In this document: positions 1 to 64,000 of the stretch, piece after piece
Position numbering within the stretch: the stretch's first letter is position 1
Layout: every line of letters starts with the position of its first letter
Assembly: GCA_016223105.1 (NCBI GenBank)
Contig: JACRPR010000072.1
Span: 7,982-71,981, forward strand
Origin: Chloroflexota bacterium
GTDB taxonomy: Bacteria > Chloroflexota > Anaerolineae > UBA4142
Length of the DNA: 64,000 nucleotides
Direction of reading: 5' to 3'
The notes under the pieces: generated by a model
Seen by the model: the letters and a program-made list of their open reading frames with translations, nothing else
The model's database searches: none
Told to the model about the DNA's origin: nothing
Made by a program: the position numbers and the translations under genes

Positions 1-16
1 GTCCTCATTCAAACGC

Positions 17-46
17 GCGACAAGGAAATCCTTGTCACGTTTTTTA
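17..46 (+). terminator. Terminator-like hairpin followed by a T-run, for a + strand gene ending upstream of the window
   Basis: GCGACAAGG-aaat-CCTTGTCAC followed by GTTTTTTATT. Confidence 0.45.
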
Positions 47-125
47 TTCAGGAATTATTCAGGCGCGCGCCAAATGCAGTGAGACATTTGTCATACAGGA
101 TTGAACACATCTCGGAGATAATCGC

Positions 126-187
126 TTGTAAGGGCGAAGCATTTTTTCGCTCTGCGCGCGGAGCGAAAAAATGCTTCGCCCTTACAA
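126..187. repeat. Perfect 27-bp-stem hairpin element
   Basis: TTGTAAGGGCGAAGCATTTTTTCGCTC (126-152), 8-nt loop, exact reverse complement at 161-187. Confidence 0.8.
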
Positions 188-190
188 ATA

Positions 191-310
191 CCCTCGCCAA
201 AATCTTCCCACGGATTCAAGGGAACACGGATGCTGAATAAAGTCTATGAAAATATCCGTGTTCTTTTGCATCTGTGGGAAAAAATTCATCCGCTCGAAGA
301 TTGGCGAAGG
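191..310 (+). repeat. MITE-like ~120-bp element, family T (copy 1 of 2)
   Basis: CCCTCGCCAAAATCTTCCCACGGATTCAAGGGAACACGGATG...GAAGATTGGCGAAGG. Closely similar to 9249-9373. Ends are inverted repeats and there is an internal GGAACACGGAT/ATCCGTGTTC hairpin. Confidence 0.75.
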
Positions 311-584
311 TATTGCCTTACGTGAATGTTATGAAAAAAAATTTTTCCGAACCGCGCACACCGCCGCCCGAAATTCCGGCGGATGAAAATAATTCAGATG
401 AACCACTCGAAATTATTTTTGCAGAAGAACTTTCACACGATTCCGCGGAGCAAGATACTGTGACGAAGCAGACATCATCCGTGCCGAGTGCGGACTCCGC
501 GCCCCAAGGAGGTGACCATCCCACACAGTAACTCGGCAATTGCGTATTCAAAAAAATTTCCATTTGATCACTCTGGAGGCAGAA

Positions 585-2573
585 ATGAAACAGTTAGCGA
601 TCGCGGTGCTTGCGCTCGCGACAATCCTGATGGTGGCATGCGGTGGTCAAGGCGCGGCGACGCCAGCCGCGACTGGTTTGACTTCGGACGCGGCGGCAGT
701 CGCGAAAGAACGCGAATTGAACGCGGATGATATTTATGCCGCGCTCAAAACGTTTACGCCATCCGGCAAACTCGATCCGTACATCATGTTTTCGTCCGGC
801 GGGCAATCGGGGCAGGTGCTGATTATCGGCGTGCCCTCGATGCGAATTCTCAAAGTGCTTGCCGTGTTCACGCCCGAATCCTGGCAAGGGTACGGCTTTG
901 GCGGCGGCGGCGAACAAGTTCTCGCCGGCGGATTTATGCCGAACAAGAAACCGATTCTCTGGGGCGACACACATCACCCCGGCTTGTCCGAAACCGCGGG
1001 CGAGTACGATGGTCAATTCCTTTTCATCAACGACAAAGCGAACGCGCGCGTCGCGGTAATTGACTTGCGCGATTTCAAAACGAAACAGATCATCAAAGCG
1101 CCGAACGCGATCAACGATCACGGTGGCGCGTTCGTTACGCCCAACACCGAGTACGTGATCGTCGGTCCGCAGTACGCCGCGCCGATCGGGTACGAGTACG
1201 CGCCGCTCGAACAGTACAAGGAAAAATATCGCGGCATTATCACGTTTTGGAAATTTGATCGCTCGAAGGGACGCATCGATCCCGCGCAATCGTTCCAGAT
1301 CGAATTGCCGCCGTACTGGCAAGACTTGTGCGACGCCGGTAAAAAAGTGAGCGACGGCTGGGTGTTCTGCAATTCGTTCAACACCGAAATGGCAACTGGC
1401 GGCGTCGAACTCGGCAATCCGCCGTTCGAAGCCGGCACGACCAAGAACGACACCGATTATCTCCACGTCTTCAATTGGAAAAAAGCGGAAGAGTTGTTCA
1501 AGGGCGGCAAAGCGGAAAAGATCAACGGAATGTCCGTGATTCGTTTAAAGACCGCGGCGGATGAAGGCGTGTTGCACTTTGTGCCAGAACCGAAATCCCC
1601 GCACGGCGCGGATGTTACGCCCGGCGGTGAGTTCGTCGTCGTCGGTGGTAAACTCGATCCGCACGTTACGATTTACTCGTTCGAAAAAATTCAGAACGCG
1701 ATCAAAGCCGGTGGATTGAGCAAGGATGCGTTCGGCGTGCCGGTGATTCCGCTCGACAAAGCGATGGAAGCGCAAGTCGAACTCGGCTTGGGACCTCTGC
1801 ACACAGTGTACGATGACAAGGGTTACGCGTACACATCCATGTTCCTCGATTCCGCCGTCGCGCGTTGGACGCTCGGTGGACCGTACGCGAGCAAACATCC
1901 CGAACCAGGTTGGAAACTCGTTCAGAAATTGCCGGTGCATTACAACATCGGGCACATCGCCGCCGCCGAAGGCGACACCGCGTCGCCCGATGGGCAGTTC
2001 GTCGTCGCGCTCAACAAGTGGAGCATTGATCGGTTCGCGAACATCGGACCCTTGCTCCCGCAAAATTTCCAACTCGTGGACATTACCAAGACCGGCGAAT
2101 CAATGAAATTGTTGTACGATATGCCGATTGGGATGGCGGAACCGCATTACGCGCAAATTATGAAAGCGGATAAACTAAAACCGTTCGAAGTGTATCCGCA
2201 GATCGGTTGGGATCCCGCGACGATGGCGGTGGATCCAAAATCAATCACGACCGAAAAAGAAGCGCGCGTCGAACGCAAAGGCAACAACGTCGAAATCTGG
2301 ATGTCGGTTGTGCGCTCGCACTTTTCGCCGGAACGCATCACGATCAAAAAAGGCGACAAGGTCACCTGGCACTTTACATCGCTCGAACGCCAGCGCGACG
2401 CGACGCACGGGTTTACGCTTTCCGGTTACAACATCAATCTTTCGCTCGAACCGGGAATGACGGAAACCATCGAGTTCGTCGCTGATCAAGCCGGCACGTA
2501 CACGTACTATTGCACCGAGTTCTGCTCGGCGTTGCACTTGGAGATGGTGGGCTATCTCTTGATCGAGCCCTAG
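585..2573 (+). CDS. nosZ: Nitrous-oxide reductase NosZ, Sec/lipoprotein-signal (clade II-like) type
   Basis: ORF 540..2573; ATG 585 preferred (GGAGG at 574-578). N-terminus MKQLAIAVLALATILMVAC is a signal peptide with a lipobox and no twin-Arg. WGDTHHP motif present. C-terminal CuA motif CTEFCSALHLEM (C-x2-FC-x3-H-x-EM). Confidence 0.92.
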   Translation: MKQLAIAVLALATILMVACGGQGAATPAATGLTSDAAAVAKERELNADDIYAALKTFTPSGKLDPYIMFSSGGQSGQVLIIGVPSMRILKVLAVFTPESWQGYGFGGGGEQVLAGGFMPNKKPILWGDTHHPGLSETAGEYDGQFLFINDKANARVAVIDLRDFKTKQIIKAPNAINDHGGAFVTPNTEYVIVGPQYAAPIGYEYAPLEQYKEKYRGIITFWKFDRSKGRIDPAQSFQIELPPYWQDLCDAGKKVSDGWVFCNSFNTEMATGGVELGNPPFEAGTTKNDTDYLHVFNWKKAEELFKGGKAEKINGMSVIRLKTAADEGVLHFVPEPKSPHGADVTPGGEFVVVGGKLDPHVTIYSFEKIQNAIKAGGLSKDAFGVPVIPLDKAMEAQVELGLGPLHTVYDDKGYAYTSMFLDSAVARWTLGGPYASKHPEPGWKLVQKLPVHYNIGHIAAAEGDTASPDGQFVVALNKWSIDRFANIGPLLPQNFQLVDITKTGESMKLLYDMPIGMAEPHYAQIMKADKLKPFEVYPQIGWDPATMAVDPKSITTEKEARVERKGNNVEIWMSVVRSHFSPERITIKKGDKVTWHFTSLERQRDATHGFTLSGYNINLSLEPGMTETIEFVADQAGTYTYYCTEFCSALHLEMVGYLLIEP

Positions 2574-2660
2574 GTCAGTAAACAGCAAGCAGTAAACAGT
2601 AAACAGTGATCAGTCGCGCGTTGACTGTTCACTGTTTACTGACCACTGATCACTGGTGAT
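2574..2660. repeat. Word-repeat hairpin (CAGTAAA/CAGTGAT words) between nosZ and the next gene
   Basis: CAGTAAACAGTGATCAGTC / GACTGTTCACTGTTTACTG, a 19-bp stem with 1 mismatch, flanked by further word copies. Confidence 0.75.
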
Positions 2661-2663
2661 ACG

Positions 2664-3344
2664 ATGAAATTTTCTCTTAACTTTGATTCCGACGTTCAAG
2701 TTCTTTTGCCGGATGGAAGCAAACGTTCGCTCATGTCCTTTCTGATTCCGAACGCGCTGTTGATGTTTGCCGCGCTCGTGTTGATGGTTTCGATGATGTT
2801 GCCGTACTGGAGTATGTCGCTCAAAGCACCGCAATACCCCAAAGGGCTCAAGGTCAACGTCTACGTCAATCATCTCGAAGGCGATGTGCGCGAGATTGAT
2901 TCGCTCAATCATTATTTGGGTATGCCGCCGCTTGATGAAGGCGGACGCTTTGAACGCTCGATCTCCATCGTCGCGATCGCGACCCTGGGTTTACTTTTGC
3001 TCGCCGGTGTGTTTGTGCATAATCAATTCGCGGCTCTGCTCGCCTTGCCCGCGCTCGGCTACCCCTTGATTTTTCTCGCGGACTTGTGGTACATTCTGTA
3101 CCAGTACGGGCACAGCATTGATCCCAAGTCTGCGCTCGGCGGCGCGATCAAACCATTCACGCCGCCGGTTTTTGGCGAAGGCAAAATCGGTCAGTTCGGC
3201 ACATTTGCCGCCCCTGAAATCGGTTTATACCTCGCGATTTTTTCCGCGCTGATCGTCCTCGCCGGCTTGTGGTTTCATCGCGCCGCGTACAAACCTCTTG
3301 TGGATGCGCGCAAACGCGTTCACGCTAGCAAGGCAACTGCATGA
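2664..3344 (+). CDS. Integral membrane protein in the nosB position (NosB-like)
   Basis: 226 aa, about 4 predicted TM helices with a periplasmic loop. Sits directly downstream of nosZ. Its stop overlaps the nosD start (ATGA at 3341-3344). The assignment rests on gene position in clade II nos clusters, not on a recognised motif. Confidence 0.45.
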   Translation: MKFSLNFDSDVQVLLPDGSKRSLMSFLIPNALLMFAALVLMVSMMLPYWSMSLKAPQYPKGLKVNVYVNHLEGDVREIDSLNHYLGMPPLDEGGRFERSISIVAIATLGLLLLAGVFVHNQFAALLALPALGYPLIFLADLWYILYQYGHSIDPKSALGGAIKPFTPPVFGEGKIGQFGTFAAPEIGLYLAIFSALIVLAGLWFHRAAYKPLVDARKRVHASKATA

Positions 3345-5650
3345 AATTGCGAATCGCGATCCTGGTTTTTAGCGCGCTCGCGTTGATCTCGATCAGCCGC
3401 GCGCACGCGCAAACCGCGAACCTCTCGCACGCGCCCGCGCTCGTCGTCTCGCCGACCGGTCCCTTCACCACGATTCAATCTGCGCTCGATGCCGCGCGCC
3501 CGGGCGATCACATTCGCGTCGAGCGCGGCGTGTACGCCGGTCCGATTATCGTCACCAAATCAGTTACGCTCGAAGGCGAGAATTTTCCGGTGATTGACAA
3601 CGGCGGCGATGGCACGGTCGTTACGCTCGACGCACCCGGCGCGATTTTGCGCGGCTTTGAATTGCGCGGCAGTGGCGTCGAACCGGATCGCGATCACTCC
3701 GGCATCGCAGTCAACGCGTCGCGCGTGATCGTCGAAAACAATCGCTTGCGCGAAGTATTGTTCGGAATTTTTGTCGCGAAGGCGAGTGATGTAATCGTGC
3801 GCGGGAACGATATTTCAAGCAAATCCGAGTACGACACCGGACGCCAGGGCGACGCGATTCGCTTGTGGTACAGCCCGCGCGCCGTCGTCGAAAATAATTA
3901 CGTGCATCACGCGCGCGATCTGATCGCGTGGTACGCGTCCGATGTGATCATTCGCAATAATCGCGTCGAGCATAGCCGCTACGGCGTGCATCTGATGTAC
4001 TGCGACCATGCGGTGATCGAACACAATCGCATCTTCGATAATTCGGTCGGCATTTACACAATGTACTCGAACGATATTCTTTTGCGCGAAAATTTTATTC
4101 GCGGCACGCGCGGACCGAGCGGTTACGCGCTCGGCTTCAAAGACGCGGACAATGTGCGCGCGACGAACAATGTGCTCGTGGACAATCGCGGCGGATTTTT
4201 TCTCGACAACACGCCGGTTACGCCGCAAGGCGAAGGATTGTTTCGCGACAACATTCTCGCGTTCAACGATGTCGGCGCGATTTTGATGCCGGCGGTGCGC
4301 GGCGCGAATTTTGAACACAACACCTTTTGGGAAAATGTCGAGCAGGTCGCGATTCAAGGAAGCGGCAAACTTGTCGGCAATCACTGGAACGAAAATTTTT
4401 GGAGCGATTATGCGGGCTACGACGCGAACGGTGACGGGCAAGGCGACCTGGCTTATCGGTCGGATCGTTTCTTTGAAGGAATGGCGGATCGCATCCCGAC
4501 ATTGCGCGCGCTGATTTACAGTCCGGTCGCGCAAGCGATTGAATTTGCCGGCTCCGCGTTCCCGATTGTGAAACCACAACCGAAAATGAGCGATCCAAAA
4601 CCGGCGATGCAAGCCGCGCCGATTCCTGGTTTTGCCTTGCCGACGCGCGATGGCGCGGGCGCGATGACCGGCGCGGCAATCGCGTTGTTATTGTTCGGCA
4701 TTGTGTCCGGCGCGTTTTCTGTCATTGCGAGCAAAGCGAAGCAATCCCCAACCGAGACCCGAAGGGTTTTCGGAAACCCTTCGGGTCTGTCCGCGTCCGT
4801 GCGCGTGGAAAATTTTTCCAAGCAGTACGGCAAGGTGCGCGCGATTGAAAACGTTTCGTTCGACGCGCGACCGGGCGAAGCATTGGCATTGTGGGGCGCA
4901 AACGGCGCGGGCAAAACAACTTTGCTCAAAGCAATCCTGGGATTGATTGATTATCGCGGCAAAATTCTGGTCGCCGATTTCGACGCGGCGCGCGCGGGAA
5001 AACAAGCGCGCGCGAACATCGGTTACGTGCCACAAGAAGCGACGTTCTACGATCTCAACGTACAAGCAACGCTCGAATTTTACGCGCGCCTCAAAAAAGC
5101 GGATCCCGCGCGCGTCCCGGTTTTGCTCGAACGCGTCGGACTCGCGGAACATGCGCGCAAACCGGTGCCCGCGTTATCGGGTGGACTCAAGCAACGACTC
5201 GCGCTCGCGGTCGCGCTGTTGAGCGATCCGCCGATTTTACTGCTCGACGAGCCGACCGCGAATCTCGACACACGCGCGCGGCGCGATTATCTCGCGCTCT
5301 TGTCCGCGTTGCATCACGAAGGCAAGACGTTGATCTTTGCGTCGCATCGCATCGAAGAAGTCGAAACGCTCGCGGATCGCGTGTTGATGATCGAAGCCGC
5401 GCAACTCGCCGAGATCATAACGCCGGAAGAATTGCGCGCGCGCCTCGCGACCGAAATCGAAATGACATTGTGGGTTGACGACGCGCAACGCGTCGCCGCG
5501 CGCGATTGTCTCGCGAATGCCGGGTTCGATCCGCGCGTCAACGGGCGCGGCACGGTGATTGTGCGCGTGCGCGCGGAACAAAAAATGCGCGCGTTCGATC
5601 TGCTGAATGAGTGCGGGGTCACGATCAAGAATTTCGAGATCGAGAATTAG
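3341..5650 (+). CDS. nosD-nosF: NosD::NosF fusion: periplasmic beta-helix Cu-maturation protein, TM helix, then ABC ATPase
   Basis: A single 769-codon frame. Signal peptide MKLRIAILVFSALALISISRAHA and a NosD-like repetitive beta-helix body. TM segment MTGAAIALLLFGIVSGAFSVIA. NosF-like ATPase with Walker A GANGAGKT, signature LSGGLKQR and Walker B LLLDEP. Confidence 0.85.
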   Translation: MKLRIAILVFSALALISISRAHAQTANLSHAPALVVSPTGPFTTIQSALDAARPGDHIRVERGVYAGPIIVTKSVTLEGENFPVIDNGGDGTVVTLDAPGAILRGFELRGSGVEPDRDHSGIAVNASRVIVENNRLREVLFGIFVAKASDVIVRGNDISSKSEYDTGRQGDAIRLWYSPRAVVENNYVHHARDLIAWYASDVIIRNNRVEHSRYGVHLMYCDHAVIEHNRIFDNSVGIYTMYSNDILLRENFIRGTRGPSGYALGFKDADNVRATNNVLVDNRGGFFLDNTPVTPQGEGLFRDNILAFNDVGAILMPAVRGANFEHNTFWENVEQVAIQGSGKLVGNHWNENFWSDYAGYDANGDGQGDLAYRSDRFFEGMADRIPTLRALIYSPVAQAIEFAGSAFPIVKPQPKMSDPKPAMQAAPIPGFALPTRDGAGAMTGAAIALLLFGIVSGAFSVIASKAKQSPTETRRVFGNPSGLSASVRVENFSKQYGKVRAIENVSFDARPGEALALWGANGAGKTTLLKAILGLIDYRGKILVADFDAARAGKQARANIGYVPQEATFYDLNVQATLEFYARLKKADPARVPVLLERVGLAEHARKPVPALSGGLKQRLALAVALLSDPPILLLDEPTANLDTRARRDYLALLSALHHEGKTLIFASHRIEEVETLADRVLMIEAAQLAEIITPEELRARLATEIEMTLWVDDAQRVAARDCLANAGFDPRVNGRGTVIVRVRAEQKMRAFDLLNECGVTIKNFEIEN
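4721..4749 (+). repeat. Family C half-element (GTCATTGCGAGCAAAGCGAAGCAATCCCC) inside the nosD::nosF linker
   Basis: Same motif as the left arm of the 79-bp element at 19355-19433. Translated here as VIASKAKQSP. Confidence 0.7.
4755..4788. repeat. Palindrome family P copy (AGACCCGAAGGGTTT-tcgg-AAACCCTTCGGGTCT), in frame in the nosD::nosF linker
   Basis: 15-bp perfect arms with a 4-nt loop. Translated as ETRRVFGNPSGL. Confidence 0.85.
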
Positions 5651-5727
5651 GGGTTGGAAGTTGGAAGTTGGAAATTAGAGATTGGATTGTCGCGCGAGGC
5701 GCATCCAGCATCCAACGTCCAACTTCA
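5651..5727. repeat. Word-repeat hairpin (GGAAGTT/GGATTGT words) between nosDF and nosY
   Basis: GGTTGGAAGTTGGAAGTTGGAAATTAGAGATTGGAT ... ATCCAGCATCCAACGTCCAACTTC. Confidence 0.7.
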
Positions 5728-5737
5728 AGGAATTACA

Positions 5738-6565
5738 ATGGAATGGCAACTCACCTGGACAATCGCGCAACGCGAATTGCGCGAGGCGTTGAAAAATAAA
5801 TGGTTGTGGTTTTACGCACTCGCGTTCGCGGGACTCGCGCTCGCGTTGTCGCAAGCCGGCGTGGCGTCGGCGGGGTACGCGGGCTTGGGCGGATTCGGGC
5901 GCACGGCGGCGAGTTTGATCAACGCGTTGTTGTTGTTCGTGCCGTTGATGGGCTTGAGCGTCGGCGCGGGCGCGCTCGCGGGAGATCGCGAACGCGGCAC
6001 CTTGTTGTACTTGCTCGCGCAACCGGTGAATCGCGCGGAAATTTTTTTCGGCAAAGCGCTCGGCGCGATGCTCGCGCTCTTCGCCGCGCTCGGGCTGGGA
6101 TTTGGATTCGCGGGGCTGGGTCTCGCATCGTCCGGCGATGGCAACGCGTTCGCGTATTTATCGCTCGCCGGCTATTCGCTTCTGCTCGCGCTCGTGTCAC
6201 TCGGACTCGGTTTCATCATCAGCGCGCTCACGCGCAAAGGCGCGACCGCGGCGGGCGCGGCATTGATCGCGTGGCTCGTCCTGGTTTTCTTTGGCGACCT
6301 CGGCGTGATGGGCGCGGCAGTTTCGTTTCGTCCGACCGCCAGCGCGTTGCTCGCGGTGATGCTCGTCAATCCCTTACAAGTATTCAAACTCGCGGCGATC
6401 TACAATTTGCGCGCGACGCTCGACACACTTGGCTCGGTGGGGCAATACGCGGATTATGAATTCGGCGCGGCGTTGCCGTTTATCTTGTTCGGTTTGCTCG
6501 CGACCTGGATCATCGCGAGTTTCGGCATCGCGTTCGCACTCTTCAATCGGCGCGGCGACCTATGA
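5738..6565 (+). CDS. nosY: NosY, ABC-2-type permease of the NosDFY complex
   Basis: ATG 5738 (AAGGA at 5727-5731); the longer 5654 start lies within the repeat hairpin. Polytopic membrane protein, MEWQLTWTIAQRELREALKNKW..., positioned after nosF. Confidence 0.8.
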   Translation: MEWQLTWTIAQRELREALKNKWLWFYALAFAGLALALSQAGVASAGYAGLGGFGRTAASLINALLLFVPLMGLSVGAGALAGDRERGTLLYLLAQPVNRAEIFFGKALGAMLALFAALGLGFGFAGLGLASSGDGNAFAYLSLAGYSLLLALVSLGLGFIISALTRKGATAAGAALIAWLVLVFFGDLGVMGAAVSFRPTASALLAVMLVNPLQVFKLAAIYNLRATLDTLGSVGQYADYEFGAALPFILFGLLATWIIASFGIAFALFNRRGDL

Positions 6566-7053
6566 GAAAATCCCAATTACCAATTACCAATTACCAATTA
6601 CTCCTGGGTTTGAGTTTGCTGATTGCGCTATTCCTGAGCGCGTGCGCGCAACCAACCGGCGAGCCGAAACCGCCGGACATTGTGTACAATCGCGATATGT
6701 GCGAAGCGTGCGGAATGATTATCAGCGATGCGCGCTTTGCCGCCGCGACGTTGACGACAGACGGACGATCGCTCAAGTTCGATGACGCGGGCGAAATGTT
6801 CGGTTATCACGCGCGCAATTCCCAGGTTCAAGTGCGCGCGTGGTTCGTCCACGATTACGATTCGCAAAAATGGATCAATGGCAAGGACGCGTTTTACGTG
6901 ATCGCGCGCGACATCAAATCGCCGATGGGCACCGGCGTCGCGACATTCGCAGAGCGCGCGAACGCGGAAACTTTGGCGAAACGCTTCAACGTCAATGTGT
7001 TGACCTTCGATCAAGCTTTCACGGCAATCAAGGAGGGCAAATCGGGAATGTAA
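6562..7053 (+). CDS. nosL: NosL copper-chaperone lipoprotein
   Basis: Start overlaps the nosY stop (ATGA). Lipobox LSAC. DMCEACGMII metal-binding motif typical of NosL. Confidence 0.85.
   Translation: MRKSQLPITNYQLLLGLSLLIALFLSACAQPTGEPKPPDIVYNRDMCEACGMIISDARFAAATLTTDGRSLKFDDAGEMFGYHARNSQVQVRAWFVHDYDSQKWINGKDAFYVIARDIKSPMGTGVATFAERANAETLAKRFNVNVLTFDQAFTAIKEGKSGM
6574..6601 (+). repeat. Tandem heptamer (CAATTAC)x4 inside the nosL 5' end
   Basis: Four exact 7-nt units, translated as PITNYQLL in the signal-peptide n-region. Related word runs at 33557-33611 and 48075-48102. Confidence 0.9.
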
Positions 7054-7104
7054 TCAGGTTGCATCGGACACCAATCACACATATAATTTATTTCGGAGGA
7101 AAAA

Positions 7105-7491
7105 ATGAAACTGCGAATGGTCTTACTCTTTTGCGTCATCGCGTTGGGCTTGACGATTGCCGCGTGCGGCGGTGGCGCGGGCGGCGCGCAACCCGCCGGC
7201 GACCGGAAGGGCGACGCGACGAAAGGCAAAACCAAGTTCGATGGAACGTGCGTCTCCTGCCACGGACCGGATGCCAAGGGCTTGCCCGGTCTCGGCAAGG
7301 ATATGACAACGAGCGCGTTCATCAAAGGTCAAACCGATCAGCAATTAGTTGATTTCGTCAAAAAGGGACGCACCGCAAATGATCCGGCGAACACGACCAA
7401 AGTGGATATGCCGGCAAAGGGCGGCAATCCCGCATTGACCGATTCAGATTTGTTCGATGTCATTGCGTACGTTCGAACGTTGATGAAGTAA
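7105..7491 (+). CDS. Monohaem c-type cytochrome lipoprotein, candidate electron donor to NosZ
   Basis: GGAGG RBS. Lipobox LTIAAC. A single CVSCH haem-binding motif. Distal Met candidate in VDMPAKG. Confidence 0.8.
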   Translation: MKLRMVLLFCVIALGLTIAACGGGAGGAQPAGDRKGDATKGKTKFDGTCVSCHGPDAKGLPGLGKDMTTSAFIKGQTDQQLVDFVKKGRTANDPANTTKVDMPAKGGNPALTDSDLFDVIAYVRTLMK

Positions 7492-7496
7492 GAACA

Positions 7497-7542
7497 AGAC
7501 CCGAAGGGTTCGCTTTGCGAAACCGCTTCGGGTCTCTTTTTT
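7497..7542. terminator. Family P palindrome (degenerate copy) acting as a convergent-gene terminator
   Basis: AGACCCGAAGGGTT-cgctttgcga-AACCGCTTCGGGTCT followed by CTTTTTTATTT. Lies between the cytochrome c stop (7491) and the stop of the minus-strand gene (7541). Confidence 0.7.
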
Positions 7543-9208
7543 ATTTCACGCGAAATTTGCCGCGTTGTGCGAAATGCGAATTGATGTAGAGTTCAATCGC
7601 GTACTCGCCGGGATCGAAAACGAATGTGTCCGTGTACCCCGGGCTCATCAAGCGATGCGCCGCGCCGGTCGCATCCAACTCCCAGGGCACGATCAGTCGC
7701 CACGACGGGTCCTCCGCGCCGTTGATGTACACTTTGAAAATGACCTGGTCGCCCTTTTTCATTCCCGCGTAATCGAACAACGCCGCGATCTCAACCGTGC
7801 CGTATTCAAATTCAGTGTCCTCCGCATAATCGGTAATGTTGCCTTTGGCGTCGTACTCCGGTTCGCCAAACGTAAACGCACCGATTTTCGCGGTGAGCGA
7901 TCCGACCGGCGGTTTGCCGGTGTACTCGAGCGCGACCGCAAGCCCTTTGAGTTGCGCGATCAGCGACTGCGCGATGGGGCGCGCGAGATCCGCGTTCGCG
8001 ATTTTTGCGCGCGGCGGTTCGCCTGTGCCGGTCGCGATCACTTGCAACAAATCATCCAGGTCAATCGCCGCGGTGTCGAGCGCCCACCACAAATTGTACG
8101 GCGGTTCTTTCCCGGCAGATTTGGCGTCCGCGACCTGGTTCGCGGCGGCGTTCATCCCTTCCACGTACGTCGCGGACGCGTCGGACGATTTGCCGGACGC
8201 GAGGAGCGCGAGCGCGAGATTGAAGCGAATCCATCCCTCGTTCGGATTTTCTTCGAGCGCGGCGCGATTCAAATCAATCGCGTTATCCAAGCGACCGAGC
8301 ATATAGTACGACCACGCGAGATTCCCGGCGATGTGCGCGCTCTTCGCATCCAACGCGCGCGCGCGTTCGTAACTCGGCACCGCCGCCGCGTAATCGCCCA
8401 ACTCGGCGTACGTATCCGCGCGATCCACGAGCGCGCTCGTGTAATCGGGCGCGGCTTGGATCGCGCGATCAAATTCCGCGATCGCTGGCTTGTGCAAACC
8501 TTGATGCGCGAGTCCGATGCCGCGCGCGTATGCCGGAATCGCGGCGCCGCGTTCGCGCAAATCCGGCACGGGTTGAATCAACAAAATGCCCGCCCACCCA
8601 ATCGCGACAAATGTAACGACAATGCCGGTCGCAGAAAAAATGACGCGCGCCGCCGCGCCGGAAATCAAGCCCGCCATACCGAGCAGAAACAACGCGACCG
8701 CGAGCAACGTGAGATGAATGATGTACGTGTTCGCTTTGTAATCCCACGCTTCTTTAACTGCGGTCGCGGCTTTGAATTTTTCGGTCAGTTCGGTGATCTC
8801 GACCAAGTACGTTTCGGCTTCGTACTTGGCAACGTTCAGATCGCCTTTCGCGCGATCAAAGTACGGCGGCGCGAGCAGGGGCGAAAGTTTTACGATTTTA
8901 TCGCGGAGCGCGGTGTACCGGCGCGCGGCATCCGGTTCGCCGCGTTTCGTCGCCGAGTCCGCGAGGATGCCGAGTTCGTACCATTGCTGATACGCTTTGT
9001 TGTAATCGTAATTCACGCGCGCGTCGCCGCTGACCTTGCGTCCGAACGCTTCGAGCGCGTAACGTTTGCTGTCACGATTCGCGCGATCATCGCGTTGCGC
9101 CGCGTCTGCTTGCAAGAACGCGATGATCGCCGCGAGCGCGGTGATCGTCGCGATCAAAACCGCGATGATTTGTTTGCCGCACCCGGTTTGGGAAGATGAT
9201 TGACTCAT
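7541..9208 (-). CDS. Membrane protein: TM, long helical region, 2 TM, TPR repeats, C-terminal beta-rich domain
   Basis: ATG 9208 (AAGGA upstream); the longer 9277 start is rejected. TPR-like repeats (AIAEFDRAIQAAPDYTSALVDRADTYAELGDYAAAVPSYERALDAK...). Function unknown. Confidence 0.6.
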   Translation of the reverse strand: MSQSSSQTGCGKQIIAVLIATITALAAIIAFLQADAAQRDDRANRDSKRYALEAFGRKVSGDARVNYDYNKAYQQWYELGILADSATKRGEPDAARRYTALRDKIVKLSPLLAPPYFDRAKGDLNVAKYEAETYLVEITELTEKFKAATAVKEAWDYKANTYIIHLTLLAVALFLLGMAGLISGAAARVIFSATGIVVTFVAIGWAGILLIQPVPDLRERGAAIPAYARGIGLAHQGLHKPAIAEFDRAIQAAPDYTSALVDRADTYAELGDYAAAVPSYERARALDAKSAHIAGNLAWSYYMLGRLDNAIDLNRAALEENPNEGWIRFNLALALLASGKSSDASATYVEGMNAAANQVADAKSAGKEPPYNLWWALDTAAIDLDDLLQVIATGTGEPPRAKIANADLARPIAQSLIAQLKGLAVALEYTGKPPVGSLTAKIGAFTFGEPEYDAKGNITDYAEDTEFEYGTVEIAALFDYAGMKKGDQVIFKVYINGAEDPSWRLIVPWELDATGAAHRLMSPGYTDTFVFDPGEYAIELYINSHFAQRGKFRVK

Positions 9209-9248
9209 TAAAATTATCCTTGCGAATTTTGAAATTCTAAATCCAATA

Positions 9249-9373
9249 CCTTCGCCAAAATCTTCCCACTGATTCAAAGGAACACGGATGAAGGAAAATA
9301 AATTGAAAATATCCGTGTTCTCGCGAAGCGTATCCGTGGGGAATTTTTTCGTTCGTGCAAGAATTGGCGAAGG
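9249..9373 (+). repeat. MITE-like element, family T (copy 2 of 2)
   Basis: CCTTCGCCAAAATCTTCCCACTGATTCAAAGGAACACGGATG...GAATTGGCGAAGG. Matches 191-310. Confidence 0.75.
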
Positions 9374-9407
9374 TTTTGTAAATCGGCAATGAATTTTTGC
9401 GCGAACT

Positions 9408-9498
9408 GGATTCGACCCCTTCGGCTTCGTTCAGGGCAATTGGCTTCAGCGCGCGGAGCGGTTTGTCCGGCCGAGCCACCGCGTAAACGCTCGACTCC
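9408..9498 (+). repeat. MITE-like element, family M, long form
   Basis: GGATTCGACCCCTTCGGCTTCGTTCAGGGCAATTGGCTTCAGCG...CCGCGTAAACGCTCGACTCC. Abuts the stop codon of gene 9500..10186. Confidence 0.8.
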
Positions 9499-9499
9499 A

Positions 9500-10186
9500 T
9501 TAGCGGATCACCAATTCGATCAGAATCGTTCCGGCAGTTCCAACGAACGTCAACACCGCGCCGAGCGCGAGCGGCGCGTAACGTAAACAGCCGCGCATCA
9601 CCTCGACTACCGTGAACGAGACCAAGCCGAACGAAAGCAGGACGACCATTCCCAACAAGCCGAGTGTTTTGCCGCGCAATTTTTCCGCGTCGTCGAATTG
9701 CGGTTCCGGGTTTAGATCTTTTTCGCGCGCGGCGTCCGCCCACATTTCGCCCAACTGTCTCTGCAGAGCGTACGTGCCATCGCGATTCAAAAAGCGATTC
9801 GGAAATAAATGTTGATTCGCGATCGCGAGATCGTGCGCTTCGAGCCGTTGTTGTTCGATCACGTTCGCGTCTTCGCCTTTGCCGGCTTGATCTTTTACCA
9901 TCATTTCGCCGAGTTGATCGTGGCGCAAGTACGCGGTGAACGCGCCGTAATTTTCGTACGCGTTCACAAAATTGAGCGCGCGCGTTTCTTCGACGTTCGT
10001 CATCGCGCGCAAGCCCGCGAAATCCGCGTCGCCCGCGGCATCCGCCGCGACCGACGCGCGCCACACCACGACCGCGCCGATCACAGTAACGAGCGCCATC
10101 AAAATCGCGATGACGGTTTGAAAACGATCATCGTTTTTTTCGACCGCGTTATTTTCGACGGCGGCAAAACTTTCGGGATTTTCCAT
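9500..10186 (-). CDS. Membrane protein (TM, ~170-aa helical region, 2 TM) with the same architecture as the N-terminal module of 7541..9208
   Basis: ATG 10186 with GGAGG RBS; the upstream extension to 10303 is repeat-encoded. Bracketed by two family M copies. Confidence 0.5.
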   Translation of the reverse strand: MENPESFAAVENNAVEKNDDRFQTVIAILMALVTVIGAVVVWRASVAADAAGDADFAGLRAMTNVEETRALNFVNAYENYGAFTAYLRHDQLGEMMVKDQAGKGEDANVIEQQRLEAHDLAIANQHLFPNRFLNRDGTYALQRQLGEMWADAAREKDLNPEPQFDDAEKLRGKTLGLLGMVVLLSFGLVSFTVVEVMRGCLRYAPLALGAVLTFVGTAGTILIELVIR

Positions 10187-10218
10187 TGCGCCTCCAAAAG
10201 GAATCGAACGACGTGACC

Positions 10219-10277
10219 GGACTCGACGCTTTAGCGGGTTGCTCGTCAAGCGAGTCACCGCGTAAACGCTCGACTCC
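10219..10277 (+). repeat. MITE-like element, family M, short form
   Basis: GGACTCGACGCTTTAGCGGGTTGCTCGTCAAGCGAGTCACCGCGTAAACGCTCGACTCC. Confidence 0.8.
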
Positions 10278-10365
10278 ATCATTTGTTCCTCATCTACGAT
10301 CAAGAATCGTCTTCAGGTAGGAATCGAATGTAGCATAGCGGAGTTGGGGTTGTCAAGGTGGGAAA

Positions 10366-10402
10366 CAAAAACCCGAAAGGTTTTCGAAAACCTTTCGGGT
10401 TT
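10366..10402 (-). terminator. Family P-like palindrome with U-tract, terminator of the FKBP gene
   Basis: AAACCCGAAAGGTTTTCGAAAACCTTTCGGGTTT, followed on the minus strand by TTTTGTTT. Lies 8 nt after the stop at 10410. Confidence 0.7.
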
Positions 10403-10409
10403 ATCGCTT

Positions 10410-10802
10410 TCATTTCACATCCAACAACTCGACTTCGAACACGAGCGTCGCGTTTGGTGGAATCACACCGCCCGCGCCGCGCGCGCCGTAACCCAGTTCC
10501 GGCGGAATCGTCAATTTGCGTTTGCCGCCGACTTTCATTCCGGCGACGCCTTGATCCCAGCCCTTGATCACTTGCCCCGCGCCCAGCACAAACGTGAATG
10601 GTTCTTTGCGATCATACGATGCATCGAATTGTTTGCCATCGGTCAATGTGCCGCGATAATGGACCGTAACGCGATTACCGACTTTCGCTTCCGCGCCGGT
10701 GCCGATTTGCAAATCCTGGATCACCAATTGATTTGGATTCGCCGGCGCGGAACACGCGACAACCGTGACCAGGATCGCGATCAATCCGAAGAATTTTTTC
10801 AT
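10410..10802 (-). CDS. FKBP-type peptidyl-prolyl cis-trans isomerase, lipoprotein
   Basis: [17 protein letters not shown] signal/lipobox. Complete FKBP domain ending ...[27 protein letters not shown]. Confidence 0.88.
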
Positions 10803-10836
10803 CGCGTTATCCAACCTCTAACAATTCGACTTCGAA

Positions 10837-11088
10837 CTAACCCAGCTCCGGCGGAATCGTCAGTTTGCGTTTGCCGCCGACCTTCATCCCGGCGACGCCT
10901 TGATCCCAGCCCTGGATCACTTGCCCCGCGCCAAGCGCAAACGCAAACGGTTGCATGCGATCGTACGACGCATCGAATTGTTTGCCGTTCGTCAACGTGC
11001 CGCGATAATGCACGGTGACGCGTTTGCCCGCGACCGCTTCCGCACCCGCGCCGATTTGCAAATCTTCAATTATAAGTTGGTTCGACAA
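10837..11088 (-). pseudogene. Truncated tandem FKBP duplicate (a 48-nt internal deletion creates a TAG)
   Basis: TTG start at 11088 after AAGGAG. Aligns with 10410..10802 up to PPELG, then TAG at 10837-10839. The in-frame remnant FEVELLEVG* follows. Confidence 0.65.
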
Positions 11089-11104
11089 TTTGATCTCCTT
11101 GGAA

Positions 11105-11180
11105 TTTAGATGTTGGAAATTGGAGGTTAGAAGTTGGAACGCGCAATCCAACTTCCAACTTCTAACATCCAACATCCAAT
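11105..11180. repeat. Word-repeat hairpin (GGAAGTT/GGATGTT words) downstream of metK
   Basis: GATGTTGGAAATTGGAGGTTAGAAGTTGGA-acgcgca-ATCCAACTTCCAACTTCTAACATCCAACATC. Confidence 0.75.
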
Positions 11181-11181
11181 T

Positions 11182-12387
11182 TTACAGACCCGCTTCCGCG
11201 CGAATCGCTTCCACCTTGTCCATCACTTCCCAGGGCGCGTCAATATCGTGGCGACCGAAATGTCCGTACGCCGCGGTCGGTTGAAAGATCGGTCGGCGCA
11301 AATTCAAATCGCGAATGATCGCCGCAGGGCGCAGATCGAAATGTTTGTTCGCGAGCTCGACGATTTTTTGATGCGGAATTTTTTCCGTGCCGAACGTTTC
11401 GACCATCACCGAGAGCGGGCGCGCGACGCCAATCGCGTATGCGACCTGGACTTCGAGGCGTTCCGCGAGTCCGGCGGCGACCAGGTTTTTCGCGACGTAA
11501 CGCGCCATATACGCGCCAGAGCGATCCACCTTCGTCGGGTCTTTGCCGGAGAACGCGCCGCCGCCGTGCCGCGCGATTCCGCCGTACGTGTCCACGATAA
11601 TCTTGCGCCCGGTCAACCCGGCATCGCCAACGGGACCGCCGATGTTGAATCGCCCGGTCGGGTTCACAAAGTATTTTGTTTTCGCGTCGAGCAGATGTGG
11701 CGGGATGATCATTTTCATCACTTGCTCGATCACATCGTCCTTGATTTTTTGTTGCGTGACATTGTCGAGATGCTGGGTCGAGATCAACACCGTGTCCACG
11801 CGCACCGGTCTGCCGTGCGCGTACTCGACCGTAACCTGGGATTTGCCATCGGGTCCGAGGTACGGCAACGCGCCGTTCTTGCGAACTTGCGCGAGTCGCT
11901 TGACGAGTTGATGCGCGAGCGAAATTGTGAGCGGCATATATTCCGCGGTTTCGTTGCACGCGAATCCGATCATCATGCCTTGATCGCCCGCGCCGATCTT
12001 GTCGATCGGATCGCCGCCGCCGTCGCGCACTTCGAGCGCGTCGTTCACGCCTTGTGCGATGTCGGGCGATTGCTTTTTGATCGCGGTTAAAATTCCGGCG
12101 GTCTTCCAATCGAGCCAGTATTTCGAATCGTTGTAGCCGATTTGTTCGAGCGTTTTTTGCACAACCTCGTACGGATTGAACGACGCGGTCGTCGTGATTT
12201 CGCCCATCACCGCGACCAAGCCGCCGCTCGCCGCCGCTTCGCACGCGACGCGCCCCATCGGGTCTTGCGTGTAAATCGCGTCGAGCACGCCGTCGGAAAT
12301 TTGATCGCACACTTTATCGGGATGCCCTTCCGTCACCGATTCCGAAGTCAAATACAATTGTGATGCGGACATGAAAGTAGTACTCAT
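11182..12387 (-). CDS. metK: S-adenosylmethionine synthetase
   Basis: [27 protein letters not shown] and [19 protein letters not shown] motifs. Confidence 0.96.
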
Positions 12388-12406
12388 TTATTTGCTCCTC
12401 ATTTTT

Positions 12407-12467
12407 GATTTCAAATTTCAAATTTCAGATTGATGAATCTGAAATCTGCAATCTGAAATCTGAAATT
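12407..12467. repeat. Word-repeat hairpin (GATTTCA/AATCTGA words) between ahcY and metK
   Basis: GATTTCAAATTTCAAATTTCAGATT-gatga-ATCTGAAATCTGCAATCTGAAATCTGAAAT. Confidence 0.8.
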
Positions 12468-12468
12468 C

Positions 12469-13764
<1,296 letters not shown>

Positions 13765-13794
13765 TTAGAAGTTGGATGTTGGAAGTTAGATGTT

Positions 13795-13879
13795 GGATTC
13801 GACCCCTTCGGCTTCGCTCAGGGCAATTGGCTTTAGCGGGTTGTTCGCTCGCGGAAAAACCGCGTAAACGCTCGACTCC
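13795..13879 (+). repeat. MITE-like element, family M, long form
   Basis: GGATTCGACCCCTTCGGCTTCGCTCAGGGCAATTGGCTTTAGCGGGTTGTTCGCTCGCGGAAAAACCGCGTAAACGCTCGACTCC. Confidence 0.85.
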
Positions 13880-13924
13880 CACTCGCGACTCAACATCTTT
13901 TGTGGAACAATTGATTTTTGAATT

Positions 13925-14506
13925 TTACAAACGACGCGAAATTTCGAAACGACACGCGGAATGATTTTGCGCGATGCACGCGCTTTCGCGCGCGTCCATT
14001 TCCACGTCGAACAAAAACGAAACGAGTCCGGCGATATAGCCGGCGAGCATCGCGCAACGCGGCATCAACTTGGCATCTTCGATTCGAGTCGCCGCGCCGC
14101 GCGCGGTGAATTTCGCGAGCGCGCCTTGCGCGAGAAATGAATTGTGCGCGATCACTGCGCCCGCGTGTTGCGCGTAATCGAGTTGGAAATCCAACTTTGC
14201 CCAACCGAGCGCGGCGTAAAAATCGGCGTAAAATTTTTCGAGTGCGGGTTTATCGGCAACGTCAATCTTGTTCGCGTTCGCGAGCGCGGCGGCGGTGCGT
14301 TTGCCGGCGCGCTTGCCGCCGAGATACAAACGCGCGTCCACAAACTTTTCGCCAAGCACGAGATAGAAATCGTCCATCACGTCGGCAATCGTGGACGCAC
14401 TCATCACAAACGCGCGCACGCCGATAAATTTGAGCGCGGCATCGTGATCGAATTGGAGTGTGCCGCTCAATTTGTACAAGTTCGACCCAGCATCGGGCGT
14501 TGCCAT
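13925..14506 (-). CDS. Stand-alone V4R (4-vinyl-reductase-like) small-molecule-binding domain protein
   Basis: ATG 14506 with GGAGG RBS; the longer ORF start lies in a repeat. C-terminal pattern CAMLAGYIAGLVSFLF...ESACIAQNHSACRFEI is typical of V4R domains. Confidence 0.55.
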   Translation of the reverse strand: MATPDAGSNLYKLSGTLQFDHDAALKFIGVRAFVMSASTIADVMDDFYLVLGEKFVDARLYLGGKRAGKRTAAALANANKIDVADKPALEKFYADFYAALGWAKLDFQLDYAQHAGAVIAHNSFLAQGALAKFTARGAATRIEDAKLMPRCAMLAGYIAGLVSFLFDVEMDARESACIAQNHSACRFEISRRL

Positions 14507-14530
14507 TGTCAGACCTCCGTCAGTCTGCGT

Positions 14531-14564
14531 AGACCCGAAGGGTTTTCGAAAACCCTTCGAGTCT
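14531..14564. repeat. Palindrome family P copy, intercistronic
   Basis: AGACCCGAAGGGTTTTCGAAAACCCTTCGAGTCT, between the kinase stop (14568) and the V4R start (14506). Confidence 0.85.
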
Positions 14565-14567
14565 GGT

Positions 14568-15512
14568 TCACAAGTCCGGCGCGCTCCCAAACGCGTCGCG
14601 ATAACGCGCGGCAAATTCTTGCAAAGTGTATTTGTGATTCTGCGTGCCGTACTCTTCGAGCGCGTACGTCGCGGCAAGACTACCCAAGCGACCGGTATTT
14701 TCCCACGCCGATTTTTTCAAATAGCCCTTGATGATCCCGGCGCGATACGCGTCGCCGACGCCGGTCGGATCGGCTTGGCGACGCGCCGACACAATCGGCA
14801 CCGTGATCATTTTGCCGTCCGCGTGGATGCGCGATCCCTTGTCGCCGAGCGTAATGATCAGCGTTTGCGTTTCGTGCGCGACCTGGTCATCGTTCCAGCC
14901 GGTTTTATTTTTCAGCATTTCAAATTCGTACTCGTTGACAATCGTCAGCGCGGAACCGCGCACGCCGTCCGCAAGTTCGTCGCCGCTCAAGCGAATGATC
15001 TGCTGGCTCGGATCGTAAATGTACGGCAGATTCAATTCTTTGCACTCGCGCGCGTACTGCACCATTGCGCGCGGATCGTTCGGTGAAATCACGACGAGAT
15101 CAATTTCGCCGGGCGCGTGTTGCTTGAACGAAAGCGTGTGCGCGTGCGCCATCGCGCCGGTGTAAAACATCGCGATCTGATTTTGCGTGCCGTCGGTACT
15201 GACGAAAAACGACGCGGTGAAATCGTCTGCGATTTCGATGATCGCGCGCGTGTCAATGTTATTCGCTTCGAGCCACGCGCGATAATCGGAAAAATCTTGA
15301 CCGACCGTCGCCATAATCCTGGGGCGCTCGCCGAGCAGAGCGAGATTGTACGCGATGTTCGTCGCGACGCCGCCGCGCTGTTTCTTCATCGAGTCCACGA
15401 GAAACGAGACGGACAAGGTTGCGATTTTTTCCGGCAAGATGTGATCTTTGAAATAGCCGGGAAATTGCATAATGTAATCGTAGGCAATCGAGCCGGTAAT
15501 GAGGACGCTCAT
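14568..15512 (-). CDS. PfkB-family sugar/nucleoside kinase, probable adenosine kinase
   Basis: 314 aa, ribokinase-like fold, C-terminal DPTGVGDAYRAG anion-hole motif. The adenosine-kinase call is inferred from the ahcY/metK/mtnA context. Confidence 0.7.
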   Translation of the reverse strand: MSVLITGSIAYDYIMQFPGYFKDHILPEKIATLSVSFLVDSMKKQRGGVATNIAYNLALLGERPRIMATVGQDFSDYRAWLEANNIDTRAIIEIADDFTASFFVSTDGTQNQIAMFYTGAMAHAHTLSFKQHAPGEIDLVVISPNDPRAMVQYARECKELNLPYIYDPSQQIIRLSGDELADGVRGSALTIVNEYEFEMLKNKTGWNDDQVAHETQTLIITLGDKGSRIHADGKMITVPIVSARRQADPTGVGDAYRAGIIKGYLKKSAWENTGRLGSLAATYALEEYGTQNHKYTLQEFAARYRDAFGSAPDL

Positions 15513-15589
15513 TCGAACTCCAGTAAATAGTGATCAGTGAACAGTGGACAGTGAACAGTGAACAGGTTTATTCTTCCACGATAAATGCC

Positions 15590-16066
15590 TTATAATTTGA
15601 ATCGCCGCGCAAACTCGGCGGGTGTCAAAATCGGGATTCGCTGAAATGATTTGAGTACGGTCAGATCGCGATCGCCGGAGACGATGTAATCCGCATCGCC
15701 TTCAACCGCGCAAGCGAGAATTGCTACATCTTTGGGATCACGCAACGCGCTTACCGGTTTTTTAATGCCAGGCGTGATCACCGCGCTCGTCACCAAGAAA
15801 TCTACCAACGCGTCGCCGCGCTCTGCCACCTGTGCGTATTTTTTAGTGATATGTGGTCGGCGGATGGTAGTTTGATATTCCTCGATCAAGTAGCGTGAGG
15901 TGAGTAGCATGATCTGACCATTCCGCGCCGCTTGAAAAATCCGCGCGGAAGGACTGAGCGTTACGATGCTCGCACTGACCAGGACATTGGTGTCAATGAC
16001 GACTCGGGGCAAATTTCTCCGCGCGAATTTCGTGAACCACGCGATTAACATCCGCCATAACTTCAT
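15590..16066 (-). CDS. PIN-domain toxin (VapC-like)
   Basis: RVVIDTNVLVSA N-terminal acidic motif and later D residues (GDADYIVSGDRDL). The start is ambiguous (ATG 16066, ATG 16051 or an internal TTG). Overlaps the antitoxin 3' end. Confidence 0.7.
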   Translation of the reverse strand: MKLWRMLIAWFTKFARRNLPRVVIDTNVLVSASIVTLSPSARIFQAARNGQIMLLTSRYLIEEYQTTIRRPHITKKYAQVAERGDALVDFLVTSAVITPGIKKPVSALRDPKDVAILACAVEGDADYIVSGDRDLTVLKSFQRIPILTPAEFARRFKL

Positions 16067-16247
16067 CTTCCGTGACTCCCGGATTGGCTTCGCGAATCGC
16101 TTGCAGGGCTTCGTCCAAGCGTTGATTCATCCGTTCACGCACATCATCGCTTAGCAATGCGCGCAAGCGCAATTTTTCCTCAAATGGCAATTGACGAATT
16201 GCCTCTAATAATTGATCAACGGTCAAATGTAAAGTTACCGTTGCCAT
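15993..16247 (-). CDS. Putative antitoxin (helical addiction-module component)
   Basis: 84 aa, immediately upstream of and overlapping the PIN gene. TVDQLLEAIRQLPFEEKLRLRALL resembles addiction-module antidote N-termini. Confidence 0.55.
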   Translation of the reverse strand: MATVTLHLTVDQLLEAIRQLPFEEKLRLRALLSDDVRERMNQRLDEALQAIREANPGVTEDEVMADVNRVVHEIRAEKFAPSRH

Positions 16248-16255
16248 GTTTCACC

Positions 16256-17293
16256 TCACTTGACTGCCCGCATCACCCGCGCTAGATTTTCTACAAACGG
16301 CGGACGCACGACGCCGCGTTCCGTTACGAGCGCGGTGATGTACTTGTGCGGCGTTACATCGAACGCGGGATTGCCGACGCGCACACCATCGGGCGCGATC
16401 GGCACGCCTTCGATGTGCGTTACTTCGCGCGCGTCGCGTTCTTCGATTTCGATCAGATCACCGTGCGCCAAATTCAGATCAATCGTCGAAGTTGGCATCA
16501 CCGCGTAAAATGGAATCCCATTTTCATGCGCGACGACCGCGACCTTGTACGTGCCGATCTTGTTCGCGACATCGCCGTTCGCCGCGACGCGATCCGATCC
16601 GACGAAACATTTTTTGACGACGCCTTTGCGAAGATAATGCCCCGCGGCATTGTCCGCGATCAACGTCATCGGCACGCCGTATTGCATCAATTCCCACGCG
16701 GTCAACCGCGCGCCTTGTAAACGCGGACGCGTTTCATCCACGAGGACGTGCACGCGCTTGCCTTGCCGATGCGCTTGAATGATGCAACCGAGCGCAGTGC
16801 CAACGTCAACGGTCGCGAGTGGTCCCGTGTTGCAGTGATGCAAAATCGTATCGCCGTCTTCGATCAATGCCGCGCCGTTCTGCGCCATCGCGGTATTGAT
16901 CGCGACATCTTCTTCCGCGATCGTTTGCGCGAGCGCGACGACGAAATCGCGCAAGCCGTGCGCGTCGAGATTCTGCGCGCGCGTCGCGTTCATCACGCGA
17001 TCCAACGCCCACATCAAATTGACCGCGGTCGGACGCGTGGCGCGCAAAATTTTTTCGGCGGCATCGAGATCGCGCAAAAATTCTTCGCGCGAAGTTGCGC
17101 GCGCTTCAATCGCCGCGAGCGCGAGACCGAACGCCGCCGCCGCGCCAATCGCCGGCGCGCCGCGAATCGTCATATCCTTGATCGCGTGTGCGACCGCGCG
17201 ATAATCGCGGCACTCGACGATTTCAAATTGGCGCGGCAGTTTGCGCTGGTCAATCATCTTGACGACATCACCGATCATTTCAATCGTTCGCAT
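16256..17293 (-). CDS. mtnA: S-methyl-5-thioribose-1-phosphate isomerase
   Basis: ATG 17293 (GGAGAG RBS). eIF-2B alpha/beta/delta family: [23 protein letters not shown] ... [19 protein letters not shown]. Confidence 0.85.
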
Positions 17294-17307
17294 CAATCTC
17301 TCCGAGC

Positions 17308-17535
17308 AAAAAAAAATCTCTCCGCGCAAGAGAGAGAACGTCAAAACACGCGTCTCATCTCCCAAGCCAAAGCACAGCGGCTTGCCGGAATTGGCACCGA
17401 TTTAGTTGGATAGTTGATTAGTTGGATAGTTGGTTAGTTGAATGTCAACTATCCAACTATGAAACTATATAACTATTGCACTACCGGTTGCCGAGGTTTC
17501 ACAGGGCCGATCCCTCCACCTCTCTGGATGAGTGT
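17308..17535 (-). promoter_or_regulatory. SAM-I (S-box) riboswitch with an intrinsic terminator, 5' of mtnA
   Basis: Minus-strand RNA: CUCAUCCAGAGAGGUGGAGGGAUCGGCCCUGUGAAACCUCGGCAACC-[~95-nt P3]-GGUGCCAAUUCCGGCAAGC...GGGAGAUGAG. This is followed by UCUCUC-uugcgcg-GAGAGA and U9. Confidence 0.88.
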
Positions 17536-17559
17536 CCAGTGGTATTTGATTGCGGAGAG

Positions 17560-17588
17560 TTTATAGCACAAGCGAAATGTTTTGTCAA
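17560..17588 (-). promoter_or_regulatory. Sigma-70-like promoter for the riboswitch-mtnA unit
   Basis: Minus strand TTGACA (17583-17588), 17-nt spacer, TATAAA (17560-17565). Confidence 0.5.
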
Positions 17589-19903
17589 TTTGAAATTTGA
17601 ATCGTGGTGAGCGTGATGTGATCGTCATTGTTCACCGGCAAACGCGCGCCGCCATTCGCGCGATACACGCCGACAAAAATTTTATACGCGCCGGGTGAAA
17701 GATCGCGCGGGATAATCAACGCGTACTCGTCCGCGACAATTTCGCCCGCGTCCCACAATGAAGTTGGATACGCGCCGCTCTGCGGCTGATCATCTTTTTG
17801 CGCGATGATTTTGCCGGTCGCGTCAACGAGATGCATGAACACGGTGTACTCTTGATCTATCGCGCCGCGCGCTTGCCAAAATAATTTCACGCGCAATGAT
17901 TCGCCATCGCGCGCGACCGAATGTCCGACAAGCGCGAGTTGATCCGCGAATTCATAGCGCGCCGGATTTTCGATTTGCACACGCGCTTGCCCAGCGATTT
18001 TGAAGCGCGCGAGCGTCGGCGTGATCGCGTTCCTGCGCGGATCGCGCGCGACCAGGTTTTCGAGCGGCACGCGGCGATAGAGCGTTACGTCAATCCGTCC
18101 GCCGCCCGGTCCGCGCGCGTCGCGCGATAACGGCACGCGATATTCGTCCGCGATAATTTCGCCGACCTGCCACAATCGCGTCGGATACAAACCGCGACCG
18201 GGGAACGCATCCCAGCGTCCGATCACATCACCACGCGCGTCGAGCAAGCGAAGCCCCACCGAAAAATCTTCCGCGATGCGTTCACGCGCGCGCCAATAAA
18301 TCGTGATCGGCAATTCGCCACCGGGCGCAACCGATTTTTGCGCGAGCGCGTAACCGATCAATTCGATCTGATCGTCGAAAATAATTTGCGTCGGATTTGG
18401 CACGCGCGCTTCATCGGAAAAACGCGCGGGCAAAGTGTACGTGGGCGCGATGAGCGTGAAAGGGGCGAGCGCGGCAAAAGTTAAAAGTAAAAAGGTAAAA
18501 ATAAAAAGTAATCCGTAATGCGTGATGCGTAAAATCTGAAATCTGAAATGTGAAATCTGAAATCCGCTCAGCCCGTAGACAAACAAAACTGCCACCGCGC
18601 TGATTGCCGGAAAAATCAGACGACCTTGCGATGCCATCGTGAGCCACGTCCAACGCACCAGCGAGAGATTGATCAGAATGAACCACAGCGCGGGCAACGC
18701 GATCAAACCGGGCAACGCGCGGCGAAAAATTCCGATCACCAAACCAATCAACGCGATCAGCGTGAACGCATCGAGAAGTGTGTACACAATTTCCGGCGCG
18801 ATGATGTTGACGCCGCCGAAATTGCCCCAAAACGAAATGCGAAATCCTTGCAGTTCGCCGAGCAAACTCGCGAACGAAACCGGCGTCGCGCGCCCACCAG
18901 CAATCGCGACCCAAACATTGAACGCTAGCGGATCGTCGTACAGCATCCAGTTGCGCGCGTACCACCAGAACGCGAGCGCGACGACGAGCGCGGCGCAAAC
19001 AAAACTGCCCTTGATAATTTCGAGTGGGTGAGCGGGTGAGTGGGTGAGTGGGAGAATTGCTCCCCCTCTCCCTCTCTTCCCCTCTCCCACTCGGTTTCGC
19101 CATAATAGATACGCGAACACAATCGCCGCGACACCGAGCAAACCCAGGTTACTAATTTTCGTGAGCGCGCCGAGACCCAGCACGATCCCAAGAATGACAA
19201 ACCGTTGCATCGTCGCACCACGCGTAACAAGTCGCGTCATCAGCAACAGCGCGAGCGTCGCGAGCATCGTCGCGAGGTTGTCATTGTTCACCGACGCGCT
19301 GATGAAAATAAACATCGGATTGCACGCGACCAGCGCGGCGGCGAATGCGGGAATGTCATTGCGAGCGAAGCGAAGCAATCCCCACCGCGCGGTGGAGATT
19401 GCTTCGTCGCCAAGGTCGCTCCTCGCAATGACAATTTCGCGCGCGAGCGCGTAGGTCAGCGCGACGGTGAGCGCGGAAAATATAATCGAGAGGAACCGGA
19501 TGAGGTGAACCGCGAGCGCGGTATTATGCCACGGAAAACTTTCCGCGTTCGTGTGGACGATCAAATTCTTGTTGCCAAAAACCAGGGGGATGCCAATTTT
19601 CGCATGCGGGTTGAGCCACACGCGCTCCGGCAAATCGCGCGCGTCAATCCAAAATGTCGCGAGCGCGCTGATCGCATAATACAGCGGTGGCTGTCCGCCC
19701 TCTTGCTCCCACAACGTTTTCACATTCGGGTCTTGGATCGGCAATCCATTCCCGGTCGCGAGATGTTGGATGAACGGATAATGCCAAATCTCATCGCCCG
19801 CTTCAAAAATCGGCGTGAGGATCGAGTACGTGATCGCAAGCGCGAGGAACGCGACCAGGATCAAAATCAGCGCGCGATTATTTGCCCACATAGATCGTTT
19901 CAA
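17585..19903 (-). CDS. GT-C fold membrane glycosyltransferase (GT39/ArnT/PMT-like), paralog 1, with two C-terminal beta-sandwich repeats
   Basis: 772 aa, more than 10 TM helices, first-loop EAGDEIWHYP acidic motif. The C-terminus carries two ~130-aa repeats (YWRA...DFSV / FWQA...EYTVFMHLVD...). Contains several in-frame repeat-derived segments. Confidence 0.7.
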   Translation of the reverse strand: MKRSMWANNRALILILVAFLALAITYSILTPIFEAGDEIWHYPFIQHLATGNGLPIQDPNVKTLWEQEGGQPPLYYAISALATFWIDARDLPERVWLNPHAKIGIPLVFGNKNLIVHTNAESFPWHNTALAVHLIRFLSIIFSALTVALTYALAREIVIARSDLGDEAISTARWGLLRFARNDIPAFAAALVACNPMFIFISASVNNDNLATMLATLALLLMTRLVTRGATMQRFVILGIVLGLGALTKISNLGLLGVAAIVFAYLLWRNRVGEGKRGRGGAILPLTHSPAHPLEIIKGSFVCAALVVALAFWWYARNWMLYDDPLAFNVWVAIAGGRATPVSFASLLGELQGFRISFWGNFGGVNIIAPEIVYTLLDAFTLIALIGLVIGIFRRALPGLIALPALWFILINLSLVRWTWLTMASQGRLIFPAISAVAVLFVYGLSGFQISHFRFQILRITHYGLLFIFTFLLLTFAALAPFTLIAPTYTLPARFSDEARVPNPTQIIFDDQIELIGYALAQKSVAPGGELPITIYWRARERIAEDFSVGLRLLDARGDVIGRWDAFPGRGLYPTRLWQVGEIIADEYRVPLSRDARGPGGGRIDVTLYRRVPLENLVARDPRRNAITPTLARFKIAGQARVQIENPARYEFADQLALVGHSVARDGESLRVKLFWQARGAIDQEYTVFMHLVDATGKIIAQKDDQPQSGAYPTSLWDAGEIVADEYALIIPRDLSPGAYKIFVGVYRANGGARLPVNNDDHITLTTIQISN
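18481..18565. repeat. Word-repeat segment (AAAAGTA, GATGCGT and AATCTGA words) inside GT-C paralog 1
   Basis: TTAAAAGTAAAAAGGTAAAAATAAAAAGTAATCCGTAATGCGTGATGCGTAAAATCTGAAATCTGAAATGTGAAATCTGAAATCC, translated as FQISHFRFQILRITHYGLLFIFTFLLLT. Confidence 0.7.
19022..19093. repeat. Word-repeat hairpin (GGGTGAG / CCCTCTC) inside GT-C paralog 1
   Basis: GAGTGGGTGAGCGGGTGAGTGGGTGAGTGGGAGAATTGCTCCCCCTCTCCCTCTCTTCCCCTCTCCCACTC, translated as GEGKRGRGGAILPLTHSPAHPL. Confidence 0.7.
19355..19433. repeat. Family C 79-bp hairpin element inside GT-C paralog 1
   Basis: GTCATTGCGAGCGAAGCGAAGCAATCCCCACCGCGCGGTGGAGATTGCTTCGTCGCCAAGGTCGCTCCTCGCAATGAC, translated as ...SDLGDEAISTARWGLLRFARNDI. Confidence 0.85.
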
Positions 19904-21674
19904 TTGTCACCGCGTCGCCAAACGACTGACCATTGGCGTCAACCATGGGCAAACGTTCCCCCGTTGCGCGATCATAAAAACCAACGCGGATCGCATAATT
20001 CCCCGGCGGCGTGTTCGCGTCAATCGGCAACACCGCGCCGTGCTTCCATTGGTCGCTCGCGCGCAAGCTACGCGTCGCCATTTGCGCGTCCGCGCCGGCG
20101 ATTTGATTACCGGCGGCATCAACGAGGTGGACAAAAATCGTATAGTCCCGATCGGTGTTTTCCAAACTCTGGAGATAAAAAATCGCCGCGAGATATTCGC
20201 CGGGTTGCACGCGCGCGCTTGCCAGATCGAAACGCGCCAATTGAATCGCGGCATTGAAATTTACCGGGAGCGGCGGCGCGGCGCGCGCATCGAACGTCGG
20301 CGCGACCGGGATTTCAATCGGACGCTCTTGTTCGTCGAGATAAATAATTAGCGGATGCGGATGCGCGCGCAAATCGGGACTGACATGCGATTGCACACTT
20401 CCGACCGCGATCGTTTTGCCGTACCGCCCCAGAAACATTCCTTCGAGACTGTCAATGTACGTGTTGATGAAATAGATGTACGTGCCGGGCGGGAACGTGG
20501 GATGGCGTTGGCGAATCGCGCGAAAGACCGCGCGCTCGTCGAGCGACATGGACGCGTATAGCGCGGCGGCTTCGTCAATTCGCAATCCATTGCCGATCAA
20601 AAAAAGCGCGACGAGCAACCCGATGCTCCACACCGCAACGCGCCGCCGATTTTGCGCGAGCCACACCACGAGCATCGCCGCGGCAATTGCGAACGCGAGC
20701 GCGGGCGCATACAAATAGCGCGATTGCGGTTTGGGAAACGGGATCACCGGGAGCAAGGTAACCAACGCGACCAATCCCAGGAATACCAGCGCGCGATTTT
20801 TTTTGCGCCACGCGCTCCATCCCGCGAACGCATAAATGCCGAGCGCGAGAATTTGATCCGCGACCGGGTTAATGCTCCACGGCACAACCAGTTCCGTCAA
20901 GTATTTGATCAAATTGGGCGCGAGGTGACTGCCCGCGCTATAACCGACCTGGCGCGTGCTAACGCCGTAGGTAATCGAGCGCAAGTCGAACGCGATCAAC
21001 GTCAGCCCGGCGAAACCGAACAGCGCGTAGCGCCGGAATAAATCGAACACGCGGAACGGTCGGCGCAACAAAATGATCTCGATGCCAAGCAGAACTGCCG
21101 GCAGAACAATGCTCGTCTCTTTGGTCATCAACGCAAGACAATAAAACAACAGGGCGCGCAAATAATCGCGCGCGCGCGCGCGTTCGAGATACGCGATCCA
21201 AAACCAGGTCGCGGCGAGCGCGAACGCGGTCGCCTCGTTTTGCGGCTCGATGGGCCACATCGCGACCCAACTGATTGTCGGCAGAGTCACAAAAAATAAC
21301 GCGGACAATAACGCGAGCCACGGATGGTGGGACAGCCGGCGCACAAGCGCGAACAACAACAAGCCGTTCAGCAAATGCAGTAACATCCAAACAACGTGAA
21401 AGCCAAACGGATCCGCGCCGAACAAGGTGTATTCGGCTAACCACATCACTCCAAACATCGGACGATACCAAATGAATTGGACGCGCGGATCGAAAAAGAA
21501 ACGCAGATACTCGCCGAGATCGAGTTTCACCAACAGCGTGATGAACGACCAATCGTCCCACAAAAAACCAATCCGCAAGCCGGGCGCGAAAAAAATCGCG
21601 ACGACCGCGCTGATCAGTAAAACGCATAACGCGGTGGAAAATTTTTCAATGGCTTTGATTTTTGAACTGGTCAT
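19878..21674 (-). CDS. GT-C fold membrane glycosyltransferase (PMT/TMTC-like), paralog 2
   Basis: ATG 21674. First-loop GFLWDDWSF motif. Polytopic N-terminal domain plus a C-terminal domain (FYLQSLENTDRDYTIFVHLVDAAGNQIAGAD...). Confidence 0.65.
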   Translation of the reverse strand: MTSSKIKAIEKFSTALCVLLISAVVAIFFAPGLRIGFLWDDWSFITLLVKLDLGEYLRFFFDPRVQFIWYRPMFGVMWLAEYTLFGADPFGFHVVWMLLHLLNGLLLFALVRRLSHHPWLALLSALFFVTLPTISWVAMWPIEPQNEATAFALAATWFWIAYLERARARDYLRALLFYCLALMTKETSIVLPAVLLGIEIILLRRPFRVFDLFRRYALFGFAGLTLIAFDLRSITYGVSTRQVGYSAGSHLAPNLIKYLTELVVPWSINPVADQILALGIYAFAGWSAWRKKNRALVFLGLVALVTLLPVIPFPKPQSRYLYAPALAFAIAAAMLVVWLAQNRRRVAVWSIGLLVALFLIGNGLRIDEAAALYASMSLDERAVFRAIRQRHPTFPPGTYIYFINTYIDSLEGMFLGRYGKTIAVGSVQSHVSPDLRAHPHPLIIYLDEQERPIEIPVAPTFDARAAPPLPVNFNAAIQLARFDLASARVQPGEYLAAIFYLQSLENTDRDYTIFVHLVDAAGNQIAGADAQMATRSLRASDQWKHGAVLPIDANTPPGNYAIRVGFYDRATGERLPMVDANGQSFGDAVTIETIYVGK

Positions 21675-21690
21675 CTGCGCTAGTCCAATT

Positions 21691-23589
21691 TTACGGTTGG
21701 CATTGACACACATTATTCGCGCTGGTCGCGCAATGGCTGGTCACGCGAATGGATTTGAGCGCGATTTCGGCGGGCGCGTCGGTCGGATCGAAACGGAGTT
21801 GTTCGATCTGATCGCCGAAAAATAATTTGCCGCTCGCGCCAAGGTTGACGCGATAGGTGCGCCATTCGCCGTCGGCTTGAATCGGGAACGCCTCGCTAAT
21901 GCCCGGGAAAAAATCGGCTTGATCGGTTGCGCGCCAAAATAGTTCGCCGCGCGTCGTCGGCGTCGCGGCGCGCGCGCGGAGCGTGATCTCGACAGCGGCA
22001 ATCGCAAGCGCGGGCATGTTGATTGGCGGACTCGCCAGGATCGGATCGTTGCCGAGGACGCGCAGTCCACGCGCGTCGTCGGGCGCGTCCATCTCGGCGA
22101 GATCGTTCCAGGTCGCCCATTCGCGCAAGCCCTGCGCGACCGTCCACTCGATTGCCGGGCGCGCGTGTCCCAAGCATTGCGCGCGCGCGCTCAACGCGTC
22201 GCGCACAGCGGGATGTTCGATCAAACGTCGCCGCGCGTACTCGATGAAAAAGATATTCGCGCGCGGCGCATCCACAATCGGAAATTTTGCGCCGAGCGTC
22301 GCATCCACCGCGCTCCGGTGGGAAATACCGAGCGCCATTTTCAAATTCAAATCGTCGAGAATCACCGGCACACCCCGCGCCATTGTGGGAATGCCGATAA
22401 AATAAAAACGCGTGCCCGGCGGAATTTGCGGAAATAGCCGCTCCATTTCTTGAACCACGCTTCCCGCGATATTTCCCGCCGTCGCCCAATTCTCGACGCG
22501 CCCGTTCAAGCCCATCGCGTACGCGCCGATGAAAAACACGGACAGCGCAAAACGCGCGACGCGCGCCCCCCGCATCGTTTGCGGAAACGGTTGCGCCACG
22601 ATTGCCGCGAGCGCGATCACAAATCCGGCGGAGGGTGTGTACGCGAGGCGCGGCGCGGGATACGCGACGGAGAGCGAAGGCATCAACGAAATGATCGTCC
22701 ACGCAATTCCCAACCACACAGTTTTGCGCCGACGATAAATCAACGCGAGGAGCGCGAACACGCCCAGCAAGGTCCAATACATCTCGACGCTGAGATCGGC
22801 AAAAAAGGGCTGGACGAATGTGATCGTATAATAATGCGCGAACAAGTTGATCACAATGTCGAGCGATTGCGTACTTTGATACAAGGATGGCGGCGCGAGA
22901 AAGGTGAAACGAATTAGGGCGTAACCGGCGAGCGCGCTCCACATCACGATTTGCGCGCGCGCGATGCGCCAGCGCAGGGTTGGAAAATGAAATAGCAGAT
23001 CATAAACGAGCAACACTGCCGGGAGCGCGAGCGTATTCTCTTTGGTCAAGTTCGCGCAGAGCATCGCGATTAACGCGACACCTAAATACAATCGTTTGGC
23101 GCGCGTGCGGAATAACCCAAAAAAAGTTGCGGACAGTAAATAGAAAAACGCGCTCAAGACATCGGTGCGATCCGAAATCCACGCGACCGATTCCGCGTGA
23201 TACGGATGCAACGCGAACAACGCGCCGGCGATAATGCCGATCCAGCGTTGGCGCGTTGTGAATCGCGTCAACACATACACGAGAAATGAACTGAGCGCGT
23301 GAAGCAGGACATTCGTCGCGTGATAGCCGAATGGCGCGCGCCCCCACATTGCGAAATCAATCAACCACAGCCATTGCACAAACGGACGCAGGAAAACAAT
23401 GCCATAGTACGTGAACAACCATTCCAGCAATCCGTGACCTTGCAGGTACGCGTCGGCATTGTCAATCAAATGCGTCATATACGAATTGTCGTCAATCAGA
23501 AAAAAACCGGACAAGCCGGGCGCGTACGCGGCAAAGCTAATGCAGATCAATCCGACGAAGATAAATCGTGAACTATGTTTCGCGATCAT
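21691..23589 (-). CDS. GT-C fold membrane glycosyltransferase (PMT/TMTC-like), paralog 3, with a divergent C-terminal domain
   Basis: ATG 23589. First-loop FFLIDDNSY motif. Polytopic. The C-terminal ~230 aa is unlike the other four paralogs. Confidence 0.6.
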   Translation of the reverse strand: MIAKHSSRFIFVGLICISFAAYAPGLSGFFLIDDNSYMTHLIDNADAYLQGHGLLEWLFTYYGIVFLRPFVQWLWLIDFAMWGRAPFGYHATNVLLHALSSFLVYVLTRFTTRQRWIGIIAGALFALHPYHAESVAWISDRTDVLSAFFYLLSATFFGLFRTRAKRLYLGVALIAMLCANLTKENTLALPAVLLVYDLLFHFPTLRWRIARAQIVMWSALAGYALIRFTFLAPPSLYQSTQSLDIVINLFAHYYTITFVQPFFADLSVEMYWTLLGVFALLALIYRRRKTVWLGIAWTIISLMPSLSVAYPAPRLAYTPSAGFVIALAAIVAQPFPQTMRGARVARFALSVFFIGAYAMGLNGRVENWATAGNIAGSVVQEMERLFPQIPPGTRFYFIGIPTMARGVPVILDDLNLKMALGISHRSAVDATLGAKFPIVDAPRANIFFIEYARRRLIEHPAVRDALSARAQCLGHARPAIEWTVAQGLREWATWNDLAEMDAPDDARGLRVLGNDPILASPPINMPALAIAAVEITLRARAATPTTRGELFWRATDQADFFPGISEAFPIQADGEWRTYRVNLGASGKLFFGDQIEQLRFDPTDAPAEIALKSIRVTSHCATSANNVCQCQP

Positions 23590-23602
23590 TGAGCGACTCG
23601 CA

Positions 23603-25408
23603 TCATTCCGCAATTACAATCGGGTCAATGCTGATTTTTTCCGGCAAAGTCGTGATGCTGATTTCGAGCCGATACGAACCCGGTTCGACCTCGAGCGGCA
23701 ATTGAAACGGGGCGATGGTCAACTCGCCTAACTTTCCCAGCCCGGCAATAATTTTTTGAGCGGACGCGACCGCGCGTCCATCCGGCGCGATCAGACGCGC
23801 CTCCGCGTGAATCACCCGTTCAAAATGATCGGTCACGCGCAAATACAGCAAGCCCAAAACCGGCTCGCCGCGTTTCAGATTCGCGCGCACGAGCTCGTAG
23901 CCGGCGAGTTGGATCAAGCCGGTGGATGGCGTGGGCGCGGGCGACATGCGCGCGGCGATGTCTTTTTCGACGCGTTGCTCTTTTTGATTGTCTTGCGCGT
24001 CCCAGTAAATCACAAACGCGTTCGCGCGCGCGCGCAAATTCGCCGGGCGTCCGTCATCGGTCGCGCGCGCGGAGACGCGCGCGCCATAATACCACAACAT
24101 CATCCCGGACAAATTTGCGCCCGGCACCGGCGGATTGAAAAAATAAAAATACGTGTCGTCCGGCAACGTCGGATGCGCTTGGCGGATGTTGCGAAACGGC
24201 ACGCGCGCGACGCGCCCATTTTCCGCGAACTCGCTCGCGGCACGCGCGATGTTCACGCTTCCAAACAGCGCGACGCCAACGATCAGCGCAAACGCGCTCC
24301 AAACGCGCGGCACACGTCCCGCGATGCGATCAATTCCGAGTGCGAGCAAAATCGCGGACGCGACGAGCGGCAAGTACAGAAAACGATTCGCGACAAACGG
24401 AAATGGCGCGACCGGCAAAATCGCGAGCGCCGCGCCGACAAGCGCGGGCAACAGCGCGTACCATTTTTTCGCGACGATCAAATACGCGAGCAATCCCGCG
24501 CCAAGCGCGAGCGCGATATAATTGAACGGCGGTGACGCGATCCACGGAAACGCGAGCGTGCCAAGATAATCCGCAAGGTTCTGCGCGATTTGGATCCCCG
24601 GATCATAGCCCTCGCGATTGACGAACACGCTTCGCCGCGTAACGATGTACTCGATCCACGCGTACGGCACAAGCACAAGCGCGAACGGCGCGTACCGTTT
24701 TGCCAATTGCGCGCGCGTCGCCGGTTGCGCGACGATGAAACGATCCATCAAGAAAAGTGTGATCGGCAACGTAACGCCAATCTCTTTTGAAAACAACGCG
24801 AACAAAAACGCGAGGAACGCGGCGACCGGCAAGATCGGACTCGACCCCTTCGGCTTTCGCTCAGGGCAATTGGCTTTAGCGGGTTGTTTAGCTGAACCGT
24901 CTACCGCGTCAACGCTCGACTCCCGATCTCTGCGCGCGGATAAATGCTCGAACCAAAACCAGGTCGCGAGCAAATAGAAAAATGTTTCGAGCGTGTCCAC
25001 CACGCCGGGCCAAAAAACGGCGAGCGCGGCAGTCGGGAGCGTTGCGAAAATCAGCGCGGCGAAAAACGCGGCGCGCGCGTTGCGCGTGATCCGGCGCACG
25101 AGCGCGAGAATCAAAAATGAATTCGCGAGATGAAGCAGAACGTTGACGAGATGATAGCCGAGCGGATTCGTTCCAAAAATTGTATTGCCGACGCGCCACA
25201 ACATGCCTTGCACCGGGCGATACCACGCGGTCTGCGCGCCGGGATCGAAATACTTTACAAGATACTCGGACAAATTCAAACGCCCGGCGAGATCGTAAAA
25301 AATCCAATCGTCGCCGTAGAAACCGAGCGCGAGCGCGGGAAAATACGCGAGCAAAACCGCCGCGCTAATGATCCCAAATTCGAGCGTAATTTTTTTTCGG
25401 TCGTTCAT
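23603..25408 (-). CDS. GT-C fold membrane glycosyltransferase (PMT/TMTC-like), paralog 4
   Basis: ATG 25408 overlaps the stop of paralog 5 (ATGA). First-loop GFYGDDWIF motif. Carries an 87-bp family M insertion in frame. Confidence 0.65.
   Translation of the reverse strand: MNDRKKITLEFGIISAAVLLAYFPALALGFYGDDWIFYDLAGRLNLSEYLVKYFDPGAQTAWYRPVQGMLWRVGNTIFGTNPLGYHLVNVLLHLANSFLILALVRRITRNARAAFFAALIFATLPTAALAVFWPGVVDTLETFFYLLATWFWFEHLSARRDRESSVDAVDGSAKQPAKANCPERKPKGSSPILPVAAFLAFLFALFSKEIGVTLPITLFLMDRFIVAQPATRAQLAKRYAPFALVLVPYAWIEYIVTRRSVFVNREGYDPGIQIAQNLADYLGTLAFPWIASPPFNYIALALGAGLLAYLIVAKKWYALLPALVGAALAILPVAPFPFVANRFLYLPLVASAILLALGIDRIAGRVPRVWSAFALIVGVALFGSVNIARAASEFAENGRVARVPFRNIRQAHPTLPDDTYFYFFNPPVPGANLSGMMLWYYGARVSARATDDGRPANLRARANAFVIYWDAQDNQKEQRVEKDIAARMSPAPTPSTGLIQLAGYELVRANLKRGEPVLGLLYLRVTDHFERVIHAEARLIAPDGRAVASAQKIIAGLGKLGELTIAPFQLPLEVEPGSYRLEISITTLPEKISIDPIVIAE
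24837..24923 (+). repeat. MITE-like element, family M, long form, in frame inside GT-C paralog 4
   Basis: 87 bp (29 codons), translated as ESSVDAVDGSAKQPAKANCPERKPKGSS. Paralogs 2 and 5 lack these residues at the aligned loop (WFWIAYLERARARDYL... / WFWITYLEKNSWQSYV...). Confidence 0.85.
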
Positions 25409-27216
25409 TCCACAATCTGAAACGGCGCAAGCGAAATCGAATCGCGGGTGGGCGCACCGATCACCGGCACGCGTGCGCCGGTCGTCGCGTCGTACAAACC
25501 GATTTGAATTTTGTATGCGTTGCCCAGCGGCGCGTCGCCGGGCACATTCAAAACGATCGCGTCCACGACGAGCCGCCGCGTTTCCCATTGCGTCGTCGGC
25601 AGTTTGCCCTTGCGCGGCGCGCTATCGGATTGCGCGATCACTTTGCCGTCCGGCGCGAGCAAATGCGCGAACACGGTGTAATCAGTTTCGATCCGATCCG
25701 TCGCGCGCCAATACAACATCAGCACAAGCGGCGCGCCGGGTTTGAGCGTCGCGCGCGCGATCTCGAATCCTTCGAGTTGGATCGACGCGGCGAATTGGAT
25801 CGGCAGATCGGGCGCACTGCGCGTCGCGATATTTTTTTCGACCGGAATTTCGACCGCGCGGCGCGCGGCATCGAACAAGTACACAAACGCGTTTTGATGC
25901 GCGCGCAGATTCGCGTAATCGTCCCAGCCGCCGACCGTAACCCCGCGACCATACCGCCCAAAAAACATTCCCGATAATCCGCCGGTGACCGGCGTGATCG
26001 GGTCGATAAAATAGAGATGCGTGTCCGGCGGAAACGTCGGATGCGCGCGTTCGATATCGCGGAACGGCACGCGCAATTGGCGCGCCCACTCCGCCGCCGC
26101 GATTGCGGAATCGTTCAGCGCGAACGCGTTGCCGAGCGCGAGCAAGGCGAGCGCGCTCGCGGCAGTCGCGCGCAAATTCAAGCGCGCGCGCGCGGAATCG
26201 AACAACGCGCCAAGAAAAATCGCGCCGGCGAACAGCGGCAAGTACAAATAGCGATGTTCGAGAAATGGGAACGGCAAAACCGGGATGAGCGTGATCAGCG
26301 CGAACACGCAGAGCAACACGAGCGCGCGACTGCGTTTACGAATGATCACGGTCGCGAGCAAAATCAGCGCGAGCGTCGTCCACGCGTAGGTGATGAACGT
26401 CCCGGTAACTTCGGGATTGAGATCAATCGAGGGAAAATCGCCCCAGGGGAAAAAGAACAGGACGAGGTATTGCGAAAAAATGTACGCCATCTTTGCGCCG
26501 ACGTGCCAACCGAACACGCCGACGAATGTGTGCGTGCTTTGGCTCGTGGATTGGATCAGCAAAAAGATGCCGCCGAAAATCGCGAACAGTGCGTACTCGC
26601 GCATCAGCCGCGCGAGCACAATCGGTTTGTGCATCAACCACCACTCGATCAAAAATAAAATCGGCGGTAGTGTGATCGCGGTTTGCTTTGCCATCAACGC
26701 GAGGACGAACATCGTAACCGCAAGTACGTAACTCTGCCAGGAATTTTTTTCGAGATACGTGATCCAAAACCAAATGCACGCGAGGTACGGCATCGTCGCG
26801 AGCGGATCAACAATGCCAACCCAGTTGACGCCGGAAATGTAGACGGTGAAGGTCGCGTAGAAAAACGCGCTCGCGAAGCCGACGCGCCATTTGCGCGTAA
26901 CGCGCGCGACGAGCGCGTAGAGCAAGAGCGCGTTGATCGCGTGAAAGCCATTATTGACGATGTGATACGCGTTCGGATTATTTCCAAAAATTTGCCACTC
27001 GATAAACCATTGAATCGCCTGGAGCGGACGATACCACACCGTCCACACGCGCGGATCGAAAATCGCGACGAGCGCGTTCGACCAATCGGTGCGCCCGGCG
27101 CGTTCGACGTAAATCCAATCGTCGAGATAAAAGCCCATTCGCAGATTAGGGTGATAGGAAATCAAAACGATCGCGCCGATAACGAGCGCGCCGATCAGAG
27201 GAATTTTGCGCGACAT
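25405..27216 (-). CDS. GT-C fold membrane glycosyltransferase (PMT/TMTC-like), paralog 5
   Basis: 603 aa. First-loop GFYLDDWIY motif. C-terminal domain LYWRATDRIETDYTVFAHLLAPDGKVIAQSD... Confidence 0.65.
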   Translation of the reverse strand: MSRKIPLIGALVIGAIVLISYHPNLRMGFYLDDWIYVERAGRTDWSNALVAIFDPRVWTVWYRPLQAIQWFIEWQIFGNNPNAYHIVNNGFHAINALLLYALVARVTRKWRVGFASAFFYATFTVYISGVNWVGIVDPLATMPYLACIWFWITYLEKNSWQSYVLAVTMFVLALMAKQTAITLPPILFLIEWWLMHKPIVLARLMREYALFAIFGGIFLLIQSTSQSTHTFVGVFGWHVGAKMAYIFSQYLVLFFFPWGDFPSIDLNPEVTGTFITYAWTTLALILLATVIIRKRSRALVLLCVFALITLIPVLPFPFLEHRYLYLPLFAGAIFLGALFDSARARLNLRATAASALALLALGNAFALNDSAIAAAEWARQLRVPFRDIERAHPTFPPDTHLYFIDPITPVTGGLSGMFFGRYGRGVTVGGWDDYANLRAHQNAFVYLFDAARRAVEIPVEKNIATRSAPDLPIQFAASIQLEGFEIARATLKPGAPLVLMLYWRATDRIETDYTVFAHLLAPDGKVIAQSDSAPRKGKLPTTQWETRRLVVDAIVLNVPGDAPLGNAYKIQIGLYDATTGARVPVIGAPTRDSISLAPFQIVE

Positions 27217-27246
27217 CGGCGCGGAGTATAGCAGAATTTACGCGCG

Positions 27247-27275
27247 ATGACAAAACCGGCAAACGCGGTTATACT
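27247..27275 (+). promoter_or_regulatory. Sigma-70-like promoter for the MBL-fold gene
   Basis: ATGACA (27247-27252), 17-nt spacer, TATACT (27270-27275). Confidence 0.4.
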
Positions 27276-27346
27276 TTGCGGGGCAAAGAAAAATCCCAAA
27301 AACCAAATTCCAAATTTCAAATCTGAAATTACCGAAAGGAGGCGCG

Positions 27347-27964
27347 ATGGAGGAAAACATTTTTTGGCTGGGGCACGATAGTTTTCGCTTGCGCGGCGAA
27401 AAAATTGTTTACATTGATCCGTGGAAACTCGCGGCGGACGCGGAAAAAGCGGACGTGATTTTGGTAACGCACGATCATCGCGATCATTTTTCCAAAGCTG
27501 ACATCGCAAAAATTTCAAAACCGGATACGGTCATCGTCGCGCCGGAATCGGTCACGAAACAATTGAGCAACGCGATCACGGTCAAGCCGGGCGATGCGAT
27601 CACGGCGAATGGCATCGCGATCCAGGTTGTGCCGGCGTACAATCCGAACAAGAAATTTCATCCGAAAGCGTCCGGGTTTGTCGGCTATATTGTAACTCTG
27701 CGCGGCAAACAGATTTATCACGCGGGCGACACCGATTTGATCTCGGAGATGACGCAGATGCAATGCGACATCGCGCTGTTGCCGGTGAGCGGGACGTACG
27801 TAATGACCGCGCTGGAAGCCGCCGAAGCCGCGCACACGCTCAAGCCCGCGCTCGCGATTCCGATGCACTGGGGCGATCCGACCGTCGTCGGCACGCGCGC
27901 GGACGCGGACGAATTCAAACGAGTGGCTAAAGTGCCGGTGAAAATTTTGGAGAAATCGAAATAG
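27347..27964 (+). CDS. Metallo-beta-lactamase-fold hydrolase
   Basis: AAGGAGG RBS. THDHRDH metal-binding motif. 205 aa. Confidence 0.75.
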   Translation: MEENIFWLGHDSFRLRGEKIVYIDPWKLAADAEKADVILVTHDHRDHFSKADIAKISKPDTVIVAPESVTKQLSNAITVKPGDAITANGIAIQVVPAYNPNKKFHPKASGFVGYIVTLRGKQIYHAGDTDLISEMTQMQCDIALLPVSGTYVMTALEAAEAAHTLKPALAIPMHWGDPTVVGTRADADEFKRVAKVPVKILEKSK

Positions 27965-27978
27965 CGCGCGAAAAAATT

Positions 27979-28144
27979 ATCCGCGAATCACGCGAATCGC
28001 GCGAATAAAATTTTCAGTACCGCCGGATTCGACGCTTCAGCGGGTTGCTCGTCCTTACGCACCACCGCGTAAACGCTCGAATCCAGACAATTGCCGAATT
28101 TGAAAATCAATAATTGTTCGCGGCGATTCGCGTGATTCGCGGAT
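27979..28144. repeat. Long-range word hairpin (CGCGAATC words) with a family M element in its loop
   Basis: ATCCGCGAATCACGCGAATCGCGCGAA (27979-28005) pairs with TTCGCGGCGATTCGCGTGATTCGCGGAT (28117-28144). Confidence 0.7.
28025..28084 (+). repeat. MITE-like element, family M, short form
   Basis: GGATTCGACGCTTCAGCGGGTTGCTCGTCCTTACGCACCACCGCGTAAACGCTCGAATCC. Confidence 0.85.
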
Positions 28145-28186
28145 AAAAAATCTTGCGAAGGTTTTGGCTTCGCAAGATTTTTTTTA
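28145..28186. terminator. Bidirectional Rho-independent terminator between the MBL gene (+) and lgt (-)
   Basis: AAAAAA-TCTTGCGAAG-gttttgg-CTTCGCAAGA-TTTTTTTT. Confidence 0.8.
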
Positions 28187-29107
28187 CGCTTGAGGTGGTT
28201 GGGGTTGTTGTGGTGGTTGCGGGCGCGGGCGACGCCGTTGGCGCGCGCGCGTCGCGGCGACCTCGGCTTTGCTCGGTCCGGTGTGGCGGTACATCAGGAT
28301 CACGCCGCAGACGACCACCAGGATCAACCCGATGATCTGCGCGGTAGCAATCCCGCTAATTAACCAGGCATCGGGGCGTTGAAACTCGGTGAGGAAGCGA
28401 ACGACGCCGTAAAAAATTCCCCAGAGCAAAAGCAGATCGCCCGCTTTCGCGTTTTGCCAGCGCCGACCAATCAGCAACAACACTCCCGCCGTGATCAACA
28501 TCGCGAGCGATTCGTAGAGAAACGTCGGATGAAAGCGCGTCGTCTCGACCGGGTACGTCGCGAGATCGGCAAAGAGGGGTAGGCGATGCGCGGCGTCAAT
28601 CGGCAGACCCCAGGGCAAATCGGTGGGATAGCCGTACAATTCCTGGTTGAAAAAATTGCCCCAGCGTCCAATCGCTTGCCCGATGGCTAAACCCGGCATC
28701 GCGATATCGATCAATGTGAGCAAATTTAATTTGGCATAGCGCGCGTACACATACGCGCCGAGTAAACCGCCGGCGACTGCGCCGTAAATGCCCAGCCCGC
28801 CCGAACGAAAATTCAAAATCTCAATCGGGTTTTGCATGTAATAATCGAACCCGACATTCGTGCCGCTCGGCGTCGAGATGACGTGATACAACCGCGCGCC
28901 GATCACGCCAAGGATCAACACGACGAGCAACGCGTTCCAAACATGATCCACGTCAATGTTGTGGCGTTTGGCTTCGACAGTGCTGAGATACGCACCCGCG
29001 AGCGCGCCGACCACAATCAAAATGCCGTACCAATAAATCGGAAAAACATTGCCGTCGGGAAGCGGAATGTTGAATGCAACCGGTGAAGGAAAGAAATTCA
29101 CTGCCAC
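28184..29107 (-). CDS. lgt: Prolipoprotein diacylglyceryl transferase
   Basis: IYWYGILIVVG, GGLGIYGAV and GRWGNFFNQELYG motifs. The start is GTG 29107, or more likely GTG 29101 after GGAG. Confidence 0.9.
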   Translation of the reverse strand: MAVNFFPSPVAFNIPLPDGNVFPIYWYGILIVVGALAGAYLSTVEAKRHNIDVDHVWNALLVVLILGVIGARLYHVISTPSGTNVGFDYYMQNPIEILNFRSGGLGIYGAVAGGLLGAYVYARYAKLNLLTLIDIAMPGLAIGQAIGRWGNFFNQELYGYPTDLPWGLPIDAAHRLPLFADLATYPVETTRFHPTFLYESLAMLITAGVLLLIGRRWQNAKAGDLLLLWGIFYGVVRFLTEFQRPDAWLISGIATAQIIGLILVVVCGVILMYRHTGPSKAEVAATRARQRRRPRPQPPQQPQPPQA

Positions 29108-29151
29108 TCCTTTGTTTTGAAAATTTCGTGGCGATTATACCACAGGTTAGG

Positions 29152-29194
29152 GAAATGACAAATGACAAATGGGCAAATGACAAATGTGATAAAT
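29152..29194 (+). repeat. Tandem (AAATGAC)-type word run downstream of rnhB
   Basis: GAAATGACAAATGACAAATGGGCAAATGACAAATGTGATAAAT. Confidence 0.7.
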
Positions 29195-29841
29195 TATTCG
29201 CGTTCGTCCGCGTTACTTTGTCGCCAATTTTTCACCGGCGCGAACGTGCGGCGATGTTCGCGCGATACGCCGCGCGCTTTTAACGCCGCGCGATGTTGCG
29301 CGGTGCCGTACCCTTTGTGTTGCGCGAACGCATAACCGGGAATTTGTGCGTCGAGATCGCGCATCAGTTGATCGCGCGTCGTTTTCGCGAGGATGGACGC
29401 GCACGCGATTGAAAGCGATTGTTGATCGCCGCGAATGATCGCGTTTTGCGGGAGCACGCGCGCGGGCAAGTTCAGCGCGTCGATCAGCAACGCGTCCGGC
29501 GCGATGCCGAGCGCGTCCAACGCGCGCATCATCGCGAGGCGCGTCGCGGGGACGATGCCGAGCGTATCAATTTCGTCGCATGTCGCCAAGCCAGTCGCGC
29601 ACGCCAGCGCGTGCGCGCGAATCGGCGCGACGAGTTCTTCGCGTTGCGCGGGCGTGAGCAATTTCGAATCGTGCACGCCGGCGAGCGCGCGGCGCGCCAC
29701 ATCGCGCGGCAAAATCACCGCGCCCGCGACGACGGGACCCGCCCACGCGCCGCGCCCCACTTCGTCCAGACCGGCGACGCGCGTTAACTCGCGCGACCAA
29801 AATTGTTTTTCAAATTTGAGCGAAGGCACCGGTTCAGCCAT
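29194..29841 (-). CDS. rnhB: Ribonuclease HII
   Basis: ATG 29841. GLDEVGRGAWAGPVVAGAV catalytic motif. DSKLLT present. Confidence 0.85.
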   Translation of the reverse strand: MAEPVPSLKFEKQFWSRELTRVAGLDEVGRGAWAGPVVAGAVILPRDVARRALAGVHDSKLLTPAQREELVAPIRAHALACATGLATCDEIDTLGIVPATRLAMMRALDALGIAPDALLIDALNLPARVLPQNAIIRGDQQSLSIACASILAKTTRDQLMRDLDAQIPGYAFAQHKGYGTAQHRAALKARGVSREHRRTFAPVKNWRQSNADERE

Positions 29842-30484
29842 TTTGATCCAAACCAATCTCGCGCGCGAGCGCGGTGTAAAACGCGCGCTTGGCGGCAAGT
29901 CGTTCGCGCGCCCATTCACGCGTCGGCGCGAAATAAAATTGCGCGATGAACAATTCGTCGCCGTCCACTTTATCGAAACCGTGTTGTGCGATCGTCGCGA
30001 ATGTGTTGGGCTTGTGCGGAAACGCGGGATTGCCCGCGAGAAACATCACGATTTCAAGCGCGCCAACTTTGCCCACCTTGTCCGCGTCCCACAACACGCG
30101 CGCGTCGGGCGCGTCATCCGGCAACGCGCCCGGCGCGCGCGAATGATTCGCGACTGCGAAAATCACGCGCGCGATTTTTTCCGGCGGAAATCCGTACGCC
30201 GCGAGATTTGCGCGCGCCCACTCGCCCGCGCGCGCGGCGTGATGGTCGCCGATGTGCTGTGGCTTGAAGCGGTCGTGAAGCCAAACCGATGCTAACACAA
30301 CATCGCGATCACCACCGACCCGATCGAGCAAGCGCAACGCGTCGCGCTCGACCTGGCGAACGTGTTCGAGCCGATAGTTGAAATACGGCGGCGCGCCATC
30401 GGGCACGCCGCGCCAAATTACGCGCGCGGCATCGGTCGTGATCGCGATCAAATCGTCGCGCAAACGCGCAAGCCAATCGGTCAT
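29834..30484 (-). CDS. HD-domain phosphohydrolase
   Basis: ATG 30484. H...HD signature (VWLHDRFKP) and a later DADKVG. Confidence 0.6.
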   Translation of the reverse strand: MTDWLARLRDDLIAITTDAARVIWRGVPDGAPPYFNYRLEHVRQVERDALRLLDRVGGDRDVVLASVWLHDRFKPQHIGDHHAARAGEWARANLAAYGFPPEKIARVIFAVANHSRAPGALPDDAPDARVLWDADKVGKVGALEIVMFLAGNPAFPHKPNTFATIAQHGFDKVDGDELFIAQFYFAPTREWARERLAAKRAFYTALAREIGLDQNG

Positions 30485-30558
30485 TGCATCACTCCTCAAA
30501 ACAAAATACCGCAAAATTCACTGGCGAGTGAATTTTGCGGTACCGCATCAAAGTAGAT

Positions 30559-30954
30559 TTAGGATTCTGCGGGTGTCGCGGCGGCGTCTGCCGCTGGCGC
30601 GGCTTCGACCGTGCGTTTCTCGCGCAAGCGCGCGGCTTTGCCGGTGCGACCGCGCAAATAGTACAACTGCGCGCGGCGAACATGCGTGTGCCCTTGCACT
30701 TCGACTTTTTCAACGCGCGGCGATTGAAGCAAGAACGTGCGCTCGACGCCGATGCCGTGCGTCGCGATGCGGCGCACCGTGAAGGATGCGTTCGCGCCGC
30801 CTTTGCGAAGGCGCATCACCGTGCCGTGAAAAACCTGCACGCGTTCGCGGTCGCCTTCGACAATGCGCGTGTGCACACGCACACGGTCGCCCGGTTCGAG
30901 ACGCGGGATATTCGGATTGCGTTCGCGTTTGCCAATTGCGGCTACCAAGTTCAT
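30559..30954 (-). CDS. rplS: 50S ribosomal protein L19
   Basis: PGDRVRVHTRIVEGDRERVQVFHGTV...RRAQLYYLRGRTGKAARL. Ala/Pro-rich C-terminal tail. Confidence 0.95.
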   Translation of the reverse strand: MNLVAAIGKRERNPNIPRLEPGDRVRVHTRIVEGDRERVQVFHGTVMRLRKGGANASFTVRRIATHGIGVERTFLLQSPRVEKVEVQGHTHVRRAQLYYLRGRTGKAARLREKRTVEAAPAADAAATPAES

Positions 30955-30970
30955 CGTCCACCACCCTCTA

Positions 30971-31013
30971 TGATTTCAAAATTTCGATTTCAAATTTCAG
31001 ATTGCCAATTTGA
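30971..31013 (+). repeat. One-armed word run (GATTTCA words) upstream of rplS
   Basis: GATTTCAAAATTTCGATTTCAAATTTCAGATTGCCAATTTGAG. Confidence 0.6.
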
Positions 31014-31090
31014 GAACGGGCGGGATTATAGCACGGTTGGCAGAATCGCGCAAATTGTAACCCGGTTTCACACGCCCCGAATAAAATGGG

Positions 31091-31642
31091 CTAGCCATCG
31101 AGCAAAATTTTTTCGAGCGTTTCGTATTCGTGCGCGCCGGTTTGTCGCGTGAGATCCACGCGCGTGACGCGCAAAGTGAGATTGATGCAAGTGCCGAGCG
31201 GCAGACCCGCGGAAACTTGCGCCGGAAAGCGCGCGAGCAAAATATGCGGAACCCAATCATCGAGCGTCAAACCGCGATTGCTCAATCCGCAGTGCCGCGC
31301 GATCCCGGCGAGATCGGAATGAATCGCGCGAAGCGTGGCGTCTTTCTCCAACGTCAACCACAAACTGCCGACATTCACATTCAGCAATTTGTCCGCGCGC
31401 ACATCGAACGCGCCAAGCGTCGCGCCATAACGCACGAGTTCGGATCGAAACGGTTCCACGTTTGCCAAACCGCTCAAGTACACCAGCGAGCAATGCAACG
31501 CGTCCACCGGCACACCGCCGCGTTGCGATGCTTCGAACGCGCGCGTCTCGACCGCGGCGAGCGCGTCGTCGCGATCAAATTTTGCCAACACGAATGCGCG
31601 ATGTTCATCGGCGGAAAATGGGGCGACGCGAACCGGATCCAT
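31091..31642 (-). CDS. 2H-phosphoesterase (LigT-like) superfamily protein with a degenerate second motif
   Basis: First motif H-C-S-L (ALHCSLVYL). Second motif PHILLARF (H-x-L instead of H-x-T/S). 183 aa. Confidence 0.4.
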   Translation of the reverse strand: MDPVRVAPFSADEHRAFVLAKFDRDDALAAVETRAFEASQRGGVPVDALHCSLVYLSGLANVEPFRSELVRYGATLGAFDVRADKLLNVNVGSLWLTLEKDATLRAIHSDLAGIARHCGLSNRGLTLDDWVPHILLARFPAQVSAGLPLGTCINLTLRVTRVDLTRQTGAHEYETLEKILLDG

Positions 31643-31645
31643 TAC

Positions 31646-31969
31646 TTATGCTGATCCTGGTTTTTGCCACGCCGCCGGTTCGGGAAAAAGCGCGTCAAAT
31701 TCATTGCCGTTGCCACGCCGTTCGCACGACGCGAGATAAACTGCTTTCCACATTTTGAAATGCGCGGTCTCTAAATGCGCGTTGCGCGCCTGCTCGTCGC
31801 GATACACTTCAAACAAACTGAAATGCGTCGGCTCGGCTTTGTCGCGAAAAACATCAAACCGAATCACGCCCGGTTCTTGAATCGTGAGGCGCGCGTTTTC
31901 CATCGTCGCGGCGAGATATGCTTCGACCTGGTCGGGCTTGATGTAATGGTGCACTTGAAAGATAAACAT
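31646..31969 (-). CDS. ABM (antibiotic-biosynthesis-monooxygenase-like) domain protein
   Basis: ATG 31969 with GGAGG RBS. ~107 aa ferredoxin-like pattern ...FSLFEVYRDEQARNAHLETAHFKMW. Confidence 0.6.
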   Translation of the reverse strand: MFIFQVHHYIKPDQVEAYLAATMENARLTIQEPGVIRFDVFRDKAEPTHFSLFEVYRDEQARNAHLETAHFKMWKAVYLASCERRGNGNEFDALFPEPAAWQKPGSA

Positions 31970-31979
31970 CGCCCCTCCT

Positions 31980-33680
31980 TCAGGGTGAGACCGCAAGTTC
32001 AACCGGCAATTTTCCCCGCGCACTCGCTTTGCCGGTCAACACCTCCGCGAGCGCGTCGATCATCGGCGGATTCGCGCCATAGATTGCGAGGTACGTCGGC
32101 GCGTTTGGAAACGCGAGCAGATCATACGGCGAACGCGTCGCGATCACAATCGTCGGCGCGTTCAGCTTGAGCAACGCGTTCACCAAATCGGCTTGCGCGC
32201 GATTTTTCGCGGCGTCGCTTGTCGCGACGATCACCACGCGACCATCTTCCGCGATTTTCAACACGGACGCGATTTCGCTCTGCGTCGGTTGTGCTTTCAC
32301 TTGCATCGTGGTCGCGCCGAGCAATTTGCCGATCCCAAAATTTCCGGTTTCGATCACAAGCAATTTCGCGTCGAGCTTGAGCGGAACGCGATTCGCGTAA
32401 TCGCGCACGAGCGTAACCGCTTGGTGCGCGACCGCGCGCGAGATTGCTTTCATTTCCGGTGAACCGACGCGAGAGAGTGCGTCTTTCGACTCCGCTTCGC
32501 TCCGCTCAGGACGCGGATTCAAAATTCCGAATTGTTGTTTCGCGCGTAAAATTCGCGCAACGGCTTGATCCAATCGCGTCTGCGAAATCACACCGCGTTG
32601 AACGTGATCCAAAAGTTGCGCGTGCACTTGGCGATGCATCGCGTATCCGGTTTGAAACAGCAAAATGTCCGCACCCGCGCGCAACGCGGCGGACGCGGCT
32701 TGCGGCGCGGGATAGCCGCTTTTCGCGATTGCGCCCATCGTCAACTCGTCCGTCATCACGAGACCGTCGTAGTGCATTTCGTCGCGCAATAATCCGGTCA
32801 ACACATTTGGCGAAAGCGTCCCGGCGAGACCTGGTGTCGGATCAATCGCGGGAAACGTGATGTGCGCGGACATTATCCCGGCGACGTTCGCGCGCATCGC
32901 GGCTTTGAACGGCACGAACTCGATTGATTCGAGTCGCGCGCGGTCATGCGGCACGGACGATAACGCGACATGCGAATCAACCGCGGTGTCGCCGTGTCCG
33001 GGAAAATGTTTTCCAATCGCGATCATCCCCGCGCTTTGCATTGCTTCGATGTACGCGACGCCGTACTCGGCGACGCGCGCGGGATCGGAACTGAACGCGC
33101 GCGTGCCGATGATCGGATTGTTCGCGTTGTTGTTCACGTCGAGGTCGGGCGTCAAATCCATATTAAATCCGAGCGCGCGCATCTCCGCGCTGATCGCCTG
33201 CGCGATGCGCCGCGCGTTCGCGAGATCGTTCGTCGCGGCGACCGCCATTTGGCTGGGAAATTCGGTGAACCCTTTTTCTTCTTTCAGCCGCGCGACGATG
33301 CCGCCCTCCTGATCAATCGTGATCAAGAGCGCGGGATCGCCGTTCGCGCGCATCGCGTTTTGCAAATCCGCATTGAGTTGCGCGACCTGGTTTGGCGATG
33401 CGACGTTGCGATCATAAAAAATCACGCCGCCGATGTGCAGTTGCGTGATCCCTTCGCGCAATTCTGGCGTGAGCGTCGTGCCGTCGAAACCGATCAACAT
33501 CAGTTGACCGATTTTTTGTTCGAGGGAGAGCGAATCGAGAGATTGAGAGAGTGAGCGATTGGGTATTGGCATTGGGGTAATTGGTAAATGGTCAGTGGTA
33601 ATTGGGGTTGGCGCGGGCGCGCAACGGACGAGCGCGACAAGCCATAGGAAAAATGTAATGATGAAAATAAATTTGTTCAT
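31980..33680 (-). CDS. Glycoside hydrolase family 3 (NagZ-like beta-N-acetylhexosaminidase) lipoprotein
   Basis: Signal/lipobox LVALVRC. LEQKIGQLMLIGF, IDQEGGIVARL and KHFPGHGDTAVDSH motifs. Has an extra C-terminal alpha/beta domain. Confidence 0.8.
   Translation of the reverse strand: MNKFIFIITFFLWLVALVRCAPAPTPITTDHLPITPMPIPNRSLSQSLDSLSLEQKIGQLMLIGFDGTTLTPELREGITQLHIGGVIFYDRNVASPNQVAQLNADLQNAMRANGDPALLITIDQEGGIVARLKEEKGFTEFPSQMAVAATNDLANARRIAQAISAEMRALGFNMDLTPDLDVNNNANNPIIGTRAFSSDPARVAEYGVAYIEAMQSAGMIAIGKHFPGHGDTAVDSHVALSSVPHDRARLESIEFVPFKAAMRANVAGIMSAHITFPAIDPTPGLAGTLSPNVLTGLLRDEMHYDGLVMTDELTMGAIAKSGYPAPQAASAALRAGADILLFQTGYAMHRQVHAQLLDHVQRGVISQTRLDQAVARILRAKQQFGILNPRPERSEAESKDALSRVGSPEMKAISRAVAHQAVTLVRDYANRVPLKLDAKLLVIETGNFGIGKLLGATTMQVKAQPTQSEIASVLKIAEDGRVVIVATSDAAKNRAQADLVNALLKLNAPTIVIATRSPYDLLAFPNAPTYLAIYGANPPMIDALAEVLTGKASARGKLPVELAVSP
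32486..32511 (+). repeat. Short repeat TCGACTCCGCTTCGCTCCGCTCAGGA inside the GH3 gene
   Basis: The reverse complement is found at 58387-58412 inside the E2 gene. Translated here as ERSEAESK. Confidence 0.75.
33557..33611 (-). repeat. CAATTAC-type word run inside the GH3 N-terminal tether
   Basis: GATTGGGTATTGGCATTGGGGTAATTGGTAAATGGTCAGTGGTAATTGGGGTTGG, translated as PITTDHLPITPMPIP just after the lipobox. Confidence 0.7.
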
Positions 33681-33719
33681 GATGCCGCGCCCAGTCCAAA
33701 CTACATATTTACACGATCT

Positions 33720-33779
33720 GGATTCGACGCTTCAGCGGGTTGTTTACCTGCGCGAGCAACCGCGTAAACGCTCGATTCC
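33720..33779 (+). repeat. MITE-like element, family M, short form
   Basis: GGATTCGACGCTTCAGCGGGTTGTTTACCTGCGCGAGCAACCGCGTAAACGCTCGATTCC. Confidence 0.85.
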
Positions 33780-33814
33780 AAAAGCACAATCAATGATCGC
33801 GATCGGTTTAGGTT

Positions 33815-33855
33815 TCACGCATCACGCATTACGTTTTACGCATTACGTTTTACGC
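33815..33855 (-). repeat. ACGTTTT/GATGCGT composite element abutting the GT2 stop codon
   Basis: TCACGCATCACGCATTACGTTTTACGCATTACGTTTTACGC. The gene stop (33850-33852) lies inside it. Confidence 0.7.
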
Positions 33856-34803
33856 TTCCTCATCGCGCGGTTTCGGCGGGGCTTCACTCACGATGTAAAG
33901 CGGACGATTTTTCACCTCGTCGTAAATCCGTCCCAGGTATTCGCCGATGATGCCGAGGAAAATTAATTGCACGCCGCCGAGAAACAGAATCGCGATGATC
34001 GAAGTCGCTTCGCCATAAAACGCATTGTTGCCGGAAAGCCGCAGAGCGATGACGACCGGAATGGTAAGGAGCGCGATGCCGGAAATCCAAAAGCCAATCG
34101 TCGTCGCGAGTTGAAGCGGGATGTACGAAAAGCCGGTGATCGCGTCGGTCGCGAATTTGAGCATTTTGCGAAACGGATATTGCGTCGTGCCGGCAAAACG
34201 TTCCTGGCGCACGTACTGAATCCCGGTTTGTTTGAATCCAACCCACACCGACAAGCCGCGCATAAAGCGATGATGCTCGCGCAATTTTCGCATCGCCAAA
34301 ACAACCTTGCGATCAATCAAGCGAAAATCGCCGGTGTCCGGCGGAATATCAATCGAAGAAAGTTTGCGAATCAGCCGATAAAAAATCGAAGCGGTGAAAA
34401 GTTTGAACCAGGTTTCGCCTTCGCGCTTGGCGCGTTGCGCGTACACCAACTCGAATCCGGTTTTCCATTTCGCGATCATTTCTAAAATCACTTCGGGCGG
34501 GTCTTGCAAATCGGAATCTATGATCGCGACGGCATCGCCTTCCGCGTAATCAATCCCGGCGGTGATCGCGATCTGGTGCGAAAAGTTGCGCGAGAAGACG
34601 ACGCACTTGACGCGCGGATCGTACGCGTGCAGTTCGCGCCCAATCGCCGGCGAACGATCGCGACTGCCGTCAAAAACCAGGACGAGTTCGCACGCGCCGT
34701 CAAGTTGATCCATCACCGCGCGCGTGCGGCGATAAAATTCCGGGAGCGTGGCTTCCTCATTAAAGACGGGCGCGACAATGGAGTAACGAGGTCGGTTTGG
34801 CAT
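33850..34803 (-). CDS. GT2 polyprenol-phosphate glycosyltransferase (Ppm1/GtrB/ArnC-like)
   Basis: [16 protein letters not shown] and [10 protein letters not shown] (DxD) motifs. Two C-terminal TM helices. Confidence 0.8.
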
Positions 34804-34810
34804 AGGTCGT

Positions 34811-34957
34811 TTGGAAATTGGAAATTAGAAATTGGAAGTTGGAAGACGTGATACGTGATGCGTGATAATCTCACGCATCACGCATCACGTTTTACGTTTT
34901 ACGTTTTACGTTTTACGTTTTACGTTTTACGTTTTACGCTTTACGCTTTACGTTTTA
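34811..34957 (-). repeat. Composite intercistronic element: (ACGTTTT)x10 tandem, a GATGCGT-word hairpin and TTGGAAA words
   Basis: Ten 7-nt units at 34887-34956. Hairpin ACGTGATACGTGATGCGTGA-taatc-TCACGCATCACGCATCACGT at 34846-34890. TTGGAAATTGGAAATTAGAAATTGGAAGTTGGAAG at 34811-34845. The substrate-binding-protein stop at 34955 lies within it. Confidence 0.85.
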
Positions 34958-36889
34958 CTTGATCGTCCAACTTTCCGCGTAGAACGGAATGTATTTGCCT
35001 TCGTTCACATCATAGTACGTGAACGGCGGATAGAGCGCATTGCTCAAGACCGCGCCGCTTGCCATGATGTTGTCCGTCGAATAGAGATTGTAATTCGCTT
35101 TCGGTGGTTGCACGTACGGGTACGAGGTCTTGAATTCTTTCGCGCGATTCGTCGCGCTCGGTTTGAGTTGACCGCTCAAGAGCTGGCGCGCGACCGGCGA
35201 ATTGTTCTGATTGTTTTTGTAAATCTTGTCGTCCACCGGCAACCAACCGGTCACCCGCGTCTTGGTGTCAATCGGATCGGTGAGGTAGCGTTCGAACATC
35301 ATCAAGACGGGCAAACTGTCGTTGAAGAACGATGCGACATCGGCGATGTAGGGTTTTTGTTTTTCCGCGTCAAACCCTTCCGCCATCTTGTCCACCCATT
35401 CCTTGATGTTGATCTCTTTGCCATCCGCGGTTTTTTGCTTGAACGGCAAGTTGATGCCGCGTTCGCCTTCGTTGCCTTCGGGATTGTTTTTCCAACCCGC
35501 GCTCACCACACCCGGGCGCAAGTTGTAATCGAAGGAAACGTACGGGTGAAAGTACGTAAAGCGGAAACCAATGTCCATCGAAATTTGATACTTGCCGGCT
35601 TTGTGGAGGTTGGTGCGTTCGGACGATTGGTACGGCTTGACCGTGATCTTGATGCCGAACTTGGTTAATTGTTGCGCGACGTTTTCGGACGACGCGAGGT
35701 ATTCGGTGAAATCGGCGGGCACGCTCAATTCAAATTCCAGTTTCTTGCCCTTGTCATCCACCCAAATGCCATCCGCGCCTTTTTTGAAATTGAGCCCAGT
35801 CAACAACGCTTCGGCTTTTTTCACATCCGCATCGTACGTGTTGAGTTTGGCAAGTTGCGCGGCGGAAAGCCAGGTCGGCACTGCGGCATCGGTAAAGCCG
35901 GCTTCGTACTTGACCGGGCGGCACGCATCGCCGAACGCAACCTTGCAATTTTCAACGCGATCAATCGCGTACGCGAATGCCTGGCGCACTTCTTTTTTGT
36001 TCAGCGGATAGACATCGTTGTTAAAGTACATCCCGGGTCCGTTCGTCCCAGGTCCGCCGAGCACGACCATGTGATTGCCGACCGCGCGAATCGCTTGCAA
36101 ATTCGCGGGGCTGTACGCGTTCGAGGAATAGTCCATATCGTTCGAGAGATACAATGGCATATCCTGAACGGTGTCGCCCCAGTACACGGTAACTTTGTCG
36201 AAATCAATCTTGTCCGCGTTGAACCCGGACGCGTTCTTGACCATCGTGAATTGCGCTTCGGTAACTTGTTTCGGATCAATGTTGAACGGACCGTAGACGA
36301 TCGCGCTCGGCGGGCGGAACGCGTTCATTTCGTCGAGCGTTTTGGTTACGTCCGCGCTTTTGCGGTCAGTGTTATTTTTGCGAAAACCGGCGGCGGCGTC
36401 CATCCATTTGCCGTACTGCGCGTACGGACGCGTGACGGTCGCGCGCACAATCGTGTCGAGAATCGCGGGACCGGGGGTTTTGATCGTGAACTCGACGGTC
36501 GCGTCATCTTTCGCGACGACATCGTTCAGCGCGTTCCAGGTCGAGCTGGTTTGCATCCACAAAATGTTGTACGTGCCGACGACATCTTTCGAGCTGAACG
36601 CGGAGCCGTCGCTCCATTTCATGCCCTTGCGAAGATTGATCGTGATCGTTGTAACGCCGGGCGCGGCGGGTTTAGTTGGCTCTGCCGGTTTCGTGGCAAC
36701 CGGCGCGGTCGTCGCCGCGGGCTTGGTGGGTTCCGGTGCTTTGGTTGCCGGCACCGCGGTCGGCGGCACCGCCGCCGTTGGTTTCGGCGCGTCGGTCGGT
36801 TTAGGCGCGGGCGTCGGCGTTGGCGCGGCGCACGCGACGAGCGCGACAAGCGCGATCAGCAATGTGAGCGCGAGCAAAATCTTTTTCAT
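34955..36889 (-). CDS. ABC transporter substrate-binding lipoprotein, family 5 (peptide/nickel/oligosaccharide type)
   Basis: Lipobox LVAC followed by a ~60-aa Pro/Thr/Ala tether. Family-5 body (INLRKGMKWSDGSAFSSKDVV...). Confidence 0.8.
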   Translation of the reverse strand: MKKILLALTLLIALVALVACAAPTPTPAPKPTDAPKPTAAVPPTAVPATKAPEPTKPAATTAPVATKPAEPTKPAAPGVTTITINLRKGMKWSDGSAFSSKDVVGTYNILWMQTSSTWNALNDVVAKDDATVEFTIKTPGPAILDTIVRATVTRPYAQYGKWMDAAAGFRKNNTDRKSADVTKTLDEMNAFRPPSAIVYGPFNIDPKQVTEAQFTMVKNASGFNADKIDFDKVTVYWGDTVQDMPLYLSNDMDYSSNAYSPANLQAIRAVGNHMVVLGGPGTNGPGMYFNNDVYPLNKKEVRQAFAYAIDRVENCKVAFGDACRPVKYEAGFTDAAVPTWLSAAQLAKLNTYDADVKKAEALLTGLNFKKGADGIWVDDKGKKLEFELSVPADFTEYLASSENVAQQLTKFGIKITVKPYQSSERTNLHKAGKYQISMDIGFRFTYFHPYVSFDYNLRPGVVSAGWKNNPEGNEGERGINLPFKQKTADGKEINIKEWVDKMAEGFDAEKQKPYIADVASFFNDSLPVLMMFERYLTDPIDTKTRVTGWLPVDDKIYKNNQNNSPVARQLLSGQLKPSATNRAKEFKTSYPYVQPPKANYNLYSTDNIMASGAVLSNALYPPFTYYDVNEGKYIPFYAESWTIK

Positions 36890-36905
36890 TTTCTTCTCCT
36901 CCGAA

Positions 36906-36960
36906 TTAGTTGGATAGTTGAATTGTTGAATTGTTGGATAGTTGGATAGTTGTTGGTTGA
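36906..36960 (+). repeat. One-armed word run (GGATAGTT/GAATTGTT words)
   Basis: TTAGTTGGATAGTTGAATTGTTGAATTGTTGGATAGTTGGATAGTTGTTGGTTGA. Confidence 0.7.
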
Positions 36961-36983
36961 ATCACCTCCTTGTGATTTATTTT

Positions 36984-37166
36984 TTACCGATTCGACCACC
37001 GCACGACCAGCGCGATGATCGCGATAAAGCCGATGCCAATTATAAGCGACGTTACGCTAATGACAAATTCTGCCGTGCCGGGCGCGACAAAAAATAGCAA
37101 GCCGCCGGACGTGAGTGTAAAAAAAAGCGCGATGCGAAACCATGCCAAGCCAAGTTCTGGGTTCAT
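36984..37166 (-). CDS. Possible small two-TM membrane protein
   Basis: 60 aa with two hydrophobic helices. No convincing RBS. Only its position within the operon supports it. Confidence 0.3.
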   Translation of the reverse strand: MNPELGLAWFRIALFFTLTSGGLLFFVAPGTAEFVISVTSLIIGIGFIAIIALVVRWSNR

Positions 37167-37172
37167 TGTTGC

Positions 37173-37227
37173 TGATGCGTGATGCGTGAAAATTATTCAC
37201 GCATCACGTTTTACGTTTTGCGATTTA
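37173..37227 (-). repeat. ACGTTTT/GATGCGT composite element abutting the ATPase stop codon
   Basis: TGATGCGTGATGCGTGAA-aatta-TTCACGCATCACG followed by TTTTACGTTTTGCGATTTA. The stop at 37211-37213 lies inside it. Confidence 0.8.
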
Positions 37228-38203
37228 CCAAGTGACACGCGACACGCGCGCCATTCGCCTCGAGCAATCCCGGCACATTCTGCTCGCACACCGCGCCGAT
37301 GAATTGCGGACAGCGCGGATGAAACGCGCAACCCGTCGGCAGACGCAAGAGACTCGGCACATCCATACTGCGTAGTTCGATGTGCTTTTTGCGCCGCGTC
37401 ACTTCGGGGTCGGCTTCCGGGATCGCGGAAAGCAAAACCTGGGTGTACGGATGTTGCGGTCGTTCGACCAGGTCGCGCGCCGGCGCGAGTTCGACGAGTC
37501 GTCCCAGGTACATTACGCCGATGCGCCCTTCCCACGCAAAGTATTTCGCGAGCGCGAGATCGTGCGTGATGAACAATACCGCCAGCCCCATCGCGTCTTT
37601 GAGTTTCGTCAACGTGTTGAGCAAACTGATCCGAATCGAAACATCCACCATCGAAACGGCTTCGTCCGCGATGATGAACGACGGCGCGACCGTGAGCGCG
37701 CGCGCGATCGAAACGCGTTGGCGTTGTCCGCCGGAAAGTTGATGCGGAAATTTTTCGAGGTAATCGTCCGGCGGCGTGAGGTCAACGCGCGCGAGCAATT
37801 CGCGCACGCGTTCGCGCGTCGCCGCGTCGCCGCGCGTGAAACCGTGATGGCGCAGTGGCGCGGCGATAATATCGGCAATCGTGTGCGTCGGATTCAGCGA
37901 GGCGTACGGATCCTGGTGAATCATTTGCACGCCAAGCCGGTATTGTTTGCGATCATCGCCGCGCAAGTTCGCGATGTTTTGATTGCGAAACAAAATTTCG
38001 CCGGACGATACCGGCAAAACGCCCGCGATCATTTTGCCGGTCGTCGTTTTGCCGCATCCCGATTCGCCGACGAGACACACAATCTCGCCTTCGCGAATCG
38101 CGAGCGACACATCGTCCACCGCCTTGATCGTTTGGCGTTTGACGGCGAACGTGCGCGTAACGTGGTTGAGGGTGAGAATGGGGTTGGACATTGGATTATG
38201 CAA
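37211..38203 (-). CDS. ABC transporter ATP-binding protein (OppF/DppF-like)
   Basis: Walker A GESGCGKTT, signature LSGGQRQR, Walker B IIADEAVS, C-terminal oligopeptide-type extension. The start is TTG 38203 or ATG 38191. Confidence 0.85.
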   Translation of the reverse strand: MHNPMSNPILTLNHVTRTFAVKRQTIKAVDDVSLAIREGEIVCLVGESGCGKTTTGKMIAGVLPVSSGEILFRNQNIANLRGDDRKQYRLGVQMIHQDPYASLNPTHTIADIIAAPLRHHGFTRGDAATRERVRELLARVDLTPPDDYLEKFPHQLSGGQRQRVSIARALTVAPSFIIADEAVSMVDVSIRISLLNTLTKLKDAMGLAVLFITHDLALAKYFAWEGRIGVMYLGRLVELAPARDLVERPQHPYTQVLLSAIPEADPEVTRRKKHIELRSMDVPSLLRLPTGCAFHPRCPQFIGAVCEQNVPGLLEANGARVACHLVNRKT

Positions 38204-38555
38204 GAACCATCGGCAAGGGTTTTAATTCGCGCCGCAACGGATCCAACGCCAACCCAAGCGATTCAAGCGTGAACGCGCCCAAAAGTTCGCTGTCGCCGGC
38301 TTCACCAAAAATCACATCCGCGCCACCAATCCGTTCGCCGTATTTGAAGATCGCAACGCCTTTTTTACGCGCGATGGTTGTGCCATCCGCCAAGCGAAAT
38401 TTTTCTGTCGTCAACGGTTTGATGCCCAGTTTTTCCAGAATGGGCGTCGGCACGACCGAATAGATCGCGCCCGAGTCAACGAGGAACTCGATGGTTTCAG
38501 TTATTTCAGGATTCGCGACATTTGCAACTTGAACACTCAAAACAGCCAGTCCCAT
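38196..38555 (-). CDS. Retropepsin-like (clan AA) aspartic protease domain protein
   Basis: ATG 38555 (GGGAGAGG upstream). FLVDSGAIYSVV D-S-G active-site motif. 119 aa single domain. Confidence 0.6.
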   Translation of the reverse strand: MGLAVLSVQVANVANPEITETIEFLVDSGAIYSVVPTPILEKLGIKPLTTEKFRLADGTTIARKKGVAIFKYGERIGGADVIFGEAGDSELLGAFTLESLGLALDPLRRELKPLPMVLA

Positions 38556-38576
38556 TTTTGCCTCTCCCGAAAATAA

Positions 38577-38630
38577 GTTTGTAGGGCGCGCTTGCGCGTT
38601 CTGAACGGCGATGAATCGCCGACTACAAAC
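38577..38630. repeat. Hairpin element GTTTGTAG...CTACAAAC between the RHH and protease genes
   Basis: GTTTGTAGGGCGCGCTTGCGCGTTCTGAACGGCGATGAATCGCCGACTACAAAC, with outer 8-bp arms and two inner hairpins. Confidence 0.7.
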
Positions 38631-38662
38631 AATCAATTGTCCTTTCAAAATATAATCGCGGA

Positions 38663-38890
38663 TCAATAGCGATCGTGCTCGGTAGAAAGATCAGGCAAGC
38701 CGGAGTGAAAACGTCCGGCGGCGGCAAGCGCGCGGCGTTTGCGTTCCGCGCGATCTAACGCGCCGCGCGCGCGTAACATTTGATCTACCGCTTGGCGAAT
38801 CAAATCCGCCGGTTTTTTTTTCTGCGCCGCCGCGAGCGATTTCAACGCGCGCGCTTGCGCTTCACTCAGTTCAATTTGAGTTCTGACCAT
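38663..38890 (-). CDS. Ribbon-helix-helix (CopG/VapB-like) antitoxin-type protein
   Basis: GGAGG RBS. N-terminus MVRTQIELSEAQARALKSLA is an RHH pattern. The C-terminus ...FHSGLPDLSTEHDRY is typical of VapB-like RHH antitoxins. Confidence 0.6.
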   Translation of the reverse strand: MVRTQIELSEAQARALKSLAAAQKKKPADLIRQAVDQMLRARGALDRAERKRRALAAAGRFHSGLPDLSTEHDRY

Positions 38891-38902
38891 CGTTCCTCCT
38901 AT

Positions 38903-39880
38903 TCATGTCGTACGCCAATTCCAACACGCGACGCGATGCCCGCTCGCAATCTCTTCCAGTTCCGGCTCATCGCGTTTGCACCGCGCGTCCGCGCGCGGAC
39001 AGCGCGGATGAAATTTACACCCGCTTGGCAATTCGATCAAGTCCGGCGGCGAACCTGGGATCGAAGTCAAATCTTCTTTCGCGCCTTGAAGCGTCGGCAC
39101 CGCGTTGATCAAGCCAATCGTGTACGGATGCGCGGGCGTTTTGAACGTCGTCGTAACATCTGCAAATTCGACGATTTTGCCGGCGTACACCGTCGCGACA
39201 CGATCGGCGAGTTCGGCGGCGAGCGACAAATCGTGCGAAATAAAAATCAACGAGAAATCGAGTTTGCCGCGCAATTCTTTCAGCACGTCCATAATATTGC
39301 GTTGCGTCAGAATGTCGAGCGCGGTCGTCGGCTCATCGAGAATCAAGAGTTGCGGTTCGAGCAGTAAGCCGAGCGCGATCAGCACGCGTTGCCGCATGCC
39401 GCCGGACAATTCGTGCGGAAACGATTTCCACACGCGTTCCGGATCGAGCCGGACGAGCGTGAGCAAATGTTCCGCGCGTTCTTTCAGCGCGCGCCCTTGC
39501 AAATAGTTATGCGCGCGCGCCGTGTCGCCGAATTGATCCGCGATGCGTAAAACCGGGTTGAGCGAGTTGAGCGCGGATTGAAACACCATCGCGCACTCTT
39601 TCCAACGAAACTCGCGGAGGGCTTTGCCCTTCAGCGTGAGCGCGTCAATCGTTTTATTGTCGCGATGATACAGCGCATTGCCCTGCGTGATCTTCGCGGT
39701 ACTCGGAAGCAATTGCACCACGCCCAAGCCGAGCGTCGTTTTGCCGGAACCGCTTTCGCCGATCAGCGCGAGCGCATCGCCACGCGCAACGTCGAAGGAC
39801 ACGTTGCGAATCGCGCGCACCTTGCCGCGCCGCGCGGCGTATTCGATGGATAAATTTTGAACAGATAAAGTTGGAGGCAT
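38903..39880 (-). CDS. ABC transporter ATP-binding protein (OppD/DppD-like)
   Basis: ATG 39880; the upstream extension is repeat-encoded. Walker A GESGSGKTT, signature LSGGMRQR, Walker B LILDEPTT. Confidence 0.85.
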   Translation of the reverse strand: MPPTLSVQNLSIEYAARRGKVRAIRNVSFDVARGDALALIGESGSGKTTLGLGVVQLLPSTAKITQGNALYHRDNKTIDALTLKGKALREFRWKECAMVFQSALNSLNPVLRIADQFGDTARAHNYLQGRALKERAEHLLTLVRLDPERVWKSFPHELSGGMRQRVLIALGLLLEPQLLILDEPTTALDILTQRNIMDVLKELRGKLDFSLIFISHDLSLAAELADRVATVYAGKIVEFADVTTTFKTPAHPYTIGLINAVPTLQGAKEDLTSIPGSPPDLIELPSGCKFHPRCPRADARCKRDEPELEEIASGHRVACWNWRTT

Positions 39881-39968
39881 AGTTGGATGGTTGGATAGTT
39901 GGGTAGTTGGGTAGTTGAATAGTTGCGTGGTTGGAAGAATTATCCAACTATCCAACTATTCAACTATC
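39880..39968. repeat. Word-repeat hairpin (GGATAGTT/GGGTAGTT words)
   Basis: ATAGTTGGATGGTTGGATAGTTGGGTAGTTGGGTAGTTGAATAGTTG ... TTATCCAACTATCCAACTATTCAACTATC. Confidence 0.75.
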
Positions 39969-39971
39969 TAA

Positions 39972-40085
39972 TTTGACAATGTCAGATTAGCCACAGAATC
40001 ACACAGAAACACACAGAATAAGAAAAAATTTCTGTGAAATTCTGTGTGTTTCTGTGGCAGAAAAAGGAAATCTGACATTGCCAAA
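39972..40085. repeat. Nested two-level hairpin (outer GACAATGTCAGATT, inner CACAGAA words)
   Basis: TTTGACAATGTCAGATT-[AGCCACAGAATCACACAGAAACACACAGAA ... TTCTGTGAAATTCTGTGTGTTTCTGTGGC]-AATCTGACATTGCCAAA. Confidence 0.8.
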
Positions 40086-40976
40086 CTAAACACTTGTGCG
40101 TAACCTGGGATTGAAAACTTCTTCGAGCGAACGCGCGAACGAGATGAGCGCGAGTTGAAACAGCACGATCGCGCCAATCGGCGCAATAATGCTCCACGAC
40201 GCGGCGGCGGTGTACAGCACGCCGCGCCGCTCCGCCGCGGAAATCATCACGCCCCAATTTGCGCCCGAGTACGGCACGATGCCGAGAAAGACCAAACCGG
40301 TCTGTTGATAAATCGCGAACGTCATGGTGAAAATCGTCGAGACCGCGATGAACGACATCATATTCGGCAAAATCTCGCGGAAAATAATTTGGCGCGTGCC
40401 GAGATCGAGCATCGTCGCGGCTTCGATGTAATCGCGTTTCTTGAGCGACAACACCTGGGCGCGCACCTGACGCGACAAGCCGGGCCAATCCAGGAACGCC
40501 ATCAAAAGCGAAAGCGTAACGGGATCGTTTAATTTGATGACGGTCGCGATCACCGCGAGCAGAGGAAATTTTGGAATCGTCATCCAGATATTGACGAGTT
40601 CCATCAACGCACTATCCACGCGTCCGCCGACGAACGCGCTGAACGCGCCGACCGTTACCGCGAGCAAGGTCGCGATGATGCCGGTCAGAAACGCGGTAAT
40701 CACAATGTCTTTGCCGCCATTGATCACCTTGCGTAAATTATCCTGTCCTTGAAAATCGGTGCCAAGAAAATGTTTTTCCGACGGACCCTGATTAATGTCC
40801 GCGACGTTCGCCGAAGTTTCGGGTTGCCAAATGATCGGACCGACAAACGAGAGCAGGACGATGACGAGCGTCATCACAAAACCGAACAAGCCCATCTTGT
40901 TGCGCGCGAGCAGTTTGAATGTTTTGATCGTCTCGCGCGCAAAACCGCCGATCCCATCGCGTAACGCGTTCATCAA
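40086..40976 (-). CDS. ABC transporter permease (OppC/DppC-like)
   Basis: 296 aa, 6 TM, binding-protein-dependent transport inner-membrane signature region (..AATMLDLGTRQIIFREILPN..). Confidence 0.85.
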   Translation of the reverse strand: MMNALRDGIGGFARETIKTFKLLARNKMGLFGFVMTLVIVLLSFVGPIIWQPETSANVADINQGPSEKHFLGTDFQGQDNLRKVINGGKDIVITAFLTGIIATLLAVTVGAFSAFVGGRVDSALMELVNIWMTIPKFPLLAVIATVIKLNDPVTLSLLMAFLDWPGLSRQVRAQVLSLKKRDYIEAATMLDLGTRQIIFREILPNMMSFIAVSTIFTMTFAIYQQTGLVFLGIVPYSGANWGVMISAAERRGVLYTAAASWSIIAPIGAIVLFQLALISFARSLEEVFNPRLRTSV

Positions 40977-42046
40977 TTGCCCCCTCCCGCGATGCGGATG
41001 CGCGGATCGAGCCAGCCGTACAGAAAATCGGCGATCAAGTTGGAAAAGACGACCGCGAACGTGATGACCAAAAACACGCCTTGCATCACCGGATAATCGC
41101 GATTGCCGAGACTATCCGCCAACAAAAATCCGACGCCGCGATACGCAAACAAGCGTTCGAGCAACAGCGAGCCGCCGACTGCGAACCCGATCGAAATCGC
41201 GAGCCGCGTGAACAAGGGCAGGGTCGCGTTGCGTCCGACGTACGCGGTGAGGATGCGAAAATCGCTCAAGCCGCGCGCGCGCGCGGCGGTAACGTAATCT
41301 TCGCCGAGCGTCGCGATCGTGTTGCTCTTCATAATCAAAATCCACGAGCCAACTGACGCCAGGACATACACGAGCAAAAGCACTTTGACGTGACTGAACG
41401 CATCCGCGAAAAATTCGAGCGAAAATTCCGGTTGGATCCCGGGCGATAACGCGCCGCGCATTTCGCTAAACGGAATAATTTTCCACGTTACGCCGAGCAA
41501 TAAAATTGCGAGCAAGCCGATCAGGTACGGCGACACGGCGTCGAGCGTCGCGGCGATGTTGCTGATCAGATGATCGAACCAGGTGTCGCGCGCGTACGCA
41601 ATGAGCGCGCCGAGCGCGATGCCGATGATGAACGTGATCGCGAGCGACAAGCCGACGCTGAACAAGGTCCAGGGCAGAACTTGCGCGATCATATCCGCCA
41701 CGTTGAGCCCGCGCGAGCGGTACGATTTGCCGAAATCGCCGCGCACGACGTTCGCGAGATAATCGAGATATTGCTCGTGCGCCGGCTGATTGAGATCAAT
41801 GCCCATGAGCGACGCGGCTTGATTGAGCGCTTCGTCCGCGGAGAATCCTTGCGCGGTGAGGTCTTGGATCAAAATGTCCACCGCGTTGCCCGGCATTGCG
41901 CGCACCACAAAGAACGTGATCGTCACGACCACCCAAATTGTGAACATTGCTTTGACGATGCGGCGCAGGACATAGTTCGATGTGATGCGTTCGATCCGCG
42001 CGAGCAGTGAAAATGTTTGTGGCTGGGTTTGAGAAGTTACTGCCAT
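40973..42046 (-). CDS. ABC transporter permease (OppB/DppB-like)
   Basis: 357 aa. ...YVTAARARGLSDFRILTAYVGRNATLP EAA-loop region. Overlaps the next permease gene by 4 nt. Confidence 0.85.
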   Translation of the reverse strand: MAVTSQTQPQTFSLLARIERITSNYVLRRIVKAMFTIWVVVTITFFVVRAMPGNAVDILIQDLTAQGFSADEALNQAASLMGIDLNQPAHEQYLDYLANVVRGDFGKSYRSRGLNVADMIAQVLPWTLFSVGLSLAITFIIGIALGALIAYARDTWFDHLISNIAATLDAVSPYLIGLLAILLLGVTWKIIPFSEMRGALSPGIQPEFSLEFFADAFSHVKVLLLVYVLASVGSWILIMKSNTIATLGEDYVTAARARGLSDFRILTAYVGRNATLPLFTRLAISIGFAVGGSLLLERLFAYRGVGFLLADSLGNRDYPVMQGVFLVITFAVVFSNLIADFLYGWLDPRIRIAGGGN

Positions 42047-42074
42047 AAATAACCTCGAAGGTTGTGCGGCAAAT

Positions 42075-42545
42075 TTATAAATTTGCCATACGTTTCCAAA
42101 ATATCAACTCGCTCACACCTTGTATCACATAATCATCCAATTTGCCAACTTGATGATAACCGAGCCGCGCGTAAAATTTTTGCGCGTCCGTGTTGAAATC
42201 GGAAACCAGGAGAAAAATGTCGCGCGCTTGCGCGTGCGTTTCCGCAAACTGCATCAACGCGCGACCGACGCCGCCCGCGCGCGCGTCCGGTCTGATGCCG
42301 ATCAGTTGGATGTACGCACTCCGGTTGAACGCGCCGCGCGCGACAAGCCACACAAAACCGATCACATCATCCCCGCGCGTCGCGACAAAAATCGTCGCGC
42401 CGGTCGCGAGCCCGTCCGCTAAACGCGCGGCGAAACCGGCTTCAGTTACATTGTAACGTTGCCACAACGGTGTCGCCGCGACCCAGCGCGCGATGCCGGG
42501 AATGTCGGCGCGCGCAAGCGGGCGGAAGGTGAGTGAGTCGGTCAT
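42075..42545 (-). CDS. GNAT-family N-acetyltransferase
   Basis: 156 aa. QLIGIRPDARAGGVGRALM acetyl-CoA-binding motif (R/Q-x-x-G-x-G/A). Confidence 0.7.
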   Translation of the reverse strand: MTDSLTFRPLARADIPGIARWVAATPLWQRYNVTEAGFAARLADGLATGATIFVATRGDDVIGFVWLVARGAFNRSAYIQLIGIRPDARAGGVGRALMQFAETHAQARDIFLLVSDFNTDAQKFYARLGYHQVGKLDDYVIQGVSELIFWKRMANL

Positions 42546-42549
42546 TTTT

Positions 42550-42625
42550 TATGGGACGCGGATGAGCGCGGAGGAACGCGGATAAAAAAGAATAATCCGC
42601 GTTCGTCCGCGTTTGTCCGCGTCCA
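42550..42625. repeat. Family R ~76-bp hairpin element (copy 1 of 3)
   Basis: TATGGGACGCGGATGAGCGCGGAGGAACGCGGATAAAAAAGAATAATCCGCGTTCGTCCGCGTTTGTCCGCGTCCA. Confidence 0.85.
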
Positions 42626-42627
42626 AT

Positions 42628-43470
42628 TTACATTCGCAAACGCGGATCGAGCGCGTCGCGCAAACCGTCGCCGAGTAAGTTGAAACCCAGCACACCGAGC
42701 ATAATCGCCAGCCCCGGCGAAATCGCCATCCACGGCGCGATCTCCATCATCCGCCGGCTCTCGCTCAACATACTGCCCCAGGATGGTTGCGGCGGTTGCG
42801 TGCCGAGACCCAGGAACGACAACGCGGCTTCGGTCAACATCGCCCACGAGAGCGCGAGCGAAACCTGGACGATGATCGGCGCGACCATATTCGGTAAAAT
42901 GTGGCGCGTCAAAATTTGCAAATGATTCGAGCCGACACACCGCGCCGCCGCGACAAATTCCATTTCTTTGATCGCGAGCACGGGACCGCGCGCGACGCGC
43001 GCAAAGATCGGCGTGTAGACGACGGCAATCGCGAGAATCGTGTTCGTCGCGCCCGGACCGAGCGCGGCGACAATCGAAAGCGCGAGCAAGATCGCCGGGA
43101 ACGCGAAAAATAAATCCATCACGCGCATAATCGCATTGTCCGCGATGCCGCCCGCGTAACCGGACAACATTCCAATCGCGGTGCCGATCAATGTCGCCAA
43201 GCCAACCGCGAAAAGCGCGATGCGAAGCGAACTCGACGCGCCGTGCATCAAGCGGCTGAGAATGTCGCGCCCAAATTCATCCGTGCCGAAAAGATGGTGC
43301 GCGCCCGGCTCTTGCAAACGATCCGCCGCGCGTTGCTCAATCGGCGAGTACGGCGCGAGCACACCGGCAAACACCGCGACGATCAAATAGATCGCGACGA
43401 GCAGTAAGCCAATGTTTGCCGCCGGGTAACGGAGGAGGCGCGGGAGTTTTCTTCGCAAAGTTGATTTCAT
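42628..43470 (-). CDS. ABC transporter permease (DppC-like), second system
   Basis: ATG 43470. 6 TM. EAA-loop region EFVAAARCVGSNHLQILTRHILPN. Confidence 0.85.
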   Translation of the reverse strand: MKSTLRRKLPRLLRYPAANIGLLLVAIYLIVAVFAGVLAPYSPIEQRAADRLQEPGAHHLFGTDEFGRDILSRLMHGASSSLRIALFAVGLATLIGTAIGMLSGYAGGIADNAIMRVMDLFFAFPAILLALSIVAALGPGATNTILAIAVVYTPIFARVARGPVLAIKEMEFVAAARCVGSNHLQILTRHILPNMVAPIIVQVSLALSWAMLTEAALSFLGLGTQPPQPSWGSMLSESRRMMEIAPWMAISPGLAIMLGVLGFNLLGDGLRDALDPRLRM

Positions 43471-43530
43471 AGCGATGTGGCGCGGGCGGCTCGCCCGCAA
43501 ACGCGCGGCGGGCGAGCCGCCCGCGGCAGA

Positions 43531-44484
43531 TTACTCGTACCGGATTCGCGGATTCACAAACGCGTACGCGAGATCGGCGAGCAGATTGATGATCACAAAA
43601 TTGAACGCGATAAAAATCACCGCGCCTTGCACGACCGCGTAATCGCGTTGGCTGATGCCGTTGAGCAACAAGCGCCCGACGCCGGGCAACGCGTACACTT
43701 CTTCGACGACAATCGCGCCGCCGAGCAAATAGCCCATCTCGACGCCGACGAGCGTGATCACCGGGATCAACGCGTTCTTCAAACAATGTCCCACGATCAC
43801 CGCTTGCTCGCGCAAACCTTTGCCGCGCGCGGTGCGCGCGTAATCCTGAAACAATTCTTCGAGCAAGGATGATCGCGTCGCGCGCATCACCGACGCGGAA
43901 AACGCGAGACCGAGCGTGATCGCGGGAAATAAAATTTGTTGCAAATTCAAAAGCGGGTTTTGCGTAAACTCGACATAGTTGCCCGAGTTGGGCAAAATTC
44001 CAAGATAAAGCGACAAGACCAGGATGATGATCGTGCCGAGCCAAAAATTTGGAAGCGCGAGACCGACGAGCGAAAATAATCGTCCGAACAAATCGAGAAA
44101 CGAATCGCGTTTGACCGCGGACAAAATTCCAACCGGCAAACCGATCAGCAAACCGACGATCACCGCGCCGAGCGCGAGTTCGAGCGTGAGCGGAAAGCGA
44201 TTGAGAATTTCGCCCAACACCGGTTGTCCACTGCGAACCGAAAATCCAAAATTGCCTTGCAGTGCGTTCGTGATCCAAATCCAGTACTGTTCCGGCAAAG
44301 ATTTATCCAAACCAAAATACGCGCGCAGAGACGCGGCTTGCACTTCAGTTAATTTGTATTGCGTGCCGATCATCGCGCTGATCGTGTCGCCGGGAATTAG
44401 TCGCATCACCAGAAACACAATGATCGAAATACCAAACAGAGTCGGCACAAGCGCGACGAGACGTTGTAAGATAAAGCGTTGCAT
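43531..44484 (-). CDS. ABC transporter permease (DppB-like), second system
   Basis: 317 aa. DYARTARGKGLREQAVIVGHCLKNALIP EAA-loop region. Confidence 0.85.
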   Translation of the reverse strand: MQRFILQRLVALVPTLFGISIIVFLVMRLIPGDTISAMIGTQYKLTEVQAASLRAYFGLDKSLPEQYWIWITNALQGNFGFSVRSGQPVLGEILNRFPLTLELALGAVIVGLLIGLPVGILSAVKRDSFLDLFGRLFSLVGLALPNFWLGTIIILVLSLYLGILPNSGNYVEFTQNPLLNLQQILFPAITLGLAFSASVMRATRSSLLEELFQDYARTARGKGLREQAVIVGHCLKNALIPVITLVGVEMGYLLGGAIVVEEVYALPGVGRLLLNGISQRDYAVVQGAVIFIAFNFVIINLLADLAYAFVNPRIRYE

Positions 44485-44496
44485 AGTTCGAGTGGG

Positions 44497-44557
44497 TAGT
44501 AAACAGTGAACAGTCTACGCACGACTGATCACTGTTTACTGTTTACTGTTGACTGAC
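44497..44557. repeat. Word-repeat hairpin (CAGTAAA/CAGTGAA words)
   Basis: GTAGTAAACAGTGAACAGTC-tacgcac-GACTGATCACTGTTTACTGTTTACTGTTGACTGAC. Confidence 0.75.
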
Positions 44558-46212
44558 TATTTGTCGAGCCAGGTTTCGCGCAGGTACGTGTTCGCGCCGT
44601 TCGCCAGCGGCACAAAGCCCTTGACGTACGATTGCATCACACGATACTCGTAGCCGACGTACAGCCACACCCAGGGCACGGCGTCCGCAAGTTTCTTTTG
44701 AATGTTGTCGTAAATCTCTTTGCGTTTCGCCGGGTCAGCGGTGACGCGACCTTGTTCCAACAACTTGTCAATTTCCGGGTCTTTGTAATTCGCGACCAGG
44801 TTCAAGTTGCCGGTGCTGTGCCAATAGCGGAAGAACATGATGTCGGGATCGGGATTGCCACCGTTGAGCGCGACCGTCGCATCGAAATCGCCCTTGAGCC
44901 AGCGATCCACATACACGCCCAGCTCGAGCGATTCGATTTCCGATTCGATGCCGATCTTTTTCAATTGCGCTTGAATGTTTTGCGCTTCGGCGAGCGCGGT
45001 CGGCGGTTCAGCATTCGCCGCCATAATTTTGAATTTCACGGTTGGATTACCGGCATCCGCCAACAATTTTTTCGCGCGATCCATGTCTTTGGTGTAGCAG
45101 AACAAATCTTTTTGCGCGGTGCGATAGAACGGCGGCGTCGCGGGCGAAGTAACTTCACCTTCACCGAGCGACGCGACATCGAGAACTTCTTGACGATCAA
45201 TCGCGCACGACACGGCTTGGCGCACCTTAACATCTTCGAACATCGCGCGCGACGCGTTCAATTGCAAAACGTGATACGCGAGAGCGGGCGCGCGCGTGAT
45301 CGTAAGACCGCTTCCGCCTGCGCCGGCGCGAATGCCGACGCGCGGATCGTTGATCAACGCCCAGTCAATCGTTTTCGCGCGCAAGCCGGCGAGAATGCTC
45401 GCTTCATCTGGGATTGTGCGGAACTCGATGCCCGCGAGACGCGGTTGACCTGGGATCCAATAATCCTTGTTCGCGTCGAGTTTCAAAATTTTGTCCGGTT
45501 GCCAATCCGCGATCTTGAACGCGCCGGTGCCATTCGAAACTTTTGCCGGGTCTTGTCCGCCGCTCACTGCTTTGCGCGAAAGGATCGCGCTGTTGAGCAA
45601 CGTCATCGACGCGGGCAACGCGCCGTTCGCGGTTTTCAGCGTGAACACGACCGTGCTCGCGTCCGGCGTTTCGATCTTGTCAATCAGCGCGTAATTCGCG
45701 CGCGCCGCCGCGCCGGTTTTTTCATCGAGGATGCGCTCGAATGAAAATTTCACATCGTCCGAAGTCATCGCATCGCCGTTGTGAAATTTCACATTCTTGC
45801 GAAGCGTCATCGTGAGCGTCTTGCCATCTTCGGACCACTTCCACGATTCGGCGAGATGCGGAACGACTTTCATATCTTTGTCGAGCGTCACGAGCGGATC
45901 ATAAATCAACTCGAGCACGCGGAACGACGCGAACGCGGTTTGTTTGTGCGGGTCTAGCCCGGTCATATCCGTCGCGCGCGCCGCGAACAGGATGCCGCCG
46001 GTTTTCGGCGCGGCAGTCGGCGCGGGCGTAACCGTAACAACTTTTTCGACGACTTTGGTTTGTTCGACGACCGTCGTCGCTTGCACGACGCGCGTTTGTT
46101 CGACAACTTTGGTTTGCACGACCGGCGCGGGCGCGGTCGGCGCGGCGCACGCGATCAACATTATCGCGGCAAGCGCGAGCAGAGAAACGATCAGTGTGAT
46201 TTTGCGTAACAT
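44557..46212 (-). CDS. ABC transporter substrate-binding lipoprotein, family 5, second system
   Basis: ATG 46212 with GGAGGAG RBS. Lipobox LIAC. Repetitive tether QTKVVEQTRVVQATTVVEQTKVVEKVV. Family-5 body. Confidence 0.8.
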   Translation of the reverse strand: MLRKITLIVSLLALAAIMLIACAAPTAPAPVVQTKVVEQTRVVQATTVVEQTKVVEKVVTVTPAPTAAPKTGGILFAARATDMTGLDPHKQTAFASFRVLELIYDPLVTLDKDMKVVPHLAESWKWSEDGKTLTMTLRKNVKFHNGDAMTSDDVKFSFERILDEKTGAAARANYALIDKIETPDASTVVFTLKTANGALPASMTLLNSAILSRKAVSGGQDPAKVSNGTGAFKIADWQPDKILKLDANKDYWIPGQPRLAGIEFRTIPDEASILAGLRAKTIDWALINDPRVGIRAGAGGSGLTITRAPALAYHVLQLNASRAMFEDVKVRQAVSCAIDRQEVLDVASLGEGEVTSPATPPFYRTAQKDLFCYTKDMDRAKKLLADAGNPTVKFKIMAANAEPPTALAEAQNIQAQLKKIGIESEIESLELGVYVDRWLKGDFDATVALNGGNPDPDIMFFRYWHSTGNLNLVANYKDPEIDKLLEQGRVTADPAKRKEIYDNIQKKLADAVPWVWLYVGYEYRVMQSYVKGFVPLANGANTYLRETWLDK

Positions 46213-46353
46213 TTTATCTCCTCCTGGAATCCAATCTGAACGATTGACCGAGCAAAGGTCGGGGTAGCCATCCTCCTTTCGATTTTTTATCCGCGAACCC
46301 TGGCACTTGCGTTCCCGCCAGGGCAAGTGTAACGCGAATCTCCGCGAATTTTT

Positions 46354-46430
46354 TATGGGACGTAGATGAACGCAGATGAACGCAGATTTTTTCTTCTTAT
46401 CCGCGTTCGTCCGCGTTTGTCCGCGTCCCA
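46354..46430. repeat. Family R hairpin element (copy 2 of 3)
   Basis: TATGGGACGTAGATGAACGCAGATGAACGCAGATTTTTTCTTCTTATCCGCGTTCGTCCGCGTTTGTCCGCGTCCCA. Confidence 0.85.
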
Positions 46431-46633
46431 GAACTACCGATTTCTTCCGCGAGCGGCGCGAGCAATTCCAACTTCCACGGTTCGACGCGCGGCGCGACGG
46501 AACACGCGGTACTCAAAATATATCCGCCGCCGATTTTGCCGATGTTAATTCGTTCGCCTGCTTCCGCGATCACTTGATCGCGCGTTTCATAATCGAGCAA
46601 CGCGACCGAGTTCAAGTTTCCTTTGATGAACAA
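46397..46633 (-). pseudogene. C-terminal remnant of a URO-D/MtaA-family (uroporphyrinogen-decarboxylase-like) gene
   Basis: Only ~80 codons (…AEAKRRIGAKLFIKGNLNSVALLDYETRDQVIAEAGERINIGKIGGGYILSTACSVAP…) survive. No N-terminal ~250 aa. Both ends run into repeat elements. Confidence 0.45.
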
Positions 46634-46670
46634 CTTTGCGCCGATGCGTCGTTTCGCTTCTGCGAGTAAA

Positions 46671-46726
46671 GGATGAGGGATGAAGGATGAAGGATGAAAA
46701 TTCAGGCGGAGCGTTCATCCTTCACC
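46671..46726. repeat. Word-repeat hairpin (GGATGAA words)
   Basis: GGATGAGGGATGAAGGATGAAGGATGAAAATTCAGGCGGAGCGTTCATCCTTCACC. Confidence 0.7.
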
Positions 46727-46729
46727 CGT

Positions 46730-47884
46730 TCAATACAGCAAGTATTTTTTTCTGATCAGATCAAACCGCGCGAGATCGGCGTCCCACGCGCGCGTGATAG
46801 TTTCGATGGAATGATTCGCGATCAACCCTTCGCGCACGCGCACATCGCCGGTGAGCAAATCGAAATGCGGTGGGCGACCTTCCCAACTCGTTTGCAAAAA
46901 CTCGAATTGATTTGGCGCGAGCGCGCGGCAAGTCGCGATAACATGCAAGCCGGTCGGAATCGCGCGGAACGCGTTGCGGTCGGTGATGTGCAATTGCGCG
47001 CCGAAACATTCGACGCCCGCGTGTTTGCTCGAACACGGCGTGAATGCAATCGGACGAAAAATCACGCCGGCGAGTTTCAACGCGTTGAGCGATTCCGCGA
47101 GCGCGTAGCCATCGAGAAACGGCGCGCCGACAATTTCAAACGGGAACGGCGTGCCGCGCCCTTCGGAAAGATTTGTGCCTTCGATGAAACACATTCCCGG
47201 GTACGGAATCGTCGTCGCGAAATTTGGAATGCCGGGCGATGGCGTAACCCAGGTCAAGCCGGTTTCATCGAACCACATTGCGCGATCCCAGTCGCGCATT
47301 TCAATCACGCGCAAATCCGCGTTGATGTTCAACTCGCGATTGTAGAATCGCGCGAGTTCGCCGAGCGTCATTCCGAATCGAATCGGGAGCGCGCCGTGCC
47401 CGATGAACGATTGCAAACCTGGGTCGAGCAGTGCGCCTTCGATGATTCTGCCGGTGATTGGATTCGGGCGATCCAAAACGATGAGCGGTTTTTGATTTTC
47501 CGCGCAGGATTCGAGCGCGAGTCCGAGTGTCGCGGTGTAGGTGTAAAAGCGCGCGCCGACATCTTGCAGATCGAAAAGCAAAATGTCCACATCCGTGAGC
47601 ATTGCGCGCGTCGGCTTGCGAATCTTACCATAGAGCGAATAGACCGGCAACCCCGTGCGCGCATCGCGCCCCGATTCGACTGCCGCGCCGTCCGCCGCAG
47701 ACGCGCTGAATCCGTGTTCGGGTCCGAATAGCGCGACGAGATGCACGCCCGCGTCGCGCAACGCGTCCACGTTCGAACGCAGATCGCGCGTAACGCCGGT
47801 TGGGTTCGTGATCAGACCGACGCGTTGGTTACAAAGCACATCCAATTTTTCGGTGAGTAAAATTTCGAGACCGGTTTGAATCAT
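46730..47884 (-). CDS. DUF1343 family protein (NamZ-like exo-beta-N-acetylmuramidase candidate)
   Basis: 384 aa. RVGLITNPTGV, LFGPEHGF and DLQDVGARFYTY motifs characteristic of DUF1343. Confidence 0.8.
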   Translation of the reverse strand: MIQTGLEILLTEKLDVLCNQRVGLITNPTGVTRDLRSNVDALRDAGVHLVALFGPEHGFSASAADGAAVESGRDARTGLPVYSLYGKIRKPTRAMLTDVDILLFDLQDVGARFYTYTATLGLALESCAENQKPLIVLDRPNPITGRIIEGALLDPGLQSFIGHGALPIRFGMTLGELARFYNRELNINADLRVIEMRDWDRAMWFDETGLTWVTPSPGIPNFATTIPYPGMCFIEGTNLSEGRGTPFPFEIVGAPFLDGYALAESLNALKLAGVIFRPIAFTPCSSKHAGVECFGAQLHITDRNAFRAIPTGLHVIATCRALAPNQFEFLQTSWEGRPPHFDLLTGDVRVREGLIANHSIETITRAWDADLARFDLIRKKYLLY

Positions 47885-47899
47885 AGTCGAATACTCTTT

Positions 47900-48072
47900 G
47901 GAGTCGAGCGTTTACGCGGTAACTTGACAAAGGAGATTGATCGAGAATTCGCGTCAACGAATCGCTTCGCGCAACGAATAAACGAATCGCGGGCGGTGTC
48001 AGCATATTCGTTTATTCGTTCAAAATTCCTAGACGCGGAATTTCCAATGCAACCCGCTAAAGCGTCGAATCC
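47900..48072 (-). repeat. Family M element in inverse orientation with a ~110-bp insert replacing the variable core
   Basis: Ends are GGAGTCGAGCGTTTACGCGGT... and ...CAACCCGCTAAAGCGTCGAATCC. The interior contains its own hairpin GAACGAATAAACGAAT/ATTCGTTTATTCGTTC. Confidence 0.7.
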
Positions 48073-48074
48073 AG

Positions 48075-48102
48075 AATTGCCAATTACCAATTACCGATTG
48101 CC
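48075..48102 (+). repeat. CAATTAC-type word run supplying the stop codon of anmK::murQ
   Basis: GAATTGCCAATTACCAATTACCGATTGCC. On the minus strand it reads ...GGC AAT CGG TAA (GNR*). Confidence 0.7.
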
Positions 48103-50151
48103 CAACGCGCCGCGCACCGAACCACCCGCCGCGCGCAAACGTCGCCGCGCGTCGTCCGCCGAAACACGCGCGAGCGCGATCACAATCGCGGTCTTCACTT
48201 CGCCGTCCGCGCGCGCGAGCAATTGCTCCGCCTCGTCCTCCGCGATGCGCGCCGCGGTCGCGACGATGCGCCGCGCGCGGTCGCGCAGTTTCACATTCGT
48301 CGCTTGCACATCCACCATCAAATTGCCGAACGTTTTGCCAAGCCGGATCATTACGCCGGTGCTGAGTTTGTTCAGCACCAATTTTTGCGCGGTGCCGGAT
48401 TTCATCCGCGTCGAACCGGCGATCACTTCGGGCCCGACGAGCGGCGCGATGTTGATCTGCGCGACATCCTGGATCGGCGCGGGGCGATTGCACGCGACCG
48501 AGATCGTCAGCGCGCCGCGCGCGTGCGCTTCGATCAACGCGCCGATCACATACGGCGTGCGCCCGCTCGCCGCGAGCCCGACGACCGAATCGCGCGCGGA
48601 CACATTCAAATTCGCGAGATCGAGTTTGCCTTGCTCCGCGTCATCCTCCGCGCCTTCAATCGAACGCGTGATCGCCGCGTTGCCGCCCGCGATGATCGCG
48701 ATCACTTGATCGGGGCGCGTGCTAAATGTCGGCGGCATTTCCGACGCGTCGAGCACACCGAGCCGCCCCGACGTGCCTGCGCCGATGTAAATCAACCGAC
48801 CACCCGCGCGCATCCGTTCCGCAATCGCGTCCACCGCTTGCGCGATGTGCGGCAGTTCAACCGCAACCGCGTGCGCGACGCGTTGATCTTCCGCGTTGAT
48901 GCGCCGCAACATTTCGAGCGTGGACAACGTATCAATCTCCGCTGTCGCGGGGTTGTGCGCTTCGGTGAAGTTGGAGGTTGGATGTTCGATGTTGGAAGTT
49001 GGACGCGCGCCGGGGGTGATGTTGCCGAGAATGACCGGATGCCGCGCGCCGGTTGCCGCGGGGACATTGCCGGCGCGCTGAAACCAGGTCTCGTGCGCGA
49101 GAATCGCGAACGCGAGCGCTTCTTTCGCTTCGCTCGCGACGCCCAGCTCATCAATAGCGATCACGCGCGCGGGCGCGAGCAAATCGCGCAGAATTTGCAT
49201 CAAGGTTCGATTCAACGCGCCGCCGCCGGAAACGATCACCTCGTCCACGCGCGTCGGCAGAAAATCGCGATACGCTTGCGCGATCGAGTGCGCGGTGAAC
49301 GCGGTGAGCGTCGCGATAATGTCGTGATCGGAAATGCCGCGCGCTTTTGCGCGCTCCCACACCGGCGCGCCGAATTGCGCGCCGAACAATTCGCGCCCGG
49401 TTGTTTTTGGCGGCGATTGTTGCAAGTACGGTTCGTTCATCAACTCGCGCAAGAGTTGATCATTCACGCGACCTTGCGCGGCGAGCGCGCCATCGCGATC
49501 AAATGTTTGCGCGCCATTCGTCGCGCGTTGCGTCGCGTAATCAATCAGCATATTGCCGGGACCGGTGTCGAACGCGAATGGCGGTAGGGGCGACGCATGC
49601 GTCGCCCCTACCGGCGGCAAATACGTCACATTCCCAATGCCGCCAATGTTCTGCGCGGCGCGCGTCAAAACGGGATGCGCGAACAATATCACGTCGAGGT
49701 GCGGCACGAGCGGCGCGCCTTGTCCGCCCGCCGCCATATCGCGCGTGCGAAAATTTGAAATCGTCGTGATGCCAGTGCGCTCCGCGATCACCGCCGGTTC
49801 GCCGAGTTGCATTGTGGACGCGTCCTTGCCTTCGGGAATATGCCACAGCGTTTGACCGTGACTGCCGATGAGATCGACCTGGTCCGGTTGCAGTTGCGCG
49901 CGCGCGATCACATCGAGCGCGGCGCGCGCGAACGCTTCGCCGAGTTGAAAGTTGAGCGCGCACAAACGATCCACCGTGCCGTGCGCGGGGCGAAAGCACG
50001 CGAGAATTTCGTCGCGCAACGCGGGATCGAAATGCGCGTGATGATGCGCGCGCAGTTTCCATTCGAGCGCGGGCGGTGCGCCGGTAATTTCGACGACGAC
50101 GGCATCAATGCCATCTGCGGATGTGCCTGAAATCATTCCAACGACAAGCAT
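48091..50151 (-). CDS. anmK-murQ: AnmK::MurQ fusion: anhydro-N-acetylmuramic acid kinase fused to N-acetylmuramic acid-6-phosphate etherase
   Basis: A single 686-codon frame. N-terminus [18 protein letters not shown] (AnmK). C-terminal SIS domain [25 protein letters not shown] (MurQ). The linker is repeat-encoded. Confidence 0.85.
48967..49003 (+). repeat. GGAAGTT/GGATGTT word run forming the AnmK-MurQ linker
   Basis: GAAGTTGGAGGTTGGATGTTCGATGTTGGAAGTTGGA, translated on the minus strand as [13 protein letters not shown]. Confidence 0.8.
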
Positions 50152-50162
50152 AATTTAATCCT

Positions 50163-50262
50163 GGGGGTTGGAAGAGTGTCATTCCGAACGAAGTGAGGAA
50201 TCTCCTGTTCGTCACGCGAGACACTTTGCTTTTCCAACTTCCAACATCTAATTCCCGACTTC
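50163..50262. repeat. Nested hairpin (outer GGAAGTT words, inner GTCATTCCGAACGAAGTGAGGAATCTCC element) between the GntR gene and anmK::murQ
   Basis: GGGGGTTGGAAG-AGTGTCATTCCGAACGAAGTGAGGAATCTCCTGTTCGTCACGCGAGACACT-TTGCTTTTCCAACTTCCAAC. Confidence 0.7.
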
Positions 50263-50985
50263 CAACGTCGAGTGGAATTTGTAACGGTCGCCGCGATAGA
50301 TTGAATGAACGTGTTCGATCAAGATGCCTTGGTCGGTATACGTCACGCGTTCCATTTTGAGCACCGGCGCGGGCAAGTCCAATCGCAACAATGTGGCTTG
50401 GCGCGCGTCGGCGAGCCCGGCTTCGATCGTTTGTTCCGCGCGCGTGAGTCGAAAACCGTACTCGTGTTCAAGCACCGCGTAAAGCGATTCGGTTGCGAAA
50501 TCGTGCCGAAGCAAATTTGGAACGCGCGCGTGCGGAATGTGGACGGTTTCAATCGCGAGCGGTATTTTGTCGGCGATGCGGAGACGCGCGAGCAAAACGG
50601 TTTCGGAATTGGGGAGAATGTTCAACCGTTGCGCGAGCGCGTCATCCGCGCGCACGATCCGCGCTTTGAGTACGCGCGATGCGGGGTGACTACCGCGCGC
50701 TTGGACATCCTGGCTAAAGCCGGAGAGCGTTTTGAGTTCCTGATCAATTTTGGGCGTGTTCGCGAACGTGCCTTTGCCGATGCGACTGTAGATCAAACCT
50801 TCGCGCGTGAGATCGAGCAATGCCTGCCGCACGGTCATACGACTGACGCGAAAACGCGCGCACAGATCGCGTTCGGAGGGAAGTTGCTGGTGCGCGCGCA
50901 ATTTGCCGGCAAGAATGTCGGCACGGAGTGAATCTTTAAGTTGGGCGTACAACGGGAGGGGGTGGTTGCGGTTCAGACGCGCCAT
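50248..50985 (-). CDS. GntR/HutC-family transcriptional regulator (UTRA effector domain)
   Basis: ATG 50985. wHTH region LPSERDLCARFRVSRMTVRQALLDL. C-terminal UTRA-like region. Confidence 0.85.
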   Translation of the reverse strand: MARLNRNHPLPLYAQLKDSLRADILAGKLRAHQQLPSERDLCARFRVSRMTVRQALLDLTREGLIYSRIGKGTFANTPKIDQELKTLSGFSQDVQARGSHPASRVLKARIVRADDALAQRLNILPNSETVLLARLRIADKIPLAIETVHIPHARVPNLLRHDFATESLYAVLEHEYGFRLTRAEQTIEAGLADARQATLLRLDLPAPVLKMERVTYTDQGILIEHVHSIYRGDRYKFHSTLEVGN

Positions 50986-51000
50986 TGCGACTCCAATCAA

Positions 51001-51024
51001 CTGGTTATAACCGGTATAGACCAG
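51001..51024. promoter_or_regulatory. Candidate GntR/HutC operator (dre-like inverted repeat)
   Basis: CTGGTTATAACC|GGTATAGACCAG, imperfect dyad, 16 nt upstream of the regulator start codon. Confidence 0.45.
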
Positions 51025-51175
51025 TTTGGATTATAGCGAATATGTCGGCGCGTGTCAAAAACGAATTTTACAGCCCAAAGCGAATCGCCTTCTCTCTTCG
51101 CACGGGAGAAGGCGATTCATTCTTGCGGAAGATGTCTCGTACGCGAATTAGCAATCGTGGCGGAGAGAATGATTC

Positions 51176-51619
51176 CTATGCTTTCGCTTGCGCTTTCGGA
51201 TAAACATAGTCTACCATCCACTGCACGCCGAACTTGTCCGTGAAACTTCCATAGTAATCGCCCCAGGGCGCATCGGCGATAGGTTGCTCGATCACGCCGC
51301 CCGCGGACAGGGCGTGAAAGATCCGGTCCGCTTCGGCTTTGCTGTCCGGCTGGATTGATATGCGGACATTGTTGCCCGGCATCAATTTTTGCCCAAATGC
51401 TTCAAGCGTATCGGACGCCATCAAGACATCCTCTTTGCCGATTGGCAAGCCGATGTGCATAATTTTATTCGCGTGCTCATTGGGAATATTCATCCCTTCC
51501 ATCGGCATATCCTTGAAGCGGGTCAGCGAGGTGAACTCGCCGCCAAAAACGGACTTGAAAAAGTTGAACACTTGCTCGGTGTTGCCCGCAAAGTTGAGAT
51601 AGATGTTCAGTTTTGTCAT
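51176..51619 (-). CDS. VOC (glyoxalase/PhnB-like) family protein
   Basis: 147 aa. ...PWGDYYGSFTDKFGVQWMV C-terminal pattern of PhnB/3-demethylubiquinone methyltransferase-like VOC proteins. Confidence 0.6.
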   Translation of the reverse strand: MTKLNIYLNFAGNTEQVFNFFKSVFGGEFTSLTRFKDMPMEGMNIPNEHANKIMHIGLPIGKEDVLMASDTLEAFGQKLMPGNNVRISIQPDSKAEADRIFHALSAGGVIEQPIADAPWGDYYGSFTDKFGVQWMVDYVYPKAQAKA

Positions 51620-51624
51620 ACCGA

Positions 51625-52572
51625 TTATCTCCTTTCGCCCTTGAATGCTTGCTCTAATTTCGCAATGTCGTATTTCTTCATCGGCAAGAACGCTTGGGTC
51701 ACGCGATCAATTTGTTCTGGAGTGCCGCGGCTCATCATCGCGTCCATCGCGGTGGGAGCAATCTGCCAGGAGAGACCATATTGATCTTTGAGCCAACCAC
51801 ACTGTTCCGCCTCGGCAACCGCAGAGAGTTTTTCCCAGTAATAATCAATTTCATTTTGATTATCACAGCGCACGATGAAAGAGATGGCTTCATTGAAGGC
51901 AAAGTTATGTTCGTGGGCACTGTCCATCGCGGCAAACCATTGACCCTCAAGCATGAAATCGGAAAACATGATCGTTCCTTCTTTGTCTGGTTCCTGCCCC
52001 TTGCCATAGCGGAGGACATTGCCGGGTTTTACATTCTTAAACACGGAACGATAGAAATGTGCCGCTTCCTCCGCCTTTCCGCATACCTTGCCGACGAACA
52101 TAAGGAAAGGCGCGATAAAAGCACGTTCCTCGCCGGCAAAGGGACGTTCCGCGTCGGCGGGGTTTGACAAAATCAGTTGCCATGAAAGCCCGTATTTGTC
52201 CGCGACCCAGCCAAAGCGATCACTGAACGGATACTTGTCAAGCGGCATCAGCGCGGTGCCGCCGTCGGATAATTTCTCCCACAGTGCGTCGAGATTCTTG
52301 CGCGCGGTCTTGTCCCGCGATGAGTCAAAGTTGACGATGAACGACACGGACGGATTGAATTTGAAAAGTGGTCCTGCGCTGATCGCCATAAACGGCTGAC
52401 CGGCAAGTTCAAACGAAACAATGTCCACATCGCCTGATGGCGTATCGCGCAGTGTCGTGATGTTTGTGATCTTCGAGCCGTTCCCAAAAGCGGAGACATA
52501 GAATTCGCCCGCCTCCCGCGCGTGTTTGTCAAACCACAAGTTGGGTGTAATTTTGTGATTGAAGATGGTCAT
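51625..52572 (-). CDS. Two-domain VOC (PhnB/YjdN-like) family protein
   Basis: 315 aa with two repeats each ending in ...(R/Q)(F/Y)G(W/L)(V/S)...YGLSWQ(L/I). Confidence 0.6.
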
Positions 52573-52703
52573 ACTTGTTCCTCCTTACTTGACCTCATTT
52601 AGATGACTCGTATCACCGCTCCATTGGTAAGTATAGAACATTTGTCCGCTAAAATATACCACGAAAATACGGACGCGTGCATCAAGATTTCGTTTGAAAA
52701 AGT

Positions 52704-52740
52704 AAAAACCCGAAGGGTCTGAGAGACCCTTCGGGTTTTT
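52704..52740 (-). terminator. Family P-like palindrome with flanking A/T runs, terminator of the liv operon
   Basis: AAAAACCCGAAGGGTCTGAGAGACCCTTCGGGTTTTT, 7 nt after the stop at 52747. Confidence 0.8.
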
Positions 52741-52746
52741 ATTCCA

Positions 52747-53457
52747 TCACAATCCCAGGTACGCCTTGCGCACACTTTCCATCTCGCGCACCTGTTTCGC
52801 TTCGCCCTCCGTTTCGATGCGTCCGTTTGCCATCACGTACGCGTAATCACTCACGGCGAGCGCCATTTGCACATTCTGTTCGACCAGGAGCATCGTATAT
52901 CCTTCGGCTTTCAACTTGCGAATCACTTCGAACAGATTCAACACGAGGAGCGGCGAAAGACCGAGCGAGAGTTCATCGAACATGAGAATCTTGGGCTTGC
53001 CCATCAACCCGCGCGCGATCGCGAGCATTTGTTGTTCGCCGCCGGAAAGCGTGCCGGAAACTTGCGCGCGGCGTTCTTTCAAACGCGGCAAAAGTTCAAA
53101 GACCCATTCGAGATTTTTTTTGTACTCGCCGCGCGCGCTTCCCGGCGTCGCGCCCATTTCCAAATTTTCTTGCACGGTCATATCGGTAAAGAGTTGGCGA
53201 CCTTCTGGCACGAGCACCAACCCCATCTGCGCTTTGTCGTGCGGCGAAAGTTTGGTTACGTCGCGGCTATCGAAATGCACACTGCCTTGCATCGCCGGCA
53301 GTAAACCCATCACCGTGCGGAGAAGCGTCGTTTTGCCTGCGCCATTCGAGCCGACGAGCGAAGTCAATTTCCCCGGTTGCAATTTCAGCGAAACGCCCCA
53401 CAGGATTTGCACTTGCCCGTATCCCGATTCAACGTTTTTGATTTCAAGCGTAGCCAT
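52747..53457 (-). CDS. livF: Branched-chain amino-acid ABC transporter ATP-binding protein
   Basis: Walker A GSNGAGKTT, signature LSGGEQQM, Walker B MFDELSLGL. Confidence 0.85.
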   Translation of the reverse strand: MATLEIKNVESGYGQVQILWGVSLKLQPGKLTSLVGSNGAGKTTLLRTVMGLLPAMQGSVHFDSRDVTKLSPHDKAQMGLVLVPEGRQLFTDMTVQENLEMGATPGSARGEYKKNLEWVFELLPRLKERRAQVSGTLSGGEQQMLAIARGLMGKPKILMFDELSLGLSPLLVLNLFEVIRKLKAEGYTMLLVEQNVQMALAVSDYAYVMANGRIETEGEAKQVREMESVRKAYLGL

Positions 53458-54203
53458 TATCCGCCCTCCAGAAATCTTTGCGCGACTTTGGGATCGCCGA
53501 GGTACGCTTCGATGACGCGCTCATTCGCCGACACTTCTGCCGGCGTGCCTTCCGCGATTTTCGCGCCGTAATCCAACACGACGACGCGATCCGAAAGATT
53601 CATCACCGCGTGCATCAAGTGTTCGATCATCATAATCGTTACACCCTGCCCGCGCACCTTGCGAATCACGGCGACCATCCCGGCGACTTCTTGCTCATTC
53701 AATCCGGCAAGCACTTCGTCAAGCAAAATCAAAATCGGTTTTTGCGCGAGCGCGCGCGCGAGCTCGAGCCGTTTCTTTTGCGCGACGTTGAGTTTCGCGG
53801 CAAGCATCTCGGCGCGATCCTTCAGTCCGACGAACTCGAGCACTTCGTCCGCGATTTTGGATGCCGCGTCCAAGCCATGTTTTTCGCGACCGAAACACGC
53901 GCCGACCGTTACATTTTCGCGCACGGTCAACTCGTTGAGCGGGCGCACGATTTGATGCGTGCGCGACATGCCCATTTGCGCGAGCGCGAACGGCGGCTTG
54001 CCGGTCATATCCGCGCCGCGAAAAATGACGCGTCCCTCGGTCGGCGGAAACACGCCGTTGACCGCGTTGAACAAGGTCGTCTTGCCCGCGCCGTTCGGTC
54101 CGATCAATCCCAGGATTTCATTTTCTTTGACGGTGAAGGACACTTTGTCGAGCGCGAGCAAACCCCCAAAGCGTCGGCTCACGTTTTGGATTTCGAGAAT
54201 CAT
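53457..54203 (-). CDS. livG: Branched-chain amino-acid ABC transporter ATP-binding protein
   Basis: ATG 54203 overlaps the livM stop (ATGA). Walker A GPNGAGKTT. LivG-type C-terminal extension. Confidence 0.85.
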   Translation of the reverse strand: MILEIQNVSRRFGGLLALDKVSFTVKENEILGLIGPNGAGKTTLFNAVNGVFPPTEGRVIFRGADMTGKPPFALAQMGMSRTHQIVRPLNELTVRENVTVGACFGREKHGLDAASKIADEVLEFVGLKDRAEMLAAKLNVAQKKRLELARALAQKPILILLDEVLAGLNEQEVAGMVAVIRKVRGQGVTIMMIEHLMHAVMNLSDRVVVLDYGAKIAEGTPAEVSANERVIEAYLGDPKVAQRFLEGG

Positions 54204-55168
54204 TCCAAATACCTCCGCAGAACCGGCGATTGTTGGCGCAACCAACCGATCACCCCAGCCGTAACGAACAAGACGATGATGAGCAGTAACGCGCCGGAGA
54301 TAACGAGGTGCGCGTTGCTGAACGTAGGATCGGTGATCAAGAAACCGCGCAAGCGTTCGTACACGAACGCGCCGATGATTGGACCGGTGACCGTGCCGAA
54401 TCCGCCGAGCATCACCATCACGAGCGCTTCAATCGAACGATGCAGTTCGAACGCGGGACCGGGTTCGATGTTGCCGTTCTTGAAGAAAAAGAGCGCGCCC
54501 GCGAGCGCGGGAAAGAACGCCGAGATCGCGTACGTCATTACTTTGGCGCGCGCCGGGTCAATGCCCAATACCATCGCGGTATCCTGGTCTTCGCGAATTG
54601 CCATCAACGCCAAACCGAATTTCGATTTCTTGATCATGAAACTCGCGGTGATCGTCAACAGCGCGACCAGGATGATTCCATAGTACGCGAGTTGCGACGC
54701 CTCTTTCGCGCCGCCGTACGCATCGTACACCGAAAATTGCAACAGCATCCCCACCGCGCCGCCGAGTTGATCAATGTTGGTCACCAGGGTGCGAAATGCT
54801 TCGTTGATGCCGATGGTCGCGAGCGCAAAGTACGCGCCGCGCAAACGCAGAACCGGCATGCCCATCAAAAACGCGATCAGACTCGCGACGCCGCCGCCGA
54901 TGAGCGCGGCGAGCGCGACGTGCATTTGCAAAGTCTGCACCAGGAAGAAACCGGTGTAACCGCCGATGCCGAAGAAAACAATGTGTCCGAAACTCACATA
55001 GCCGGTGTAACCCATAATGATGTTGACGCTAGAGGCGAGTATGATGAGCATCAACAGGACAAAGAGTTCTTCGCGCAACGCCGGCAAGTTCGCGATCATT
55101 GGAATTAACGCGACGGCGAGGACAACGAGCAAAACGATCCAGAGCGAGGGACTGGTTAATACTTTCAT
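54200..55168 (-). CDS. livM: Branched-chain amino-acid ABC transporter permease
   Basis: 322 aa polytopic. GYTGYVSFGH motif. Confidence 0.85.
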   Translation of the reverse strand: MKVLTSPSLWIVLLVVLAVALIPMIANLPALREELFVLLMLIILASSVNIIMGYTGYVSFGHIVFFGIGGYTGFFLVQTLQMHVALAALIGGGVASLIAFLMGMPVLRLRGAYFALATIGINEAFRTLVTNIDQLGGAVGMLLQFSVYDAYGGAKEASQLAYYGIILVALLTITASFMIKKSKFGLALMAIREDQDTAMVLGIDPARAKVMTYAISAFFPALAGALFFFKNGNIEPGPAFELHRSIEALVMVMLGGFGTVTGPIIGAFVYERLRGFLITDPTFSNAHLVISGALLLIIVLFVTAGVIGWLRQQSPVLRRYLE

Positions 55169-55169
55169 T

Positions 55170-56036
55170 TTAGCGCGCTCCCAGGATCCCGTTCGGACGG
55201 AACAACAGAATCAAAATGAACACGACGAACTCGAACACCGGCACATAACTGACCGGCATAAAAATCGTCGTGATACTTTCGAGCAAGCCGATGATGATGC
55301 CGCCGAGCAGTGCGCCGGTCGGATTGCCCAAGCCGCCGAGCACGACGATCACAAAACTTTTTGTTTCGAGTCCGCCGCCGGAGAGAACGGTGAAACCAAA
55401 GAGGGTTGCGAGGAGCGAACCGGCAACCATCGCCAGCACGGTGCCGATGCCGAAACTCAACGCGAGAATCCAGGATGAGTTGATGCCCATCAATTCCGCG
55501 GCGGCGCGATTGTTCGCGACCGCGCGAATGGATTTGCCGGTGTGCGTGCGATAGAGGAACGCGTAGAGCGCGCCGGTAACGAGCGAAGCGATCAACACCG
55601 CGACGACGCGCGTGCCGAGAACCGTGATCGTGCCGGCGCGAAACGAAGGCAGTTCGAGCGATAGCCCGCGCGGGCTGGTCGTAAACAAAATCGTCAGCGC
55701 GCCGATCAGCATCATATTCACGGAGAACGTCGCGAGCAGAGTCGTCAATTCCGGCGCGTTGATGACGCGATGCACCGCGACAAAGTACGTTACGATGCCG
55801 GTCACAAGTCCCAGCACAATGACAATCGGCAAAGCAACGTACGGATTAATGCCCAGGTTTTGACTCAACACCAGGACGGCGAACATGCCCATCACGATAA
55901 ACGGTCCGTGACCGAGATTGATCACTTTCATTACGCCAAAGATCAGCGTGAGCCCCATCGCCATCAAGCCAAAGACAAACCCGAGCGTCAACCCATCAAT
56001 GGACGAAGCGATCAAGACTTCAAAGTTCATTGTCAC
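55170..56036 (-). CDS. livH: Branched-chain amino-acid ABC transporter permease
   Basis: 288 aa polytopic. VINLGHGPF motif. Confidence 0.85.
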   Translation of the reverse strand: MTMNFEVLIASSIDGLTLGFVFGLMAMGLTLIFGVMKVINLGHGPFIVMGMFAVLVLSQNLGINPYVALPIVIVLGLVTGIVTYFVAVHRVINAPELTTLLATFSVNMMLIGALTILFTTSPRGLSLELPSFRAGTITVLGTRVVAVLIASLVTGALYAFLYRTHTGKSIRAVANNRAAAELMGINSSWILALSFGIGTVLAMVAGSLLATLFGFTVLSGGGLETKSFVIVVLGGLGNPTGALLGGIIIGLLESITTIFMPVSYVPVFEFVVFILILLFRPNGILGAR

Positions 56037-56059
56037 CTCTGTAGTTGCATAGTGAAATA

Positions 56060-56119
56060 GTTCGATAGTGCGATAGTTAAAAACTATCGCACTATCGAAC
56101 TAGGAAACTATCGCACTAT
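56060..56119. repeat. Word-repeat hairpin (CGATAGTG words) between the liv substrate-binding-protein gene and livH
   Basis: GTTCGATAGTGCGATAGTT-aaaa-AACTATCGCACTATCGAAC followed by TAGGAAACTATCGCACTAT. Confidence 0.8.
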
Positions 56120-57507
56120 TTGCGAAGTTGTCCGTCCGCCGATTTGGCTTCGAGCGGCCAAACGATGTTCGTGATCAATTTGCCGGCAGAATCTTTCTGC
56201 CACTGCATATAAACCATATCGTGCGCGGTCTGCTTGCCGTGCGTCTTGGCATCGGTGCTGAATTTGACGACGCCGTAGAACGTCATCAAGTTCATCTTGT
56301 CGAGCGCGGCGACAATTTTCGCGGGATCAACACTGTCCGCATCTTCAATCGCTTTTTGGAGAATCAAACCCTGAGCGTAACCGCCGGCGGAGTGGTACGA
56401 CGGCGTATCTTTGTATTTCGCGACGTACGCGTCGGTGAACGCTTTGACACTCACACCATAGTAGGGGATGTTCGCGGCTTTGGCGGATTCCGCGCTGTAC
56501 GTCACTTGGGGTTCCCACTGGCTGGGTCCGATGATGTACTGCGCGGCATCGCCGATATCTTTAAAGGTCGGTTCCGGCGGCGCGACGAGCAAAGAGACAA
56601 AGCGCACCGGAATCTTTTTCTCGTAAAGTTGTTTGGCGAAGGTCGTGCCATCGGCAAAGTGACCGCCGCCCAAAATCGCGTCGGGGTTGGTCGCGCTGAT
56701 CTTGTTGATGAACGGAGAGAAATCGGTCGCGCCGGTATCGTACCCCTCGAACATCACGACGTTCAACCCTTTGCTTTCCGCGTACGGTTTCAGCGCGTTC
56801 GCGACCGAGGTCGAGAAGGCATCTTTTTCGTACACGATCGCGATCTTTTTCGCGGTCGGGTCAATCTTCATCAACATATCTGCCGCGCCGGTGAGATAGC
56901 GACTCGCGGGCGTGTACAATTGGAACGTGTTCTTGAAACCTTGTTCCATCGTTACATCGTCCGCCGCGCCGGCGGTGATCATCACTTTGCCGTTCTGTTC
57001 ACCGACGACTGCCGCGGCGCGCGCGAGACCGCTACTGTATGGGCTGAGGAGGAAATCGGCTTTGTCTTCGTTGATGAGTTTGGCGTAGAGCGCTTGCACG
57101 CGATCGGTCTTACTCTCATCATCGTAGAATTTCATTTCCGGCATATAGACCGTGCCGTCTTTCAACTTGATGCCGCCGGCTTTCGCCACATCATCAAGCC
57201 ACAACTGTAAACCTTCGACCTGTTTCTTTGAAGCGACTTGTTGCGCGCCGGTCTGGGATGCGGTGAAACCGATCAAAAGTTTCTTTGCCGCGACGGGTGG
57301 TTTAGTCGCGGCGGCGGGCGGCTTGGTTGCTTCAGGCGCTTTGGTCGCGGCGGCGGGCGCAGAAGTCGCGGCGACCGGCGCGGTCGTTGGCGCGGGCGCT
57401 TTGGTGGGGGGCGCGGATGTGGGTGCCGCCGTCGGCGCGGCGCACGCGGTCAGGATCAGCGCAGTCAATAGAACGCCGATCCACAACAATCGGGGAAACT
57501 TGCTCAT
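56116..57507 (-). CDS. Type-1 periplasmic-binding-fold (LivJ/K-like) substrate-binding lipoprotein
   Basis: ATG 57507 (GGAG upstream). Lipobox LTAC followed by a ~55-aa Pro/Thr/Ala tether. Confidence 0.8.
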   Translation of the reverse strand: MSKFPRLLWIGVLLTALILTACAAPTAAPTSAPPTKAPAPTTAPVAATSAPAAATKAPEATKPPAAATKPPVAAKKLLIGFTASQTGAQQVASKKQVEGLQLWLDDVAKAGGIKLKDGTVYMPEMKFYDDESKTDRVQALYAKLINEDKADFLLSPYSSGLARAAAVVGEQNGKVMITAGAADDVTMEQGFKNTFQLYTPASRYLTGAADMLMKIDPTAKKIAIVYEKDAFSTSVANALKPYAESKGLNVVMFEGYDTGATDFSPFINKISATNPDAILGGGHFADGTTFAKQLYEKKIPVRFVSLLVAPPEPTFKDIGDAAQYIIGPSQWEPQVTYSAESAKAANIPYYGVSVKAFTDAYVAKYKDTPSYHSAGGYAQGLILQKAIEDADSVDPAKIVAALDKMNLMTFYGVVKFSTDAKTHGKQTAHDMVYMQWQKDSAGKLITNIVWPLEAKSADGQLRK

Positions 57508-57673
57508 CGTCTTCTTCTCCTTTTTCTTTTCGCGCATCTTGGCGATTTTTGGAAATTCATTCCATTGGCACAGGCATTGGGTTGCGAACCCGCGTGTGGC
57601 GCAATCATCACCTCGCTGTGATTAAATTTGCAAGGAAGGCAGTGGAGACGAAAGGTTAAAATATCTTAATGCG

Positions 57674-57702
57674 ATTATATCCGCTAGATTCAAATAAATC
57701 AA
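57674..57702 (-). promoter_or_regulatory. Sigma-70-like promoter of the liv operon
   Basis: Minus strand TTGATT (57697-57702), 17-nt spacer, TATAAT (57674-57679). Implies a ~160-nt leader. Confidence 0.5.
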
Positions 57703-57707
57703 ATTCA

Positions 57708-58988
57708 TTACGCCAACAACGCGAATGGCTCTTCAATCAGATTCGCGAGCGCGTCGAGAAATTGCGCGGCGCGCGCGCCATCCACAACACGATGATCGCT
57801 CGAAAGCGTGAGCGTCAGCATCGGGCGCACGGCGGGCTGACCCTTGATCGCGATCACGCGCTCCGCGATGCGTCCGACCGCGAGGATCGCGGCTTGCGGC
57901 GCGTTGATGATCGCGCTGAACGCGTCCACGTTGTACATTCCCAGGTTCGTCAGCGTGAATGTGCCGCCCGCGATGTCCGCCGGTTTCAACTTGTTCGCGC
58001 CCGCGCGTTCCACAATATCTTTGCGGCGCGTCGCGATTTCACCAATCGCAAGCGCGTCCGCGCGATGCACAACCGGCACGATCAAGCCATCCTCAAGCGC
58101 GGTCGCGATGCCGATGTTGATCGCGTCGTTGAGTTTGATTGTGTTGTCCATCCAGCTCGCGTTCACGCGCGGATGATCACGCAACGCGATCGCGATCAGC
58201 TTGACGAGCAAATCCGTGTACGTCGGTTTGACGCCGGAGCGTTTCGCGATGATCGGCGCGATCCGCGCGCGCAATTCGACGAGCGCGGTCGCGTCCACAT
58301 CGCGCGTGAGAAAAAAGTGTGGCACGGTTGTCCAACTTGTCGTCATTCGTTCCGCCATCACGCGCCAGACGGTGGAGATGTCAGCATCCTGAGCGGAGCG
58401 AAGCGGAGTCGAAGGATGCGGTGATCCGGCGCGAGCAGGGGCGAGGGTGTAAGTCGCCGACATGTTTAACACATCATTCGCGATGATTGCGCCGTCGGGA
58501 CCAGAGCCGCGCAACGTTGCAAGATCAATGCCGCGTTCACTCGCGAGACGACGCGCTTTGGGTGACGCGGGGACGAGACCCGAAGGGTTTGGCAAACCCT
58601 TCGGGTCTTTGTTTAGGTACGCGATCACATCCGCCTTCTCAATTCGTCCGCCGGTCGGCTTCACGCGCGCGAGATCAACGCGATGCTCCTCCGCGATTTT
58701 GCGCGCGACCGGCGACGCGCTCAGACCCGAAGGGTTTACAAAACCCTTCGGGTCTTCAACAATCAGCGCGATCGTTTGCCCGACCGGGATCACATCCCCT
58801 TCGCGTGCGGTGCCGTTCGAAAGTACACCGCTCGTGGTCGCTTCGATCTCGACGGTAACTTTGTCCGTCTCGATCTCCATAATCGGCTCGCCCTTGATGA
58901 CCTGGGCACCTTCGCTTTTGAGCCAGCGTAAAATTTTTCCGGTATCCTGCGCCATTTCGAGAGCAGGCATGATGAATTCGGTAGTCAT
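57708..58988 (-). CDS. Dihydrolipoamide acyltransferase (E2) of a 2-oxoacid dehydrogenase complex, with two peripheral-subunit-binding domains
   Basis: ATG 58988. Lipoyl domain IETDKVTVEIE. Two PSBDs (PVARKIAEEHRVDL..., SPKARRLASERGIDL...). Catalytic domain with DHRVVDG. Confidence 0.88.
   Translation of the reverse strand: MTTEFIMPALEMAQDTGKILRWLKSEGAQVIKGEPIMEIETDKVTVEIEATTSGVLSNGTAREGDVIPVGQTIALIVEDPKGFVNPSGLSASPVARKIAEEHRVDLARVKPTGGRIEKADVIAYLNKDPKGLPNPSGLVPASPKARRLASERGIDLATLRGSGPDGAIIANDVLNMSATYTLAPARAGSPHPSTPLRSAQDADISTVWRVMAERMTTSWTTVPHFFLTRDVDATALVELRARIAPIIAKRSGVKPTYTDLLVKLIAIALRDHPRVNASWMDNTIKLNDAINIGIATALEDGLIVPVVHRADALAIGEIATRRKDIVERAGANKLKPADIAGGTFTLTNLGMYNVDAFSAIINAPQAAILAVGRIAERVIAIKGQPAVRPMLTLTLSSDHRVVDGARAAQFLDALANLIEEPFALLA
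58387..58412 (-). repeat. Short repeat (reverse complement of 32486-32511) inside the E2 linker
   Basis: TCCTGAGCGGAGCGAAGCGGAGTCGA, translated as STPLRSAQD. Confidence 0.75.
58576..58608. repeat. Palindrome family P copy, in frame in an E2 linker
   Basis: AGACCCGAAGGGTTTGGCAAACCCTTCGGGTCT, translated as KDPKGLPNPSGL. Confidence 0.88.
58723..58755. repeat. Palindrome family P copy, in frame in an E2 linker
   Basis: AGACCCGAAGGGTTTACAAAACCCTTCGGGTCT, translated as EDPKGFVNPSGL. Confidence 0.88.
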
Positions 58989-59002
58989 CCAAGTGAGTTC
59001 CT

Positions 59003-59060
59003 TTATTTCCCTTATTTCCCTCATTTCCGTATCGGGAAATGAGGGAAATGAAGGAAATTA
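59003..59060. repeat. Word-repeat hairpin (GGAAATGA words) between the M24 and E2 genes
   Basis: ATTTCCCTTATTTCCCTCATTTCC-gtatc-GGGAAATGAGGGAAATGAAGGAAAT. Confidence 0.8.
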
Positions 59061-60383
59061 TCCGCGCACTGCCGCGACCATTTTCTTCACATCCTCACTC
59101 GGTTCGGGATCGTGCACGCGCGTTGTCGGCAGAGGACCGGTCGCGGTGTAATAGTGATGACCGGCAACCATCAAATCGTTCGCCGGAAAACGCGTGATGA
59201 TTTCGTGCCCGGTTTCGGTAACGACAATTTCCTCTTCGATGCGCGCCGCGCTCCAACCATCGGTCGAGGGCCAAAAGGTTTCGAGCGCGAACACCATCCC
59301 AGGTTTCAATTCGGTGGGATGCTCGAGCGAGACGAGACGGCTGATCACCGGCTTTTCCCAAATCGCGAGACCGACGCCGTGCCCGTACTGCAACGCGAAC
59401 GCGGCTTCTTCATTCGCGAATCCAAACTCGGTGGCTTTAGGCCACACGGACGCGACTTCGCCGGTGGTGCGCCCAGGTCGAATCAATTCGATTGCCGCGT
59501 CGAGATAATCGCGGCAACGTTTGTACGCGTCCACCATCGCGCGCGACGCGTAGCCAATCGTAAAGCAACGATAGTAGCAAGTGCGATAGCCCATATACGA
59601 TTGTAATACATCGTAATACACTGGATCGCCGGGGCGCAACATTCGATCCGAAAAAACGTGCGGGTGTGGATTGCAACGTTCGCCGGAAATCGCGTTCACC
59701 GCTTCGACGTATTCCGATCCCAGGTCGTACAACACTTTACTCACGATGCCGACCGCTTCGTTCTCGCGCATCCCAGGTTTCATCGCGCGATAGAGTTCGT
59801 CGTACGCGGCATCCACTTGCGCGGCGGCGTGCGTGAGAAGCGCGATCTCGTCTACTGTTTTGATCAAGCGCGCGTCGGACATCAATTGTTGACCGTCAAC
59901 GATTTTTAATCCCTTGTTCTGCAACGCGAACAGAACCGGCACTTCGGCAATGTCCACGCCGACCGGTTCGTTTTCGAGTCCGCGCTCTTTCAACTCGACC
60001 CAGATTTTGTTCGCGACATCTTCCGCGCGTCCCATCTCCGGCGACATTGCGCCGCGCAAAAGCGAAATGCCGGGACGCGAGCGTTTTTCGCCGAGCCAGG
60101 GCGCGTAGAGTTGATGATGCTTTGCCGCCGAACCAAAATCCCACAGAATCGGCTCGTCGTCCTGCGGCAACAACGTAAAGCGATTCATTTTATCTTGCGC
60201 CCAAGTGCCGATGTGCGTCGCGGTGAGATAACGGACATTGTTCATATCGAAACACAACAGCGCACCCATCTCGGATTCTTTCAATAATTTTTTCGCGCGC
60301 GCCAATCGTTCGCGGCGCAAGCGATCAAAATCAATGCGCTGTTCCCAATCCACTTGCATTGTGCCGTAGGTTTTGATTGCCAT
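59058..60383 (-). CDS. M24-family metallopeptidase-fold protein (creatinase/prolidase-like, with a creatinase-N-type domain)
   Basis: ATG 60383 (AAGGAG RBS). Pita-bread C-terminal domain (..HGVGLAIWEKP.., ..GMVFALETF.., ..EEEIVVTETG..). Substrate not inferable. Confidence 0.7.
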   Translation of the reverse strand: MAIKTYGTMQVDWEQRIDFDRLRRERLARAKKLLKESEMGALLCFDMNNVRYLTATHIGTWAQDKMNRFTLLPQDDEPILWDFGSAAKHHQLYAPWLGEKRSRPGISLLRGAMSPEMGRAEDVANKIWVELKERGLENEPVGVDIAEVPVLFALQNKGLKIVDGQQLMSDARLIKTVDEIALLTHAAAQVDAAYDELYRAMKPGMRENEAVGIVSKVLYDLGSEYVEAVNAISGERCNPHPHVFSDRMLRPGDPVYYDVLQSYMGYRTCYYRCFTIGYASRAMVDAYKRCRDYLDAAIELIRPGRTTGEVASVWPKATEFGFANEEAAFALQYGHGVGLAIWEKPVISRLVSLEHPTELKPGMVFALETFWPSTDGWSAARIEEEIVVTETGHEIITRFPANDLMVAGHHYYTATGPLPTTRVHDPEPSEDVKKMVAAVRG

Positions 60384-60393
60384 TGTAAACTCC

Positions 60394-60750
60394 TTATCGT
60401 ATTTCTGCTTTATGGAAATAGAATGGTTTGCAAACATTCAAGAGTTGTTGAACTTGGTGTGTCGAGACAAAAACAATATCGAGGTGTTCGTGTGTCCCGA
60501 ACATTGAACTAAAAATTTTCCAGATTTGTTTTGCGATTTCCTCATCAGCACCGGTCGGGACATCCAAACACAAAGCGATGCTGTACGTTTTTGCATCATC
60601 GTACGAGACAATAGCGAGAAACGCTGTCTTTATTTTATCATTCTTTTTGAACAAATTGATGAACTTGGTCTTTAATTGGCGTTCTGGAACACCATCTTGC
60701 TCACCTAAAAATTGGATTTGTGGAACATTAAAATTGTCTAACGGTGACAT
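60394..60750 (-). CDS. Hypothetical protein, conspicuously AT-rich ORF (possibly SseB-C-like)
   Basis: ATG 60750 with AAGGAG RBS. 118 aa. By eye it is much more AT-rich than its neighbours. The pattern KTAFLAIVSYDD...YSIALCLDV...LDIVFV...CKPFY is weakly reminiscent of SseB C-terminal domains. Confidence 0.4.
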   Translation of the reverse strand: MSPLDNFNVPQIQFLGEQDGVPERQLKTKFINLFKKNDKIKTAFLAIVSYDDAKTYSIALCLDVPTGADEEIAKQIWKIFSSMFGTHEHLDIVFVSTHQVQQLLNVCKPFYFHKAEIR

Positions 60751-60757
60751 TGGATTT

Positions 60758-61195
60758 TTACTCCTTGACTTTTTCCCACACCAATTGCCCCACTGCTTCC
60801 GCGCCGGCAAGGATCAATGGCGACGTTCGCAACGTGAGACGATTGCCGGAAAATTCGTAAAAACGCACCAGGTCAATGCCGACCCAGTTCGGATGCCACG
60901 CGCCTTCGATGTGATGCGTTACCGTGTGTTTATCCGCGTCAAGCGTGTACGTGCCAAAGTAACCGAGGTAGCCGCGAAACGCGGTCTGAGTCTCGTGCGG
61001 CGCACCACTCAAACGATCGCCGGTCGCAAACAGCGGACGATCACGGCGCATAATTTGCACCGCCATATTTCCATCCGCATCGTAAATAATCCGCCCGGTT
61101 GGATTCACGCCGTACATATCAATAACCTCGCCGTTCGCGCGACGATAATCGGCGGAAATCAATTTCCAGGTTCCGATAAATTTATCGTTCGACAT
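60758..61195 (-). CDS. Lipocalin-like domain protein
   Basis: ATG 61195. FIGTWKLIS...NPTGRIIYDADGNMAVQIM...YLGYFGTYTLD pattern of bacterial lipocalin-like domains. Confidence 0.6.
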   Translation of the reverse strand: MSNDKFIGTWKLISADYRRANGEVIDMYGVNPTGRIIYDADGNMAVQIMRRDRPLFATGDRLSGAPHETQTAFRGYLGYFGTYTLDADKHTVTHHIEGAWHPNWVGIDLVRFYEFSGNRLTLRTSPLILAGAEAVGQLVWEKVKE

Positions 61196-61210
61196 TCGCA
61201 ACTCCAATTG

Positions 61211-61285
61211 TAATGCGTGATGCGTGATGCGTGATGCGTGAACCTCACGAATCACGCATCACGTTTTACGTTTTACGTTTTACGA
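61211..61285 (-). repeat. ACGTTTT/GATGCGT composite element abutting the E1-beta stop codon
   Basis: TAATGCGTGATGCGTGATGCGTGATGCGTGA-acc-TCACGAATCACGCATCACG followed by (TTTTACG)x3. The stop at 61280-61282 lies inside it. Confidence 0.85.
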
Positions 61286-62266
61286 TTTCCCGCAGAGCAT
61301 ACGCGCCATTTCAAAAACTGTTTGCTCCGTCGGCACCGTTACATCTTCGAGCGTGGGCGAAAATGGCACCGGCACATTCAGTGCACCCATTCGTTTGACC
61401 GGCGCGTCGAGATAGTAAAACGCGCCTTCCGCGATGACCGACGCGATTTCGGCGGTGACACCGTACTGCTCGTACCCTTCGTCAATCACAATCGCGCGCG
61501 AAGTTTTTTTCGCGGACTCGATACAAGTTTTTTTATCGAGCGGCAACGTCGTGCGCGGATCGATCACCTCCGCGCCGATACCGATTTGCGCGAGCATCTC
61601 CGCCGCGCCGAGCGCGACCTGCACCATCGAACTTGTCGCGACGAGCGTGATGTCACTGCCCGCGCGTTTCACATCGGCAACGCCGAACGGAATCGTGTAA
61701 TCATCCGTCGGTACAACACCTTTCATTTTGAACATCATCTTGTCTTCAAAAAAAACGACCGGGTTGTTATCGCGAATCGCGGTTTTCAGCAAACCCTTGG
61801 CATCGTACGGCGTTGATGGAATCGCGACTTTCAACCCAGGAATGTGGCTGACCCACGCGTGCAAACTTTGCGAGTGTTGCGCCGCCGAGCGTCGCGTCGC
61901 GCCCATCGTCGTGCGAAACACCATCGGCACATTCAGTTTGCCGCCGGACATGTAATGCACTTTGGCGGCTTGGTTCGCGATTTGATCCATCGCCAGTGTG
62001 AGAAAATCGCCGAACATTAAATCCACAACCGGGCGCATCCCGGTCATCGCCGCGCCAACGCCGATGCCGGAAAAACCAGGTTCAGAAATCGGCGTGTCAA
62101 TCACGCGCGCTGTGCCAAACTCTTCGACCAAGCCGGATAAAACTTTGAACGGCGTTCCCGCTTCGGCGACATCTTCGCCGAAGATGAACACGCGCGCATC
62201 GCGCCGCATCTCCTCCGCGAGCGCTTCGCGGATCGCTTCGGCAAACGTGATTTCGCGATCAGACAT
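61280..62266 (-). CDS. 2-oxoacid dehydrogenase E1 component, beta subunit
   Basis: 328 aa. VFIFGEDV...GTARVIDTPISEPGFSGIGVGAAMTGMRPVV transketolase-like pyrimidine-binding domain. Confidence 0.9.
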   Translation of the reverse strand: MSDREITFAEAIREALAEEMRRDARVFIFGEDVAEAGTPFKVLSGLVEEFGTARVIDTPISEPGFSGIGVGAAMTGMRPVVDLMFGDFLTLAMDQIANQAAKVHYMSGGKLNVPMVFRTTMGATRRSAAQHSQSLHAWVSHIPGLKVAIPSTPYDAKGLLKTAIRDNNPVVFFEDKMMFKMKGVVPTDDYTIPFGVADVKRAGSDITLVATSSMVQVALGAAEMLAQIGIGAEVIDPRTTLPLDKKTCIESAKKTSRAIVIDEGYEQYGVTAEIASVIAEGAFYYLDAPVKRMGALNVPVPFSPTLEDVTVPTEQTVFEMARMLCGKS

Positions 62267-62288
62267 TGCGTTCTCCAGACAACGGATT

Positions 62289-62364
62289 TATGGGACGCGG
62301 ACAAACGCGGATGAACGCGGATAATTTTCTCTTGTCCATGTTTGTCCGTGTTAATCCGCGTCCA
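62289..62364. repeat. Family R hairpin element (copy 3 of 3) between E1 alpha and E1 beta
   Basis: TATGGGACGCGGACAAACGCGGATGAACGCGGATAATTTTCTCTTGTCCATGTTTGTCCGTGTTAATCCGCGTCCA. Confidence 0.85.
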
Positions 62365-62373
62365 ATTTTATTT

Positions 62374-63345
62374 TTACGCATACACATCTTCATCCACCTC
62401 GCGCGCATCCGGGAACGGCGCATCGAGCGCGAACGCGACGCCGGCTTCGACTTCCGCGTTCACATCCGCTTCAATGCGTTCAAGCACGCTTGCATCGGTC
62501 AGTTTTTGCGCGATAAGACGCGTCGAGAGAATTTTAAGCGGGTCGCGATTCGTCATCCATTCGCGTTCTTCTTCTTTCGCGCGATAGTACGCGCGATTAA
62601 TGTCGCCGACGTGATGTCCATAATAGCGATACGTGTCGCACTGCAAAAACGCCGGACCTTCACCGCGCCGCGCGCGTTCGACGAGCTTTTGCATCGCCAT
62701 GAAAACCGCGTGCACATCTTGACCGTCCACGATTTCCGCGCGCATCCCAAACGTTTGCGCGCGCGCGATAAATTCACCGGCGGCAGTTTCGGTGTGATGC
62801 GTGTACTCGCCGTACAAATTATTTTCGCAGACGTAAATCACCGGCAATTTCCACAACGCCGCCATGTTCGCAACTTCGTAAAACAATCCTTGCCCCAACG
62901 CGCCATCGCCAAAAAAGCATACGGCGACCTGCCCACTGCGCCGCATCTTTGCCGACATTGCCGCGCCCGTCGCGATGCCCATGCTTCCACCGACAATCGC
63001 GTTCGCGCCCAGGTTGCCGGAATCTGGGTCGGCGATGTGCATCGAGCCGCCCTTGCCGCGACAATAGCCGGCTTCTTTGCCGAGCAATTCCGCGAACATG
63101 CGATCCACGCGCGCGCCTTTCGCGAGACAGTGCCCATGCCCGCGATGTGTGCTGGTGATGTAATCGTCGCGATCGAGTGCCTCGCACACGCCGACGGCAA
63201 CCGCTTCCTCGCCGGAATACAGATGCGCGAGTCCCGGCATTTTCGCGCTCTTGTACAGTTCGTTCACTTTTTCTTCAAACGCGCGAATCTTTGCCATTTG
63301 TTGATACATCTGCAAAGATTGTTCGAGGTCTATGTGTTCGGTCAT
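62374..63345 (-). CDS. 2-oxoacid dehydrogenase E1 component, alpha subunit (TPP-binding)
   Basis: 323 aa. YSGEEAVAVG...HRGHGH...GDGALGQGLFYEVANMAALWKLPVIYVCENN TPP motif. Confidence 0.9.
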   Translation of the reverse strand: MTEHIDLEQSLQMYQQMAKIRAFEEKVNELYKSAKMPGLAHLYSGEEAVAVGVCEALDRDDYITSTHRGHGHCLAKGARVDRMFAELLGKEAGYCRGKGGSMHIADPDSGNLGANAIVGGSMGIATGAAMSAKMRRSGQVAVCFFGDGALGQGLFYEVANMAALWKLPVIYVCENNLYGEYTHHTETAAGEFIARAQTFGMRAEIVDGQDVHAVFMAMQKLVERARRGEGPAFLQCDTYRYYGHHVGDINRAYYRAKEEEREWMTNRDPLKILSTRLIAQKLTDASVLERIEADVNAEVEAGVAFALDAPFPDAREVDEDVYA

Positions 63346-63356
63346 TCGTTGACTCC

Positions 63357-63410
63357 AAAACGTAAAGCGTAAAACGTGAAACGTAATTGCGCTTTACGTT
63401 TTACGTTTTA
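63357..63410 (-). repeat. ACGTTTT-word hairpin abutting the stop codon of the dehydrogenase gene
   Basis: AAAACGTAAAGCGTAAAACGTGAAACGTAA-ttgc-GCTTTACGTTTTACGTTTTAT. The stop at 63408-63410 lies inside it. Confidence 0.8.
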
Positions 63411-64000
63411 TTCTACTCCGCTCATTTTCGCTAACGCCCGAAACATCACCGCGAAATCTTCTTTCGCAAACCCCATCCCGCGCGCGGTCGTGAGCATTTC
63501 GTTCGTCGCCGCGGTCGTCGGCAGTGGCACGTCGAGTTGGCGACCCAGTTCGAGCGCGAGCAACAAATCTTTTTGCATCATATTCACATCGAACCACGCT
63601 TCGTCCGGCAATTTCAAAACGAACGGTCCGCGATATTTCACCATCGGCGAGGCGATCACGCTGTTGAGCAACACTTCAACGGCGGTCGCGCGTTTGATCC
63701 CGGCTTTTTCCGCGATCAAAACGCCTTCGCTGAACGCAAGCATTTGCACCGCGAGCGATAAATTCGTCGCGATCTTCATCGTTACCGCGAGCCCGTTCGC
63801 GCCGACGTAATTTACTTTCGGACCGATCGCGAGCAGAACCGGTTTTATCTTTTCGAACGTGGCTGGATCGCCCGCGACCATCAGCGACACATTGCCTTGT
63901 TCGAGTGTGATGACACTGCCGGAGACCGGACAATCGAGCATTTGCGCGCCGCGCGCCGCGACAGACTTTGCGATTTCGCGCGATGCCGCCGGGCTGACCG
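63408..64000 (-). CDS. 3-hydroxyisobutyrate / 6-phosphogluconate-dehydrogenase-like NAD(P)-dependent oxidoreductase (5' end outside the window)
   Basis: C-terminal all-helical domain ...GANGLAVTMKIATNLSLAVQMLAFSEGVLIAEKAG...MMQKDLLLALE. The reading frame is open to the window edge. Confidence 0.75.
   Translation of the reverse strand, partial: VSPAASREIAKSVAARGAQMLDCPVSGSVITLEQGNVSLMVAGDPATFEKIKPVLLAIGPKVNYVGANGLAVTMKIATNLSLAVQMLAFSEGVLIAEKAGIKRATAVEVLLNSVIASPMVKYRGPFVLKLPDEAWFDVNMMQKDLLLALELGRQLDVPLPTTAATNEMLTTARGMGFAKEDFAVMFRALAKMSGVE

Follow-up and report, generated by a model that had tools for sequence, protein, structure and literature searches.

Copies of Family M in the Window

The stretch of Chloroflexota DNA analyzed here (the window; 64 kb) carries seven copies of a short repeat, denoted family M, that are separated by gaps of 0.8–14 kb spanning the housekeeping genes metK, ahcY, lgt, and rnhB (Table 1). 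Seven copies had been listed in a first-pass annotation of the window, and all of these were recovered with the same positions and strands. Screening of the window with the 3′ end motif CGCGTAAACGCTCGAMTCC, allowing up to three mismatches, yielded seven matches where 0.24 were expected, and none of 100 shuffled windows reached this number. No additional copies were identified in the window by fuzzy arm searches or with an nhmmer profile. Six of the seven copies are intergenic and six share the same orientation, with copy 7 being the exception to the latter.

The size classes proposed in the first-pass annotation were borne out, with three short forms of 59–60 bp (copies 2, 5, and 6) and three long forms of 85–91 bp that contain an extra module (copies 1, 3, and 4). 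The module comprises 26–27 nt, CCCTTCGGCTT(T)CG(C/T)TCAGGGCAATTG, and is placed exactly between GGAYTCGAC and GCTTYAGCGGG; the 5′ hairpin block of copy 1 is GCTTCAGCGCG with one mismatch. Copies 1 and 2 bracket the gene at 9500-10186 (−) as direct repeats. A GTTGGAW heptamer array (13754-13794) lies directly 5′ of copy 3. Copy 7 had been described as a cargo-carrying form with canonical ends and an interior of ~110 bp containing its own hairpin. The canonical arms and the hairpin (AACGAATAAACGAAT / ATTCGTTTATTCGTT) are present; however, the interior is a spacer of 133 nt in which a small hairpin is nested, and it holds no gene-like cargo. The nested hairpin is of a heptamer-arm type that is common in intergenic DNA of the source genome.

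Table 1. Locations of family M copies and associated features in the window. Coordinates of the nested hairpin were counted from the sequence.
Feature	Coordinates	Strand	Context
M copy 1, long (91 bp)	9408-9498	+	Between stop of 9500-10186 (−) and start of TPR gene 7541-9277 (−)
Copy 1, 5′ foot	9408-9416		
Copy 1, module	9417-9442		
Copy 1, 5′ hairpin block	9443-9453		
Copy 1, spacer	9454-9478		
Copy 1, 3′ REP arm	9479-9498		
M copy 2, short (59 bp)	10219-10277	+	33 nt upstream of ATG of 9500-10186 (−)
M copy 3, long (85 bp)	13795-13879	+	Between ahcY (12469-13734, −) and V4R-domain gene
M copy 4, long (87 bp = 29 codons)	24837-24923	+	Inside GT39/PMT_2-type membrane protein gene
Copy 4 host gene, 601-aa GT39-family protein (P0001, NCBI locus tag HZC40_09885)	23603-25408	−	
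M copy 5, short (60 bp)	28025-28084	+	Between convergent metallo-beta-lactamase-fold gene and lgt
M copy 6, short (60 bp)	33720-33779	+	Between GH3 and GT2 genes
M copy 7 (173 bp)	47900-48072	−	Between anmK/murQ-like (48091-50151) and namZ (46730-47884)
Nested hairpin in copy 7 spacer	47973-48020	−	

Anatomy and Folding of the Element

The M element comprises two inverted arms of about 21–22 nt each that flank a less conserved spacer of ~16–20 nt. The 5′ arm reads (T)GGAYTCGA-CGCTTYAGCG-GG and the 3′ arm reads CC-GCGTAAACGC-TCGAMTCC(A). In every arm, the foot (GGAnTnnA) is conserved and is accompanied by a mini-hairpin of 10 nt with a 3-bp stem and a tetraloop (CGC-TTYA-GCG in the 5′ arm and GCG-TAAA-CGC in the 3′ arm). 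The imperfect inverted-repeat ends noted earlier are thus real; at ~22 nt per arm they are longer than had been claimed, and they pair to form a bulged rod. The REP head GTAG/GT(A/G)G is absent from M; the foot is GGAY in the 5′ arm and GGAG in the complement of the 3′ arm.

Together with the window, scans of genomes and of metagenomes yielded 88 distinct copies, all from Anaerolineae-like Chloroflexi. The arms were conserved at 85–100% per position in this census, in which variation in the two hairpin blocks is under-sampled since most of both blocks was fixed by the search patterns. The metagenome pattern left out the foot sequences, which were recovered nonetheless. Pairing within the spacer beyond the first 3 bp was found in only about 40–57% of copies. 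The core, which had been described as variable, is indeed less conserved than the arms but still follows a loose consensus (GGGTTGYNYGTCCRA...ACC). In the 5′ mini-hairpin, the closing pair was C:G in 80 copies, A:T in five, and T:G in one. In the outer stem, a Y:Y mismatch was kept in 81% of copies and one-sided changes mostly disrupted pairs.

When single-stranded, as DNA or RNA, the two arms can pair with each other to give a long hairpin with bulges. Short forms fold as a single long hairpin better than shuffled sequences (z = −2.2 to −3.2), including copy 2 (MFE −25.4 kcal/mol, z = −3.0) and copy 5 (z = −3.2); folding of the long forms was no better than that of shuffles. Those bases that bulge out of the long hairpin are precisely the ones paired in the two mini-hairpins, such that a junction without an unpaired linker is possible. 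Copy 5 is also centered in a larger inverted repeat, the outer arms of which lie at 27979-28006 and 28117-28144 (flank pairing z = −4.7), and the flanks of copy 6 are decayed versions of ‘XL’ outer arms present in other genomes (...TTTACACGATCT[M]AAAAGCACAATCAATGA...).

Insertion Sites across Chloroflexi

Family M is spread over many Chloroflexi genomes, and a target-site duplication of 4 to 8 bp was detected at none of the 88 copies. Duplications of 2 and 3 bp were found at three copies each, which is near the chance expectation. The neighboring bases are conserved, with T at position −1 in 66 and A at position +1 in 72 of the 88 copies, and the dinucleotide preceding the copy was CT in 34 and TT in 24 (together 66%). 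Most copies are intergenic, often directly past stop codons, and they occur in both 5′ and 3′ gene contexts without favoring either orientation relative to the neighboring genes (19 versus 16 in tandem contexts). Approximately 38% of copies were centered in larger inverted repeats, as compared to 14% of random positions. At one locus (L103), an IS4-like element with termini unrelated to those of M (CAATGGCATTAAGTTAAG) has inserted into an M copy and generated its own 10-bp duplication.

A REP-Associated Tyrosine Transposase Flanked by M Arms

The absence of a transposase from the window, as indicated in the first-pass annotation, was confirmed by a Pfam scan of ~50 ORFs that detected no transposase or integrase and by a tblastn search with a related RAYT protein that returned no matches. 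The annotation had also called for a search for an autonomous element that shares the M termini, and this was successful in related genomes, where the M arms occur on either side of a transposase gene. In the Chloroflexi metagenome-assembled genome JACRMI01 (locus L001), a 178-aa ORF (1608-2144) lies between M copies in opposite orientations (1491-1567, + and 2158-2232, −). The initial match to this protein family was confirmed by Pfam, NCBIfam, and PDB searches. The ORF matched Y1_Tnp (PF01797) with 36.4 bits (cut-off 23), the NCBIfam equivalog NF047646 ‘REP-associated tyrosine transposase’ (RAYT) with 110.5 bits (cut-off 80), and E. coli TnpA(REP) (PDB 4ER8) with E = 1.3e-14, and it contains an HUH motif (HYH) and YIHHNPVKHGY. 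Five RAYT proteins scored 104–118 bits against NF047646 (cut-off 80) and at most 26.6 bits against the IS200 model (cut-off 55).

M-type arms were found immediately beside the RAYT gene in all eight loci examined, which come from different assemblies, often as tandem arrays. Identical arms are present on both sides of RAYT genes, and arms of the canonical type seen in the window occur at three of the loci (L001, L146, and L137). Across these eight RAYT loci, the mini-hairpin stems vary in a compensatory manner at the level of lineages, comprising CGC/GCG, GGC/GCC, or AGC/GCT in the 5′ arm and GCG/CGC, GCC/GGC, or GGC/GCC in the 3′ arm. The RAYT gene was present in just one of the 121 loci fetched by element pattern, which fits many REPINs per RAYT and is compatible with a single-copy, vertically inherited RAYT. 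M is non-autonomous and its partner gene is outside the window; the proposed link between M and RAYT draws on the identical arms in related genomes.

Identity of Family M and Alternative Explanations

REPINs have been defined as two conserved, inverted REPs separated by a less conserved spacer that form hairpins and occur near RAYTs (Bertels and Rainey, 2011, PMC3116915), and rayt genes have been described as flanked by inverted REPs (Nunvar et al., 2010, PMC2817692). The ‘ends’ of M correspond to a pair of REP units that carry one mini-hairpin apiece, which suggests that M is a REPIN. We therefore consider it highly probable that family M is a REPIN family that comprises REP doublets in inverted orientation and is tied to a RAYT. 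The first-pass label of ‘MITE-like’ remains apt insofar as the copies are short, dispersed, and non-autonomous with conserved inverted ends, but not insofar as it implies target-site duplications and descent from a DDE transposon, given that the ends are REP units and the partner is a RAYT. A classical MITE would have arisen by deletion from an insertion sequence of the DDE type and would be mobilized in trans via its terminal inverted repeats. The imperfect terminal inverted repeats, small size, size variants, and many scattered copies of M are features of such elements, as is the lack of a transposase in the window. However, the lack of duplications of 4 bp or more in the census argues against this origin, which we regard as very unlikely. 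Moreover, the gene with M on both sides encodes an HUH/Y1 RAYT at every RAYT locus, the sole DDE element encountered was the IS4-like insertion at L103 with its unrelated termini and own duplication, and neither the window nor the fetched loci contained an autonomous DDE element sharing the M termini. Thus, M is not a classical TIR/TSD MITE but belongs to an established type of element, here in a phylum that has received little study.

Compensatory changes had been named in the first-pass annotation as a finding that would point to a conserved functional RNA, such as a terminator, an mRNA-stabilizing hairpin, or a protein-binding RNA, with repetition of the element reflecting its function. Compensatory and G:T-type changes are indeed present in the mini-hairpins. 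Yet these changes follow the RAYT lineages and are located in arms of the sort that this enzyme family is known to bind as DNA hairpins, and so they are no argument for a functional RNA that stands alone. The folding of the short forms, the intergenic positions just past stop codons, the enrichment at the centers of larger inverted repeats, and the additional activity of REPs elsewhere as RNA elements (PMC3733652) are consistent with a structured or cis-regulatory RNA. Nonetheless, no Rfam family matched any copy even at E ≤ 10 (a SAM riboswitch was the only above-threshold match in the window), there is no strand bias with respect to transcription, copies occur in both gene contexts, and some copies lie within coding sequence. 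Further, the conserved Y:Y mismatch, the mostly pair-breaking one-sided changes, and the unexceptional folding of the long forms speak against an RNA family. A stand-alone RNA is thus improbable, although individual copies may have a secondary RNA role. The length range (57–173 bp), imperfect inverted ends with unpaired bases, variable center, shared orientation of six copies, and the single small gene between copies 1 and 2 also recall an integron-type attC or another site-specific recombinase site bracketing a gene cassette. This has almost no probability, since RYYYAAC/GTTRRRY core sites are absent from the arms on either strand, the Pfam scan detected no integrase or recombinase in the window, the copies are spaced widely over housekeeping genes with one being intragenic, and the associated enzyme is a RAYT.

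Turnover between Relatives and Retention in Frame

Differences in presence and absence between relatives suggest that M copies have been gained or lost. Copy 5 is missing from the orthologous spacer between the metallo-beta-lactamase-fold gene and lgt in a close relative, and the junction that holds copy 7 is free of M in relatives with 92% and 86% NamZ identity. In contrast, copy 4 is shared with a relative of 82% identity and is absent from homologs of ~60% identity. Copies thus appear to turn over between relatives of 82–92% protein identity, with no perfectly clean filled/empty pair among these differences because the adjoining spacers have been rearranged too.

The gene that hosts copy 4 belongs to a tandem array of five PMT_2 paralogs (17585-27216). 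The 29 codons of the copy are in frame and antisense within a loop of the membrane protein, where they read RESSVDAVDGSAKQPAKANCPERKPKGSSP. A copy in a second gene (L003) is likewise in frame; both it and the ortholog of copy 4 (L012) are located in membrane-protein loops with the reading frame open. Intragenic REPs are known (Di Nocera et al., 2013, PMC3733652). Rickettsia palindromic elements and intragenic palindromic repeats resemble copy 4 and the L003 copy in outcome only, as retained in-frame loop insertions. Unlike those repeats, family M is partnered by a RAYT, and its copies lie mostly between genes.

Comparison with Known Systems

The REPIN-RAYT systems of Pseudomonas fluorescens SBW25 and E. 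coli likewise have ~21-nt inverted arms around a less conserved spacer, with the whole forming a hairpin. They also share with M the lack of target-site duplication, single or tandem repeats that flank a RAYT gene with HUH and Tyr motifs, and compensatory changes in arm hairpins that differ by RAYT lineage. The copies of M, like those of these systems, appear to be numerous, dispersed, and mostly extragenic, judging by the window and the fetched loci. The arms of M are dimorphic, as are the Y/Z2 units of E. coli. In contrast to these Proteobacteria, the host of M is an Anaerolineae-like member of the Chloroflexi, and M differs in its GGAG/GGAY foot in place of a GTAG head, in an arm hairpin of only 3 bp plus tetraloop within a doublet of only ~58–60 bp, and in arms whose rod bulges are mini-hairpin pairs, making a linker-free junction possible. 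The CT cleavage site in E. coli is specified by A3 and G4 of the REP tag (Messing et al., 2012, PMC3479197), and these two positions, on one arm only, are all that M shares with the GTAG tag.

The GTAG-tagged REP superfamily likewise comprises short palindromes that are mainly head-to-head dimers, sometimes intragenic, and linked to tyrosine transposases (PMC3733652). Its occurrence in Chloroflexi is already documented by GTAG-23 of Thermomicrobium roseum (Di Nocera et al., 2013, PMC3733652). Compared with the superfamily as a whole, M lacks a tag of the GTAG, GYAG, or GTRG type, and its stems are shorter than the 5–13 bp of described REP families (PMC3733652). The enzymes of IS200/IS605 elements and of their palindrome-associated derivatives share the Y1_Tnp fold, act on end hairpins in single-stranded DNA, and generate no target duplication. 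Yet their ends are not mutual inverted repeats, unlike those of M, and the Chloroflexi RAYT proteins pass the RAYT model but fail the IS200 model.

Proposed Mechanism and Implications

Studies of Pseudomonas REPINs and of TnpA(REP) from E. coli suggest that a chromosomal RAYT (HUH/Y1), presumably encoded elsewhere in the source genome, would bind the arm hairpin and foot in single-stranded DNA, and would then cleave and religate at a nearby dinucleotide, possibly the CT or TT that precedes most copies. Excision of the doublet, or its copying to further single-stranded sites, could thereby take place at low frequency. Long forms would be REPINs that gained extra sequence between foot and hairpin, and the 173-bp form one that gained a nested hairpin in its spacer. 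M reveals no new kind of mechanism.

A more speculative possibility, which we consider doubtful when taken as a whole, is that these observations jointly reflect a phylum-wide Chloroflexi REPIN-RAYT lineage with a minimal module, two folds, hairpin-loop targeting, and retained in-frame copies. Here, the recognition unit would be a non-GTAG ‘GGAG’ foot with a 3-bp/tetraloop hairpin, and the dimorphic arms could adopt either the bulged rod or a linker-free four-way junction. Preferred insertion into apical hairpin loops elsewhere in intergenic DNA would account for the enrichment at centers of inverted repeats, and some in-frame copies would persist as segments of loops in GT39 membrane glycosyltransferases. 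Recognition of a 3-bp hairpin by the RAYT, if real, would broaden the known recognition rules of the enzyme family, and a compact system for studies of REPIN-host coexistence outside of the Proteobacteria would become available.

REPIN-RAYT systems have been characterized almost only in Proteobacteria, and M extends their range to a deep-branching phylum. Its atypical, very small REP unit is a useful test of RAYT substrate recognition. Gene callers should be wary of in-frame repeat insertions and spurious ORFs, and RAYT genes occur on very short metagenome contigs because the repeat arrays break assemblies. Annotation as RAYT-tied REPINs is now possible for hundreds of similar short ‘MITE-like’ repeats in metagenome-assembled genomes of the Anaerolineae type. 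In at least one genome of the Thermoflexales, this RAYT already carries its name in the NCBI annotation on the basis of an HMM.

Copies of family M in the window

The window belongs to a genome that NCBI lists as ‘Chloroflexi bacterium’ (locus tags HZC40_), assembled from a metagenome, and its gene content is that of an ordinary chromosome, comprising nos genes, metK and ahcY, a SAM riboswitch with mtnA, rnhB and lgt, five tandem GT39/PMT_2 paralogues, peptide and branched-chain amino-acid ABC transporters, anmK/murQ, namZ, and pyruvate-dehydrogenase-type subunits. The seven M copies reported in the first-pass annotation were confirmed exactly in position and in length, including the short, long, and large forms, with six copies on the forward strand and one on the reverse. 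The 3′ end motif occurs seven times in the window versus 0.24 expected, and no eighth copy was detected there by a fuzzy search for either arm or with an nhmmer profile of 70 members of the family.

From 5′ to 3′, M reads GGAYTCGAC, an optional module, GCTTYAGCGGG, a spacer, CCGCGTAAACGC, and TCGAMTCC. The module of the long forms (26–27 nt; CCCTTCGGCTT(T)CGYTCAGGGCAATTG) lies between foot and hairpin in three window copies and in L012, L052, L101, L106, and L112, which are loci fetched from other genomes or metagenomes; long forms fold no better than shuffles. Module-like sequence (CCCTTCGCTCCGCTGCTCAGAAACTTG) was also observed in the left flanks of some short copies (L002, L018, and L046), immediately outside the 5′ foot, in contrast to its position inside the long forms at the foot-hairpin junction. 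The module resembles both the hairpin block and this outer sequence, but only weakly.

The spacer is 19–25 nt in six copies and 133 nt in the largest. The hairpin described for the interior of the latter was borne out. The core described as variable is less conserved than the arms but is not random. In the orthologous pair from the window and the L012 relative, 8 of 16 spacer positions differ versus 2 of 53 in the 5′ part; spacers in other strain groups are nearly identical, and there is therefore no consistent signal of spacer hypervariability.

Six copies are intergenic and varied in position (after stops, before starts, or between convergent genes). Copy 4 forms an in-frame, 29-codon insert without stops in the gene for a 601-aa GT39-type membrane protein. 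Such in-frame insertion into membrane protein genes is recurrent, as copy 4 has an orthologue and L003 carries an M copy in a further PMT_2-type gene. In two homologues of the protein (P0005 and P0008), the loop equivalent to the copy 4 site holds other, unrelated inserts; the loop thus tolerates insertions repeatedly.

Coordinates of M copies and other features in the window and in loci from related genomes
Feature	Sequence	Position	Strand	Remark
M copy 1	window	9408-9498	+	91 bp, long
M copy 2	window	10219-10277	+	59 bp
M copy 3	window	13795-13879	+	85 bp, long
M copy 4	window	24837-24923	+	87 bp, long
M copy 5	window	28025-28084	+	60 bp
M copy 6	window	33720-33779	+	60 bp
M copy 7	window	47900-48072	-	173 bp
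Hairpin in copy 7	window	47973-48020		
anmK–namZ junction	window	47885-48090		M copy 7
anmK–namZ junction	L147	9380-10000		dCMP-deaminase-like gene
anmK–namZ junction	L153	about 9985-10000		near-empty
M	L001	1491-1567	+	
RAYT ORF	L001	1608-2144		178 aa
M	L001	2158-2232	-	
IS4-like insertion	L103	143-1533		within M copy
GT39/PMT_2-type membrane glycosyltransferase paralogues, five in tandem	window	17585-27216	-	
SAM riboswitch	window	17352-17534	-	
IF-2B/MtnA-family gene	window	16256-17365		
Promoter-like motif and palindrome	window	~51000-51080	-	
Promoter-like motif and palindrome	L147	6400-6466		
Promoter-like motif and palindrome	L153	7020-7084		
Tandem 7–8-nt arrays, examples	window	2577-2649, 5636-5700, 11088-11152, 12422-12466, 13754-13794, 34867-34956, 36885-36955, 39866-39936, 42548-42624, 46352-46428, 62287-62363		
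35-nt palindromes	window	4755-4789, 10369-10403, 14531-14565, 52705-52739, 58575-58609, 58723-58757		
245-nt direct repeats	window	10489-10733, 10838-11082		
ORF with 245-nt repeats	window	10344-11018		no Pfam match

Distribution, flanks, and folding of family M

The 3′ arm, used to scan a single genome of each species, had matches in Chloroflexi MAG JACRMI01 (7 contigs) and Anaerolineales UBA4826; three matches in other phyla, in coding DNA and without a 5′ arm, were attributed to chance. Metagenomes were scanned with the two inner blocks fixed and the outer feet left free. This yielded 120 loci, about two thirds of which are true members that also bear the outer feet TGGAYTCGAC and TCGAMTCCA, absent from the search pattern. 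Most of the remaining loci represent one common 54-nt match, which lies within a conserved gene of soil-metagenome contigs, and a few others are scattered chance matches. The resulting census comprises 88 distinct copies, in which the hairpin blocks are mostly fixed by the search patterns. No description of family M or of REPINs (doublets of inverted REPs) in Anaerolineae was found in the searchable literature, and a literature search on Anaerolineae MITEs yielded no relevant paper.

An exact search for target-site duplications (k = 2 to 8), as suggested in the first-pass annotation, identified none of 4–8 bp in any of the 88 copies; at 2–3 bp, they are about as frequent as expected by chance. 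GATC around copy 4 and AATCAT around L007 are isolated, suggestive cases with inconsistent offsets and were taken as chance. The bordering bases are T before 66 of 88 copies and A after 72 of 88.

The outer stem is nearly invariant, with a Y:Y mismatch at the fourth position persisting in 81% of copies, and single-sided changes usually break pairs. Compensatory change, which had been proposed as a test for a structured RNA, is present: the base before GCTT and the base after AGC are C:G in 80 copies, A:T in 5, and T:G in 1. The 5′ arm therefore holds the mini-hairpin C-GC-TTYA-GC-G, and its mirror unit in the 3′ arm is GCG-TAAA-CGC. In the long-hairpin alternative given by RNAfold for short forms, the four bulged bases are exactly those that co-vary.

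Approximately 38% of copies are at the center of a larger inverted repeat versus 14% of random positions (flank-pairing z < -2), or 24% versus 3.5% at z < -3. The outer arms comprise either a recurrent ‘XL’ sequence, TATAC..GCACGGTCAC..[M]..GTGACCGTG..GTATA, or heptamer-repeat arrays. Within the window, copy 5 has such a setting, copy 7 represents the converse (a heptamer-arm hairpin nested within M), and XL arms are absent except for decayed flanks of copy 6.

A RAYT gene associated with M in related genomes

None of the ~50 ORFs in the window encodes a transposase, as had been noted, or an integrase, and a search of the window for a gene encoding RAYT (REP-associated tyrosine transposase, an HUH/Y1 enzyme) was also negative. 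A search for an autonomous element sharing the M termini had been proposed, and such an element was identified in a related genome, Chloroflexi MAG JACRMI01, where a RAYT lies between M copies (L001). Fetched loci were subjected to local tblastn with an E. coli RayT sequence, which matched L001 (E = 5e-14), where two M copies were already known; an IS608 TnpA query gave no match. The ORF between these inverted copies encodes the motifs HUH (NHYHILV) and YIHHNPVKHGY. Its product scores 36.4 bits against Pfam Y1_Tnp (cut-off 23) and 110.5 bits against the NCBIfam ‘REP-associated tyrosine transposase’ equivalog NF047646 (cut-off 80), is under the cut-off of the IS200 model, and has a sole PDB match, 4ER8, which is E. 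coli TnpA(REP) with bound REP (E = 1.3e-14). A large protein collection contains 386 homologues, many on ~1 kb contigs, and one from a Thermoflexales genome is called RAYT by NCBI.

We fetched seven further RAYT contigs from different assemblies (61–81% identity to the L001 protein). M-type arms directly flank the RAYT gene in all seven, and tandem arrays are common. Arms of L001, L146, and L137 are of the canonical window type. Other stems were identified in L133 (5′ GGC-TTTA-GCC, 3′ GCC-TGAA-GGC), L138 (3′ GCC-CAAA-GGC), L145 (5′ AGC-TTTA-GCT, 3′ GGC-TAAA-GCC), and L143 (GGC-TTYA-GCC). In the non-canonical arms, foot GGAnTnnA and tetraloops are preserved and the 3-bp stems are altered, always on both sides, a lineage covariation based on eight RAYT loci. 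Among the 121 loci retrieved with the M element pattern, a RAYT is present in just one.

In one of two lineages, the RAYT gene and its REPIN arrays were observed between hsdR and hsdM of a type I restriction-modification system (L138–L142). In the other (L145), they adjoin hsdS/AbiEii and hsdR, and the RAYT gene of L133 adjoins a HEPN/DUF499 gene; RAYT loci seem to be located in defence-gene neighbourhoods.

Interpretation of M as a REPIN

Previously described rayt genes have inverted REPs on both sides (PMC2817692), and REP doublets near RAYTs combine conserved ends with a less conserved spacer and can form hairpins (PMC3116915). REPs are sometimes intragenic, head-to-head dimers predominate, and tagged REPs have been reported in Chloroflexi (Thermomicrobium; PMC3733652). 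Since the features of M are the defining features of REP/REPIN-RAYT systems, each arm (foot plus mini-hairpin) can be read as a REP and M, with its two arms, as a REPIN, a reading based on sequence and linked to RAYT through the loci of related genomes. Dimorphism between the two arms is also seen in E. coli, in the Y and Z2 units that surround the rayt gene. Unlike textbook REPs, M lacks a GTAG head, its arm hairpin is just 3 bp, and the doublet totals only ~58–60 bp; these departures make M an atypical member rather than a different kind of element.

In E. coli, the RAYT binds the imperfect REP hairpin together with its 5′ tetranucleotide, both as single-stranded DNA, and A3 and G4 of the tetranucleotide specify the CT dinucleotide at which it cuts (PMC3479197). 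By analogy, RAYT would bind the hairpin and foot of an M arm as single-stranded DNA. The complement of the 3′ arm starts with GGAG, which shares A3 and G4, and the dinucleotide found most often before M is CT (34 of the 88 copies, followed by TT in 24); GGAG and the preceding CT are suggestive as predicted RAYT cleavage signals. If the REPIN reading is true, this genome would have one RAYT gene or a few, with TGGAYTCGACGCTTYAGCGGG / CCGCGTAAACGCTCGAMTCCA at their sides, and hundreds of doublets.

The earlier description of M as ‘MITE-like’ does not hold in the DDE sense, since both the missing duplications and the partner gene, a RAYT, contradict a DDE-type MITE. A dedicated structured RNA might be expected to covary, as M does, but is not supported: M copies between co-directional genes show no orientation bias (antisense 19, sense 16), have no Rfam match at gathering or E ≤ 10 thresholds, and in some cases lie within coding sequence, and the hairpin variants track RAYT lineages. 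An attC-like site also fails as an explanation, given that neither core motifs nor gene context fit. Within the REPIN reading, single copies may act as terminators or stabilisers, like REPs elsewhere.

The 1.4-kb insertion in the M copy of L103 was considered as an autonomous partner and rejected, being an IS4-like DDE element (430-aa ORF) with unrelated 18-bp termini (CAATGGCATTAAGTTAAG). Its 10-bp duplication is exactly the mini-hairpin CGCTTTAGCG. IS10-type elements prefer a symmetric target, which the M mini-palindrome resembles.

Gain and loss of M among relatives

Copy 4 is at the identical codon position in the L012 relative (protein 82% identical) and is missing from ~60%-identity homologues, which have no residues at the site. 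Copy 5 is missing in the L012 relative, where the MBL-lgt spacer holds a different 34-nt hairpin. At the anmK-namZ junction, where the window has copy 7, a relative with 92% NamZ identity has a 178-aa dCMP-deaminase-like gene and another with 86% identity has a spacer of ~10 nt. Upstream of gntR, the 92% relative carries an M copy where the window has none, although synteny breaks at this point. Because the MBL-lgt spacer, the gntR upstream region, and the anmK-namZ junction differ beyond M, these comparisons show absence rather than exact insertion boundaries. At the level of closely related species, M is thus both gained and lost, although some copies persist. That M moves is inferred from these presence/absence differences and from the homology with systems studied by experiment.

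Upstream of the GntR/UTRA regulator gene, a promoter-like TTGACAC...TATAATC is followed by the palindrome AACCGGTCTATACCGGTT, both conserved in three of three genomes; this is probably the regulator’s own operator.

Other repeats and regulatory elements in the window

Intergenic DNA of the window is rich in tandem 7–8-nt arrays (GTTGGAA, ACGTTTT, AATCTGA, CAGTAAA, GTTGGATA, GGATGAACGC), many of which form long hairpins with a reverse-complement partner. In other genomes, arrays of this type are frequent outer arms around M, and the array unit GTTGGAT resembles the M 5′ end, (GT)TGGAT. A separate family of 35-nt perfect palindromes (AGACCCGAAGGGTTTTCGGAAACCCTTCGGGTCTG; six copies) looks like terminators. 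Just downstream of M copy 2, an ORF contains a pair of 245-nt direct repeats (84% identity, 349 nt apart).

The SAM riboswitch (Rfam RF00162, 74.7 bits) is directly upstream of the IF-2B/MtnA-family gene, with metK and ahcY as neighbours, an arrangement that looks like a methionine-salvage/SAM regulon.

Follow-up and report, generated by a model that had tools for sequence, protein, structure and literature searches.

SAM-I (S-box) riboswitches are represented by the leaders of yitJ and metI in B. subtilis and of metF in Thermoanaerobacter tengcongensis, and the control of methionine salvage by such elements is standard for S-box regulons. In the characterised members, a GA-rich bulge of P2 forms a K-turn, and the AAUUCC segment of J3/4 forms a pseudoknot with the P2 loop. 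The junction-proximal pairs of P3 contact SAM in the published structures; in the crystal structures, the distal part of P3 is not known to contribute to ligand binding or to tertiary contacts. Like these riboswitches, the element described here has the four-way junction and the core of the family, is located in the leader of a methionine/SAM-cycle gene, and is followed by the classical platform of P1, antiterminator and terminator with U-run. Different from them, its P3 interior is 87 nt in length and reaches 125 nt in relatives, whereas 109 riboswitches of identical core have a median of 27 nt; the tip of this P3 is built of tandem 7–8 nt units, and it is hypervariable between close relatives. 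The review PMC10907184 contains nothing on P3 length.

For the P3 insert, the nearest precedent is provided by the STRR (short tandemly repeated repetitive) heptamers in RNase P RNA. Three STRR word families (STRR1-3) are defined in heterocystous cyanobacteria. In cyanobacterial RNase P RNA, the repeats lengthen the peripheral helix P12, which is variable between strains. For heterocyst-forming cyanobacteria, STRR heptamers within the gene of RNase P RNA were reportedly described by Vioque (1997, Nucleic Acids Res 25:3471). Like STRR, the Chloroflexota arrays are tandem repeats of about 7 nt, which are common in intergenic DNA and are also present inside a functional structured RNA. The host RNA of STRR is a cyanobacterial ribozyme, whereas here it is a cis-regulatory riboswitch of Chloroflexota; many words are in use, and tip replacement between near-identical flanks is documented. 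As both the organism and the words differ, the Chloroflexota arrays are an analogue of STRR, not a member.

Two further groups of repeats are similar in part. Long simple-sequence repeats of bacteria, heptanucleotide arrays among them, are the subject of Mrazek et al. 2007, as far as that work is summarised in PMC4679880, in which polymerase slippage is proposed as the source of heptanucleotide arrays. PMC4679880 itself describes TAACTGA direct repeats, which closely precede the start codons of genes in Beggiatoaceae, Cyanobacteria and Bacteroidetes; one dominant word is present as direct repeats, a single indirect repeat is reported, and Chloroflexota are not mentioned. The arrays described here share with them the 7-nt period, the intergenic position, which is often directly upstream of a start codon, and the sporadic phylogenetic spread; in addition, the CAGT/ACTG core of many of our words resembles TAACTGA. 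They differ in the many words per genome, the frequent inverted pairs, the 8- and 10-nt periods and the residence in a riboswitch helix. Compared to REP, REPIN and MITE elements, the arrays are likewise short, intergenic, hairpin-forming and multicopy; however, they have no fixed sequence, ends or length, their arms are repetitive, the unit number varies, and single arms are common. Neither P3 stems built from repeats in S-box riboswitches nor the word hairpins of Chloroflexota were described in the literature searched, the coverage of which is incomplete.

A SAM-I riboswitch upstream of mtnA

The window, which is the whole stretch of 64,000 nucleotides analysed here, contains one sole Rfam match. 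The covariance model RF00162 (SAM-I/S-box) matched positions 17534 to 17352 on the minus strand over its positions 1–108, with a score of 74.7 bits (gathering score 44.4) and an E-value of 1.1e-15. All core words are legible on the reverse complement, namely CUCAUC/GAUGAG, AGAGAGGUGGAGGGA, GGCCC, GAAACC, GCAACC and GGUGCCAAUUCC; in the covariance-model alignment, the upper-case consensus is matched as AGAG..GGAGGGA..GGCCC..GAA..GCAACC..GGUGCCAAUUCC..AGAUGAG. The aptamer core is the same in more than 20 orthologs. The gene downstream (16256–17293, minus strand) encodes MtnA, S-methyl-5-thioribose-1-phosphate isomerase, of 345 residues, which scores 415.8 bits against TIGR00512 (cut-off 279). 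The initial annotation, which had described an intact S-box core upstream of mtnA, was therefore correct on both the core and the gene.

The aptamer (17352–17534, minus strand) is 183 nt in length and comprises P1–P4. When 17352–17534 was folded alone, the minimum free energy (MFE) structure, at −70.4 kcal/mol, was the four-way junction of P1, P2, the extended P3 and P4. The structure line of the covariance model concurs with this fold, in which the long P3 is continuous and closed. P1 is formed by the 5′ strand CUCAUC (17527–17532, minus strand) and the 3′ strand GAUGAG (17354–17359, minus strand), the latter being shared with the antiterminator; the P4 hairpin occupies 17362–17386 on the same strand. 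The GA-rich P2 bulge and the AAUUCC of J3/4 are present as sequence motifs, the covariance model having no pseudoknot term. Every feature examined agrees with membership in RF00162 and points to a bona fide, full-length SAM-I riboswitch in front of mtnA, one that is ordinary in itself and normal for its well-known family.

The promoter and the terminator that had been noted on the two sides of the aptamer are both present. The −35 hexamer TTGACA (17583–17588, minus strand) is followed after 17 nt by the −10 hexamer TATAAA (17560–17565, minus strand), and both are invariant in the window, L201, L202 and L022. The TGA stop codon (17587–17585) of an upstream 772-residue open reading frame falls within the −35 hexamer. 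A simple promoter scanner overlooked this promoter, owing to its demand for a T at the last −10 position. The intrinsic terminator (17308–17337, minus strand) consists of a stem-loop at 17337–17317 and nine U residues at 17316–17308, and it is kept in all orthologous leaders. With the 3′ half of the terminator blocked, GGGAGAUGAGACG pairs with CGUUCUCUCUCU to form the antiterminator (17329–17363, minus strand; −18.4 kcal/mol), which is mutually exclusive with P1 and with the terminator. In relatives, the orthologous antiterminator pairing is GAUGAGAG/CUCUCAUC. The distance from the aptamer end at 17352 to the ATG of mtnA (17293–17291) is 59 nt; the ATG is preceded by the Shine-Dalgarno sequence GGAGAG (17303–17298), and this start is kept in the orthologs.

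Based on the sequence and on knowledge of the family, binding of SAM would hold P1 (CUCAUC/GAUGAG) closed, leaving the UCUCUCU...GGAGAGA-U9 terminator to form and transcription to end. In the absence of SAM, the 3′ strand of P1 and the 5′ half of the terminator would be taken up into the antiterminator, and mtnA would be read through. The riboswitch would control mtnA and probably also the downstream genes of a pfkB-type kinase and an SAH hydrolase.

The distal P3 is a hairpin of 8-nt units

The P3 interior, located between GCAACC and GGUGCC, was measured as 87 nt (17399–17485, minus strand). The initial annotation had given about 95 nt for this segment; the oversized P3 stands, the length does not. 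The scan with RF00162 and inspection of P3, which had been suggested as a check, placed a 77-nt insertion at six positions of the model P3 loop, in a match above threshold. The insert is a hairpin of 8-nt TAGTTGNN/NNCAACTA units; in the RNA sense, AUAGUUNN is repeated four times in the 5′ arm and CAACUANN five times in the 3′ arm. The two arrays detected within P3 by TRF are TAGTTGGA at 17403–17440 and CAACTATA at 17446–17476. In each unit, a 5-nt core (UAGUU/AACUA) is conserved, and the 3-nt spacer next to it varies. The core helices are 5–8 bp in length, with periodic internal loops between them. A 95-nt P3 fragment folds at −33.5 kcal/mol, compared to −11.7 ± 2.6 kcal/mol for its shuffles (z = −8.3). 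Located at the distal tip of P3, beyond the junction-proximal pairs, the 87-nt hairpin is taken to be a tolerated expansion segment outside the sensor.

One alternative is that an insertion wrecked P3 and inactivated the riboswitch, leaving a decaying relic. The sense hairpin of the window is broken by its internal loops and is weaker than the antisense one (−28.3 versus −33.6 kcal/mol), and the stem of the terminator contains just 7 pairs, of which 3 are G-C; both could be read as signs of decay. However, the RF00162 match is full-length and far above the threshold, and the MFE structure is the four-way junction with a closed P3. Furthermore, many genomes with a long P3 are near-invariant in aptamer core, promoter, antiterminator and terminator. 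Near-invariance of core and expression platform in the genomes with long P3 indicates purifying selection, and inactivation is a very improbable explanation of this locus.

Long P3 stems in related leaders

The relatives sampled comprise 80 genomic mtnA loci, two closer relatives, L201 and L202, found via MtnA (91% and 89%, respectively), and 120 metagenome loci that contain the 42-nt aptamer core unchanged. The window belongs to an uncultured Chloroflexota genome, and its MtnA had no match in an exact-sequence look-up. The closest MtnA proteins are 85–91% identical, and their metagenome-assembled genomes are labelled Chloroflexi, Anaerolineae, Anaerolineales or Ca. Aquidulcis. In 19 of the 20 closest genome loci, RF00162 matched just upstream of mtnA, with aptamers of 106–213 nt. 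No mtnA riboswitch was found in the distant Anaerolineae, Thermoflexales and Caldilineales loci (L019–L043); the association of mtnA with the riboswitch is confined to the closer clade. The same architecture is present in independent assemblies from many studies, and an assembly artefact was rejected on this ground.

Among 33 mtnA leaders of related Chloroflexota, 26 have P3 tips of 47–105 nt that consist of tandem 7- or 8-nt units; the tips of the other seven are short or non-repetitive (5–51 nt). The word changes in almost every genome, and examples are GAGATTA, CAGTNNN (CAGTAGT/CAGTGAT), GTTGGAA, GTCGGATT, AAGTGAC, GGTAATT and TAGTCGNN. The extension is short or missing in L005, L006, L023, L118, L125 and L167, in all of which the riboswitch is intact. 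Word-built tips are not limited to mtnA. They were also observed in leaders of metK (L107, L158 and L164) and metE (L155), before metY, the gene for O-acetylhomoserine sulfhydrylase (L123 and L154), and before the gene of a Cys/Met PLP enzyme (L153), all confirmed by RF00162 matches together with protein family models. The M-box riboswitch in L164 is of normal length.

The P3 interior of the 30 word-type riboswitches has a median of 81.5 nt (range 47–125). For the other 109 riboswitches, in which the 42-nt core is identical, the interquartile range around their median is 22–34 nt and the 95th percentile is 58 nt. All 30 word-type tips are two-armed and roughly balanced, compared to fewer than half of the intergenic arrays in the window. 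The P4 loop also takes insertions, of 27 nt in L001 and 19 nt in L003. In the initial annotation, P3 had been singled out as the sole stem of freely variable length; P3 length does vary, but P3 is not the only such stem. No word arrays were seen in P4, although its loop accepts insertions, so tolerance alone does not account for P3 as the host. Given its high prevalence (26 of 33), the length of P3 could itself be selected, beyond being tolerated.

The P3 tip is hypervariable within a conserved leader

The promoter, aptamer core, P4, antiterminator, terminator and mtnA start are nearly invariant among the window, L201, L202 and L022, and little of the DNA at the locus is as conserved as the leader outside P3. 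Different from these parts, the P3 tip is unalignable among the same four loci. Compared to L201 and L202, the window is 92–94% identical in the leader flanks; the identity of P3 is 0.54–0.62, against a shuffle baseline of 0.52. A second comparison involves L002 and L004, for which the identity is 93.7% across 3.4 kb and rises to about 100% in roughly 270 nt of the leader. Their P3 tips are unrelated; that of L002 is 74 nt and contains GTGGTCA-type units, and that of L004 is 31 nt and contains CTAGTCG-type units. Unrelated tips in near-identical leaders indicate replacement.

Other tips persist or change in small steps. L015 and L016 have the same 95-nt tip with 5 mismatches, and the tips of L034 and L094 are identical. 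Compared to L123, L002 and L034, L182 lacks blocks of 7, 7 and 13 nt, and both arms are affected. The differences between related tips are of entire 7-nt units, a sign of growth and shrinkage. The suggestion that a repeat had landed in the stem, or grown from it, thus finds a counterpart for each of its two halves, in the replaced tips of near-identical leaders and in the 7-nt unit differences. In the orientation compared, each unit of the window array has its counterpart in L202; the cores are TAGTT/AACTA and TAGTC/GACTA, respectively, a complementary change.

The tip of L123, which belongs to a metY-type leader with metY-metX downstream, is about 85% identical to the mtnA tips of L034 and L002; L154, the ortholog of L123, has a different tip. 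The paralogous S-box leaders contain 42 + 12 nt of identical sequence flanking P3. The occurrence of a near-identical tip in metY-type and mtnA leaders would fit exchange between paralogous S-box leaders.

These comparisons also bear on the possibility that the long P3 is a functional module of selected length, acting as a platform for a word-specific RNA- or DNA-binding protein, as an RNase III entry site on which the stability of the leader or the mRNA depends, or as a timer of co-transcriptional folding. Long two-armed tips are kept in most of the mtnA leaders and in other S-box leaders despite the turnover of their sequence; the conserved 5-nt core with a free 3-nt spacer is the pattern expected of binding-site arrays; and the one-to-one alignment of the window and L202 units, with a core change that preserves complementarity, is also in its favour. 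However, no sequence is kept between leaders that are 92–100% identical elsewhere, and the six loci with a short or missing extension have an intact riboswitch. For the transcribed strand, we found no preference: the sense fold is more stable in 11 of 23 hairpins, and G-U counts are no higher in the sense strand. Optimisation of the P3 hairpins as sense-strand RNA was therefore dropped as an argument for a function at the RNA level. In addition, the extension would not lengthen the decision window of the riboswitch. Our comparisons offered no support for a function of the extension itself, and a functional module appears unlikely.

The P3 word elsewhere in the window

The word of P3 is enriched elsewhere in the 64-kb window; in the 6-kb loci of the relatives, chance 7-mers are too frequent to judge. 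GGATAGTT occurs 8 times in the window, compared to 0.40 expected, and none of 100 shuffles reached 8; TAGTTNNWTAGTT occurs 12 times, compared to 0 expected. All occurrences of both are confined to 17403–17475, 36907–36951 and 39893–39966. These counts support the earlier proposal that the P3 insert is the word repeat present near 36906 and 39880.

As obtained from TRF and the array listing, the site at 36907–36952 (plus strand) is a single-armed TAGTTGGA array of 5.8 units. It is located in the 5′ UTR of a minus-strand gene (34955–36889), just upstream of its GGAGGAG. The site at 39879–39968 (plus strand) is a two-armed hairpin of the TAGTTGGA word, with about 6 and 3.5 units per arm, and it adjoins the likely ATG (39879–39877, minus strand) of the next gene. 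One more two-armed hairpin, of the variant word ATAGTTCG/ATAGTGCG, is located at 56057–56119 (plus strand); like the other two, it was identified by TRF and the array listing. When the four same-word sites of the window were aligned, the periodic word alone was in common, with a mean column identity of 60%. The sites differ in unit number, spacer bases, loops and ends. Since only the word is common to them, the sites are not copies of one element.

A miniature mobile element of the REP/REPIN or MITE type, inserted into the P3 loop, with the other TAGTTGGA sites as further copies, would explain the recurrence of one word at three or four sites of the window. The wholesale replacement of tips between near-identical leaders and the nearly identical hairpin in two different S-box leaders would also be expected of it. 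However, the sites have no common termini, loop, length or target duplication, their arms are unequal, and one site is single-armed. Moreover, over half of the clusters in the window have a single arm, there are gradual transitions between the words, and related tips differ by whole units, a behaviour of arrays that is unlike a fixed element. A fixed mobile element was rejected, as the same-word sites share neither ends nor a loop; a miniature mobile element is quite improbable here.

Tandem-word arrays in the window and in relatives

Arrays of 7-, 8- or 10-nt units are present in almost every intergenic spacer of the window. Their words include GTTGGAA, CAGTGAA, ACGTTTT/ACGCATC, AATCTGA, GGTAATT, GAGTGGGT, ACGCGGATGA and TAGTTGGA. 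In total, the window contains about 31 intergenic array clusters with at least 8 different words. About 13 clusters are inverted pairs, which form hairpins, and about 18 are single-armed, i.e. some 42% of the clusters are two-armed; these classes are our own assignment from the array listing, to which the pair at 11099–11179 was added from TRF. After merging, 38 arrays have a period of 7, 8 or multiples thereof (14, 16, 21 and 24), which is equal to 0.59 per kb of the 64-kb window.

Array density is related to the type of P3. With a period of 7 or 8, 107 arrays are present in the 262 kb that flank the word-type P3 loci, and 30 in the 582 kb that flank the ordinary-P3 loci; the density is eightfold higher with a word-type P3 (Mann-Whitney p = 7e-14, a value that overstates independence, the loci being related). 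In the short-P3 orthologs L005, L006 and L023, we counted 1, 1 and 0 arrays per 6-kb locus, respectively. Arrays are frequent in L001–L022, and there are nearly none in the Dehalococcoidia and Acidobacteriota loci (L040–L080).

Discussion

Taken together, our observations are likely to reflect a working S-box attenuator, the distal P3 of which is an expansion segment, both tolerated and hypervariable, that is supplied by a tandem-word repeat process acting throughout the genome. That the riboswitch works is argued from the balanced pairing of the tips together with the invariant core and expression platform. The tip would originate from the 7–8 nt tandem-word arrays of the lineage, which are genome-wide and occupy most of the intergenic spacers of this genome and its relatives. 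Gain and loss of units may proceed via replication slippage. Replacement of a tip may proceed via collapse and regrowth from another seed; alternatively, other arrays or paralogous S-box leaders might be the partners in recombination or gene conversion. Selection on riboswitch folding would then retain two-armed balanced arrays only, and in P3; purifying selection on the closure of P3 would yield such tips, in which pairing does appear to be selected.

The new elements are the hypervariable, repeat-built P3, present across the clade and in several S-box regulons, and the underlying population of arrays. Beyond the tolerated expansion segment, it is conceivable, albeit doubtful, that a dedicated and undescribed process of these Chloroflexota writes, homogenises and replaces the 7–8 nt word arrays, both at hairpin tips and in intergenic spacers. 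Such a process may depend on an activity specialised in slippage or template switching, or on selection driven by a protein that binds specific words. If it existed, the process would be fast enough to swap a P3 tip between genomes that are about 94% identical, and it would keep the arms complementary by concerted change, as between TAGTT/AACTA of the window and TAGTC/GACTA of L202. The P3 of S-box riboswitches would then be a natural and structurally understood recorder of its activity.

For the riboswitch family, the locus amounts to a natural experiment in insertion tolerance, in which the distal P3 accepts an unrelated hairpin of 50–125 nt in a leader that is otherwise almost invariant. 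The distal P3 is thus a safe site for engineering, and covariance-model matches with large internal insertions should be kept. For this uncultured Chloroflexota clade, the finding means that tandem-word arrays and hairpins are pervasive and apparently undescribed. At the P3 locus, their turnover can be measured against a conserved frame, including unit gain and loss, wholesale replacement and, possibly, conversion from one paralogous leader to another. How STRR-like heptamers arose and what role they have, a question since about 1990, becomes more tractable at such a locus.

Tandem-word arrays in the intergenic spacers of the window

Nearly all intergenic spacers of the window contain tandem arrays, with word sizes of 7, 8, 9 or 10 nt. 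Over the whole length of 64 kb there are 38 merged arrays; examples are located at 2576–2655, 11099–11179, 12408–12466, 34811–34958, 39992–40056, 58998–59058, 61213–61288 and 63357–63410. Many of the arrays are inverted pairs forming long hairpins with periodic mismatches, and the same words reappear at different sites and in related genomes.

One element with 10-nt units (arms ACGCGGATGA and TCCGCGTTCG) is present in three copies, at 42556–42622, 46360–46426 and 62295–62352. The 5′ end (TATGGGACG...) is identical in all three copies, which is not the case for the other arrays of the window, and the 3′ arm is mostly common to two of them. Owing to this sequence identity, the three sites may represent one genuinely dispersed element.

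Two arrays, at 39877–39968 and 36907–36952, resemble the TAACTGA repeats of Beggiatoaceae, which lie upstream of start codons. The former is a TAGTTGG hairpin that reaches a likely ATG on the minus strand (MPPTLSVQNLSIEYAAR...), with no Shine-Dalgarno sequence between the hairpin and this ATG; the latter is single-armed and flanked by two GGAGG motifs within a 5′ UTR.

Arrays inside the ORF upstream of the riboswitch

The 772-aa ORF (17585–19903, minus strand) also carries arrays, in the regions 18476–18564 and 19022–19092. It contains three neighbouring 7-nt arrays and one GAGTGGGT/CTCCCCCT hairpin, the folding energy of which is −50.5 kcal/mol. In its C-terminal half, the ORF is homologous (27% identity) to a gene of 773 aa that occupies the syntenic position in L201, a closer relative. 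The ORF reflects either in-frame uptake of the arrays into the coding region or fusion of two genes. At 17585–17588, its TGA stop overlaps the riboswitch promoter, falling entirely within the −35 hexamer, and no terminator separates the two; the leader could also be entered by read-through from upstream.

S-box leaders and other riboswitches of the relatives

In two mtnA loci (L001, ∼2385–2440; L003, ∼2215–2270) and one metY-type locus (L123, ∼640–700), the S-box terminator is directly followed by the motif TGTCATTTCGAG and then by a G+C-rich palindrome. This combination recurs in three different genomes and in S-box leaders of two types (mtnA and metY), and may be another small dispersed element. 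At L153, the locus of a Cys/Met PLP enzyme gene, the S-box expression platform contains a perfect direct duplication of ∼31 nt (GTATAACGATGCTGCTTATGAAGCCTCT..., ∼930–1010 in the oriented locus), placed between the aptamer and the terminator.

The S-box leaders of L100, L119, L131, L143, L189 and L191, located upstream of a cystathionine-gamma-synthase-like gene, possess an extended P3 of ∼58 nt, which is non-repetitive and conserved (consensus ...GGGTCACACTCATCCGACTTGATCGGCGA...). It constitutes a second type of long P3, conserved in sequence and distinct from the word-built tips. The contig of L164 carries both a metK S-box with word-built P3 and an M-box of normal length (RF00380, 7742–7908, 142.6 bits); the arrays are not hosted by every riboswitch of such genomes.

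Variable gene content of the mtnA-pfkB-ahcY cluster

At 15590–16250 of the window, a PIN-domain toxin gene (TIGR00305) sits in the gap that separates mtnA from the gene for a PfkB-family kinase. The same gap is occupied by one nucleotidyltransferase/HepT pair (4040–4811) in L202, another closer relative, and holds nothing in the contig carrying P0003. The mtnA-pfkB-ahcY cluster appears to contain a hot spot for toxin-antitoxin cassettes.

Follow-up and report, generated by a model that had tools for sequence, protein, structure and literature searches.

How can the gene for a polytopic membrane enzyme take up repetitive DNA at several points and still be read as one open frame? The question is raised by a glycosyltransferase gene in a 64,000-nucleotide stretch of DNA from a Chloroflexi MAG (the whole stretch analysed, hereafter the window). 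A first-pass annotation had proposed that repeat-derived segments, at least three of them, lie inside its 772 codons without breaking the frame, and in the ORF listing the frame is indeed open throughout.

17585..19903, minus strand: gene for a GT-C fold glycosyltransferase (PMT_2/GT39-like), an unbroken 772-aa ORF with a TTG start
19790..19804, minus strand: acidic motif E34-A35-G36-D37-E38 in the first extracytoplasmic loop, located from the codons and an alignment of 112 sequences

The ORF is the last in a row of four tandem paralogues. Its 772-aa product has an exact NCBI match, 'MAG: glycosyltransferase family 39 protein [Chloroflexi bacterium]' (P0001), and a protein search returned 2105 homologues. 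Pfam PMT_2 (PF13231) matches with 41.7 bits, above the gathering cut-off of 26.1, and an NCBIfam search gave no specific family. The AlphaFold model (pLDDT 86.6, pTM 0.85) has a confident GT-C fold, in which 11 long helices correspond to the 11 predicted transmembrane (TM) helices and the C-terminal domain is a predicted extracytoplasmic beta-sandwich. Foldseek matched the model to Pmt4 (9i5k_A; TM-score 0.54, normalised to target), to ArnT (5ezm; TM-score 0.45) and also to STT3 (8agb_A) and AglB (3waj). Within the acidic motif, E34, A35, D37 and E38 occupy invariant columns in the 112 aligned sequences; from general knowledge of GT-C enzymes, we take the first extracytoplasmic loop that carries them to be the catalytic loop. 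All residues invariant across the 112 homologues are retained in the window protein, and the GC3 of the ORF (0.66) follows a coding-like pattern. On the best reading of sequence and model, the gene product is a predicted functional GT-C glycosyltransferase with putative sugar transfer from a polyprenyl-phosphate donor.

Three in-frame segments of this ORF are confirmed as repeat-derived.

19355..19432, minus strand: segment 1, a 78-nt two-tier palindromic element ('family C'), delimited by inverted repeats I3 and I4, folding and orthologue comparison
19021..19093, minus strand: segment 2, an inverted array of 8-nt words with arms at 19021-19054 and 19060-19093, from repeat and folding analysis
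18476..18564, minus strand: segment 3, three abutting tandem heptamer arrays (3a-3c), from repeat analysis
18532..18564, minus strand: segment 3a, a tandem heptamer array of AAATCTG x4.7 (coding strand TCAGATT x4.7)
18508..18532, minus strand: segment 3b, a heptamer array of GTAATGC x3.6 (coding strand TTACGCA/TCACGCA/TTACGGA; repeat families D2 and D10)
18476..18511, minus strand: segment 3c, a T-rich heptamer-periodic stretch of AAAAGTA x5.1 (coding strand TTACTTT x5.1, 83% matches)

Segment 1, previously described as a 79-bp hairpin at 19355-19433, was located to within 1 nt, with GTCATTGCGAG beginning at 19355 and CTCGCAATGAC ending at 19432. These 11-nt terminal inverted repeats enclose an inner stem, GAAGCAATC.../...GATTGCTTC, whose long arm comes first on the coding strand; the flanks, TT...AA, only lengthen the palindrome. 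The RNA has a minimum free energy (MFE) of -57.7 kcal/mol (z = -6.2), a stability that none of 200 shuffled sequences reached. The element is translated as aa 158-183, VIARSDLGDEAISTARWGLLRFARND, in the TM2-TM3 loop, with pLDDT of 57-64 in the AlphaFold model. When segment 1 is deleted in silico, the PMT_2 match widens from profile positions 51-132 to 24-132 and scores 51.3 bits versus 41.7 for the native protein. As a repeat family of the window, family C stands in part: there are 2 matches against 0 expected, but only segment 1 is a full copy, the other being a half copy at 4721-4746.

The GGGTGAG/CCCTCTC hairpin assigned earlier to 19022-19093 was recovered as the two arms of segment 2, which consist of GAGTGGGT x3.9 and CTCCCCCT x4.1. 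In the mRNA, the GGGAGAG-type arm precedes the CTCACCC-type arm, with one mismatch per word, and the RNA folds with an MFE of -46.6 kcal/mol (z = -6.8). GGGTGAG was matched 3 times, where 0.02 matches would be expected. The segment 2 peptide, roughly aa 271-294 (GEGKRGRGGAILPLTHSPAHPL), lies in the TM6-TM7 loop, where pLDDT is 55-73 and AlphaFold models a loop at aa 277-292. The mRNA strand of the segment is open in all three frames. Perfecting the hairpin in silico produces an in-frame TGA, and the native arm has A for T in every word; a stop-codon filter on the repeats is visible here. Separately, neither of the hairpins of segments 1 and 2 is followed by a T-run, and an internal terminator was rejected on this ground.

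Segment 3 corresponds to a run of AATCTGA/GATGCGT/AAAAGTA words that had been placed at 18481-18565. Segment 3a translates as FQISHFRFQI (aa 448-457), the TM10-TM11 loop, and segment 3b as LRITHYG, the beginning of helix 458-488; the window contains the AATCTGA pattern 12 times, where 0.44 matches would be expected, and the words of segment 3b recur as intergenic arrays at 33808-33858, 34846-34958 and 61213-61288. Folding found no hairpin in segment 3 (z = -0.5), which is a one-armed tandem array. There is only one arm because the opposite (plus) orientation is closed in all three frames. Segment 3c encodes LLFIFTFLLLTF, aa 465-476. The earlier suggestion that a repeat contributes a TM helix thus needs qualifying: heptamer-periodic DNA does encode the N-terminal half of TM11 in this clade, by TTACTTT-type or TTTGTCA-type heptamers depending on the orthologue, but TM11 is present in the repeat-free homologues P0081-P0085 and is not a new helix. 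The peptides quoted for all three segments appear as such in the ORF translation. AATTTGA x2.1, found at the stop codon (17587-17601), was considered as a fourth insert and discarded, as the C-terminus aligns residue for residue with orthologues.

In the AlphaFold model, segments 1, 2 and 3 map to the loops after TM2, TM6 and TM10, and the only low-confidence parts of the membrane domain are these three segments and the first extracytoplasmic loop. Each segment follows an even-numbered TM helix and so should form a cytoplasmic loop, away from the catalytic loop; both helix counting and GT-C precedent suggest this cytoplasmic location, and the K/R density is consistent with a position inside. 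The acidic-motif loop and the repeat inserts are accordingly modelled, and predicted, to sit at opposite membrane faces.

Orthologue comparison shows gain, turnover and loss at all three sites. Between invariant anchors in the alignment of 112 homologues, the segment 1 region measures 25 residues in most sequences and 46 in the window protein, the segment 2 region 44 residues in distant homologues versus 64, and the segment 3 region 36 residues in the shortest homologues versus 47. The alignment was also inspected for ancestral conserved protein sequence in the segments, and none was found: the extra residues are dispersed or tandem repeats in the DNA. At site 1, the empty state is a 25-residue EIKNDKTLAA-type stretch, seen also in the DNA of the sister orthologue P0002, and the filled state spans 41-88 residues in about 25 close orthologues, with palindrome-family peptides. 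Filled and empty orthologues form sister pairs throughout the tree. The long arm of the element comes first in the window, P0049, P0011 and P0007, and the short arm in P0008 and P0012; the junctions vary between orthologues, one type being common to the window and the distant P0049. The peptides vary with orientation and exit frame (VIAS.AKQSP, VIARS..DEAIS, ...LAMT, ...ARND). P0011 contains two tandem 93-nt units and P0005 a nested hairpin, and no consistent direct repeat indicative of a target-site duplication was found across six filled sites. Given both orientations and the differing junctions, site 1 has received at least three separate insertions. A single ancient insertion followed by losses was rejected as the sole explanation, as orientation and junctions differ and empty sites keep the EIKNDKTLAA-type loop that filled ones have lost. 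Recombination between lineages could partly account for the patchy distribution on the tree. The window gene had been called an extreme example; this holds in a relative sense, as P0011 and P0014 have two tandem palindromes at site 1 and other orthologues nested inserts.

Sites 2 and 3 hold repeats in nearly all close orthologues, differing in family and length, and lack them in more distant homologues. The site 2 hairpin is built from GGGTGAG, GACGCGGC, GGGACGCGGAT, CCGGTCA or family C itself, and the site 3 heptamer arrays use different words with lengths of +0 to +62 aa. Since many orthologues with 60-80% identity have related arrays at these positions, segments 2 and 3 are old within the clade and were not acquired in the window genome. 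Site 2 adds only about +0 to +6 aa in P0046, P0066, P0055, P0031 and P0076, the copy in P0002 has decayed (-33.9 kcal/mol), and P0009, P0010 and P0039 retain short insert remnants. In the eight to ten orthologues whose DNA was examined, most hairpins remain strong, at -50 to -75 kcal/mol. At site 3, lineages whose proteins have diverged by 35-40% keep the heptamer periodicity, and ongoing homogenisation or selection is therefore needed.

Repeats of the same kinds pervade the rest of the window. Word arrays with a period of 7-10 nt number about 55 in the 64 kb, nearly all intergenic and mostly inverted pairs, and they and their like fill almost every intergenic gap; the words include AATCTGA, ACGTTTT, GTTGGAA, TAGTTGGA, GGGTGAG and others, with 8-, 9- and 10-nt words among them. 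Insertion at tolerant positions, as in the enzyme loops, recurs here: a SAM riboswitch in the window carries a word-array hairpin in its P3 loop, and the linkers of a NosD-ABC ATPase fusion and an AnmK-MurQ fusion are made of repeats.

Family C extends well beyond the window. A sequence scan found its motif in at least 120 DNA stretches from many phyla, with Bradyrhizobium, Pedobacter, Microcoleus, Patescibacteria, Chloroflexi, Planctomycetota, Sporomusa and many alphaproteobacteria as hosts among the matches listed. The consensus of the listed matches is CGTCATTGCGAG...GCAATCCAG...CTGGATTGC...CTCGCAATGACG, and the 11-nt ends are invariant in 47 aligned copies. The 120 loci listed comprise 73 two-arm elements, with a median length of 85 nt, and 79 arms without a partner; immediately before GTCATTGCGAG, C occurs 145 times, T 71 times, A 6 times and G once. 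Each arm has a 5-bp stem, ATTGC/GCAAT, around an interior of 12-25 nt, and the consensus has an AT start and a CCA(G) tail. Searches of published full text with the family C sequence and peptide returned unrelated primer matches only.

Heptamer arrays have counterparts elsewhere: cyanobacteria reportedly contain STRR families of tandem heptanucleotide repeats, said to go back to Mazel and co-workers in 1990. TAACTGA heptamer arrays occur in Beggiatoaceae, cyanobacteria and Bacteroidetes (PMC4679880). The window arrays resemble both in comprising several families of 7-nt words, in 3-10 tandem copies at many mostly intergenic and often mixed loci, with some orientations translatable and others stop-rich. 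They differ in phylum (Chloroflexi) and words, in forming mostly inverted hairpin pairs and using 8-, 9- and 10-nt words too, and in having one array well within a conserved ORF, where it continues into a TM helix.

For segment 1, several classes of palindromic element invite comparison. GTAG/CGTC-tagged REPs, their head-to-head dimers and intragenic REPs have been described by Di Nocera et al. 2013 (PMC3733652), whose text and text-form supplements do not contain the family C sequence. According to that study, intragenic REP dimers encode 20-30 aa, recB of two Xanthomonas species holds different REPs at about the same site, and Chloroflexi are reported only for GTAG repeats; CGTC REPs are defined by an 8-9 bp stem starting with A-T and T-A pairs, a 4-5 nt loop and a 3-nt tail near CCA. 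Like these, family C has an inner arm that starts with AT and continues to CCA(G), and a main organisation, in several phyla, of two inverted arms about 85 nt end to end or of single arms. Its consensus begins with CGTC in 65% of copies among the matches listed, and both arms of the window copy read TGTC. The arm stem is 5 bp rather than 8-9 bp, which places family C outside the stem definition. Bacterial MITEs such as intragenic ERIC, BOX and Correia elements also give in-frame fusions (PMC10969869), and segment 1 shares with them its small size, non-coding character, terminal inverted repeats, occurrence between and within genes and capacity to add peptides; unlike them, it showed no target-site duplication at the filled sites compared, and it is shorter than most. 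The best reading of segment 1 is a REP/MITE-like palindromic element.

A further close parallel is with Rickettsia palindromic elements (RPEs), described as inserted in frame in protein genes (Ogata et al. 2000, reviewed in PMC10969869). RPEs and the window segments are alike in being short dispersed palindromic repeats in functional ORFs that keep the frame, add a peptide and are absent from related orthologues, and in both the insert is expected where the protein fold tolerates it. RPEs are about 150 bp long and reside in reduced intracellular genomes, whereas segment 1 has about 80 nt and the window belongs to a free-living, Anaerolineae-like Chloroflexi MAG. Also unlike the RPE case, one gene here has three repeat classes, and in a set of more than 100 orthologues insertions have struck the same loops again and again, in either orientation. 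As the host phylum differs, we claim an RPE-like phenomenon and not membership of an RPE family.

We favour, with a probability of roughly three in four, the reading that neutral or selfish repeats colonise permissive loops, where in the course of time they are gained, decay and disappear, and that the resulting peptides are tolerated. The repeats would spread or expand as DNA, likely by transposition-like insertion for segment 1 and by slippage or concerted evolution for the word arrays of segments 2 and 3. In coding regions, copies would persist only if their length keeps the frame, they contain no in-frame stop and they fall in an insert-tolerant loop on the non-catalytic face. The survivors would be translated as disordered or helical-hairpin loop extensions, and the segment 3 repeats would additionally provide the first half of TM11. 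Across orthologues, elements at these three loops are acquired, exchanged, nested, duplicated, degraded and lost, and the sites thus act as hot spots; existing hairpins or A-rich loop codons may attract new insertions. It is the distribution of the element that suggests mobility for segment 1, and we infer that the inserts are neutral for enzyme function.

The wide occurrence of strong hairpins, especially at site 2 in nearly every close orthologue, could mean selection for structure rather than neutrality. Hairpins and arrays would then be selected cis-acting mRNA or DNA structures (pausing after TM helix pairs, stability or processing, internal regulation) and the peptide a by-product, which we consider unlikely. 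Folding with z of about -6 to -7 that remains strong in orthologues, a site 2 hairpin kept while its sequence differs, and the position of all three sites after even-numbered TM helices are what such selection would produce. Yet repeats of these classes also occupy almost all intergenic gaps, the riboswitch loop and both fusion linkers, and their presence throughout the window means that no gene-specific function is needed to explain them here. Moreover, several otherwise conserved orthologues lack inserts (site 1 is mostly empty, site 2 nearly so in five), others have decayed copies or remnants, and segment 3 does not fold. An Rfam search of 17300-20000 found no family, the hairpins giving only sub-threshold miRNA-precursor-like matches. 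A bolder version, to which we give an outside chance, is that the three loops are actively targeted landing pads with selected hairpins and arrays (for example, pacing translation after TM pairs), in a lineage that systematically uses intergenic repeats as raw material for protein and RNA.

Glycosyltransferases are classic phase-variable genes, and simple repeats switch surface-glycan genes of pathogens. The segment 3 heptamers might likewise form a slipped-strand switch, in which gain or loss of 7 nt toggles the frame: a 7-nt unit does not divide into whole codons, the ORF contains four near-identical units, and array length varies widely among orthologues. We regard this as quite improbable, however, as three perfect units and one variant are short for efficient slippage, every full-length orthologue seen is in frame, and the short homologues inspected (P0058, P0089, P0094 and P0118) are cut off by a contig edge or within the C-terminal domain rather than at the array. 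Nor is antigenic switching evidently needed in an environmental Chloroflexi MAG.

That the segments are assembly artefacts, or the gene a decaying pseudogene that is still open, has very little probability: hairpins and low-complexity repeats are difficult to assemble and the source is a MAG, but syntenic orthologues from independent assemblies (JGI, ENA, NCBI) have equivalent in-frame inserts at all three sites, the repeats specifically avoid stop codons, and a search for gene disruption saw none, with invariant residues kept, GC3 coding-like and the fold confident. It is scarcely credible that the segments are ordinary variable protein loops with a coincidental likeness to repeats, although length varies even in distant homologues without obvious repeats and T-rich Phe/Leu codons could mimic heptamer periodicity in TM11, since nucleotide matches lie far beyond chance (2 vs 0, 3 vs 0.02 and 12 vs 0.44 expected), palindromy reaches z < -6 in segments 1 and 2, and orthologues translate one and the same element in various orientations and exit frames, as expected of a DNA element and not of a conserved peptide; for segments 1, 2 and 3a-3b this is effectively refuted.

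Read-through of repeats into protein is already known, and the Chloroflexi glycosyltransferase is a clear new example, which carries what is known from Rickettsia palindromic elements over to free-living Chloroflexi and to an enzyme that spans the membrane many times. Family C itself is an 80-nt palindrome with invariant 11-nt ends, common to many bacterial phyla and not found in the literature searched. In practice, such inserts interrupt Pfam domain matches and make metagenomic protein catalogues look more diverse in sequence than they are. If the landing-pad reading were true, intergenic repeats would be raw material for loop extensions, half a TM helix, the fusion linkers and the riboswitch stem extension. 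On the favoured reading, of neutral or selfish repeats in permissive loops, the locus is a clean and well-sampled natural experiment on selfish or slippage repeats becoming protein: three loops of a single gene, repeats of several classes and a set of over 100 orthologues, in which the selective filter of stop codons, orientation and membrane face can be read directly in the sequence.

The 772-codon glycosyltransferase ORF is open throughout from its TTG start, as the first-pass annotation had claimed for a gene that holds three types of repeat, and a protein identical to its product has been deposited as 'MAG: glycosyltransferase family 39 protein [Chloroflexi bacterium]' (P0001). The peptide strings quoted for the three segments are all found in its translation. 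Of four PMT_2-like paralogues in tandem, this gene comes last; beyond it lie a SAM riboswitch and then an IF-2B/MtnA-like gene. Orthologous contigs retain this order, so the homologues compared here are true orthologues.

Glycosyltransferase ORF and its repeat-derived segments
17585-19903, minus strand: glycosyltransferase ORF, TTG start, 772 open codons
19355 (GTCATTGCGAG) to 19432 (CTCGCAATGAC), minus strand: segment 1, two-tier palindrome, inverted repeats I3 and I4
19021-19054 and 19060-19093, minus strand: segment 2, arms of inverted repeat I9
18532-18564, minus strand: segment 3a, heptamer array AAATCTG x4.7
18508-18532, minus strand: segment 3b, heptamer array GTAATGC x3.6
18476-18511, minus strand: segment 3c, heptamer array AAAAGTA x5.1

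Each segment has the repeat character originally described for it. The palindrome of segment 1, a copy of the element denoted family C, folds with -57.7 kcal/mol (z = -6.2; none of 200 dinucleotide-preserving shuffles was as good), and the family C arm matches twice in the window against 0.00 expected from shuffled sequence. The arms of segment 2 are arrays of about four 8-nt words apiece and form a GGGTGAG-type hairpin of -46.6 kcal/mol (z = -6.8); GGGTGAG pairs match three times against 0.02 expected. Segment 3 consists of three heptamer arrays placed end to end, for which folding indicated no hairpin (z = -0.5), and AATCTGA pairs match 12 times against 0.44 expected.

Arrays of 7-10-nt words account for about 55 Tandem Repeats Finder rows in the 64-kb window. 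Almost all are intergenic, mostly paired with an inverse array that completes a hairpin, and a limited vocabulary (TAGTTGGA, GTTGGAA, AATCTGA, ACGTTTT/ATGCGTG, CAGTAAA, CCAATTA, ACGCGGATGA) recurs at many loci. Deep intragenic copies are rare in the window: three loci belong to the glycosyltransferase gene and one lies at 48970-49003, with two further cases in doubt. Inverted pairs of tandem arrays of 7-, 8-, 9- or 10-nt words occupy almost every gap, for example those at 2576-2655, 11099-11179, 12408-12466, 34811-34958, 39879-40056 and 61213-61288, and the same vocabulary is present in orthologous contigs from other samples. Such intergenic pairs may possibly act as terminators or in mRNA stability.

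The family C palindrome is not of the same kind as the word arrays. A contig scan detected its motif in at least 120 DNA stretches, and hosts among the matches listed include Alpha-, Gamma- and Deltaproteobacteria, Bacteroidota, Cyanobacteria, Patescibacteria, Planctomycetota, Firmicutes and Chloroflexi. The 11-nt ends of (C/T)GTCATTGCGAG...CTCGCAATGAC(G/A) are invariant among aligned copies; among the matches listed, the consensus reads CGTCATTGCGAG...CGAAGCAATCCAG...CTGGATTGCTTCG...CTCGCAATGACG and the median length is 85 nt, with both arms present in 73 copies and another 79 arms standing alone. Examples from the loci numbered L008-L127 are L030:1622-1712 (Bradyrhizobium ganzhouense), L047:3700-3796 (Patescibacteria) and L038:6246-6337 (Pedobacter miscanthi). 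Single arms occur in Helicobacter rodentium and Sporomusa malonica, and a Chloroflexus MAG (L014) carries tandem arrays of single arms at a spacing of ~50 nt. Rfam contains no family that matches the element, and its sequence was not found in the literature searched by full text.

Alignment with 112 homologues of 49-81% identity, from which the residues between invariant anchors were extracted for each site, maps the extra residues to three loops. Site 1 (aa 150-195) comprises exactly 25-26 residues in most of the 112 homologues, an EIKNDKTLAA-type loop, as compared with 46 in the window and 41-88 in about 25 close orthologues; the segment is thus not ancestral conserved sequence. The additional residues in close orthologues are translations of family C (VIAS.AKQSP..., VIARS..DEAIS..GDCFAKTARND, ...LLAMT). 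In nine orthologue DNAs, filled sites are bounded by GTCATTGCGAG and CTCGCAATGAC, and empty sites are evident at the DNA level, for example GAAATCGGACTCGATGATAAATCGCTC in the sister P0002. The Pfam PMT_2 match of the native protein is above threshold and restricted to profile positions 51-132 (aa 184-269); on deletion of segment 1 in silico it grows to positions 24-132 (51.3 bits), the same extent as in the insert-free P0002 and P0017, and segment 1 therefore interrupts the Pfam domain. At site 2 (aa 255-318), the more remote homologues have 44 residues and close ones 55-81. The repeat type of the window (GEGERGRGGENHPLTHSPTHPL) recurs in several close orthologues, and others contain hairpins built from the words GACGCGGC, GGGACGCGGAT or CCGGTCA, or a family C palindrome. 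Site 3 (aa 436-482) measures 36 residues in P0081-P0085 and 40-98 in other homologues, with heptamer arrays in close orthologues whose words drift by lineage (TTTCAGA, ATTCAGA, ATTCAAA, AATTGCC, TCACGCA/TTACGTT, TTTGTCA). A hairpin of 10-nt words, GGGACGCGGATGA.../...TCCGCGTCCC, has three intergenic copies in the window (42551-42627, 46360-46426 and 62290-62366), and the same hairpin family fills site 2 in P0004, P0005, P0015, P0016, P0020 and P0027.

An AlphaFold model with the 112 homologues as input is confident (pLDDT 86.6, pTM 0.85) and has 11 long helices, after which the chain ends in a beta-rich domain. In Foldseek searches with this model, the membrane part resembles Pmt4, ArnT, STT3 and AglB, and the C-terminal part resembles tandem Ig-like sandwiches.

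Helices of the AlphaFold model
TM1: aa 10-29, then first extracytoplasmic loop, 30-126
TM2: aa 127-163, then segment 1
TM3: aa 184-202
TM4: aa 208-228
TM5: aa 232-246
TM6: aa 250-276, then segment 2, loop 277-292
TM7: aa 293-322
TM8: aa 371-393
TM9: aa 399-421
TM10: aa 427-447, then segment 3a, loop 448-457
TM11: aa 458-488, then beta domain

The first loop and the three segments are the low-confidence blocks of the model, and there are no others. The N-terminus is basic, and the first loop bears an acidic motif with E34, D37 and E38 invariant across the alignment; in solved GT-C enzymes, the loop with this motif is extracytoplasmic. The C-terminal domain lies outside. From these features the N-terminus is predicted to lie inside the cell, which would place the loops after even-numbered helices, and with them the three segments, in the cytoplasm; K/R densities agree with this assignment. 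The first-pass annotation further claimed that a repeat contributes a predicted TM helix. The heptamer-periodic stretch at 18476-18511 does encode the N-terminal half of TM11 (aa 465-476), and orthologues use TTACTTT-type or TTTGTCA-type heptamers for this half-helix (LLFIFTFLL versus LSFAHLSFVIFLL). However, TM11 is already present in the repeat-free P0081-P0085, indicating that no new helix arose from the repeat, which instead overwrote or lengthened one already in place.

The repeats show marks of selection against stop codons. When the 5' arm of segment 2 is made a perfect complement of the 3' arm, an in-frame TGA arises in the gene; the native arm has A instead of T in every word, which leaves the mRNA strand open in all three frames, with the other strand stopped in each. 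Avoidance of the would-be TGA explains the regular one mismatch per word in the fold. In the opposite orientation, segment 3 has stops in all three frames, which explains why the ORF holds just one arm of a normally inverted pair. Of the three frames in which translation can leave family C, one ends in TGA (SQ*), and the only exits seen among orthologues are ...ARND and ...LAMT.

In a neighbour-joining tree with the three insert sites masked, filled and empty states of site 1 alternate between sister taxa (window/P0002, P0005/P0003, P0004/P0006, P0008/P0031 and P0018/P0043). The element is asymmetric, with one long and one short arm; the long arm leads in the window, P0049, P0011 and P0007, and the short arm in P0008 and P0012. 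Junctions differ too: the element directly follows GAAAT[TC] in the window and P0049, with loss of the KTL codons; it sits four codons further on in P0007, P0008 and P0011, where KTL is kept; and in P0005 it lies upstream, in place of E156. P0011 and P0014 contain two 93-nt units in tandem. Since empty sites retain the ancestral loop that is altered in filled ones, repeated precise loss is unlikely, and we conclude that there were at least three, and probably more, independent insertions at this loop. Some spread by recombination is possible, given that the window and the distant P0049 have the same junction. Nested inserts occur in P0005 (L004:1472-1590; a CCCTCCCC...GGGGAGGG hairpin at the family C apex), P0012 (L129; an 'LRSAQDA'-type repeat in the long arm) and P0049 (L128), which suggests that existing hairpins are preferred as targets for further insertion.

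Taken together, the repeat-derived in-frame segments are real and their initial interpretation was essentially right. The best-supported reading, to which we assign a probability of about 0.75, is that nucleotide-level repeats colonise three permissive cytoplasmic loops, where selection for frame and against stops would filter them, and are gained and lost over time. Selection for mRNA or DNA structures, for example to pause translation after TM pairs, is improbable: the main point in its favour is that nearly all close orthologues have some strong hairpin at site 2 despite differences in sequence, but the same repeat classes occupy almost every intergenic gap, inserts are absent from some conserved orthologues, decayed copies exist and segment 3 does not fold. 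Less probable still is a phase-variation switch that operates by heptamer slippage, and an assembly artefact or pseudogene, or a coincidental likeness to repeats, is very unlikely.

Repeats also sit in a riboswitch and in two other ORFs of the window. The SAM (S-box) riboswitch at 17352-17534 (minus strand), upstream of the IF-2B/MtnA-like gene, scores 74.7 bits (gathering score 44.4) and spans 183 nt versus the 108-position model because a 77-nt TAGTTGGA/CAACTATC word-array hairpin is inserted in the P3 terminal loop (about 17403-17476); a genome repeat is thus tolerated in structured RNA, as repeats are in protein loops. In a single 769-aa ORF at 3341-5650 (plus strand), the linker VIASKAKQSPTETRRVFGNPSGLS (about 4720-4790) connects two parts: a NosD-family maturation protein (aa 45-424; TIGR04247 with 369 bits) and, after the linker, an ABC-transporter ATPase (aa ~484-720). 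The linker is encoded by a family C half copy (4721-4746) and the palindrome AGACCCGAAGGGTTTTCGGAAACCCTTCGGGTCTG (4755-4789, repeat family D7); it looks like an intergenic repeat that was read through, joining two genes. At 48091-50151 (minus strand), a 686-aa ORF combines the anhydro-N-acetylmuramic acid kinase AnmK (aa 1-381) with the MurNAc-6-phosphate etherase MurQ (aa 394-684), and a GTTGGAT heptamer array encodes the linker (48970-49003).

Rickettsia palindromic elements and intragenic REPs represent the same phenomenon (PMC10969869; PMC3733652). REP dimers encode 20-30 aa, and different REPs occupy the same recB site in two Xanthomonas species (PMC3733652). Family C resembles CGTC-tagged REP dimers in starting with AT, in its CCA tail, in being organised as dimers and in its range of hosts, and the tag is present in part of its copies; it is nevertheless not assigned to this group, as it fails their stem/loop definition and the window copy is TGTC-tagged. 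The word arrays are similar to cyanobacterial STRR repeats and to TAACTGA heptamer arrays (PMC4679880) but differ from both in host, words and inverted-pair architecture. The glycosyltransferase locus is hence an unusually rich example of a known phenomenon and no new kind of system. Four features merit follow-up: insertions recur in the same loops, segment 2 bears a signature of stop purging, the family C palindrome crosses phyla, and this genome puts repeats to wider use, as linkers in fusions and to extend the stem of a riboswitch.
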